From: Seison nebaliae
Taxonomy: Eukaryota
DNA length: 60,902 nucleotides
Assembly (NCBI GenBank): GCA_023231475.1
Contig: JALJEE010001842.1
Coordinates: forward strand, 1-60,902
Direction: 5' to 3'
In this document: piece by piece, positions 1-60,902 of the stretch
Numbering within the stretch: the stretch's first letter is position 1
Layout of the letters: each line of letters begins with the position of its first letter
Position numbers and translations under genes: made by a program
The notes under the pieces: generated by a model
Database searches by the model: none
What the model was told of the DNA's origin: nothing
Seen by the model: the letters and a program-made list of their open reading frames with translations, nothing else

Positions 1-2
1 CT

Positions 3-346
3 CTTTCCTTCATTCCTACTGATAAAGTTGAACCCGAGTTAAAAAAAATTTATCATAACGCTCCGTTAACTTGGGATCCGATTTTTAATTATTTCCACCA
101 ACAATTCATTGGTTATCGGGATATTCGGAATAATTTGATAAACAATCATTTTCCCATTCATGTTTGGAACAATTTCGAAGCAATGCGGAAAAACAATTCC
201 GATTCTTGGACAACATCGAAGAAGTTGAAAAGAATAAAAATCCAAAAATGAAGAAAAAACTTACTGCTCGTTTGAAAAACTTAATTGACTCATTTGATAC
301 GATGGACTTTTCATCGTATTTCGAAGAAATAAAGAAAATTGTATGA
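3..346 (+). mobile_element. Decayed 3' end of a Mutator/MULE-like DDE transposase (frameshifted, internally deleted)
   Basis: The frame from nt 3 reads LSFIPTDKV...IFNYFHQQFIG...FPIHVWNNF, resembling the MULE C-terminal pattern LAFVP...YF...YIG...FP..WN. The RTNN..EG catalytic segment is missing. A second frame (to 346) gives a MULE-like tail, KKLTARLKNLIDSF...YFEEI. Subterminal repeats follow immediately. Confidence 0.6.
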
Positions 347-389
347 TCTATCTATAATATAGTAAATATCGCATTTTTAGAAGTCTGTC

Positions 390-467
390 TGGCTCCTTTG
401 TCCGTGGCTCTTTTGTCCATGGCTCTTTTGTGCCGTGGCTCTTTTGTCTCGTGGCTCTTATGTCCTT
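390..467. repeat. ~5 tandem copies of a 15-16 bp unit (TGGCTCTTTTGTCCG); probable transposon subterminal/TIR array
   Basis: Directly visible: tggctcctttgtccg tggctcttttgtcca tggctcttttgtgccg tggctcttttgtctcg tggctcttatgtccttc. Confidence 0.8.
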
Positions 468-3290
468 CATCGATTTCCTGCTAATCCACCGAGGCGAATT
501 CACTTTATTTTCTAAGGCGAATTCGCTCAACTTTATTATACTCCAAAAAGAAATTTTCCTTAACGTTTCATTACAGAATTCATCGTTTTGATAAATAGTT
601 GAGAAGAATACACCCAAGAATTTTAGGAAATGAATTTATTTCAAAATGAAATTTTTCAGAATGAATATCGATGTTCTTCACTCAAATATAATCACCAATG
701 GTCATGTGAGATGATGATACGTATATGTAGGAAAGTGGCGAACTTATTGAAGTGAATCAGACGAAATTGGGTTTAGAGACATATTTTCGTAGAAACAACT
801 GGAAATTAGAATGTGTGAATTTCTATAAAAAATTTCAGAAGAATTTTAATTGAAAGTGGATGGTGTTATGATATTTCTATTAAGGACCGAGAGTTGAAGT
901 TTAAATAAATAAATAAATTTTCGATTCATATTTATTCTTATCGGTCTCTGTCTTCGAGTGAAAACTCCTCATGGCAATTCCACCATCATCGAAAAATAGT
1001 GAATCACATATAAATGAAAGAAACTTCAAATTATTCAGTTGAGCGAAGCATTGATCGATTATAAAAATAAAAAAAATGTTAGTGAAGACAAATGGCGTAG
1101 AGAGAAAGAAGTCTCATAGAGAAGTATATTTTTGAAAACGTAAAAAATTTTGGTACATGTGACATGAAAGTCAAAGGTGACATAGAAGTTCAAACAACGA
1201 CGCGAACAAACGTTTCTTTTTAGTTTTCATTATAAGAATAATAGGAAGAATGGTGGAAGACTAACAGAATATAGAACAAATACTTTCTTCTTTTGAGAAG
1301 TCGAATGTCCTTCGGACATTCAATCAAAATCAAATTTATGTAGAAGTGTAAGGTAGTTAAAAAAGAAGGAAAGTTTGGATGAAATGACGAATTTAGGTTG
1401 AAAAGAAAGGGAAACATTTATTTCATTTTCTTCTTTAGCTTCTCCTTTACTCTCACACCCTTCACTAACTCACACACTCACAACACCATTACATTAAGTG
1501 TGGGAATTGATCGAATTATTTCTTTCCTTCTCCCCCTTAATGATTGGGAAAGGAATTGAAAGATTAGAAATTGAAATGATTTTCCATCTCTAATTCCATA
1601 AATCGTACAATAACAACAATAAGTTGTCGACTTAAAGAAATTAGTTGATAATATTCTGATGTTTCCAATTAAATATTAAGGAACGAATTCAACTTCTCCT
1701 GGTTATTGTTTTTCGTCACTGAATGAAAGAGATATACAATATTTGAGAAATGATTTATTCTTCAACTGAAAACGGAAGTTCTAAGACGACGAGATCTAGA
1801 AGGGGAACCTGAATACATTACTATCCTCCAACATCTACAGAGATGTTGTTGTACGACGCCGATTGTCTCTTCTCCTCCAACTAATATATATATATATATA
1901 TATGGAAAGGAAATAGGAACAATATTTTCTTTTGAATGGCGATTGGAATATCCTCATGTTTCATCAATCAGATACGAAAAGAAAAAGAGTAACATTGTTA
2001 GAAATTTATTGAGACTTTTAACGAGAAACGGCATCCTAATAATCGAATCGAGTTTGAATTCAAAACAATGCCAATCAATTCTGGCGTGAATCATATCATA
2101 CCTCACTTCCGACTTCTTTCCATTATGATGATGAGTTAATAAAAACTACCTTCTTTACGATCAACTGATTGTTTTATGTTCTCCAAATAAAATTGTCGAT
2201 CATCATCGACCGTTTTTATTATTGATAAGATTTTTCCCATTTTTTTCTTCTTCAATAAAAATTTAGAGGACTAGTCTTTTATTCATTGAAGACATTTCTC
2301 TCATCATAGAATCTATTTCTATACTATAGATGTATGGCAGAAACTTCCAATAACCACACAGTTTTTTGGGAAATTTACAAATTTTGCGGTTTTCCAAAGT
2401 TAAAAGATTTTTTGAAGTAGTTTTGATTACTTTCTCCATAGGAGAAGATCTAATCTAAATAGAACTTCCATCAACCTAATAACAATAATAATAATAATAA
2501 TTCCACAAAACTTATTTCTGAGAAAATTATGTAATAACTGGTAAACACAGCAGATATTATGTTCAAAGAAGAAAAATGACGGTTTTATTTTCGTCTTTTT
2601 CGCTAAATGACTGTATGGAGAAGAAATAAGAAAATGACGAGATGAATGTCGTGGAGCGAAATGTCTTTCATATCAAAAGACATTTCCACAAAAAATTAAG
2701 TTGTTTCTCTTGATATTCAAAATAATGATGTTGATGATAATGAGAAAATGAAAAAAGATATATCATTGTAGAAGAGGATATGAGGGAAACTGAGATTCTT
2801 CCTCGTAAAACGAAACTGATGATGATGACGACGACGACGACGTCTCAATATGAGAAAGAACATCAGTTTTTTTTAATGTTGACAATCGTCTTCTATTTGT
2901 ATCACGGACATCTTCTTCTAACGAATTCCTTTTCATTAGTTTTATTGAATTTCCATCTACTTGATGAATCAATGACGAAAAAATATTTCTTTTGTGGAAG
3001 GAAGGAAACTACTTTTCAATCCTTTAAACTTTTTTTTCCCACCAATTTCTTTCCTCTCATTCTAGGGACGAAAGGGAAATTGGACAAATGAACCAACATG
3101 CTAAAGAATCATATTGTGGTATGATGTTTTTAAGCATTCTAACAAAAATTTCTTTAATGTAATTTCTTATCTGTAAACTTTAGATATAAATATTTTAGTT
3201 TATTTCTATTTCTATCTTTTTTTTCGTTATCTGATCTCAGTTAACACGAATAATATTAATTACGTTATTGATTTATATTTCAAGTCGATT

Positions 3291-3352
3291 TTTACTTTTG
3301 TCTATGGCTTTTATGTTCGTGTCTCTCTTGTCTGTTAGTTCTTTTGTCCTTC
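3291..3352. repeat. Degenerate second copy of the same subterminal repeat array
   Basis: cttttgtctatggcttttatgttcgtgtctctcttgtctgttagttcttttgtccttc has the same period, the same orientation and the same gtccttc end as 390-467. Confidence 0.55.
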
Positions 3353-6300
3353 CTCCAATAAATAACCTAGCCACCTCCAACTAATTTAATGGTAAAAAGA
3401 AAGAACTTTCATAATACATAATTCGCTTATTATAAGAATTTCTTGAGTAATAACTCGTGTTCTTCGTAATAGTAGAACGAAAGTAAAATTTGTTTCGATC
3501 AAATCGATCATATCAAAATAGGAAATTTTTCTTTTTCTTACGGACACATCCGCCTATTGAGCTGCAGGTGAAGGAATTATTATTGTATTTCCGGTTCCAT
3601 TCGTACCACATTCTATTCCGGCTTTTCCGCTTATCAACTTTTCAAAGTGCGACAATGCAAAATTATTAAGACTGTTATTCCTCCCAGTTAATTGAGAGTA
3701 TAAAATTTATTGTTCTCCTCAATAAATTTGTCATTTTATAATTTTCTTTTAAGACATATGCAAATTTTTTACTAAAGTCACTTTTTCTCCTTTCTACTCA
3801 TATCAAAATTATGATTGAATGAAAATTCAGATGTTTCCTAATACAGAATTATCGTTTATTTTTGATTTCTTCAATAAATGTAAACAGTTTAATTATTGTA
3901 GTTAATATATTTTGGTTCGTAAATTTTTGTTGTTAAGAAGGTAATTAATATCCACGAGAAAAGTTGAGTAATAAAAATGGTTGTGAGAATAGGAACATGT
4001 CGACTGTTGTTGTTATTCGAATATTATTGCATTCGCATTCGAGACGGAATGCTCGTACAATAAAAAGAATTTTGTTGAAATGTGAGTTGGAATAAAAGGA
4101 AAATTTTATTGACATGTTATTCTTACTCGTTTTATTTCCTTTCTCTTCTTCCAAGAATTGAATTCATTCACTGAATGATTATCATATGTTCTGTCATCAA
4201 ATAAAATGGTTCGTGCTCATCTGTATCATTTGACTTCGAACTATCATCAGTCAGGAAACAGTTAATTTCCTTTCTTCACATTTGTCCTAACAATTCCTTT
4301 ACATCGTTTATTTTTATATTTATTCTTTTTGTCCAACATTCGATTTATCATTAGATGATATAAGAGTAATTATTATTAGCTCGGAGGGAGTGAATGACAT
4401 ACCAAAGAAAATATCCGATTAAACGGTGAAAGAAAATGGAAATTTTTGTCAAAAGAATCATGTCCATTTCACTTGACCTCTTGAATACATTTGTTGTCAT
4501 AGTAACGGAATTTTTCTTTACTGCATCTCCAAATTGGCAGTGACAGTAGCTGAAGAAGTTTATTAGAATCGTTTTGGAAGGAATATTATTTTTTCATTGT
4601 AATGAATAACTATTTATCGCATGTCATGAATAATTTTAATGATAAGATTGTTCGATGATAATTCAATTTGAGATATATCGTAATTATAAATTATCAATGT
4701 AAACTTAACAAGTTGTTAGAACTTGAAATTATTTTTCTTATGACGAATTATGATGATTAATTTCTCATTTTTCATATAAATAAATTTTCTCAACAGCCAG
4801 CAATTGTACAGATGTTTCTAACCAACCATCCACTTATTTTCACGCTCACTAACAATATTAATGTACAATTTTTATATACTCTCATCTGATAATTGCAAAT
4901 TAATAAAGGATTATTTCTCTCATTATTAACATATTTCAGTCACATATTTGAGTGGATGAAAATGTGGACAGGACAATTCTGGGAAGAAACTTCAAGATTT
5001 TATGTTAAAAAAGATACCAAGGAAATTATTGTGAAAAGTAACTCAAAATCAGTTTAAAAATATTCAAGTTAACGTCGAATTTCATATGATTTTATGATGA
5101 AGTTGATGAATATTCCAGGAAATAGAAAATTCTCGATTTTATAAGTTCTTTTATAATGGAATATTGTTTGTAATGGAATTAGTGGGTAGAGTGAGTGTCC
5201 TCAATCTATCAATCTTTTGCCCAGTTGACTAAATGTCTTTGGTGTTTACCGATAGTATAAATTAGTCTATATAAATCACAATCTGTCTTCAAGTACCACA
5301 TACATATGGTGAATGGAAGACGTCGCCCTTAGCACCACAAGGTGTTCTCCCACTTATAACTTTAGTCAGCTGAATGTTCATTTCGAAGAAAATATTCGAA
5401 CAATGTTAGCTCGTGAAAGTTTTATGGAAGACCTGTGAACGTTTATGCCTTCTTTTTACTTCTATTATTTCTTATTCTGTTTAACGATAAGAAGAAACTA
5501 TTGCATTTGTGTTGAGAAAATTGAATTATTTTTTTCAATATTCCATTCATATCATCCATCATTATTCTACTTTTTCTTATTTATTATATAATAAAATTAG
5601 GTAATTCAATTTAATAGTAATTAATTTATCTTTTCTAACCTTTATCAAAACTTATGTATCGATAGAAGACTGAGTTATTTTCTCGATTTGAATTATTGGT
5701 AATTGCAGGAATTCTTCTCTCATTTTTTATTTGTCATTCTCTTCAGAAACCTCATAGTTCGTTGAATGGTAGTTTTCCATTTCAACTGTTCATACACCAT
5801 ATTCATGTGGTCGAACACTTTTTAATTGTTTTCATTTGACGTATCATTCAATTGGGAAAATATCAGGAATTATATGGATTCATTCTCATATTATTACCTT
5901 TTTATCTACTTCAATTTCTCAGCATTGAATTTCTAGTGAATTTTACGTTTATTCTAGTTATCAATGAGAAGCATAAAGTCAAGTATTATGTAAACGTAAA
6001 TTTTTGGTAAGCAAATATTGTCGTCAGGACAAAACACTATTTTCTTCTTAAAACAATCGATAAAATAGCATATTAGAATTTTCATTCTGCTCCGGTATAA
6101 TTGTTAATTGTAGAAATAACATTTTCTTTTAGTCTAACCTGCTTCTCTCACCTGTATTTTATGCCGAAAAAGAAGATGTTTATCTGATTCTCTCGGCACG
6201 AAACCACATTTTTCTACAATGTTAATTTAATCCCTAAAAATTGCCTTTCTTTCCATTTTATCGATTTTAGGTGGAAAAAAGGACATTTTCTCCTAGATTC

Positions 6301-9300
6301 GAAACCACTATACACTAATTAATGTATCGATGTGATAGTAGACATCATAGAGAGAGGTATGTATAAGATACATATAATACGGCCATAACTGCTTATGTAT
6401 TGGTTAATGATAAATTCTTGTATCGTCTGTCACCACTCGTCTATTAGCTATGTTATCATTTTGTTGAGAATGTGTTATTATTATGGTTTCTATTCTTACA
6501 TTTCTATTCTCCCTCAGTCAACATTCATCACCATCGTCGTTATCACTATAGTTCGTTGTTATGTTTCAATATTCTCTTAATCTTTTCCTAATATGCCAGA
6601 CGAATTCTCTTGTTTATTCGAGTAAAATCAAATATTTATTATTCAAAACATTCATCTAGAAAATATGGTGAGGAGTTTCTCAATATCTATATCATCCATC
6701 CACCTATCTACCACTATCTGTAATATACTCATTCAATTATTAGTCGACTGAATTACGATGACAACGCCACACTTATATTTAGTCACTCTGATTTTTCTTA
6801 TTCGGACAATTCGTCACTGTCCAAACGGATTCAAACTCGATCTGCTTCACTTTTTTATCTAATCCTATGTTTGACTGTTCTGTGGTAAATCGGTTTATGA
6901 TAACAAAGAGTCTATCTCAATATTAAATGTTAAATGAAATAAATATTGCATTATCTGATGTGAATCTAAAAGAAATCTAACAGTGAACATAATTTACGTT
7001 TGAGTTGATAATATATTCTGATAAGATTCACCATCACATTCGCAAACGTTGATTATAGTGAATTGAGGAGTTGGTTAATTCTCAACAATGGACGTCTGAT
7101 GTGTATTCATGTGGTCCAATTCGTTAGTATTTCAAGTTGCTTACCATGAGAATGATATCATGAAAACTATAGAACTCAAACTCTTCCACTGTTTCTATTA
7201 TTGAAATATTGAATTCTACTAAAATATCTGATTGTCTCTGTGTCGATTCTGGACTCTACATTCTACTCGATATTCATTTCCTAATTTTAAATTTAAATAA
7301 TTAACCGGTTGTAATTATTATGGTTTGGAAGTTACAATCTCCAATAATAAAAAGTTATTACGTTAGCTCCCAGATTAGTATTAAGCATTACAAAATCGCC
7401 CAATTGATAATATAAAATTTTGGAGAATTCCTCCATTTACTAGTGTTAAATTCGTTAAATTGTTTGGGTGAGTTTATTTCATTGAATTTATTAATATAGA
7501 GATTCGAACTGTCCTTTCGAAAGGCGATGAACTGTCTGAATTAGTAAAACAAGTAAACTAAATAGAAGTGAGTGGCGAACTTCCCTCGTAACCAGTCGGT
7601 TCTCAATTTATTTTCCAATTCATAATCATCAAATTTTCAAAGAATCGCAATAATTCCTTTTGACAACAACAATTTTTTGTTATCGATGATGATCATGTGT
7701 CAAAGTTTCTTATTCTCATTCATTTTCATCAATTTCCTTTTTATCAAAACCTTCCTCCATATATTGTTTATTTGTCTGTTTGTAAATCATATAGTTTCTT
7801 CTCATCGTCAAACTGATATGTTCTAATCGATTTTTTATTTCTTCGAATTTCTCATTTGTTTCTCCTCCTAACAAAAGAAAGAGTGGTGTTCTTTCTATGT
7901 TACTTTTATTATATCCTTCTCCTTTTTCCTTCCTGTGTGACATTGTAGTATGTTAACAATAAAGTATTTATTACAAATCCTCTAAACAGATAAAAATTAT
8001 TTGTCGACTCAATAACGTTTGTGCTTTTCTTTTCTCATAAAAAATTTTCTAATAACATATTTCTCGATCAATATTTATCACAAAGTATTTTTCAATCGAT
8101 CAACTTCTAAATTTTCTCACCATCATTTTTTGGAATTCTTTTTCGACGAACAATTCGACGAATTGATTTGGCAAACGAAAATTTTGGAGAGTTCCTTCGT
8201 TTGGTTTGTGTTCTTGAGTAAGGGAAACATCATTTCGTTGATATTTCATGAAAATGAGTATAATACACATGTTAAGGTCAAATGTTAATAGAGATGTATA
8301 TTATGTCATAATTTCTATGATTGAATAATTTCATAAATTATTGATTAACCGAAAATATCAAGAGAAAATGGGAATGGTGAGAAGTAGAAATGAAATGTGT
8401 TAGATGAAATTTTTTAGTTTTATCCTAAATGATGACGATGAACTTATTGATTTGACATTTAATATTTATGAAAATTCCTTTTGTTTCATTTGGCCAATAA
8501 AAGTCAAATTTTTCTCTTTGCTCCATTTATGCACACGTATTAGGCATAACTCATTCAAAATCTTCTCTACTTCATAGAGAGGAGGACATGAGAATAATCT
8601 GACAAAAGAATGTTAAAAAAAGTCAGGAAAGAAAAGAATTTGATAAAAAATGGATGATCGATAAATTGTTTATGAAAATATCAATTTTATTTTTGGACTC
8701 GTTCTTTGAGGACTTTGAGCATTTTTCTGATCAGTCAGTTATTTATTCTTTTAAATAATTTAAATGAAATTTCTTTTTAATATAATTCCTTTCCAATTGA
8801 TAACAAAAATTTTTCACATCTCAATACAAACAGTCCGATAGTTTTTCTGTCCCAAATTCTCATATATTGTAGCCTAACCCTCCACTGTCTAGGACGTAAA
8901 ATATCTTATAAATTGGTTATTGATGGGAATAATACGTATATTAATGACTAGTAATCGAAGTTGATTCAATGTATCGATGATATTAAACGGAATGATTTAT
9001 GCTTTATATTTCATCATTTCCTGAGAGAAATGAAGTCGGTGACACGATCCTCAAACGGGACGACGATGGATATCGAATCTTTTTTTCGATAGAATCTCTT
9101 TGAGATTCTTCCTTTTTCTCTGTAGTGGCAAACGACAGAAAACTGAACTTAAGAACGTTAGAATAAACGATTAATGAAATAATTGAGTTTTACCTCACAC
9201 TACATTCGAAAGCGAAAATAATATTGTCTCTTATTATTCGTTATTACGTAAGGTAACATATCCATCCATATCCATAAGAGAAGATGATGATAATGTCCAA

Positions 9301-10974
9301 AATGATGATGACCAACAGACCACCGAATAAAGTTTATTTAAGGAAAGACAAAAAAATGAAAGAATGTGAGAATTGATGAGGAGATTAAGAGATATAATAT
9401 CCACAATTTAACAAATCATTCCTTTCTCTCACAGTTTCTTCTTCTATTTTATTCCGTCGATTTTTAAATGGATAAAAATGTTTTTTTCCTATTTAATTAG
9501 AGAATATTATCTAAATTTTGTCCGTCTTTATTTTCTTCCTAATATTCTAACTAAACAATTAAATTGTGTTAACATAATATTTTGTTTAAGACACGAAATG
9601 AAATATGTCGATGACTCGCTGATGACGATGAGAAGAACGATATGGAAAACAATTAATAAAAATAAATTAATTTTCGATGTGATATATTGTTAAATAAGTC
9701 GTTTTTTTTACGAGAAATATAATAATAAATATTTATCTCAATAATTTACATCGTGTCGATCAAACCTAATTTTAACGATTATTCAGTCAATTTCCCTATT
9801 CTAGTTCCATTCTAAATGAGAATTGGAGTCAGTTATTTCTTCGTTTCTATAATTATCTTCATTCTATTTATTGTTAAGTTCACATTAATTTTAACTTTAA
9901 TTCAGATTGGCAAGAGATGTGATCTCCACATCAATCACATTAACCTTTTTCTTATTGCCAATTTTTCCTGCAAATTTTTCAGGAGAACTTATTTCTTGAT
10001 AATTGTAAATGAACCGTTGTTTTTTCTTCGAGAGAGATATAAGAAATTAAAAGAAGAACAATTCATCATGATATGATGGATGGATGGATGCGACGATGAA
10101 AGAAATTCAATCACTTTTCTCAAGAGGAGAACTCATTCATATTTTACTCACATTTCTGTTTGGTGGAGTCGGCAGAATATATTGTCGTTGACCTGAAATC
10201 GTTTCTTGTCTTGTAATTCATGAAAAGTTTCCGACGAATAACTTTTTCTTCATTTGTCTTCAAATGTAATTGTATAAATTCAAATAAGTTGTGTTTGTGA
10301 TAATAATAATTATTTCTCGTTTTTCCATCTTCGGAAAAGTGATTTAATTTAAATTCAATTCTTCTCTCCGAATCATTTTTGTGAAGAATTCATTTTTCTT
10401 TAACGAAATTAAGAAGGTGATCGGTCGCTGTTCATCGGCCGCTCGTTAATATTGAAGTTTGTTGACCTTCAGTCAATATGTAAGTTGAGAGAGATAAGAT
10501 ATCGTTAAAGTTTGTTTATCTTTTCAAATTCTCCCTCCTCCCATCAATTTCAGACGACGGACGACTTATAATATTTTTCATAATTGAAAACTATTCATTC
10601 AATTCTTTTTTATGTCTCTAAATCTTCTTTAAATTTCTTTTTGCGTATTCCACTTCATAATGTCTTTCCCACAATTAATTTGTCATAATTTTAGAAAGTT
10701 TGTTGATATTCATGAAATTAAAAAATTTTCCAAATTATTATTATTTCACTAATTTTTATAATTTAATTTAATTGAATCTTTCAAATTTAGACACGATGTG
10801 AATAGAATGTATAAAGTATTTCCAACATATTAGTACATGAAAATAACGTGCGGAATATATAATGGAAAGTAAAATTGAAATATAAAAAGATAAAACTATT
10901 TTGAAAAGAATTTTAGTGAATATCTGCTGCCAATCGTTCAGTGCAGCAATATCAATGAATGTTAAATAAATATT

Positions 10975-13900
10975 ATGACGTCAGATGTTCAAACGAATTT
11001 GCAATTACAATATCTGCAACCGATAAAAGAAGATCTTATCGAATGGTTGGGAAATTTGTATCAAATTGAAATTTCACCGAAACATTTCTGTGATTCGTTC
11101 AGAAATGGAGTGTTGTTGTGCGAACATGCGAATAACATGATAATGGCTGGGAAGACGGCTTGTCAGCTCGAGATTATTGATCAAGAAGAATTGAAGAAAA
11201 TACCAACCAAACAACTTTATTATTATAAGATTGCTAAAGTTAATTCACCAGCCGCTGTACATAATCTCAAACAATTTTTCGAATTTATCAAACAACTCGA
11301 CATCAAATCCGGTTTAGATTTCCTTCAAACTGATAATTATAAATCATGCTTGGAAGAGAAGAATATTATTATGTGTCTTTTGGAATTAGCAAGAATTGGT
11401 GCTCGTTTTGGCGTACAAGTTCCCACTATTATCAAATTGGAAGAAGAAATTGAAAATGAATTGAGTAATGAGGTTGAAGAGAGAAATAAAGACATTCCTC
11501 CAAAAAATGATGACAATGCATTTTATTCATCAAATGAACAAAAACTTCTTCATTCAAATAATAAGAATTATAATTCTGATGATAATTCAAATGATAATAA
11601 TAATGATAATAATAATGATGATGATGATGATGATGATGTAACTTGTATTACAGGAATAACAACACCAACTTATGTGACAAATAATAAATATAATAATTTG
11701 ACACAACCACCAACTGGTAATCCATCGAGGAATGAACAACGAGTGAAATTGAGACATTCAAATAAATCGAACAATGAATTCTCATCGAGGAATAGTGTAA
11801 TGAGTTATGCATCTTCTGCATTTACATCTGTTACAAATGCTGATAAGATTAGTCGAAGGAATTCTAATATGATTTCCGACGATTGTTCCAACTACTCTCG
11901 TCAGAGTTCCAATCGATTGAAAGAAAAGTTTAACTATCAGTTATTTGAGCCGATCGATTACGATATCAAAAGTGAACCGTCCACATTGTCATCTTCATCT
12001 TCCTCTTGTTCATCAACGGAGACTTCTTCGTTCGTTTCATCACATCAAAATTCAACGAACGACGAAGGAAATGGTGAAGGAAATTCGAGAAGTAGTTCAA
12101 TCGATCCAACTCGAAGAAAAACGATGACTTATGAAATTAGCGGAAAACGATTGAGTTCTGGTTCATCTCTTAGCACGACACAGCGAACAGTATCAAAACG
12201 ATCAACGAAACGAAAGAGATTGGTGAAAGATGTGACGGAATTAGAAATGATTAGTCAGAACAATGATGTAATGGATAATAATGGAATTGATCAGAAATCG
12301 GCATATTATCAATTTATTACTGAAGATTCTGTAAATAATTCTTATCTTCACAATAAAGTTCCATCTTTTTCTCTTCCATTCTAACTGTTCTTTCTCTCTC
12401 TCTCTCTCTTACAGGTAATTAAACAACTGTCAGATTGTAAATGTAGTGAACCATTCATTCTTAAACGGATTAGCGAAGGACAATACAGTTTGAATGAACA
12501 AAAACGAATTTTCCATTTGCGTGTTAATATCATTTTCTGGTCATTAGATTTAAGGGTTGAATTTCATTTCAAAAAATGATTTTCCGATATTTCTCACTAA
12601 TTATAAATCGTTATCGATCATCAATTAATGTAATAATCGATGTGAATAATTATTTTATTAAACGGTTGTAAATGTAGATTTTAATCGTAGTAGTTTGTTA
12701 GGGGAATGAATAAGAATATTTAGAATTTGATGATTATGAATACTTCGATGAATATTTTACTTCCCTTCCAGACGTCAGTATTGTCAATAGTATAGAATTT
12801 GATCTTAATATTTCGAAGGAACGGTAGAAGTGAATAGTGAGAAGATAATAACATTTCTTTTATTGGGAAGTGTCAAATTCGGTCCGTGATTGTGTAGCCG
12901 ATGACGTATCGGCGAACATAAAAAATGACTCTGATTATTAAGAAGTGAATATTGAATGTCTGGAATCGGATGGAATTGTTATGGGTATGAGAAAGGAAAT
13001 TATTTGAGAAGTTCCAATAGGCGAATTGTTCGATTTCCATTATTGAGTACTTGCTATTCAACAGGAGTATGTTTTGTAACGTACGAACGTTAGATGAATT
13101 ATTATGGAGGGAAGAGAAAGAGAGAAAGAAGAAAATCGAAAAGTTATTTTAAACGAATTTTTATCTGTCAAAGAAGATTATTCTTTTGTCGTTCTTTTAC
13201 CATTCTTACCTTTTATTGGGAATATTCAAAAATACTTAACCAACAATAACAATAAAATGATGAAGATGATGATGATGATGTAGTATGAGAGAAATTGTTT
13301 AGTGTTTATATTTCAATTGAACTGAATTGTATTTATTTCATTCATGATGTGGAATGAGAATAATTAATTCATGTTGAAAGATTTCCTTATATATTATTAT
13401 TATTATTATTATTATTTCCTACTGATTCGTTCTGTTGGGATGACCACGTGAATTTGAATAAGTTTAAATGTCAGATTAGATGATTGAAGAGATTATATAT
13501 CATGAGTTCGATAAGTTAAATGAGAAAATAGTCTGTGTAATCGACTTGACGATTTGTCGACATGTTTCCGATGGAATAATTCCTGACATCATCATGTCAA
13601 TGAAATAATGTAAACTATTTGTGAACAGTAACATTGTCAGTCGTCATAACGTCAATATATTTCAATGAATGAAAATGACCATTTGATGATTTGGTTTGAT
13701 TAGAATTAGAGAGAAAGGAGAAGTTGAATGATGGAATAGGATTCGATTAGAAAAAAGGTGTGACTGAAATGGTGGTGATGTGGATGAATTGTAAATAGAA
13801 TGAAATGATAAATAAAAGAATTTCATTTCTGATTTTTCTCTTTTGTTTATAAATAGATCCTGAGACAACATGTCATGATTCGTGATGGCGTTCTCTGGGA

Positions 13901-26950: not shown

Positions 26951-28114
26951 ATGTCACTATCTAGAGTATTGGGATTAAGTTCTGTTTTTGCCGCCGGTGC
27001 TGCCGGTATAATGCTGGCGAAGAATAATGAGAAGAATCTGTTGAATCGAGGAGAGACAGATATGGGAGAAATGAAGGCACAGAATGTTCGTCTGTTGAAC
27101 AAACGTCGTGTTTCACCCGATTCTTATATCTTCCAATTTGATACATCTCCAAAATCATCAATTGGTTTTCGCACTGGTGATTGTCTCGTCGTTCATGCAC
27201 CAAATGATGTGAAAGATAATAAAGGCAAACGATTATCTCGTCCATATACTCCAATCAATCAATTGAATGATGAATCAGGACATGTTGATTTATTAATTAA
27301 AGTTTATAGTCCAACAAAAACTGATGAATATGGTGGTCAAATGTCTCAATATTTAGAGAAGTTAAATATCGGTTAACATCAAATTTATTCATTTAAATAA
27401 TTCTCATTTAAATAATTTTCAGGTGATAAAGTTTCAGTGAGTGGTCCATATGGTTCTCTGACTTATGAGAAAGAAGGTAAATTTCTTAAACGAAATAAAA
27501 ATAGGGAAGAAAAAATGAATATAAAGGAAGATAATCTTGCCAATTATGATACCATTCAAACGGAAAATGTTGTGATGATTTGTGGTGGCAGTGGCATTAC
27601 ACCAATGTTACAGATGATTAAGCAAATTTTAAAAGACGAAAAGAAACCACCAAAAATTCATTTGGCTTATTCCAACAAGAAAGAGAATGACATTTTAGTT
27701 CGAAGTGAATTGGAATGTCTTTCGATGAAGTTTCCCGAGAAATTTTTCTGCGATTTCTTCTTGACAAGAGAACAAATTAAGAATGGAAAGAGTAAGGCAC
27801 CGTTATGTGGAGGGTGTGTGAAAGATGGTTCGGCAACAAAAATGATAAGTGAATGTGAAAATCGATGTACTTATAATGAGCCATCAATTATGTGTAGTCA
27901 ATGGAATAAAATCTCATCTATGTTCAAACAGTCGAATCAATTGGAGAATGTTCAATTAATGAACGGACGAATTGGGAAGAAAGATGTCCAACGTCTTGTC
28001 AAGAAGTCTAAAGAAACGATTTATTTGATTTGTGGACCTAAATCATTTACGAACGATATGAAAGATGAATTGAAGAATTTGAATGTGAAGGAATCGAATA
28101 TTCATTGTTATTGA
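26951..28114 (+). CDS. NADH-cytochrome b5 reductase family protein; exons 26951-27371, 27423-28114
   Basis: FAD motif RPYTP, DLLIKVY, GGQMSQYL, GPYG. NADH motif MICGGSGITPMLQ, YSNKKENDIL, C-terminal LICGP. Intron 27372-27422 (GTTAAC..CAG) is in frame. Confidence 0.93.
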
Positions 28115-29546
28115 ATTAGTTAATAACTAATAATTATTGATTTAATTGGAAGAATGGAAGAATATTATAGGACAGAAATAGATTAATAATATTTTATAAA
28201 TTTTAAATATGAAATAAAATCAAATAATTAATTATTTTTTATATAATCTTTTTTCTTTCCATACAAATATTGGAAGAAATTAAAATGTAGAAATTAAATG
28301 AATAAAAATAGTTTGAATTGCCTCGAGTGCATTCTAAACAATAAATGAAAAATGAGTGAATGATGAGAATTAAAAAGAAGAAATTATCGATGAGTAAAAT
28401 GAACAATAATTATTGATAAATTGTCATGATGATGATAATATGTTCCATTAATTCTTTGGAGCTTCTTCCCAAATCGGATTGGCGTGATACGACTGGTAAG
28501 AGAGACGAAAGATATGATAATGGAGAAATAAAGAATAAATAAGAAAGAAGAGGAATGTCGATTGAATTAGATGAAAGACGATGATATAATAATTGATTCG
28601 GTTCATGTTAATCTTATTTTGGATGGAATGAGTAAAAGTTCATGATTATCTAACATCATCACATTAATAATAGAGAAGATAGAGGAAGATAAGAAGAATT
28701 TGGGGAATAAGATGAAAAGAGTTATCATATTCATATCAATAATTTGTGAAGCATATTTCTTTCCTATAATATATGTGAGAGATGATTGTGAGATGAGAAT
28801 ATGTAGACGAAAATAGAAAAATAATTAAATCATTTCATTCATTTCAAAGGGAAATGGATGATAATGTTTGATATGAAATCTACAGAGAAATAATCGTTTC
28901 AAAATAAAATTAGACCTGCACAATCTCTTCATATGACACTCTTCGTGAGAGATATATGGACGTTTTCATTCTTATATAATGCATTCTATCATATATGTGA
29001 ACAATCTAATATATCATTTCATATACATTCCCTCATATTTGCATATGAATTCATACAAATTATTTATGTAGTCTCGCTCGTTCCTACTGAAAAACATATG
29101 GAAACAACTTATAAAAGAAAGTAGGAAATTTATTTATTTTCAGTGAGAATTTAATCTTTATTAATTTTCTAATATCATCCACCACTATACAATAGAGAAG
29201 AAGATTACTTATGGAACTGTAGATGTATAACACGACCGATTTCCTACATAACACAAACCGGTTATGTTCATATTATTATTATTTTGTTGGAAGAAATAAA
29301 TGAAATCGAATCAAAAGAAACATGAGAGAAATTAATGAGAGTGCACATGTATAAGAAAATCTTCCGCTTTTACAATTGCTGTCGTTCAATGCGACATAAT
29401 ATCGACAGTGGGAAGACTAGAAAGAAAAAAAACGAAGTAAGAAATGGAGAAGAAAGCTTCTTCTTTTTAATAGTATGCACCAAAACATAGAAACCAATCG
29501 ACAAAAAAGATTATATCACAATTATTCTAAAAAAGGACAATAATAA

Positions 29547-32500
29547 ATGAATGAAGATAAAATGAGAATAATGATAATGGTTTTATTGATATTGGTGGTT
29601 CATTGTCAAAAGGAGATCACCATCCAATCTGATTTAGCATTTTTCGATAAAGTCAAACGTTCCTCCACCAACGATCACACGTTAGATAACTGGATTCGAT
29701 ATAAACATCCGTCGAAAAAGAAGAAATTACATATTGGTGGAATATTCCCAATGTCCGGTTAGTTATCGATTGATTTGTTCTTAATAAATATTTAATGATA
29801 TTGGTAGGTGGATGGGCTGGTGGAAGAAGTTGTTATCCCGCTGCTCGAATGGCACTTGCCGATGTCAATAGACAACCAGATATATTACCCGGATATTATC
29901 TCCATATGACAATGTATGATAGCGAATGTGTACCAGGTATTGGAGCGAGGAAATTTTACGATTTATTATACAATGAAGAGAGAATGGTGATGCTTCTCGG
30001 TCCTGGTTGTAGTCATGTTGTGACGATGGTAGCTGAAGCTGCACGTATGTGGAATTTAATTGTTCTATCTTATGGATCGTCATCTCCTGCTCTTACTAAT
30101 CGAAACAGATTCAAGACATTCTTTCGTACACATCCTTCAGCTGCTTTGAATAATCCGACACGAATCAAATTATTTCAAACATTCGAATGGACACAAATCG
30201 CCACTTTACATGAGACACAAGAAGTTTTCAGTACAGTTTGACTAACAAATATTTTATTCTTTCTTCAACATTCATTCATTCATTCATTCATTCATTCACT
30301 TATAGACAATCGAAGATTTAGAACGATTAACAAAGGAAGCGAATATTACAATTAAAGTGAGACAATCATTCCTCAATGATCCAACTGATGCAATTCGGAA
30401 TTTAAAGAAACAGAATGCGAGAATTATTGTCGGTGTTTTCTACGAAGATAAAGCACGACGCGTCTTCTGCAGAGTTAGACATTCATTTCAATACATTTCC
30501 ATCAATTCTTTCAAAGATTTTCAAAGAGAAAATGTATGGAAGGAAATATGTATGGTTCATTATCGGTTGGTATCCAGATGACTGGTATTTGAAGGAAGTG
30601 AAGGACGACGAATATTTTACTTGTACAAAAGAAGAAATGAGAATTGCCGTTGAAGGACATTTTACAACGGAAACATTGATGCATAATATGGAAAAAAATC
30701 GTATAACTGACACAGGTGATCGAATGGTTCTTTCTTTTTTTTCTTATCATTCTACTAATCTTTTATTTATCTCATATTATTTAGTCATATAATAAATTTC
30801 GTGTTCGACTTATATCCGAATTGGAACATGATTATAAAATCAATTTGACAACTGATCCAAATGCTCCTATGAAAATTGCTGGATTTCCTGAAGCGCCATT
30901 AGCCTACGATGCGGTTTGGGCAATGGCTTTCGCACTCAATCAAACATTAGCTCGGTTCCATAATTATTATTGGAGATTCCAATAACATTAATAAATTTCT
31001 CTTATGGTCTGATATAGTTTGAAGGAAGAAGGAAACACAAAATTGGAAAATTTCAATTATAAAAGTGGACGACATGTGATGAATATATCGTACTTCTATT
31101 TCAATAAAACGGATTTCGAAGGTGTGTCTGGTCGAGTGAGATTTACTGAATCGGGAGATCGTATTGCTCAGACACAAATCGAACAAATGCAGAATGGACG
31201 ATATGTCATTCTGGGAACACACGAATCAAAAGAAGATATTTATTGGGTATCGGGCAGTGTCGTACAATGGGTAGGTTCGTCTTATCATTTTGAAAGTTTT
31301 TAGAATTTTCATTTGAAATTCATTTGAAACATCAATTTCTCTTTCCACAAAATTATTTTCGAGATAATATTCTTTTCAAATTGAAAATTTTCATTTCAAT
31401 TCAGATGGAAGAAAACCGAATGATCGAACATTAATTGAACCAAAATTAATGAAATTACATTTGGGACAATTAATCGTTATGAACATTCTCGCTTCAATTG
31501 GTATTGTGGCTGGAATTACTTGTCTATTTGTCAATACGATTCATAAGGATAAACGGTTTCTTTCTCATCATTTCTTCAACTCTCGTCTAAACAACTTTCT
31601 CTCGTATTTTAGAGTGATAAAAAATTCCTTGCCAACTATCAATAATATGGTGACTTGTGGATTCTTAGCATCCTTATTATGTATCCCATTATTCTCTTTA
31701 GATACAAATGTTATTTCAGAGAAGACTTATGGTTTCCTTTGTTTATTGAAAGCATTGTTGTTGTCCATCGGATTTCTTTTGGCTTATGGTGCACTTTTCA
31801 CAAAAATCTTAATTGTACGAAATTATTCAGTGCAACAAAAGAGGAAAGAGAATCAAAATCGACAACCAATTCAACATAATTATTTATTAAAAAATAAATC
31901 GATCCTTCGAGTCTCTTCTTCCATTAAACGACAAGGAAGTGAATGGTCTCGTCGTTTACATAATAATCAATTAATCAAACGATTTATCAAAGATGAAAAT
32001 AATGATTCCGATGTTTTAACTGAATCTTCTGGAACGGCCGCTACCACTTCTGCAGGTAAACGAAGAATAAATCATTCATGGACAGACAATACTGATTTAT
32101 CAAAGAAGAATGATTCAACTTCCAGATTCTCATTCAATCCTTTAAGTTCTACGTCTAGTTCAAAAACGAAAAAACCTCATCATCACCACCATCATCATCA
32201 CCATCATCATCATCATAATGGATTTACCGACGATTTTCAAATAACTCGATTACAATTATATGGACCTGTCATTACATTTATTTTGATTGATATCATTTTT
32301 TTCGCCATATGGATCTGGACTGATCCACTCATTCGTAATATCACCAAATTAAAATTGGAACATCCTTTGAAGGATGTGGATGAATCATCACCTTTGGCAT
32401 ATGCTGACGTCATGTACGAATTACGAATGGAAGCATGTCGATCAATGAAATATCATACCGTTTGGATCGGTATCAGTTATGGATTTAAAGGAATGTTACT

Positions 32501-33172
32501 TTTATTGGGAACGTTTCTCGCATATGAAATCAGAAATGTGAAATGTCCTCTAGTGAATGATATTCGATTGGTGGCAATGTCTGTATACAATGTGGTTGTT
32601 CTATGTATTGTCACATCGACTGTCACACAAATTATTCAATCGACACAAGATGGAGTATTTGCTTTCGTTTCATTAACCATCATTGCATGTTCATTGTTAT
32701 CATTAGGATTAATCTTCGTTCCGAAAGTTCTTTTTAAATTTTTTTTTTAATTTTTTAATTTTATTAATTATTTTAGATCACCAATATTTATAAGTCGAAG
32801 GACTTGGTTGGTTTGGATGCATCGAAAACATTCGAAAGTTCGACAGATATCACTTTTGAAGAAGGTGAAAAATATCGGAAGTTACTCGTTGAAAATGAAA
32901 AATTGAGAACTGATATTATCGAAGTTTCATCTTTTAATATCATTCCATTTTATTTCCCTCGATTTAAGGCGGAAGAGAAATTAAAGGAGTTGACGGTTGA
33001 AATAGAAAATAGAATTCAACATGTTCAGGACCAAAATCAAGAGGAGAAATTGAGAAGACGAAAAGTGAGATTGATGAGAGAATCGAATATCAACTCAAAA
33101 GAAATTCCAACAATCAAAAATTTGGATGTGAATATGCCGCTCGTAAAAATCACGAATACTGATGAAGAATAG
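29547..33172 (+). CDS. GABBR1: GABA-B receptor subunit 1 (class C GPCR), ~10 exons
   Basis: Signal peptide; [93 protein letters not shown]; 7TM with [42 protein letters not shown]-terminal coiled coil. Nine GTT..AG introns restore the frame. Confidence 0.95.
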
Positions 33173-33494
33173 GAAAAAGTCGAGTAAATTCTTTCCACAA
33201 ATAAATTTTCAATACCAGACACACGCCTCATATGAAGAATCGTTTTTGGAATGATATTGGAGTGAATGAACGAAATAAAGTTATTGATTGGAATAATAAT
33301 AATAATAAATTTCTTGGAAAAAAATTTCATTTAGTTTACGAAGAGTACTGGAAGAATTATATACAAGAGAAAAAAGTGAACAATTAGTAAATGTTTTGGT
33401 AGAAAAGGAAGCAAAAGAAACGTACAAAACGAAGTTATTGGCTGAGAAGAATATTGATCGATTTAATGATGAAAATTGAAAGAATAGATATTGT

Positions 33495-33849
33495 TCAAAG
33501 ATTCCGTCGACACCATTCGTCTAATGCATGACCTACTCTTTCAGCTGTAGATGTATCTGCTTTCATATCGCAGACTAACCAACGTTTAAAATTTAGTAAT
33601 GAACGATCAATTGCAAGAAATTTTCCTAATAATTGATACGCTTTGCAACAACATATCCTCTCTAAACATTCAGCAAGACATTCATCCATTCCCGGTATTT
33701 CGCGCACAGATTTGTGAGAAACAGTTGAACAACCAAAGTCTCGAACTTGTTCGTCGAACGACGCATCCTTAAGAGGGAAGAAATGTTGATAAAAAAACGA
33801 AGAAAAAATGAACTGGTGTTTCGAAGATCCAATCGAATATGATGCTCAT
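33495..33849 (-). CDS. Barrier-to-autointegration factor (BAF/BANF)-like protein, divergent; exons 33849-33814, 33767-33495
   Basis: RDF.....HKSVREIPGMDE.L...LE.....KAYQLLGKFL......FKRWL....A........LDEWC..L aligns without gaps to BAF (RDF...EKPVGSLAGIGEVL...DKAYVVLGQFL...FREWL...LREWC). Intron 33768-33813 is GTTCAT..AAG. Confidence 0.85.
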
Positions 33850-35137
33850 CGTGTAAGAAGTAGAATGAAGAAATATATTAATTTTTTGCAAAATAACAAT
33901 TGGAAATAGAAAAAAAAAGAAAAAATTAAAATTTCTTTGTACTTTCTACAAATTCGTAATATAACCTCATTTAATCATATTAACAAGAAAGCGAACTTTC
34001 CAATTTCTCTTTCCGATTTTTTCTTCATTCTCTAATATCCTTCCTCCTCAATATCTTTTCCTGATCCCAAATATACGACATCTTTCAACGATTATCAATT
34101 CGTTTCCAATATGAAGACGTGGAACATTTATAAACATCTACATAATCGATATTTTCAAATATTTTCTATTTTCTCTTATAAGATGAGATCACATATTGAC
34201 AAATATATCTAAACTGACTAGGAAAAAAGACGAGATGAAACTCTAATAATTTCGATATCACTGAAAGACTAAAAGAAAACGAATTAGATATTTGATTTGT
34301 TAGACGTTGAACGTTGATCAATAATTTTGAGCACTCTTCAAACAGATACTAAACCATTTAGAATGCAGAAGATAATTATTAAAAAGAGATACGAAACGGA
34401 ATTATATTAAAGCAATTCACATATCATTCGACGATGAGAGAACTAATATTGTTGAATGTACTGACGATAAATTAATCGTTATTTTCTTACAATTATACGT
34501 CGAAAACATTTCATTATTTAGTCACCAAATATTACCAACATAAGTTTGGTGGTTATATAAAATAATGTTAAGATTATGGTGGTTTGGATGATACTTCAAT
34601 CATTAGTTGAATAAGTTCGAATATTGTACGAAGAAATTGATAAATGTCGATGAGAGTAATAAATACTGATTGTAGAATACTATATTATTATACCAATATT
34701 GAATTTCTTGGATGTCAAATTAGAAAGAAATATTCCGGATTTGTCGACAGAACGCGTGATTCATGATGTTGTTAAATTTTGTTAAATGGATTCTTCCCTC
34801 GAATTCTTTGTATTATTCGTTTGCTTCTTTCGTTCTCCCATGTACTAAAGAAGAGAAAGATATATGAAAATTTGAAGAAAAAATGTATTCGTCATTGAAG
34901 AAATGTTAAAGTTTAAATTTCGGAATAGTTGAATATTGCATATGGAATATCTCATAAGAATAATGGAATTAAGATCTCCTTGGATTGATAGTTGTATTAA
35001 TTGTTTAAAATAGAAATATGCAATCGTCAGATGAAGATGATGGAAGTATGATGGAAATGATTTTAAAAAATTGTTGATTGTGTCAGAAAATAAATGTGTG
35101 ATAAATGATTGGTCTCAATCATCTGGAAATGGCAATA

Positions 35138-35146
35138 GTATAAAAT
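35138..35146 (+). promoter_or_regulatory. Candidate TATA box
   Basis: GTATAAAAT about 35 nt upstream of the signal-peptide ATG at 35176. Weak in such an AT-rich background. Confidence 0.35.
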
Positions 35147-35175
35147 ATGAGAGATTAAAGAAAGATATTAGAACT

Positions 35176-36375
35176 ATGAAGATCATCATTGTTTCTCTCA
35201 CTCTCATTTCGATGAGTTATGCTTATTCTCATTCGAGAATGATGAATAATGTTCCAATAATGAATTCGAAATGCATAAATGTTCAACCAGTACGATTATT
35301 GGAGGGATATGATGGAAATCAGACACCGTTCATAAACGATTTTCAGAAGAAATCGAACATTTGTGCAGGAAAACAAATCAATGAAAGATTTGCTCATCCG
35401 ACAAATGAAGGAATGTATATCGAATGTGGATTTGATGGAGAGAAATTCGAACGAATTTGTCCTCCTAAAACAAAATATGTCGTCGAATATGGACAATGTA
35501 CTTTAGGCTTCCCATTAACTAAACCGTGAATCAATTGAATCAAGTTTGTATAAAAGATCCGATTGCTCGTTGTGAATGTAAAGAAGGATATAATGGACAA
35601 TATTGTGAAATGAAGATCGATTATTGTAGAAAGAATCCATGTAAGAATGGTGGTATTTGTACTTCATATAGTACAGGATATACTTGTTTATGTCCAAATA
35701 ATTTTTATGATGATGATTGTTTGAATGTTCAAATAGATAATCCTTGTCGTGTTAATGAGATGGCTAATGGAATTCATATTTATTCCCATCCAAATGATAA
35801 TACAAAATTAATTTAATGTTTCGCTTATGAAGCCGCTTCCGTTTTATCTTGTCCACCTGGATTGACATTCGATAAAGAAATTCGAACTTGTCTCTCTAAC
35901 CAATATCAACAAGCGATTACTAATGTTTTGGAACAACAGAAATGTTATTATTTTATCTTTTATCTCAACTCCCAATTTCTTCTCATTTACAGATCAAGCA
36001 ACATTTCCAAAATCATGGAAACCATCTAGTGATCCATTACGTATGCCATCAATTGTCAGCGGATCTGCTAAGCTCATTCCTTTCGATCATAACCAGAAAC
36101 AATTTTAAGAACAATCACAACAAATCTTCATTCAACCATCAATGCCAATCAAACAAATACAACCATCAATACCACCTCAACAATCATGGTCATTGAAGAA
36201 AATGATGAACTTCCAAAATCCCATCATTCTCCAACAACCATATCAACAGAAACAACAACTTCCTACCATCCAACAATCATCATGGTCATCATCTTATCAA
36301 TCACCAAAATTTCTCGAACAGAAATCGCAACTTTTGAATAATACTCCCGTCAAATTGAATAATGGAGGATATTGA
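35176..36375 (+). pseudogene. Secreted chitin-binding (CBM14/peritrophin-like) + EGF-domain protein with Gln/Pro/Ser tail; reading frame disrupted
   Basis: Signal peptide MKIIIVSLTLISMSYA; CBM14-like C...FAHPTN...YIEC......CPPKT.Y....QC; EGF CECKEGYNGQYC and CRKNPCKNGGICT..TGYTCLCP...C; second CBM14-like HPNDNTKLI*C....SCPPGLTFD...TC. Lesions: frameshift at ~35527, in-frame TAA at 35814 and at 36106. Intron 35944-35992. Confidence 0.75.
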
Positions 36376-37369
36376 ATAAATTAATCTTAATAATTTATAA
36401 TAATTCATAATATTAATCACTTTATTCAATTCCTCTTCAATTAACATATGTTCTAATATTATTATTATTATACCTTATGTTACTTTTCATTATTTCATTT
36501 GAGAATTGAATCGATTATTTTTTAAAAAATAAAATTTTTCGAAAATTCAATAAATTCTTTTAAACATTTTGATTACTTATTTGTAATTGATGTAACCTTC
36601 GATCGTTACACATTCATCTTCATTATATATTTTCAGTTGATAAAAGAAATTTAAAAAAGATGTCAATAAGTTAAAGTTTTATTAGAAGAATTATCGCATC
36701 AAAAGTTCAAAAAATAAATATTATTCGGTAAGGATATGTGGAGAATTGATGCAAAAGAAATTGAAAGATAAGAAATTGATCAATATAAGTGAATATTCAT
36801 CTGATCAACCAATGATCCAAAAAACGTATATTGATTGGATTTTTTAACATACTGTTTTAGTTATGAAAATAACTATTTCTTTTTACTTGCTAGTAAGAAA
36901 TACTCATAAAATAGATAAGTTTGATCGACAACAATTGTAAAAGATAGAATTGTTGGATTCGGGATGTGACAACTGGATTTGGAGAAAAGGAAAGTGAAAG
37001 AGTTGAATATTGCAAATAATGCACAATGAATGTTATAGAAGAAATTTCTTCTATTCCATTTTAAACTTATAAGATAGAATTCAAAATATTTCACGACATA
37101 AAGTTCTTTGAAATGATGGTTTTAAACGAGTCATTATATCAGAAAGAATTGATATTTTAACAGATAAAAGATTTAGTGAATAAAATCTGTTTTCTGTATA
37201 TTGTCAAATATTCTATACTGATAGAGTTGATGGAGATGAGATAGAAAGAGAGAGAAGGACGAAAGAGGAAAAATTGGAAAACTATTAAAAATTTTCTGCT
37301 GTAAATTTAGAGAAGAATAAATTAAGAGACTTCTCCACAAATGGAGAATATTTGGAATTTGAGATTATC

Positions 37370-38421
37370 TCATGCATTTCCTGAATTTTGCGAATAACGA
37401 TTTTTTGGTGTATTGAAATTGTTCTTATGTTGAATTTGATGGTATTTTTTTTTTGTTTTCGATGGAACATCAACACCCAAATTAGGAAAATCGGAATCGC
37501 CCAAACTCCCCACATCGAATTCACTTGGAACTTTTGTTTGACGGTTGTATGGTTTCTGATTTTTTTGTCCATTTCTCTTCAAGTAGTTATCTTTGTAACT
37601 TTTAAATTCTTTTTTAGAATTGAATATGAATCTGGAAGAAAAAGTGAAACTTAAGAAATCAGACGGATCGCTGTAGTTTGTCGTTTTCTTCTTTTTTGGA
37701 ACATTTGCCATTTCGCTTAAAGACAACCATTCGGCTCGTCCAGTTGCCATGAATTCAGTCAATGTCATTCGTTCAGTCAATGTTTCTCCTTTCTGTTCTA
37801 ATGTTCCATCTTCTAATTGACCAGTCTTCTTTTCTGTTTCATTTTCCTCTTTATCATGTTGGAGAGCATGCTCCAAATCATTCAATCCATCAATCTGACT
37901 CTTTTGGGGATCACCAAAATTATATGGTCCATCACCGCCACGTTTATTTGGAGGTTTGATGGTGGTATGTGAACCTGAATGACGATCAGTTTTCGCAGAT
38001 CGTTTATTTGAAACTATAATGAGGAATGATGAAAATTAATGAATAAAATAAAATGAGGGAACTCTTCTGATCATTAATTGGAAATGGTTTTTGAGAATGT
38101 TGCTGATTCTTCTTATCTTTTTTCTTGTCTACTATAGAAATGAGTATATATTAATATTTATATCTATATATACATCAATTAAAGAAATTTAAAGAAACCT
38201 TCATTAATATCTTTTAGTGCATTCAATTTCTTTAATAAATCGAATCGATTCGTCGTCGAACAACTATACTCACCATTTTCCGTATCCGAATCATCGCTAT
38301 CATTCAATTCGACACAAACATAATCGATCTTGTCACACTCGTCGGTGACTGGTACGAAGTGCTTCTTCTTGTACATCTTCCCCGGAACTAATACTGATAC
38401 TGATGTGTTTTCACTTGTCAT
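37370..38421 (-). CDS. SERBP1/HABP4 (PAI-RBP1, Vig/Stm1) family RNA/ribosome-binding protein; exons 38421-38199, 38131-38063, 38013-37370 (possible extra 42-nt in-frame intron)
   Basis: The spliced product contains NRFDLL, DRHSGS....PNKRGGDGPYNFG, MTLTEF and DSDFPNLG, matching family motifs N.F..L, DRHSGS..KRGG.G..NWG, EMTLDEW and FPAL. Introns 38132-38198 and 38014-38062 are GTT..AG. Confidence 0.75.
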
Positions 38422-39657
38422 TGTCGTTGTGAAAGTGGAAAATGAGTGATTAGGTATTAGGTATTATAAGTCAGTTGATTTTTCAATTCTAATTTGTTCC
38501 TTTATTAGACGAATGTTCGATCCAACGTCATAATCGAAAGATATGTGGATGGCGAGATATAGGAAGAACTAAAAAGTGGAAAGAAAATGAAAAAGATTGA
38601 AAATGTCAAAATTCTTTTTGATTTTCCTTTAGGAGAAGAAATGTCAGTAAATAAATAAAATAAGGCTATGAAGAAACTTTAAAAGAAAAAGATGAAATTT
38701 CAACAAGATACGTGCAATAGGAGAAGAAATGAAATATTGAAGGCTTATTTCTACTACATGGATGATTAGAACTTCGAAGAATGAACAAACAGGAACACGA
38801 GCAGTTCCTCTTGCAAATTGTGTAAAAACTTTTTTTCAACTCTGTTCTCAACGTACGTGAATAATAAAAAGTTAGCTGAAATACAAATAATTCAAGTATA
38901 AATGAATTATTTGACATATGAATGGAAATAATTCATTAATTAAATTTACAACCTGTATTTATAATCATCTTAACATTCTCATACAAACATAGAAATTACA
39001 TAAATCTGTTTCATATATTCATACGGTTAATTTGATATTTATGCGTGATATCTTATCAATATATATTGAGATAATGATTGACAATCTCGTTTTGATGAAA
39101 GAGTCGAAGGTAAATACAATTTCTTCCTATTCATTGGTAGAATTGTTAGAAAAAAAAATTATGTGTAAAGATGTTTATCTGCTCGTCCTTGAGATGTTTG
39201 TTGGACATGGATGAAAATTGCTTCATCCATCTATATATTTGCATCTATCTACTTTGGTTGGTTGAAAAAGGAGAAGAAGATTAGGAGGGAATGTGTGATC
39301 ATCATACAATTTATCTTTTTCATATTCATAGTATTTTCATATCATTCATATTTTCATTAATTAGAAATGGATAAATAAAGAATAATGAATGTCAAGAAAT
39401 ATTGTCATAAACTGTTAAAGTTTTAGTTAAGAAAAATTTGAATTTAAAATAATTGAGAGAAATATATATTTGATGAAATTGAGTTTCGTTTGAAAGTTAA
39501 GTTCAATAGAAGAATTAAATGTTTAGATTAAAAATAGATTTTATTTAGATCGTGAAATAAATTCGTATGATGATAACTAGAAAAGTGAGATTGAGAGAAG
39601 TTGAGATAATAAAAATGAATAAATTAAATTGAATGGATGTTTGAAAGATGAGTGAAG

Positions 39658-42600
39658 TTATTCGTCAACGAATTGTTTGTAAAGTAGAAATGAGACAAGT
39701 GATGCTGGTAAGGGCAGATAAGGTATGAAATGTGGGGAGATATACCGAAGAATTGAACGTCGACAACATTCCTTCAATGTTGATGTGGCGACTAGAGGGA
39801 GAGAATAAAGGACAATTTCTCTTTCTCTTGGATCGGCATTAATGTGACGAATTAATGCGATCGTATCACTATAGATGGAGATGGATGGATACATTGAGAA
39901 GAGGAGTGTGTAAGTATTAGAGAAAATGAAAGCACCATTAGCTGGTGCAGTAAAATCAATAATTTGCATCATATGAAGAAGAGTGGATGAGTTGAGGATA
40001 TAAATGAAGAAATCTCTTGATTTCTTCCGATGGAATATTGGCAATGTACAAACCACACAAATTAATGAACCATCTCGAGTATATTGGACACGGAATACTT
40101 TCGTTTTCAAAGTGTGATTCGCTTGGAGAATGGGTCGAATGTATCGTAAATCAACTATCTGTCCACCAACCGTATCAAATTCGGCGAGACGATTATGAGC
40201 AAATCGTGGATCGAAAGCGAATCTTTGATCACAACGAGCTGATGTAGCTCGAATGACGTTACATGATTCAATGGAAAAGATGAGTGTCGCTTCAACATTC
40301 GATGCTTGTGCGAATGAATGACTATCATCATAATCTGGTGTAACAAGTAATAATGTTTCATCTGGTGAGATGATGGCAGCATAAGTGCGTGCATTAAACA
40401 CACGATATAAACGTCTTGCTATTGGTTGTCGTTGACGAAGATCATAAATGAAAATGTCACTTTCATCGTTACCTTTCCACGTTTGAAAGACGACGAGATG
40501 AGGCGAATAACCAATGACTCGATTAAGTCGTGCTAAAACTTCACGTACATGAGGGAATAAATGTTGAACTGGATAACGATCAAGTGCTATCGGTAATGTT
40601 ATGATCATTTCATCTTCAATAATCGTTTTTTGATCAGATGAAATTAATTCACGAATGACAAATTGTGAATCGCCACGACGTTCTAATGATTTGAAAATTC
40701 TTCCATTGACATGATTTAAGAAACAAATGTCATTCTCGTCCATTCGATTTGTACGACGATTATTTCCTGTTGTCGTCGTTGTGGTTTGTGTAGTTGATGA
40801 TGATGATGATGATGATGATGAATTGATAGTTGAATTGATTGTTGTAGCAGTGGGAGAATTAGTGATTGTTGGCATAGTAACATTATTGTCATCATTCTCC
40901 AATTCTAAATAATCGTCTTCGTCTTTTTGTGATTCATCATCGAATGTCTCATCATTAATTCGATTAGTTTTCTTCGATTTCTTTGAAAAATGATTTCGGA
41001 ATGATGTATTATTATTATTATCATCAATCAAATGACTATCATCAGGCATGGAACAAAATAATAATTTCTTATAAATAATCGATGGAGGAATATTGACTTG
41101 TTTCTGATTCGTTATCGGATAAAATGATGATTGATTAAATTGGGATGGAGAGAGTAATAAGTTCGAGTGAGAGATTGGATGGATATTTGATGTTGTTGTC
41201 GAATTGAAAACATGAAATTTTGATGAATATTTTTTGAAATTATTTCCCATACCAATTGATGAAGCAATTCCATTATCGAATGGATTAGTCATCGAGAAAT
41301 TGGATCCACATGAAGAAATTGAAGAAATAATTGAAATAGCTGATGGTGTTGTAATGGTGGTTGTTGTTGTTGTTGATAATAATGCAGATGATAATGAAGA
41401 AATTGAAGTGGTTGATGAAGAATTATTAAAAGTTTTTAAAGTATTCTTAAATTGAAACATTGAACATGTGAGAGAAATATTGGAATTAATTGTCGTCGTA
41501 TTCGACATATTTGATAGAGTCGAATGGGATGATAATATTAATGTTGATGTTGTTGATGGTGAAGAGATGGTTGATTGAGTAGATAATGAATGTATTGATG
41601 TTTGCATAGAATTATCTTCTAAAAGACGACAAACGTCAAAATTCGAATAATGACCATACACTAAATTCTCACCACAAATCCATTCATTATAATCGATACA
41701 AAATGGACCATAATTCTTTCGTTTCCATTCATTTAAATTATTACGAATATTCAACTCATTCTTCACATCACCAAGATAATAATGATGTTTCACTCTATCA
41801 TTCCTCCAATCGAAAGTAGTTGTTTGTCCACGATTAACGAACATTTGTTCTTTCGAATTATCGAATTGAATCGATTCTGTTTGTTCACCATATTTCATTG
41901 TTGGTGAAATAGTTTCATGTTCACATCGTTTATTATTCACATCCATTGAAGTTCTTCCTTTCATTCTCGTTATTGTTTTCTTCAAAAATATTTGAGAGAC
42001 ATCTTTCATTTTATTCTCTTCTACTTTTTTCAATGATAATGATGATGATGGTACTTTGTTTGAGGATGAGAACAATAAATTTTGTTCGACTATTTCATTT
42101 CGATTAAATGAAACTCGTTCAGAAATCGAATGAAGCGAATAAGATCGATTTAGAGAAATTATTCGTTCTTCATTTGACATCATTTTCTGGTTTAGAGGAG
42201 AGATGGTGGCCGAATTTGGAAAAATTTTATTTCCTTGTAAAAAATTGGAGTAAAATGAGATCTCTCCTTCCAAATCATCATCTCTCACTTTCATTAATGA
42301 AGAACATGATGAATGATGTCGTTTCATCTGATGGAATCGATCATCATTCTTCTTATTATTCTCATCGATCCTCAATCGACTGTTATCATTGGTTAGAGAT
42401 GAAGGTGATTTCGATATGGACTTTTGAAATCTTTTCAATGAAATTGATGAATTGTTGATTCTCTTCAAAAATTTTTCATTTATTTTCAAAAAATTCCGAT
42501 TTTTATTCTCTTCCTTCATTTTCCTATTTTTTTCATTCTTCTTTGATGTGGAGGACGAGGAGGATGAAGACGATGACGGTGATGATGATGAGAAGAATTG

Positions 42601-42885
42601 ATGGAATAATTGATGATTAATTGTCGATTGATGATGATGGTGATGATGATGATGATGTTTAGTTCTCTGAAAGGATTGAGTGGACAAAAATCGAAGAAAT
42701 GCTAATGACAAATGAGTCGTTGACAAATATGATGAATAGAATTGATGTCTCTTATCCGTTCCAATATAAATCCGTCGACATTCTAATAAACGATTGACAC
42801 ATTCATTCTCATTAATCGATGAGTGAAATGGTCTTTTCGTAACAATACGTCTCATACATCCGGTCGTATTCTTTCGCCGAACCAT
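39658..42885 (-). CDS. Large SOCS-box protein with low-complexity N-terminus and probable beta-propeller-like C-terminal region
   Basis: Uninterrupted 1075-codon ORF. The C-terminus PL...TLKECCRRSILRYI......LPLPASLVSFL is a typical BC-box + cullin-box SOCS motif. The preceding ~300 aa show repeated beta-strand-like segments (AAIISPDETLLLV, VFRVQYTRDGSLICV). True start uncertain. Confidence 0.75.
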   Translation of the reverse strand: MVRRKNTTGCMRRIVTKRPFHSSINENECVNRLLECRRIYIGTDKRHQFYSSYLSTTHLSLAFLRFLSTQSFQRTKHHHHHHHHHQSTINHQLFHQFFSSSSPSSSSSSSSSTSKKNEKNRKMKEENKNRNFLKINEKFLKRINNSSISLKRFQKSISKSPSSLTNDNSRLRIDENNKKNDDRFHQMKRHHSSCSSLMKVRDDDLEGEISFYSNFLQGNKIFPNSATISPLNQKMMSNEERIISLNRSYSLHSISERVSFNRNEIVEQNLLFSSSNKVPSSSLSLKKVEENKMKDVSQIFLKKTITRMKGRTSMDVNNKRCEHETISPTMKYGEQTESIQFDNSKEQMFVNRGQTTTFDWRNDRVKHHYYLGDVKNELNIRNNLNEWKRKNYGPFCIDYNEWICGENLVYGHYSNFDVCRLLEDNSMQTSIHSLSTQSTISSPSTTSTLILSSHSTLSNMSNTTTINSNISLTCSMFQFKNTLKTFNNSSSTTSISSLSSALLSTTTTTTITTPSAISIISSISSCGSNFSMTNPFDNGIASSIGMGNNFKKYSSKFHVFNSTTTSNIHPISHSNLLLSPSQFNQSSFYPITNQKQVNIPPSIIYKKLLFCSMPDDSHLIDDNNNNTSFRNHFSKKSKKTNRINDETFDDESQKDEDDYLELENDDNNVTMPTITNSPTATTINSTINSSSSSSSSSTTQTTTTTTGNNRRTNRMDENDICFLNHVNGRIFKSLERRGDSQFVIRELISSDQKTIIEDEMIITLPIALDRYPVQHLFPHVREVLARLNRVIGYSPHLVVFQTWKGNDESDIFIYDLRQRQPIARRLYRVFNARTYAAIISPDETLLLVTPDYDDSHSFAQASNVEATLIFSIESCNVIRATSARCDQRFAFDPRFAHNRLAEFDTVGGQIVDLRYIRPILQANHTLKTKVFRVQYTRDGSLICVVCTLPIFHRKKSRDFFIYILNSSTLLHMMQIIDFTAPANGAFIFSNTYTLLFSMYPSISIYSDTIALIRHINADPREREIVLYSLPLVATSTLKECCRRSILRYISPHFIPYLPLPASLVSFLLYKQFVDE

Positions 42886-44194
42886 AATTTCCTTTGCTCA
42901 TAATCATGTGTGGATGATGATGGTGATGATGGAAATAATCGAAGAAATTATTTCATTCAATTATTTTATAGTCAGAATGGCATTTCTTTTTCAGAGATTT
43001 CACATAAAATTATTGAATAAAAACAGAAGAAAAAACAAATTAAATTACTTTCTACCTTTTCCCCACACATTATTTAACACAAAATTATTTTTACCAATAA
43101 TTCCCTCAATGATTTGTGGATGATAAGACTTATCATTCGAAATTGAGAACATTCCAAAAATTTCCTCTAACAACCATCAACATATTCGATCTATCATTAT
43201 TATCTTCATATCTATCAATCTCTATAATAATCTCCATTTTTATTATCGATTTTTTTAAAGAAATTTTTCAGTCATTAAAAACCTCGAATCTAATCTTTTC
43301 CATAATTGTTAATTGATCACATGATTATAAAATATTCATTTCGTTATTAAAATATCTAATGTCATCTAAATTCACCGATCAAATTAATAATCCAATTTTA
43401 AGTTCCAAAGACATTCCCTCAGATGTCCAACCTATCACAATTAGCTAATCGACTTATTCAATTTCCATTATGATCAATAACTGTCGTGAAATATTTAAAA
43501 AAAGATAAAGAAATAAATTTATTGAAAAGAAAATATAAAGAAATGTTGAAAGATTCTTTAAAAATTTATCTCTCAAGTAGCTGATAAAAGTAGAATAGAG
43601 TAACAAATAATTTTCTGAAAAGTCATCTTTGAAAATTAAAAAAATTTTTGGGCTTATCAAACCATAATAACGACCATGTAATCTGGTACCATTATAAGGT
43701 TTGGTTTATTCGAGAAACTATTTTTTAATATTTTTTTATTTGAACTTCAAATTTCCCCTCGAACTTTTGAAAAATAATTTTAGAAAAAACTCATCGAATT
43801 TGTAGAGGTGTTGAGGCTCTTTTGACTTATCTCTATTTCTTAGTTTTATTTAATTTTCCTCTATATTTCTTTAAAAGATTTATATCAATCTCTAAGATAT
43901 TAAAACTTTTTTTAAAAAAAAATGATTGAAATAGTTCACACATCTAATGCTTCTAAATTTACATTTACCTCTTCTGCAAATTGTCTACAGTCAGGTTCTT
44001 AACAAATAATCAAAGATTTCATGTGAAAAAGATGCAGTTTTTGTTTTCTTCATATATGATGAGCGAGGAGTGGAATGGAAATAGAGTTTCTTGGAAGAAC
44101 TTTTAACAGCTCGTTTAGAAACTGTACCACATCGAAACGTGGTACATGTGAGAGAATGTTAAGGGATGAGGTAGTGTACCGATGGGTGTGGATG

Positions 44195-44203
44195 GTATAA
44201 ATA
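44195..44203 (+). promoter_or_regulatory. Candidate TATA box
   Basis: GTATAAATA in a locally G-richer context about 60 nt upstream of ATG 44261. Confidence 0.45.
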
Positions 44204-44260
44204 TAGATGGAAATGTGCAGATATCGTTATTAGTAGATTAGATTTAGATTAGTCTTAAAC

Positions 44261-45874
44261 ATGATTCGTACGATCATCATCTTTTTAATTTTGGGGAATG
44301 GAATATTGTGTTCTAGCGAACTGGAGAAGGTTAACAATGCCATGGCCGATTTGATAAAGAATGTTGGAGAATGTGACGAGGAATGTTATGAACCGAAAAT
44401 GATGCAATTCAGATTGACGAACAATGCTAGTACAAAATTTGAATGCTCTACGGGAAATATCAAAATGCATTACTTCCTCGTACAATGGGTGGACAACAAT
44501 GAATTAGTGAAGGAGTGTAAGAGTTCTATGTGGTATGATGTCATTTTGGGGAACTGCGACAGAAAAATGTCTTGTGATGTCTCGATGGAGAATATTGATG
44601 AAAGGTGTCGAATTGCTTTGAAATGGATTGATATCGATTATTATTGTATGGAACGAGAACCTCAAACCGTTCTTCAATGGATTTACTTCGATATACCTTT
44701 CATTTTTCCAAAGAAGATGATAACTCATCTTCGAGAACGACGACAATTCATCACTCATCATGGCTCTGCTCAAGCACAAGGTCAAGCACAACGACAAGGA
44801 CAACGACATCAATCGATTGGTTCTGGATTTGGTAGTTCATTCGGCACTCAACAACAAATGCAACAACAGCAACAACAACAACAACAAGGATCTCATGGTT
44901 CTGGATTTGGTGGTTCATTCGGTGGTCAACAACAAATGCAACAACAAATGCAGCAACAACAACAAGGTTCACATGGTTCTGCGTTTGGTGGTCAACAACA
45001 AATGCAACAACAGCAACAACAGCAACAACAAGGATCTCATGGTTCTGGATTTGGTGGTTCATTCGGTGGTCAACAACAAATGCAACAACAACAACAAGGT
45101 TCACATAGTGCCGGTGTAGGTCATCGTCGACCGATTTCACAATTTGGAACTACTGCTCAACATCAATCACAACGACAACGTCAATTACAAGCTCAAAGAC
45201 AAGCACAAAGACAAGCACAACGACAAGCTCAAAGACAAGCTCAAAGACAAGCACAATTACAAGCACAACGACAAGCACAATTACAAGCACAACAACAAGC
45301 GCAAAGACAAGCACAAAGACAAAGTAATAGACATCAAAGTGGTGGATTTGGAGGACATCGAACACAAATTGGAGTTCAACAACAACAACAACACCAACAG
45401 CAAACTCAACAACAAAGTGGTAGCAGTTTGAACAATATTTGGGAGAATTTTTATACGAATTTCTTCCAATCACCAACTGTTGCCGTTCGTAATAGTAATA
45501 TTCAACAACAAAGACAACAACAACGACATAAAAGTGCAATTATACATTCCAAACGTGTAATTTCCACTAGTCAATATTATGAATTAATGAATCAATTGGT
45601 TCAACAACAAAAACAACAACAAGAACAATTGCAAAGTCAACAACAATTGCAAAAACAACTTCAACAACAACTTCAACAACAGTTGCAATCTCAACAGCAA
45701 AACCAGAATCAACAAACTAATGTACAAGTTGTTATTCAAGAGGATGAACGACGAAAGCAAAGAAAAGCCAGAAGAAGGAAGAATCGACGAAACCGAAATC
45801 GTAATAATTTCAATAATTCCTTCAATGATAATTGGCAATGGAATGGTTTATCTCGAATGACACATTGGCACTAA
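44261..45874 (+). CDS. Secreted protein: signal peptide + Cys-rich SUEL/galactose-rhamnose-lectin-like domain + RERR site + Gln/Gly-rich repeats; intronless
   Basis: Signal peptide MIRTIIIFLILGNGILC. The segment CDRKMSCDVS..NID..C....KWIDIDYYC resembles the SUEL lectin pattern C.GK.SC.V...N....C....KYL.V.Y.C. Then come (QQQMQnGSHGSGFGGSFGG)n and (QAQR)n repeats and a basic tail. Confidence 0.75.
   Translation: MIRTIIIFLILGNGILCSSELEKVNNAMADLIKNVGECDEECYEPKMMQFRLTNNASTKFECSTGNIKMHYFLVQWVDNNELVKECKSSMWYDVILGNCDRKMSCDVSMENIDERCRIALKWIDIDYYCMEREPQTVLQWIYFDIPFIFPKKMITHLRERRQFITHHGSAQAQGQAQRQGQRHQSIGSGFGSSFGTQQQMQQQQQQQQQGSHGSGFGGSFGGQQQMQQQMQQQQQGSHGSAFGGQQQMQQQQQQQQQGSHGSGFGGSFGGQQQMQQQQQGSHSAGVGHRRPISQFGTTAQHQSQRQRQLQAQRQAQRQAQRQAQRQAQRQAQLQAQRQAQLQAQQQAQRQAQRQSNRHQSGGFGGHRTQIGVQQQQQHQQQTQQQSGSSLNNIWENFYTNFFQSPTVAVRNSNIQQQRQQQRHKSAIIHSKRVISTSQYYELMNQLVQQQKQQQEQLQSQQQLQKQLQQQLQQQLQSQQQNQNQQTNVQVVIQEDERRKQRKARRRKNRRNRNRNNFNNSFNDNWQWNGLSRMTHWH
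44815..45325 (+). repeat. Coding tandem repeats: GSHGSGFGGSFGG-polyQ units (~4) followed by 12-bp QAQR units
   Basis: ggatctcatggttctggatttggtggttcattcggtggtcaacaacaaatgcaacaa recurs, followed by repeated caagcacaaaga/caagctcaaaga units. Confidence 0.9.
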
Positions 45875-46159
45875 AAATGAACGTTCAATAAATCTTTATA
45901 AGTATTGTGATTGTTGTATGAAACAAGAAATAATAATGAAAGAAATAAAATCATGAAAAGAAGATCATTTTCTGAATCTCATCGCAACATTATTGAACGA
46001 ATAATTTCATTAAAATAAATTATTAACATCTCTCCCATCATATTAGTTAGATGAACTAATCCATTTTTCCTATTTATCCTTTTCATCCACGTTCTTTGAT
46101 TCATTTCAAATGACACTTTCACAAATGACTATTTATCATCGATTAACTTATTATAATTA

Positions 46160-46423
46160 TTATTCCATTAATAAATTATGAATATCATTCTTCTTAATAA
46201 TATTCACATCTTTTCCCATATCTTCTTCTCTATGAACATCATCATCTTCATCATTATCATCATCGTCATTATTATTATGACTCATTTGATTATTTATTTT
46301 CACAAGAGTTTCATCTTCTTTCAACGAAATCATATTTACTCTCGTCGGATGAATTAGTTCGTCATGATTTCTAAATTCATTCGATTTAAATTCCACCTCA
46401 ACTTTATCCAAAGATGACGATGG

Positions 46424-46455
<32 letters not shown>

Positions 46456-48122
46456 GCTGTTGTTGTTGTTGCTTGATTATAGCAACTAATAATGATGAAT
46501 ATATACCTTGCATTAATGATGTATTATTATTGATATTGTTGTTATTGTTATTAATATTATTGTTGTCGTAATTATTAACGTTGTTATTGTTCTTATTAAT
46601 ATATCTATCGGATGATCTCAGATTCTCCAAAAGTTTTTTAACAGCAATATTATCTGATTCGAACATTTGTCTCTTCTCTTCGTCATGAGTTGCTTCATAT
46701 AATTTAGTTGTCGACGACTTATCCTCATATAGACAAGAGTCATCTTTTTTCATATTTTTTAGGACTGATATCATCAAATTTTCATGAATCAATTTCGATT
46801 GTGATGGTATTGTTTGAGTGGATGGTATTTGTGCTGAAGGGTCAATTGGTGCAGGTTTAGAGAAAATTGATGGAAATGGTTTGGTTGTAACTTCTTTAGT
46901 TGTTCGACATAATTTCTTACTAATCACATCTTCAGGTGCCAATTGTCGTTTACGACTCGGTTTCTCAATAGAATCCACTCTCTCTTTACATTCATATGAG
47001 TCGTCTAATATCTGATTGAATTCCTTCGTTTTATTCGAATCATTTAATTCCCCAGTATTTATAGCTGACGGTTGACTGAAAGATGAAGTTGACGAATTTT
47101 CGGATGATATTGATTTATTCACATCTATTAAAGATTTGGATGTGTCCAATGTTGACATTTCACCAATTTGTCGTCCCCTTTTTTGTTTCCGCCATTTAGC
47201 TCGACGGTTCTTAAACCATACCTTTTTGTTTTCAAATGAATTTTAAAATATAAAGATATATTGTTATAAGGAAATAAATTTTTGTAACTTCTACTCTTTC
47301 TTCTTTCAAATTAATTTTTAATGCTAATTCATCACGTAACATAACGTCGGGATAATGAGTTTGGGCGAATGTGCTCTCCAATTTCTCTAATTGATCTTCA
47401 CTAAATATTGTTCGATGTCTTCGCTTCCTTCGCAATGGTTGACCATTATTTGTGAATCTTTGTTCATCGATATGATTCTCATCTTGTCGTCCTGTCTGTT
47501 GATATTGTTGTTGTTGTTGTTGTTGAATATTCTGATCGACAATTTTAGTTCTTTGTGCTAAATGTGCATCAATTGGAAGACATTGAAATTTATTTTTATT
47601 AAAATCAATTGATGAATTTCCTGTCGGTTTAACATGATCAGAGATCGTCTCAGTTAATTGAGAATCGAAAGAAGATAATAATTTCGATGAGGTTGAAGAG
47701 AATGGTGATATTGTATAAAATGATTCATTATTCATTGAATTTCCTTCTTTTTTCATATTCGAATAATAATTTAGAGATCTTTGTTGATCATTGAATGATA
47801 ATGGAATTTGTATCGGTTGTTGTTCCGCTTGTTGTTGTGAATTCCAAATAATTTGTTGTAAATTCTTCTCCGCCGTATCGTTAAATGATTCATCAACTAT
47901 TCCAATTTTAGATATCGGCTTCTGTTGTAGTTGTTGTTGAGAATAAGAGTTTCGAGTTTGATGGTCCAAACGTTGGAAAAGATTCATAAAGAAATTCATA
48001 TAATTCGCATTCGAACCGTTGTGAACAGAATTGACGATATTCGTTGACCGAATTGTTCGATTTTCGGGATATCTCGACAAAACTGAATTATCATTCTTTC
48101 CAATCAATTTCTCACTCATCAT
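46160..48122 (-). CDS. gsc: Goosecoid homeobox protein (PRD class, K50), ~631 aa; exons 48122-47289, 47221-46160
   Basis: Homeodomain [63 protein letters not shown] is diagnostic of goosecoid. Intron 47222-47288 (GTTACA..AAG) lies at the typical PRD-class position. Confidence 0.93.
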
Positions 48123-51100
48123 ATTGGAATTGGAAAAGTTTCTAATGGCTAGACATGAGAAAATGAATTTACTTTCATAAAATTAAAATAAACGATCTGA
48201 TTGTTGAATTTGTTCATTGATCAATGTATTTATGGAGAACAAATTTAATTGTCGTTTCTCGTTCCGATCAACAATCGATTGTGTCTTCTCATCACCACAA
48301 TGAATTTTCCTTTGGCTTCTTGACAATACGTCACTAGATAACATAATTATCTGACAAGGAGAATTTGATAACGAAATGAAAAGTTATCGATAAAAACAAT
48401 TAAAGAAAATCTTATTCCAAAATATAATAAAACTAAAGAATAATTCGCTTCGTTTCTATCCCTGTCATATCCGTTCAATATATTCTTAGTTTCTCTTACA
48501 TTACAAGAAATAATATGAATTCGAGAAATCTCATTGCTAGCGAGAAATACCGGAAATCTTTTTACAATATCAAACGATTACATTCTCCCGATTACTTTCG
48601 ATAAGAAAACATTATTACAAATAATTACATCGTTTCGTCCTATTTTATTAAGTTCCATAATTTTAATATAGTCCAATAATTTCGATAAACGAATAGAAAA
48701 ATAAAATGGAAAAAAATTTTCAATCGTTAGAAATATAAACTTTTTAAAACTTAATAAACAACAAAGGCACAAACTAAAAGTTCTGTTACTCTAAATAAAA
48801 AGTGGTAAGGAAAATATTAATGAAAATAGAACGATTGAACTGTATTGTGAAGCGCATTTGAACGACGCTTCTCTGATAAGAAACAGTTTCTTTTTTGATT
48901 CTAATTGTGTTTATTTATTTGAAATGAGAAGAATGTGGAATTTAACAATAAATCGTAACGGTATTATATCTGATTTTGAAAAGAAGAAGCACCGTTAAGA
49001 TGTGTTTTGAAGAATTCAGATAATGATTCAAAAACGGAGTGTTTTTTTTATATGTCTGTCATTAGTGAATGGAAGGAGTAATTTAGAGACATTCCTATTT
49101 AGCAGACTGTTTTTCTTTTTTCAAAAGATAGATCAGAAGAATTTCCTTCCGATCAAATGTCGTTCAATCGAATGTGAATTGGAGGATAGTAAGATGATTT
49201 TCAAAAGAACTTATTTCAAAAGAAATTAAAACAATGAAGAAAAATGGAGTGACGAAATGTTCGATCGATGAAAGTTAATGAAATGAAATCGATCGAATTC
49301 AATGTTACTCTATACAATTGATGAATGGATCTTGAAAATATTATTAATTCGCTTGATATCTTTACAATTGGAAAATATTTAACTCTTTCCTTTCTTTACT
49401 TTATTTCTTTCTTCGATGATTCTCGAATAAAACTAAAGAAAAGAACGAAACAATTAAGAGATACGCTAACTAGAAAATATTTCATATGAAAAATTAATGA
49501 AGATGAACGATAGAAGTTCAATTACAATAGAACAAAAGTCGTATCAGTATTAAGAATAGTTACTGTAAATAATAATATAGGTGAAAAACTACTAAAAAGA
49601 TTTCAATTCGACAATGATAATTTGAATTCGATCAAAATTTCCCCCTTATTCTTCTTCTTTCGGGAAAGTCGATGGAGGAGATAGAACAAAGATTCATGAT
49701 CGGATTGAGAGAATAGTTTCTCTGAAATTAAATTAAATTATCTATTCTCCTCTATTCTTCTATCTAATTCATCATCATTGTTGTGACGAGTGAATTATTA
49801 TCATTTTGACCAATCATTATCGATTAATGAACGATATCGTTTAATCAAAAAACAACGAATATGAAATCTGTTAATAAAATAAGAAGAATCAATTTGTTTG
49901 CTCATTGGATTTGATGACGTAATTGGATGGTGGAGGGGAAACCGGTTTAGATATTTATTCTGAGTTGAGAAATGTTGATGAGTCGATAATCGATAAAGGA
50001 TTTTTTTTGGTGTAATTCTTTTCAATTGAATTTGAGTAAGAAATGAGTTTTGTCGTCAAATGAAATTTGTTAATTTGACTAGTTGTTTGGAAGTAAGTCG
50101 ATTGACGATTGGTTTATTAATCGACATAATTCGTCGTCGATTGTATTAGAAGACGGAATGATGAAGGAGAGATGGATGGAGGATAAATGAAGATTGATAA
50201 AGGTTTTTGGAGGAAGAAGAAATTGATTCGATCTTCTTTTCGATATGATTCTCGTTGATGATATCTCGATTGTTATTTTTGATTAAACTTCAACTCCAAT
50301 TGGAAAGTTGACATACAATAATGATGTTAATCAATGAAAAACATATACGTCGATTTGATTGAATAAAATAAAATGTTGAATATCACCACATAACGGCGAT
50401 ATGTTTCTTATGATCATCGATATTTCTGACAATCACCAACAAGAGAATAAACATCCCATATTCTCTCGTCGTTTAACTAAACATCATTTTCTTCGAATGT
50501 GTATTCGTGTAAATTTATGACACTATAAAATAAGTAAACGCGTCATATAGCGGTTGTTGTTAGGGAGGGCAGAGCGAAAATGAATGATCAAACAGTATCG
50601 GAAGATTTCCACTGAAAAAAGAAAAGGTAAAGTAAATTAAAAAGAAATTTCTTTTCTTTTATATTTGTCAATATCGATAATAGAATCAAAAGAATTTACA
50701 TTTAATGTTACTGGCCAACTCAGTCATACTATAACTAGTAACTTGTCGAAGATGATTGTAGGTAACCGTAGTCAGACTACGGTAGTCTTGAGAGAAGTTG
50801 AAAGAAAGTTTGTCGCGCAATCAGTTCGCTCTCGGGTTATGAAAGGCAAAAAAATTTAAGTGAAATTTTTTGTGGGAACGATTGTTTATTGGCACACTTC
50901 ATTGAACGAGATATATAGCCCGCCAAAATGAAAGGACTAAATAAAAGGAACTAACTATACTATCAATCCATGCACCATTAGTATAACCATTACCACAAAC
51001 AATTGGTAATACATTCCATTCGCGTCATCATAAATGGAATCTCTACTGAAACTATTAGAATTACTCTTCAATTCAATCCATTTCCTTCTATTCTAACTAA

Positions 51101-54100
51101 ATATGTTTCGGCTCAATCTACATACACATGTTTGGAGTCATATCAATCAATAATTCGTCGATTTCACTTCTATTGTCGAAATGAGAGTATGTTGAGTGGC
51201 ATCGCTAAAATGTCTAAATAGCCGAATAATTCGTCTTATAAAAATTCTTAATCGATCATATATCTCATGAAGACACTTCTTGTTCATTAATCTATCCAAA
51301 TCTTCAAGTTGAAGAGAATCAGATTTTAACTATTAACTACTTACATAACATTTCATACTTGATCAAACATTTATAGAATTCTAATAATAGAATATACAGA
51401 ATGAAAATTAATTTGTCAATGGAATGAATTTTGTTTAAGTGTATTGAACATAATTCTTAGATTTTTGGAATTGATTAATTATTGACAATATTGTGAGTAG
51501 AGAATGAGAAGAATACTTGAAAGGATCATAATAATATTAAGATTTCTCAGTTTGATTTAAGGATAACATTGAAAGGATCTTATGTAAATATTGAACATAA
51601 ATCGATAAGAGAGATTTGAAGTGAACGAAAATATGAACGGGATTTTCTTATGTCGATCCATTTCAATCTATTAGCTACAATGTTACCCGTTCATTAAGAG
51701 GGGGACAATTCCCAAATAATAAGAGGATATACTTCTGATATATATTACTCTTTAACTTATCAACTTACTTCTATTCTTTTTTCTGTTTGTTTTCTCGAAG
51801 TCTAATAATTTAAGCTTCTCCCCAAAAAAATTCTTTCGTATATTAGCGGCTTCAGACGACGCTTATTTGTAAGTTCAAGATTTGTTAAAACACTTGAAAG
51901 AATGGAAAAGTGACGAAACTCATAGGAATGAATGAAGTTTTCTTGAGGAAATGAAGCGATTGTTCGTTCAGTTTGACTCGAATGTTCGGTCACACTATGT
52001 TTTTGCATGTAGATATGGTATATGATTAATGTGTGTGATTTGTGGGGAAAATAATATGATGAAATTCTTTCCCTTATTCTTTCGCCAAGATAATTTGAGG
52101 ACGATCTTTTTTAGTTCTTGCAACTTATTCCAACGAGAATTTCAATAAATTAATGATATCGTTTATCTGATAATAGAATAGCAAGCACTCAACATTTTCT
52201 TAAATATTTGCTCGATTAATGGCGACCAAACTAGAAAAAATTTCGAATGAAGTGTCAAATTGATCAGTTCATCATATTTGTTTTCACATTTAATGATTCA
52301 ATCGCTCCTAATGTCTCTATCTATAATTGTTTTTTTGTTAGAACTCAAATCGATTCACGTTTTTCCTTTTTGAGAAAAACAAGATATTCCTCTACTTTAA
52401 ACTTTACTTAAGAAATTTACACTAGAAAAACTGGTTAAATGTCATTCATTGTTGATCATCTCAACGGAACTGTTAAGGCTTCCTCTGAAACCAAAGTCAC
52501 CTGAATAAGTAACTTTATTCTTGCATTCTTCTGTCATCATTTCATTATTAAGAAGACTTTTAACCTTAAATTCTTCACATCATAACATTCTACCATCGGA
52601 TATATTCTGTCAAAGTTTTCCGATTTTTGAAAGTTTATTTGAATATAAGTTTAATTGGTTCATTTCTGCTAATTTCAATCTTCCAACATCTCTTAATCAT
52701 CAGCAATTATGATATTAAACAATTGACATCCTGTTAAAATAATAACTTCCAATCCTTTTCATACTAGAAATAATATATTTTCATATAATTTTACATTCAA
52801 TCAACACTTTCAATTGAATATATTAAGTTTCAAATAATTTTAAGCAAATAAAATAATTATTTATAATAAAGAGTAAAAAAACTGTCAAAAATTTATTCAA
52901 AAATAAAAGAACAAAACCTTGATAGGGACTCCGTAATCTAAATCGGTGACAGAATAATAGAAATAACAAAAAATATTGGAAAGTCGTATTAATTGTTTGG
53001 TTCAAATTTTACAGCGTAAGGATTTTCAAGAATTTGATAATGTAGATTCTTCGTCGAAATCTTTCTTTTAATTACTTACTAACAAATGTAAATCTAGTTG
53101 TTGAAATTGTAAAATGATTTTAAACGAACGCATAATTTGTCTAAAATTTTAATGATTTGATGTGTTGCTTTCAGTTGACTTTTCTAATTAAATTTAAAGC
53201 TTCTATTTAATAATATTTAAAGCTTAAAACTATTCTATGTTTATATTATACATATGTATATGTATGAATGCTCTTCCTACGTAAAGGGTTTACTAAAATT
53301 GACAATTTCTTGAAAGAATTATAGAAATACTCTGATGTTTTCTATAATATTGTTTGTCTGTTCACTAACCGAGATGTTAGTAAGGATTCATTGTTTCCTG
53401 TCAATTTTGACTTCGGCGATTTCATCTGTCCACTTCTATTCTTTAGAGTCCTTCTCGAAAAGAAATATCACAGTTCCATCATTCCAATCGTTCACAGACT
53501 TCCACACTACTGGAATAAATATCAGATGCACATAACAACTAAGCGACGTCTCTCATTTGGTAATATGAGAAAATTTCTTTAGACATTTGTGAAAATATTA
53601 TTTTTTATTTGTAAATAAGAAAATATATTAAATATTAAGAAAGATAGATAGATATGAATTATTTTCTTTTTTTTAATGAAATTCCCGACGGGATAAATCG
53701 AAATATTATTGACCGATCTCCTTCTTTACGATCAGTGGTAGGAGATCTCTATGTTGCGTGAGACGTGCGTCTCATCGTTGTGGCGTTTGGAACGTGTATA
53801 GATCACTGCGCTAAGTACGACCCAATATAACTTTCGATATTCATAATACGTTGTTTCGGGATTATGCGTGGAACATGTGTAGACTCATTCAAATGCAACC
53901 AATATTCGACAACTGCACTACACACGACCATAATGAGAAAATTTTATTGACTAAGGAATGTAGTGTGGAAAGCAAAGGAAGATAAATAAAGTTCATTTCT
54001 TTAAAATGTTAATAATTGTAGGTTTACAGTTCACCAATTGGTTGATTATATATACAAATTATATGGATGTATTGATGATGGATAAATTGTGTCGCAAATG

Positions 54101-54332
54101 AGAAAAGTACTAACAATGAATAAGATGATTCAAAAAAAAAGGTAAAAAATAGATTCGTTCCAATGAATGTAGAAAGAGAGAGAGAGACAGAGAGATTATT
54201 AAAGGATGAAATGGTTGGAAGCAGATAAATTGCTATTATTTGTAATCTTTTGGAATAATTGTATATTTTTATGAAACTAATTTTACACAATTTTAATGAA
54301 ATATAAAGAGGTGAAAAGAAATTTTTTTTTCT

Positions 54333-56141
54333 TTACCAAATAATGTTTAATCGCTCAATATTTTGGTAGTCACATAGAGAATCGATATCCTTCTTGAATT
54401 GATGGAAGGAGGGGAGGAATGATGATGTTGATTTAATTTCAATCAATTCCAAATGAGAGATTGGCCAGTCGTTAATGTTGGCAGATGAGGAAGTATCGTT
54501 CAATTCTGTTTCTTCATCAATCGGTAATGCGTTCAAACAGGACGAGATAGCAGATAAAGAGAAAACATATTGATGTTGATCATAATTAATCGTATTCCTC
54601 TCTCGACATAAGAAACAACTTTGATCGATCGATCCACTCAATTGTTGTTTCATTTGAATAAATCGTTTAATTTGGTCTATGGATGAGAAGACACATCGAT
54701 TGACACGGAATGAATCCTCAATACTATCCGCCATCATCGTACATAAATTATTATCATAATCCAATGGTAGACGATAATAAACGTCTCTAAAATATTTCAA
54801 CCAATTATTCATATTTCGATTAGTATCCTCTGTTTGACATTCAACAATTTCACCTCGTTCTAATAAAGCATAAATGAATGCATCACCAATAAATTCTTTC
54901 ATATTATTCGCTTTCAATCGTTTTAATCGTTTCAAATATTTGTTTCTTAAAACGAATGCAGCTAAATCAAAACTCGATTTCTTTATAGAATTACAAGCGA
55001 ATTTTGAATCATCTGTATCGTCCCATCCCGAAATATTTAATTCGACGATATTTTTACACAAATGAATGAATTTGATAAGATCTTGTGTCGTTATACAGAT
55101 ACTACCACTCACATCCAGAACTTGAACGAATCCTCCTAAAATTTTATTGTTTATTCTCGTTGGTAACATTTGAGTAAGAAGCCAGTTGGTGCATCGAATT
55201 TCTTTCTTTTTCTTTCGAATTTCTTCTCGTCTTTTCTTTTTCTTCTCTCGTTTTTCATCTCCTTCATTCCAATCGATTAATTGTCTATATGAGATGATTT
55301 TCCATATATTTGGATGTTTTAATAAATTATAGAAAGTGTGATTAGTTCGACTTAATCTACACATATCTCCCAAACTCAAATATTTCATCACTTCTATTTG
55401 AATACTCAAAGGCAATCCAATGAAGGATCGTCGTGTTCGATTTAATTCTTCTCTTATTTCCTTTAAATTAATTCCTTTCAATTCCATCGACATTAATGAT
55501 GATTCTGTTTCGTTATCGATTTCTTCGATTTTTGTTGACGTTTCATTTAAAACAGAAAGAATTGACGTTTCAATAAGAACTTGATCGGCATAACCATAAA
55601 TCTCATCTCGATGTAATTTGATGACGGAATTCCTCATTGTAAGTAATTCACCGGTTGAGAAATAACCGCAGAGCATTGGTTGAAAAATATCCTCCTCCAA
55701 TTTCATATGTGGCAAAAAGAAATTTTTGAATTTTAACATTTTCTTCTGCAATTCCGCACACATTAATCGAAATTCGAATGTATTATTATGTGAGAGAACG
55801 ATATCTCCATTCAAATCAATTCCGATACGAATAGCTGGTTCCAATATGTTGAAAATAGGAGTAATATAATCATGTGAATGACATTCACAAACTAATTTCA
55901 TTTCCACTTCATTCTGTTTCTCAATCTTCTCTTTCAATCGTTCTAAAATTATCGTATTTTCAATTCGTTCATGAAAAAGAAATTCATTGAATGTTCTCTC
56001 AATATTCTTCAACGAATTCAACGTCTTCTCCAAATTACATTTGTGTTCGATCTCGTAACATGCATTCCTTATTAATTGTCGCATGCGTAAATGTGGAGTG
56101 AAGAAGACGTCAATTTTTCCTTCTTTGAGAACTTCCATCAC
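54333..56141 (-). CDS. FBXL5: F-box/LRR protein 5 (hemerythrin iron-sensing domain + F-box + LRR-like region)
   Basis: Hemerythrin motifs DVFFTPHLRM..L, FHERIEN..I...L, HSHD, FLPHMKLEEDIFQPML..YFS..EL. F-box LPLSIQIEVMKYLSLGDMCRLSRT....Y.L...P.IW. The 3' end may continue past a GTAAAG donor near 54336. Confidence 0.88.
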   Translation of the reverse strand: MMEVLKEGKIDVFFTPHLRMRQLIRNACYEIEHKCNLEKTLNSLKNIERTFNEFLFHERIENTIILERLKEKIEKQNEVEMKLVCECHSHDYITPIFNILEPAIRIGIDLNGDIVLSHNNTFEFRLMCAELQKKMLKFKNFFLPHMKLEEDIFQPMLCGYFSTGELLTMRNSVIKLHRDEIYGYADQVLIETSILSVLNETSTKIEEIDNETESSLMSMELKGINLKEIREELNRTRRSFIGLPLSIQIEVMKYLSLGDMCRLSRTNHTFYNLLKHPNIWKIISYRQLIDWNEGDEKREKKKKRREEIRKKKKEIRCTNWLLTQMLPTRINNKILGGFVQVLDVSGSICITTQDLIKFIHLCKNIVELNISGWDDTDDSKFACNSIKKSSFDLAAFVLRNKYLKRLKRLKANNMKEFIGDAFIYALLERGEIVECQTEDTNRNMNNWLKYFRDVYYRLPLDYDNNLCTMMADSIEDSFRVNRCVFSSIDQIKRFIQMKQQLSGSIDQSCFLCRERNTINYDQHQYVFSLSAISSCLNALPIDEETELNDTSSSANINDWPISHLELIEIKSTSSFLPSFHQFKKDIDSLCDYQNIERLNIIW

Positions 56142-56813
56142 TCACTAGATCGTTTTTATTCCCGAAAGGAAATTCATTAGGCAATTTATCTTTCTCTATT
56201 CTCCTCCATTCATAAAGAAAAAGAAATGAGAAATTAATTGTTATTTGAGATGATGTCATAAAATATTAATATGTTTCTTCTTTAATAAGAAATCATTCAA
56301 GCGATATATCACCACAATCATCCACCTCTATTCCACTATTGATCCAGGAAGTGATCGCTTTCGATAAATAGAAAGAACAGATAACTATTATTAACGAAAA
56401 ATGATAATTGAAGAATAAATTGAAATTAAATTTTATAATTTAAGCTTAAACTTTAAATATCAAAAAATTTAAAGTAATAATTTCTCATGAATTTCCATCA
56501 CAATCTTTCTCCACTCTTCCATTTACCACCAATAAACGTATTTCCTCTATACACATTATTTTGTGTAGACGATATTCCTTTTTTTGGAAATCCAATTTTT
56601 TATTATACATCTTATGAATGAAAATTCTCAATCCATTTCTAAATTTTCCACTTTCGTCTATTTATATATACACATAATCGATTAACATATCAATCGTTCG
56701 TTGCCCACATGTACAAATTGATATGTGTTTGAATACAAACGAGTTTTAACTGAACTATAAAGAAGTTAATCTCGTCTCTCACCCCTCCCCACACCCTCCA
56801 TCGATATTGACCA

Positions 56814-57347
56814 TCAATTAATAATGTATTTCAATTCCCCCCACACTAATTGATGGATGTACAAGTGTAAAAGAATTATCTTCTTCTCTCCATTCGCACT
56901 TAATAATCTAGTTCGATAGAAGAAATATGAAGAAGTGACGAGAGAGAAGAGGAAGCGGTTGTATGTCCTTCTCGTTCCTGTTGAGGAGAGTGAACAACAA
57001 ATTCTTTTAAACCGGAAGACGTCCAATATCAATAACAAAACATCTCATAATCAATCGGAATGAATCCAATTGCATCATGTCTCGAGAGGTGATGTTGTCG
57101 AAAGAATATTCCTGTCCATTCTCTGTCTTCTAATTTCTCATAAACAATCATTCTTCCCTTCTCATTTCTGGCTGTTGTTGCCACAGAGATGAATTTGATA
57201 TATAGAGAAAGAGTAATGATCATTCGGTAAACAGGATTTGAGATGACCTTCCTCCTCCAATTTTCTTTTTTTATCCGTTTCCAATCGAACAGCTTCTTGA
57301 TTCTCTTCCGTTGTCCAACTAGACGAATAAAAACAATTCTCTTTCAT
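56814..57347 (-). CDS. Hypothetical 144-aa orphan protein; exons 57347-57233, 57171-57042, 57003-56814
   Basis: Three overlapping track ORFs join into one frame through two GTT..AG introns of 61 and 38 nt with matching phases. No family recognised. Confidence 0.35.
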
Positions 57348-57884
57348 CTCGTTTCTAAAAAGGAATAATTGAAATTCTCTTTCATCATTTATCTTTTTTC
57401 GTTCGTCTCAATTCTATTATATCACATTCACAATACTCGAAACTCAACAATAATTAATTGGGTCGATAAATAATAATAATAATAATCATCAAATAAATAA
57501 ATAAGAAAATAATTTTCTTTAATATTCTTTAAGAGAAATCGGTTAATGTTGTTGTTTTTTCCGAATATGAAAATTATTTTTCTCCTTTCGACATTTCCAA
57601 CTCTTTTGACTTTTTCTTCAAAAAGAAACAACATTTCTGTTTATTTCCTCTATTAATTTTTTTCTTTTTAACAACTAAATGACTAATTAATTCGAATTAA
57701 TATTGAACATAAAAAAACAAAATTAAAAAAATATTTTTTTTTTTTAAATTAAATTTCAAATTAGAAACTGTTTGCATCACGGTGAAAAAAATAAAGATTG
57801 GAAGAAGATTCATAGACACATTCGAATTATTAAAGAGAGAATCAATTTTGGAAGTGGAAAAATACGCATATAGAATGAGACAAT

Positions 57885-59718
57885 ATGATGTCGTGTTTCA
57901 ATCAAATCAATCGTTTTTATATCAATACAATTTCATATTGTTTAAGACCGACATGTCTTTCATCAATCATTCATCTCAACGCATCAGTTAATGATCAATT
58001 GAATTATTCGACCAATTCGTCGACGTCAAATGTGTCATCGACGGATGTGACATCGAAAGACACCGGACAAAACTTAATAAGTTTATTGGAATTGAAGAAA
58101 CGTGAAGAGGAGACACTTCAGAAAAGAATGAATGGAATTCTTTCTCGTTCATCTAAAAAGAATGATGAGATCGTCTCTCCAACTACTTCTCCTACAATGG
58201 AATCGTTGAGAAATGATATTCAATCACGAAAAATCCGTTTCCATCATGAACCGCCCGAATATTATCCCGATAAGAAATCGGTGAATGATAATTGTTCGAA
58301 AGTTCAGACGGAAAAGAAAACTTTTTCACTTCATCGATTATCTGGGAATACTCGATCTCTCGTTTTGATTAAAGGAGATGAAGCTGCTACATTCCTTCAA
58401 GGTATTTTAACTAATGATATTCTTCATCTCAAAAAACGAGATTGTTGTTATTCATTTTTATTAAATGCTCGAGTTAATTTTTTTCTTATTTCTCTATCTA
58501 AAACTATTATTAACAATCTCTCATGTTTATAGGGACGAATATTATATGATGCTATTGTTTATCGATGTGGCGAGTATGATCATTTATTCCCATCATATAA
58601 AGGAAATCAATCATTTCTATTAGAAGTTGATCGAAAGGCAGTAAATGATGTGATGAAACTTCTTCAACTATATCGTTTAAGAAGACAAGTTCATTCATTC
58701 TTTTTTTATTCGATTTCTTGAAATTAATGAAATCTTTTTAATAAAAATATCTTTAATAGATCTCAATCGATGTAATATCACGTGATATTATTAGTATTTG
58801 GACAGCTGTTCCCATTATTAATTCGATGGAAGATCATTCTTTAGAATTGTTGAAATTTTTTTTTGAAACAAATTTCTCGATCATTAAATAATTTTAAATA
58901 AAATAGATATGGCGATTCAGCAGAAGAGATTGTCATTTCAATGAATCAAGATCCCAGACATTCGAGTATGGGATATCGATTATTGATTGATGAACAATCG
59001 ATGATTGTTAATTTACGTCAACCTTCACCCATTAATTGTTCGTTATATAAAATCTCTTTTTTTTTTATTTATAATTATTTTCTAGTAAATAATCATTTGA
59101 CTGATTGTCGTTCACAGGAATTAGACGCATTACATTATCGTCGATGGTTATATTCGATTGGTGTTTGTGAAGGATATGAAGATATTCCTCTCAACAAGGC
59201 TATTCCATTTGAGTATAATGGAGATTTGTTGAAAGCCATATCTTTTGATAAAGGATGTTATATTGGACAAGAATTAGTAAGTAAAACTTATCATACAGGT
59301 GTCATTCGAAAACGAATCGTTCCCATCAAATTAATAAAGTTTTTCTTTCAAAAATTTATTCTCCCAAACATTTTCTCTCAAAACATCAGTGTTCCATTAT
59401 GTGAATCACAACGCGATTCTATGATTTATATTGGAGACAATAACAAACCGATCGGAAGAATTCGAGGAAATGTTGGAGAATATGGTGTGGCTCTATTGAA
59501 GATGGAAGATGTAAAAACCATCATCCAAAAACAAAATGATTCGTCACCAAATTCTTCATTTCTCACTTGTCGAGGAGAACCTGATGGACATGAAGTTTCG
59601 ATCAAATCCATTTTAATCTTTTTCATTTTCTCTCTTTCACCAGATTAAAATTAGAATATCAATTCCACAATGGTGGCCAAAAGATTCGAATCATTTATCG
59701 AAAAAATTATTTTCTTAA
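57885..59718 (+). CDS. IBA57: IBA57/CAF17 (YgfZ family) mitochondrial Fe-S cluster assembly factor, 7 exons
   Basis: RSLVLIKGDEAATFLQGILTND, FLLNAR|GRILYD, L.LYRLRR, DPR, signature SFDKGCYIGQEL..KTYHTGVIRKR, GVALL, C-terminal PQWWP. Six GTT..AG introns. Stop at 59716-59718. Confidence 0.93.
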
Positions 59719-60690
59719 TATTTTTTCTCAGTTTTCTCCATTGATATATCATGAAGGAAAAAAAAACTTATAATTTTTTCTAGCAATTTGCTCGATCCCT
59801 TTTTTTTTATCATTTCTCATCTGCCCATCAATTTCTATTGAAAATGGATCATCAGCACTCAATTCTTATCAGCACAATCAATTTTTCACTTTTTTATATT
59901 CTTTTCCATATATTTCGTTGAGGGAAATTTTCTCATTAATATGATTACGAGAATAGTGGATTTATTCAGATATTTTTAATTGCAACCGAATCATCTCTAA
60001 ATGTAATTAATTCGATTTTTCTTTCTCATTAGAGTATCATCCATTCTTCTTCTTTTTCATTTAAGGCATTCATTCAATTTTCACAAATATCGTTCATGGG
60101 AAAGATACAAACAAACCAATATTTGTTCATCATTTTCTTTGTTTTCTTGTGAAGTCAGGGTATGATCCTTATCTATTATGATATTTATCTATACCTCAAG
60201 TTGTACGAATCTTCATTCATTTCATTTTCAACTTCATTTCATTTGAATAATAAAAAATATCATCTCCACCACACTTTCTTCCATTTGCATTTAAATTTTA
60301 CGTTGTTATTTTCTATTTTCTTATTATTGAATTCACTGTATGAAATACATAGGAGATGTTAAATGAAATTTATTTTTTATTTATTTATTATAAAATCAAA
60401 TGCCCTCGGGGTAAATTAAAAAGAAAATAAGATAACTGGCTGTACACGTTTATAGTATCGATAATTTTAATATTAGATCTTTTTAAATATCAGATAAATT
60501 TTATATTAATAATATAATACTTTACGTTATTCTAAAGTAAATTTGACTTATTTTATTTATTAATCAAATCTAATTGAGTAAAATTGAAAAGAAACTAACA
60601 ATAGTAATGTGAAGTAGTGATGGGGATACGAAGGGCGAAGGGAAATTAATTTCTTCGTCTCCCTTTTAATAAATGAAAAATTCCAGACAT

Positions 60691-60734
60691 TTTCCCTTCG
60701 CGAGCTATACATACTCCTACTTCGCGAAGGGAAA
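60691..60734. repeat. Perfect 13-bp inverted repeat within a cluster of CGAAGGG motifs
   Basis: TTTCCCTTCGCGA - 18 nt spacer - TCGCGAAGGGAAA. Further CGAAGG(G) copies at ~60629-60646 and ~60735. Confidence 0.7.
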
Positions 60735-60902
60735 CGAAGGAAAGGAAAGAAAAGGAGAAAAAAAGGGACGGCGAAGCAACATTTTTTTGAAAGTCCTTTT
60801 CCTACTTTAACGGACAGAATAGTACTGGGACAATATATTCGTTGAAAAATTATGATAGGGGGAAAAATATATTTTATTAGGAATAAAAATTTTTATCCAA
60901 AT

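Follow-up and report, generated by a model that had tools for sequence, protein, structure and literature searches.

A donor code with U at intron position +3 is already published for Entamoeba and hence known outside animals. Donors there read GUUUGU(U), GUUUG accounting for 97-98% of them, and the U1 snRNA has co-evolved to ACAAAC, with changes opposite these positions in each of the five species (10.1101/2022.06.08.495308). In Saccharomycotina, loss of METTL16/SNRNP27K goes with a switch from +4A to +4U while U1 and U6 are unchanged, and retention of SNRNP27 is linked to greater +4A tolerance (PMC10581693). Few parts of animal gene expression are as well conserved as the pairing by which U1 and U6 recognise the start of an intron. 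Seison nebaliae (Seisonidea, Syndermata) is a small relative of rotifers that lives on crustaceans, and its genes are compact, in a genome of some 44 Mb (PMC8351084). Both its genome and its transcriptome have been published, and genomes are also available for 24 relatives. We analysed one contig of this animal (the window, 60,902 nucleotides at its full length), on which 40 of 42 donors read GTT (95% interval 84-99%), counting 38 donors from gene models and four seen in RNA only.

Gene models and introns of the window

The Seison nebaliae database proteins SNEBB_009004 and SNEBB_009005 map exactly to the window. Ten gene models were built on the basis of reading frames and of Pfam and PDB matches. 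They contain 38 GT-AG introns, 37 with GTT and one with GTG (the first YIPF6 intron); the first-pass annotation had counted about 37 GTT introns in ten genes, and these independent models reproduce its count gene by gene. Database gene models were excluded as proof of donors because one of them, P0122 (YIPF6), has a probably false intron: the 64-nt GTT intron 25551-25614 takes the protein out of the Yip1 frame and is probably a prediction error. The intron-bearing features are as follows.

12358..13856, + strand: GAS2-like gene; introns 12358-12414 (GTTCCA) and 12523-13856 (GTTAAT, 1334 nt)
17584..19895, - strand: CAPS; GTT donors at 19895, 19697, 18942, 18590, 18375, 18198, 17961, 17806 and 17650
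19386..19445, - strand: CAPS cassette exon of 60 nt, followed by a GTAATA donor at 19385; from transcript alignment, not in P0001
24928..25729, + strand: YIPF6; GTGAGT at 24928 (ambiguous), GTT at 25053, 25174, 25271, 25475 and 25680
27372..27422, + strand: cytochrome b5 reductase-like gene; GTTAAC; FAD- and NAD-binding domains flank the intron, and read-through meets a stop
29758..32968, + strand: GABA-B receptor 1 (GABBR1); GTT at 29758, 30236, 30474, 30727, 30955, 31275, 31556, 32727 and 32924
33768..33813, - strand: BAF-like gene; GTTCAT; PDB match to BAF, exact in RNA
35944..35992, + strand: EGF-repeat gene; GTTATT; from translations, the weakest of the set
37609..38198, - strand: SERBP1-like gene; GTT at 38198, 38062 and 37650 (the last RNA-only); Pfam HABP4, all three in RNA
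47222..48193, - strand: homeobox gene (goosecoid-like); GTTACA at 47288 and GTTTAT at 48193 (the latter RNA-only), both in RNA
56385..56451, - strand: F-box gene, 5' UTR intron; GTTTAA; RNA-only
58473..59643, + strand: IBA57; GTT at 58473, 58689, 58849, 59038, 59339 and 59595

GTT donors are thus present in all eleven unrelated intron-bearing genes and on both strands. Reading through the intron is impossible for 33 of the 38 model introns (24 by frameshift, 9 by a stop) and open in five. No in-frame non-GTT rival lies within 30 nt in 28 of the 38, and 27 of these 28 use GTT. Frames stay open beyond the last junction in nine of the ten models, the exception being the EGF-repeat gene. The 1334-nt intron of the GAS2-like gene, which the first pass had already singled out as a 1.3-kb intron with GTT, holds up both by the frame test and by the Pfam GAS2 domain, which it interrupts at profile position 41; for the first intron of this gene, a competing GTA lies in frame 27 nt upstream. 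Database protein P0001 maps to CAPS with GTT at 9/9 donors. The YIPF6 models rest on the mapping of P0122, the Pfam Yip1 frame and the frame test, and the GTGAGT donor at 24928 has an in-frame GTT rival at 24943, 15 nt downstream. IBA57 has a PDB match to IBA57/CAF17 and a spliced frame of 498 aa, two of its introns being open read-throughs. The homeodomain match of the homeobox gene stops at profile position 46. A search of the protein database found no Seison GABBR1 protein.

Other features of the window were recorded alongside. The sequence at 24925-24933, probably the first donor of YIPF6, matches the canonical CAG/GTGAGT almost perfectly, a consensus otherwise lacking on the contig. In the EGF-repeat gene (35177-35992) the frame changes near 35525 with no usable intron, and an in-frame stop lies at 35814-35816; two DNA runs match the region, and another contig aligns to 35452-35502 at 7 differences. 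This gene is probably a pseudogene with a paralogue. Long open frames that need no intron encode a DUF4505 protein (26007-26660), a SOCS-box protein (39661-42897), a glutamine-rich protein with a weak SUEL lectin match (44237-45871) and an F-box protein (54336-56141).

Donor-blind alignment and transcript junctions

The donors were recovered by a spliced aligner that admits any GT (or GC) donor at flat cost, with no preference at +3, using profiles of 18 GABA-B receptor and 39 CAPS homologues from which Seison was left out. It returned 9/9 GABBR1 and 8/9 CAPS donors, all GTT; the CAPS donor that it missed adjoins a polyglutamine insertion. Three extra 'introns' were called inside open frames (GC, GTT and GTC), which we read as skipped lineage-specific insertions. 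Forcing non-GTT donors lowered the GABBR1 score from 865 to 722 bits (-143) and that of CAPS by 291 bits. When each donor was banned singly, at least 8 bits were lost for 14 of the 18, and 0 to 5.7 bits for four.

RNA-derived junctions came from a published file in which Trinity transcripts are aligned to the assembly with GMAP (PMC8351084, Additional file 2), where at least 17 transcript rows among the 19,906 listed lie on one contig whose coordinates equal those of the window. Among these rows 17 junctions were found, 16 with GTT and one with GTA. Twelve introns match the models at both ends and a thirteenth is the CAPS donor that the aligner had missed, which brings the predicted donors confirmed to the base to at least 13 among the rows listed; the other four donors are new from RNA, three GTT and one GTA. 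The latter, GTAATA at 19385 in CAPS, is the sole RNA-supported non-GTT donor among the rows listed. Eight of the nine predicted CAPS donors appear in the listed transcript alignments, and RNA also supports YIPF6 intron 25053-25094. The listed rows hold no junction for 25 of the 38 predicted donors and no row for the GAS2-like gene, GABBR1 or IBA57. Both listed transcripts across CAPS intron 18157-18198, and both across the four later YIPF6 introns (25174-25729), still contain these introns, which could be due to slow splicing, pre-mRNA or DNA carry-over. Real donors at nearby GTA or GTG sites were checked for and rejected, as RNA moved no predicted donor among the rows listed. Among the sequencing runs matching the window none was listed as RNA, and the run contigs compared carry no splice joints and behave like DNA, which gives no information on expression.

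Donor composition, controls and intron history

GTT makes up 41% of all GTN in the window (2142/5170; GTA 1034) and 37% of decoy GT sites in the analysed genes (272/737), and the bodies of short introns are 49% T and 4% G. Against any of these backgrounds (37%, 41% or 49%), 40 GTT among 42 donors gives P ≤ 1.3e-10. The GTT excess on this contig is confirmed as real and survives the correct background. The accompanying argument that AT-richness should yield GTA about as often as GTT was mistaken, since GTT is twice as common here by chance (2142 vs 1034).

As a control, the same aligner was run on 80 metagenome CAPS loci and gave 109 distinct introns, from which 27 poorly anchored and 2 GC introns were removed to leave 80 GT donors. 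GTT was found in 4/80 of these (7/98 before the filter), in 1/16 of AT-rich and in 0/22 of short introns, both subsets being drawn from 79 introns of 26 loci with slightly different de-duplication. Composition was consequently rejected as the source of 40/42, being matched neither by backgrounds of 37-49% nor by the AT-rich controls (1/16). In a quick tree that included 21 of the metagenome loci, none fell beside Seison CAPS, so the controls are without a rotifer; a YIPF6 scan of viral contigs gave no match.

Beyond +3, little of the usual donor signal is left. Position +4 (A16 C10 G1 T15 in 42 donors) has A near intron background, at 16/42 vs 48/80 in the controls, and both +4 and +6 onward equal intron background (KL ≤ 0.13 bits). 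G at +5 occurs in 7/42, above the 4% of intron background (P=0.0015) and well below the controls (58/80), and G at -1 in 13/42 vs 60/79. The first-pass annotation had described +3U as fixed and the +4 signal as lost, a description now backed by homology, RNA-derived junctions and the same-method control. Its further statement that +4 to +6 show no consensus stands for +4 and +6 and fails for +5, where information is reduced rather than lost. All 38 model introns and all 17 RNA junctions (rows listed) have GT...AG termini, and the donors do not follow a GTRAGT-like consensus (+3R 2/42, +5G 7/42).

Several known donor types were tried and rejected: the U12-type (minor) class (RTATCCT 0/38), the strict Entamoeba hexamer (GTTTGT 0/38, GTTTG 1/38) and GTT donors in a shifted register, with the consensus one base on and G at +6 (+6G 1/38). 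Nor was the +4U signature of METTL16 loss seen, T at +4 (15/42) lying below the 49% of intron background.

The introns are short, 35 of the 38 measuring 42-71 nt, and the longer ones (130, 252/600 and 1334 nt) likewise use GTT. Requiring GTT instead of GT leaves a unique donor 40-75 nt upstream of the acceptor in 25/35 short introns vs 15/35. The branch-point motif YTRAY was found near the acceptor in 20/38 introns, against a shuffled mean of 17.3, and 117 of 500 shuffles reach 20.

Seven of the nine CAPS introns have a position and phase in common with one of two metagenome loci, L050 or L073, which group with arthropods in the quick tree and whose donors at the shared positions are GTA or GTG in 10/10 cases. 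Existing ancestral introns were thus converted to GTT rather than inserted anew, and introner-type gain was rejected on the same grounds. A divergent contig (run X4, depth 2.4, a single contig) spans intron 17756-17806 and keeps GTT at 17806 unchanged; among those listed of its 40 differences, at least 16 substitutions and at least 6 gap letters fall in this intron, and third codon positions hold 12 of the 14 listed in exons.

Reading of the intron start

U1 position 6 pairs opposite donor +3, and U6 C42 is the partner of +5G. A +3U preference of 95% requires a reader that favours U, and the Seison splicing machinery has likely changed the way in which it reads intron starts. We put a U1 change first because Entamoeba, the published +3U case, changed its U1. 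If U1 snRNA carried A instead of pseudouridine at position 6, this base would pair with +3U. The probable loss of METTL16, which methylates U6, would release the +4A preference, and short length together with G scarcity would supply the remaining information, amounting to intron definition. The U1 change opposite +3, taken with METTL16 loss, may explain the GTT donors, with a likelihood that we place a little under even. Such an A6 would raise the mean Watson-Crick matches of Seison donors from 4.0 to 5.0 of 9, still below the 6.4 of control donors with a normal U1. Counting against a U1 change are the GTA donor used in a transcript and the probable CAG/GTGAGT donor.

The interpretation given in the first-pass annotation is supported in part. 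It had also suggested altered snRNAs or reader proteins, and some of the proteins it named are covered by the published BUSCO sheet. Of the 25 syndermatan genomes there, only Seison has METTL16 scored as Missing and the remaining 24 have it, while SNRNP27 and PRP8 are Complete, as are PRP6, PRP31, PRP38B, ZMAT2, DIM1, MFAP1, KIN17 and CBP80 (PMC12256650). The rows retrieved from the same sheet also score U5-40K, LSm2 and SPF45 as Missing in Seison, and ZMAT5 in Seison and both acanthocephalans; the portion retrieved gave no entry for U1-C or LUC7 (PMC12256650). The METTL16 score could reflect sequence divergence rather than loss, because Seison is scored as lacking 356 of 954 BUSCOs, including 76 that are not scored missing in the acanthocephalan compared (PMC12256650). 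The window gave no Rfam match, hence no snRNA gene, and a U6 motif search gave none in viral contigs and 15 loci in genome contigs, all from other organisms. These 15 loci lie in bacterial genome records (L007-L010 and L013 were also noted), which points to eukaryotic DNA in the bins; one contig binned in a bacterial MAG (L004, L014, L015) carries repeated clusters of U1, U2, U4, U5, U6, SRP and 5S genes.

Readings centred on U6 or on a protein stay live because a GTA donor works once and most atypical-donor lineages retain an unaltered U1. U1 is unaltered in 227 Saccharomycotina genomes with atypical donors (PMC10581693) and in Giardia, Trichomonas, Thecamonas and Micromonas (10.1101/2022.06.08.495308), although the donor changes in all these lineages are mainly at +4. 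If U1 were canonical, the choice could fall at the U6 step, where, with A43 left unmethylated by METTL16 loss, +3U would pair with G44 by wobble, or with an A replacing it, and nucleate the U6/donor helix. G44 of U6 lies opposite +3, where its contact with the usual A or G is only weak (PMC11732430). An ACAGA that has not changed could offer GUUUGU better pairing (10.1101/2022.06.08.495308), and METTL16 is scored missing in Seison only, LSm2 and U5-40K being scored missing too. We nevertheless regard this as rather unlikely, since METTL16 loss in yeast accompanies +4U and the greatest variation at +4 (PMC10581693), +4U being 15/42 here, +5G is available to C42 in 7/42 only, and the G44 wobble is open to all eukaryotes that still prefer +3R. 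It is less probable again that both snRNAs are canonical and that +3U is recognised, under intron definition, by an altered protein (U1-C, LUC7, a TIA-1-type U-tract binder or PRP8). The signal is limited to +3, unlike that of a U-tract binder, with +4 and +6 onward at background; introns of 130, 252/600 and 1334 nt use GTT too, and PRP8, SNRNP27, ZMAT2, DIM1 and KIN17 are scored complete. This protein reading draws on donor pairing that is weak with any form of U1 (4-5 of 9), on the G-poor, T-rich bodies of introns mostly 42-71 nt long, and on the canonical U1 of most atypical-donor lineages (PMC10581693; 10.1101/2022.06.08.495308).

That the excess is compositional, local to the contig or an annotation artefact seems to us highly improbable. 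GTT is the commonest GTN in the window, the database YIPF6 model has a probably false GTT intron, the sample is one 61-kb contig of a 44-Mb genome, and 25 of 38 predicted donors are without an RNA junction among the rows listed. Against these points, GTT heads 16 of 17 RNA junctions and three of the four unpredicted donors (rows listed), recurs across eleven unrelated genes on both strands, and is rare in AT-rich and short control introns.

Under the U1 change with METTL16 loss, Seison would be the first case of an animal whose 5' splice-site code has been rewritten: ancestral GTR donors in their thousands would have become a three-base GTT, along with a compensatory snRNA change and loss of U6 m6A. 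We advance this proposal tentatively and at slightly less than evens. Our search, mostly outside subscription journals, found no report of a GTT-type donor code in Seison or any animal, and the acanthocephalan genome paper nowhere mentions splicing or introns; large cross-species logo surveys may contain related cases. With its +3 base swapped across old introns, this intron-rich animal offers a natural test of which reader, U1, U6 or a protein, determines that base and, if METTL16 is indeed lost, of what the loss does in an animal. Given a GTT code, annotation of the Seison lineage will go wrong when it relies on donor models from other animals.

Seison introns are of the GT-AG major class with a degenerate donor, yet the donors fit neither of the known animal donor classes (-1G 13/42 vs 60/79 in the controls, +5G 7/42 vs 58/80). 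As in the Saccharomycotina that lost METTL16, this gene is scored absent in Seison and +4 no longer favours A, with SNRNP27 kept. Whereas their change is at +4, in Seison +3 is fixed to U and +4 is without preference. With Entamoeba it shares a near-fixed +3U (97-98% GUUUG vs 95% GTT), a host-associated life and the major spliceosome. Entamoeba, however, is intron-poor with a strict donor of six to seven bases and a demonstrated U1 change, whereas in the animal Seison the CAPS and GABBR1 genes have 9-10 introns, the donor is of three bases, and the U1 change is so far predicted.
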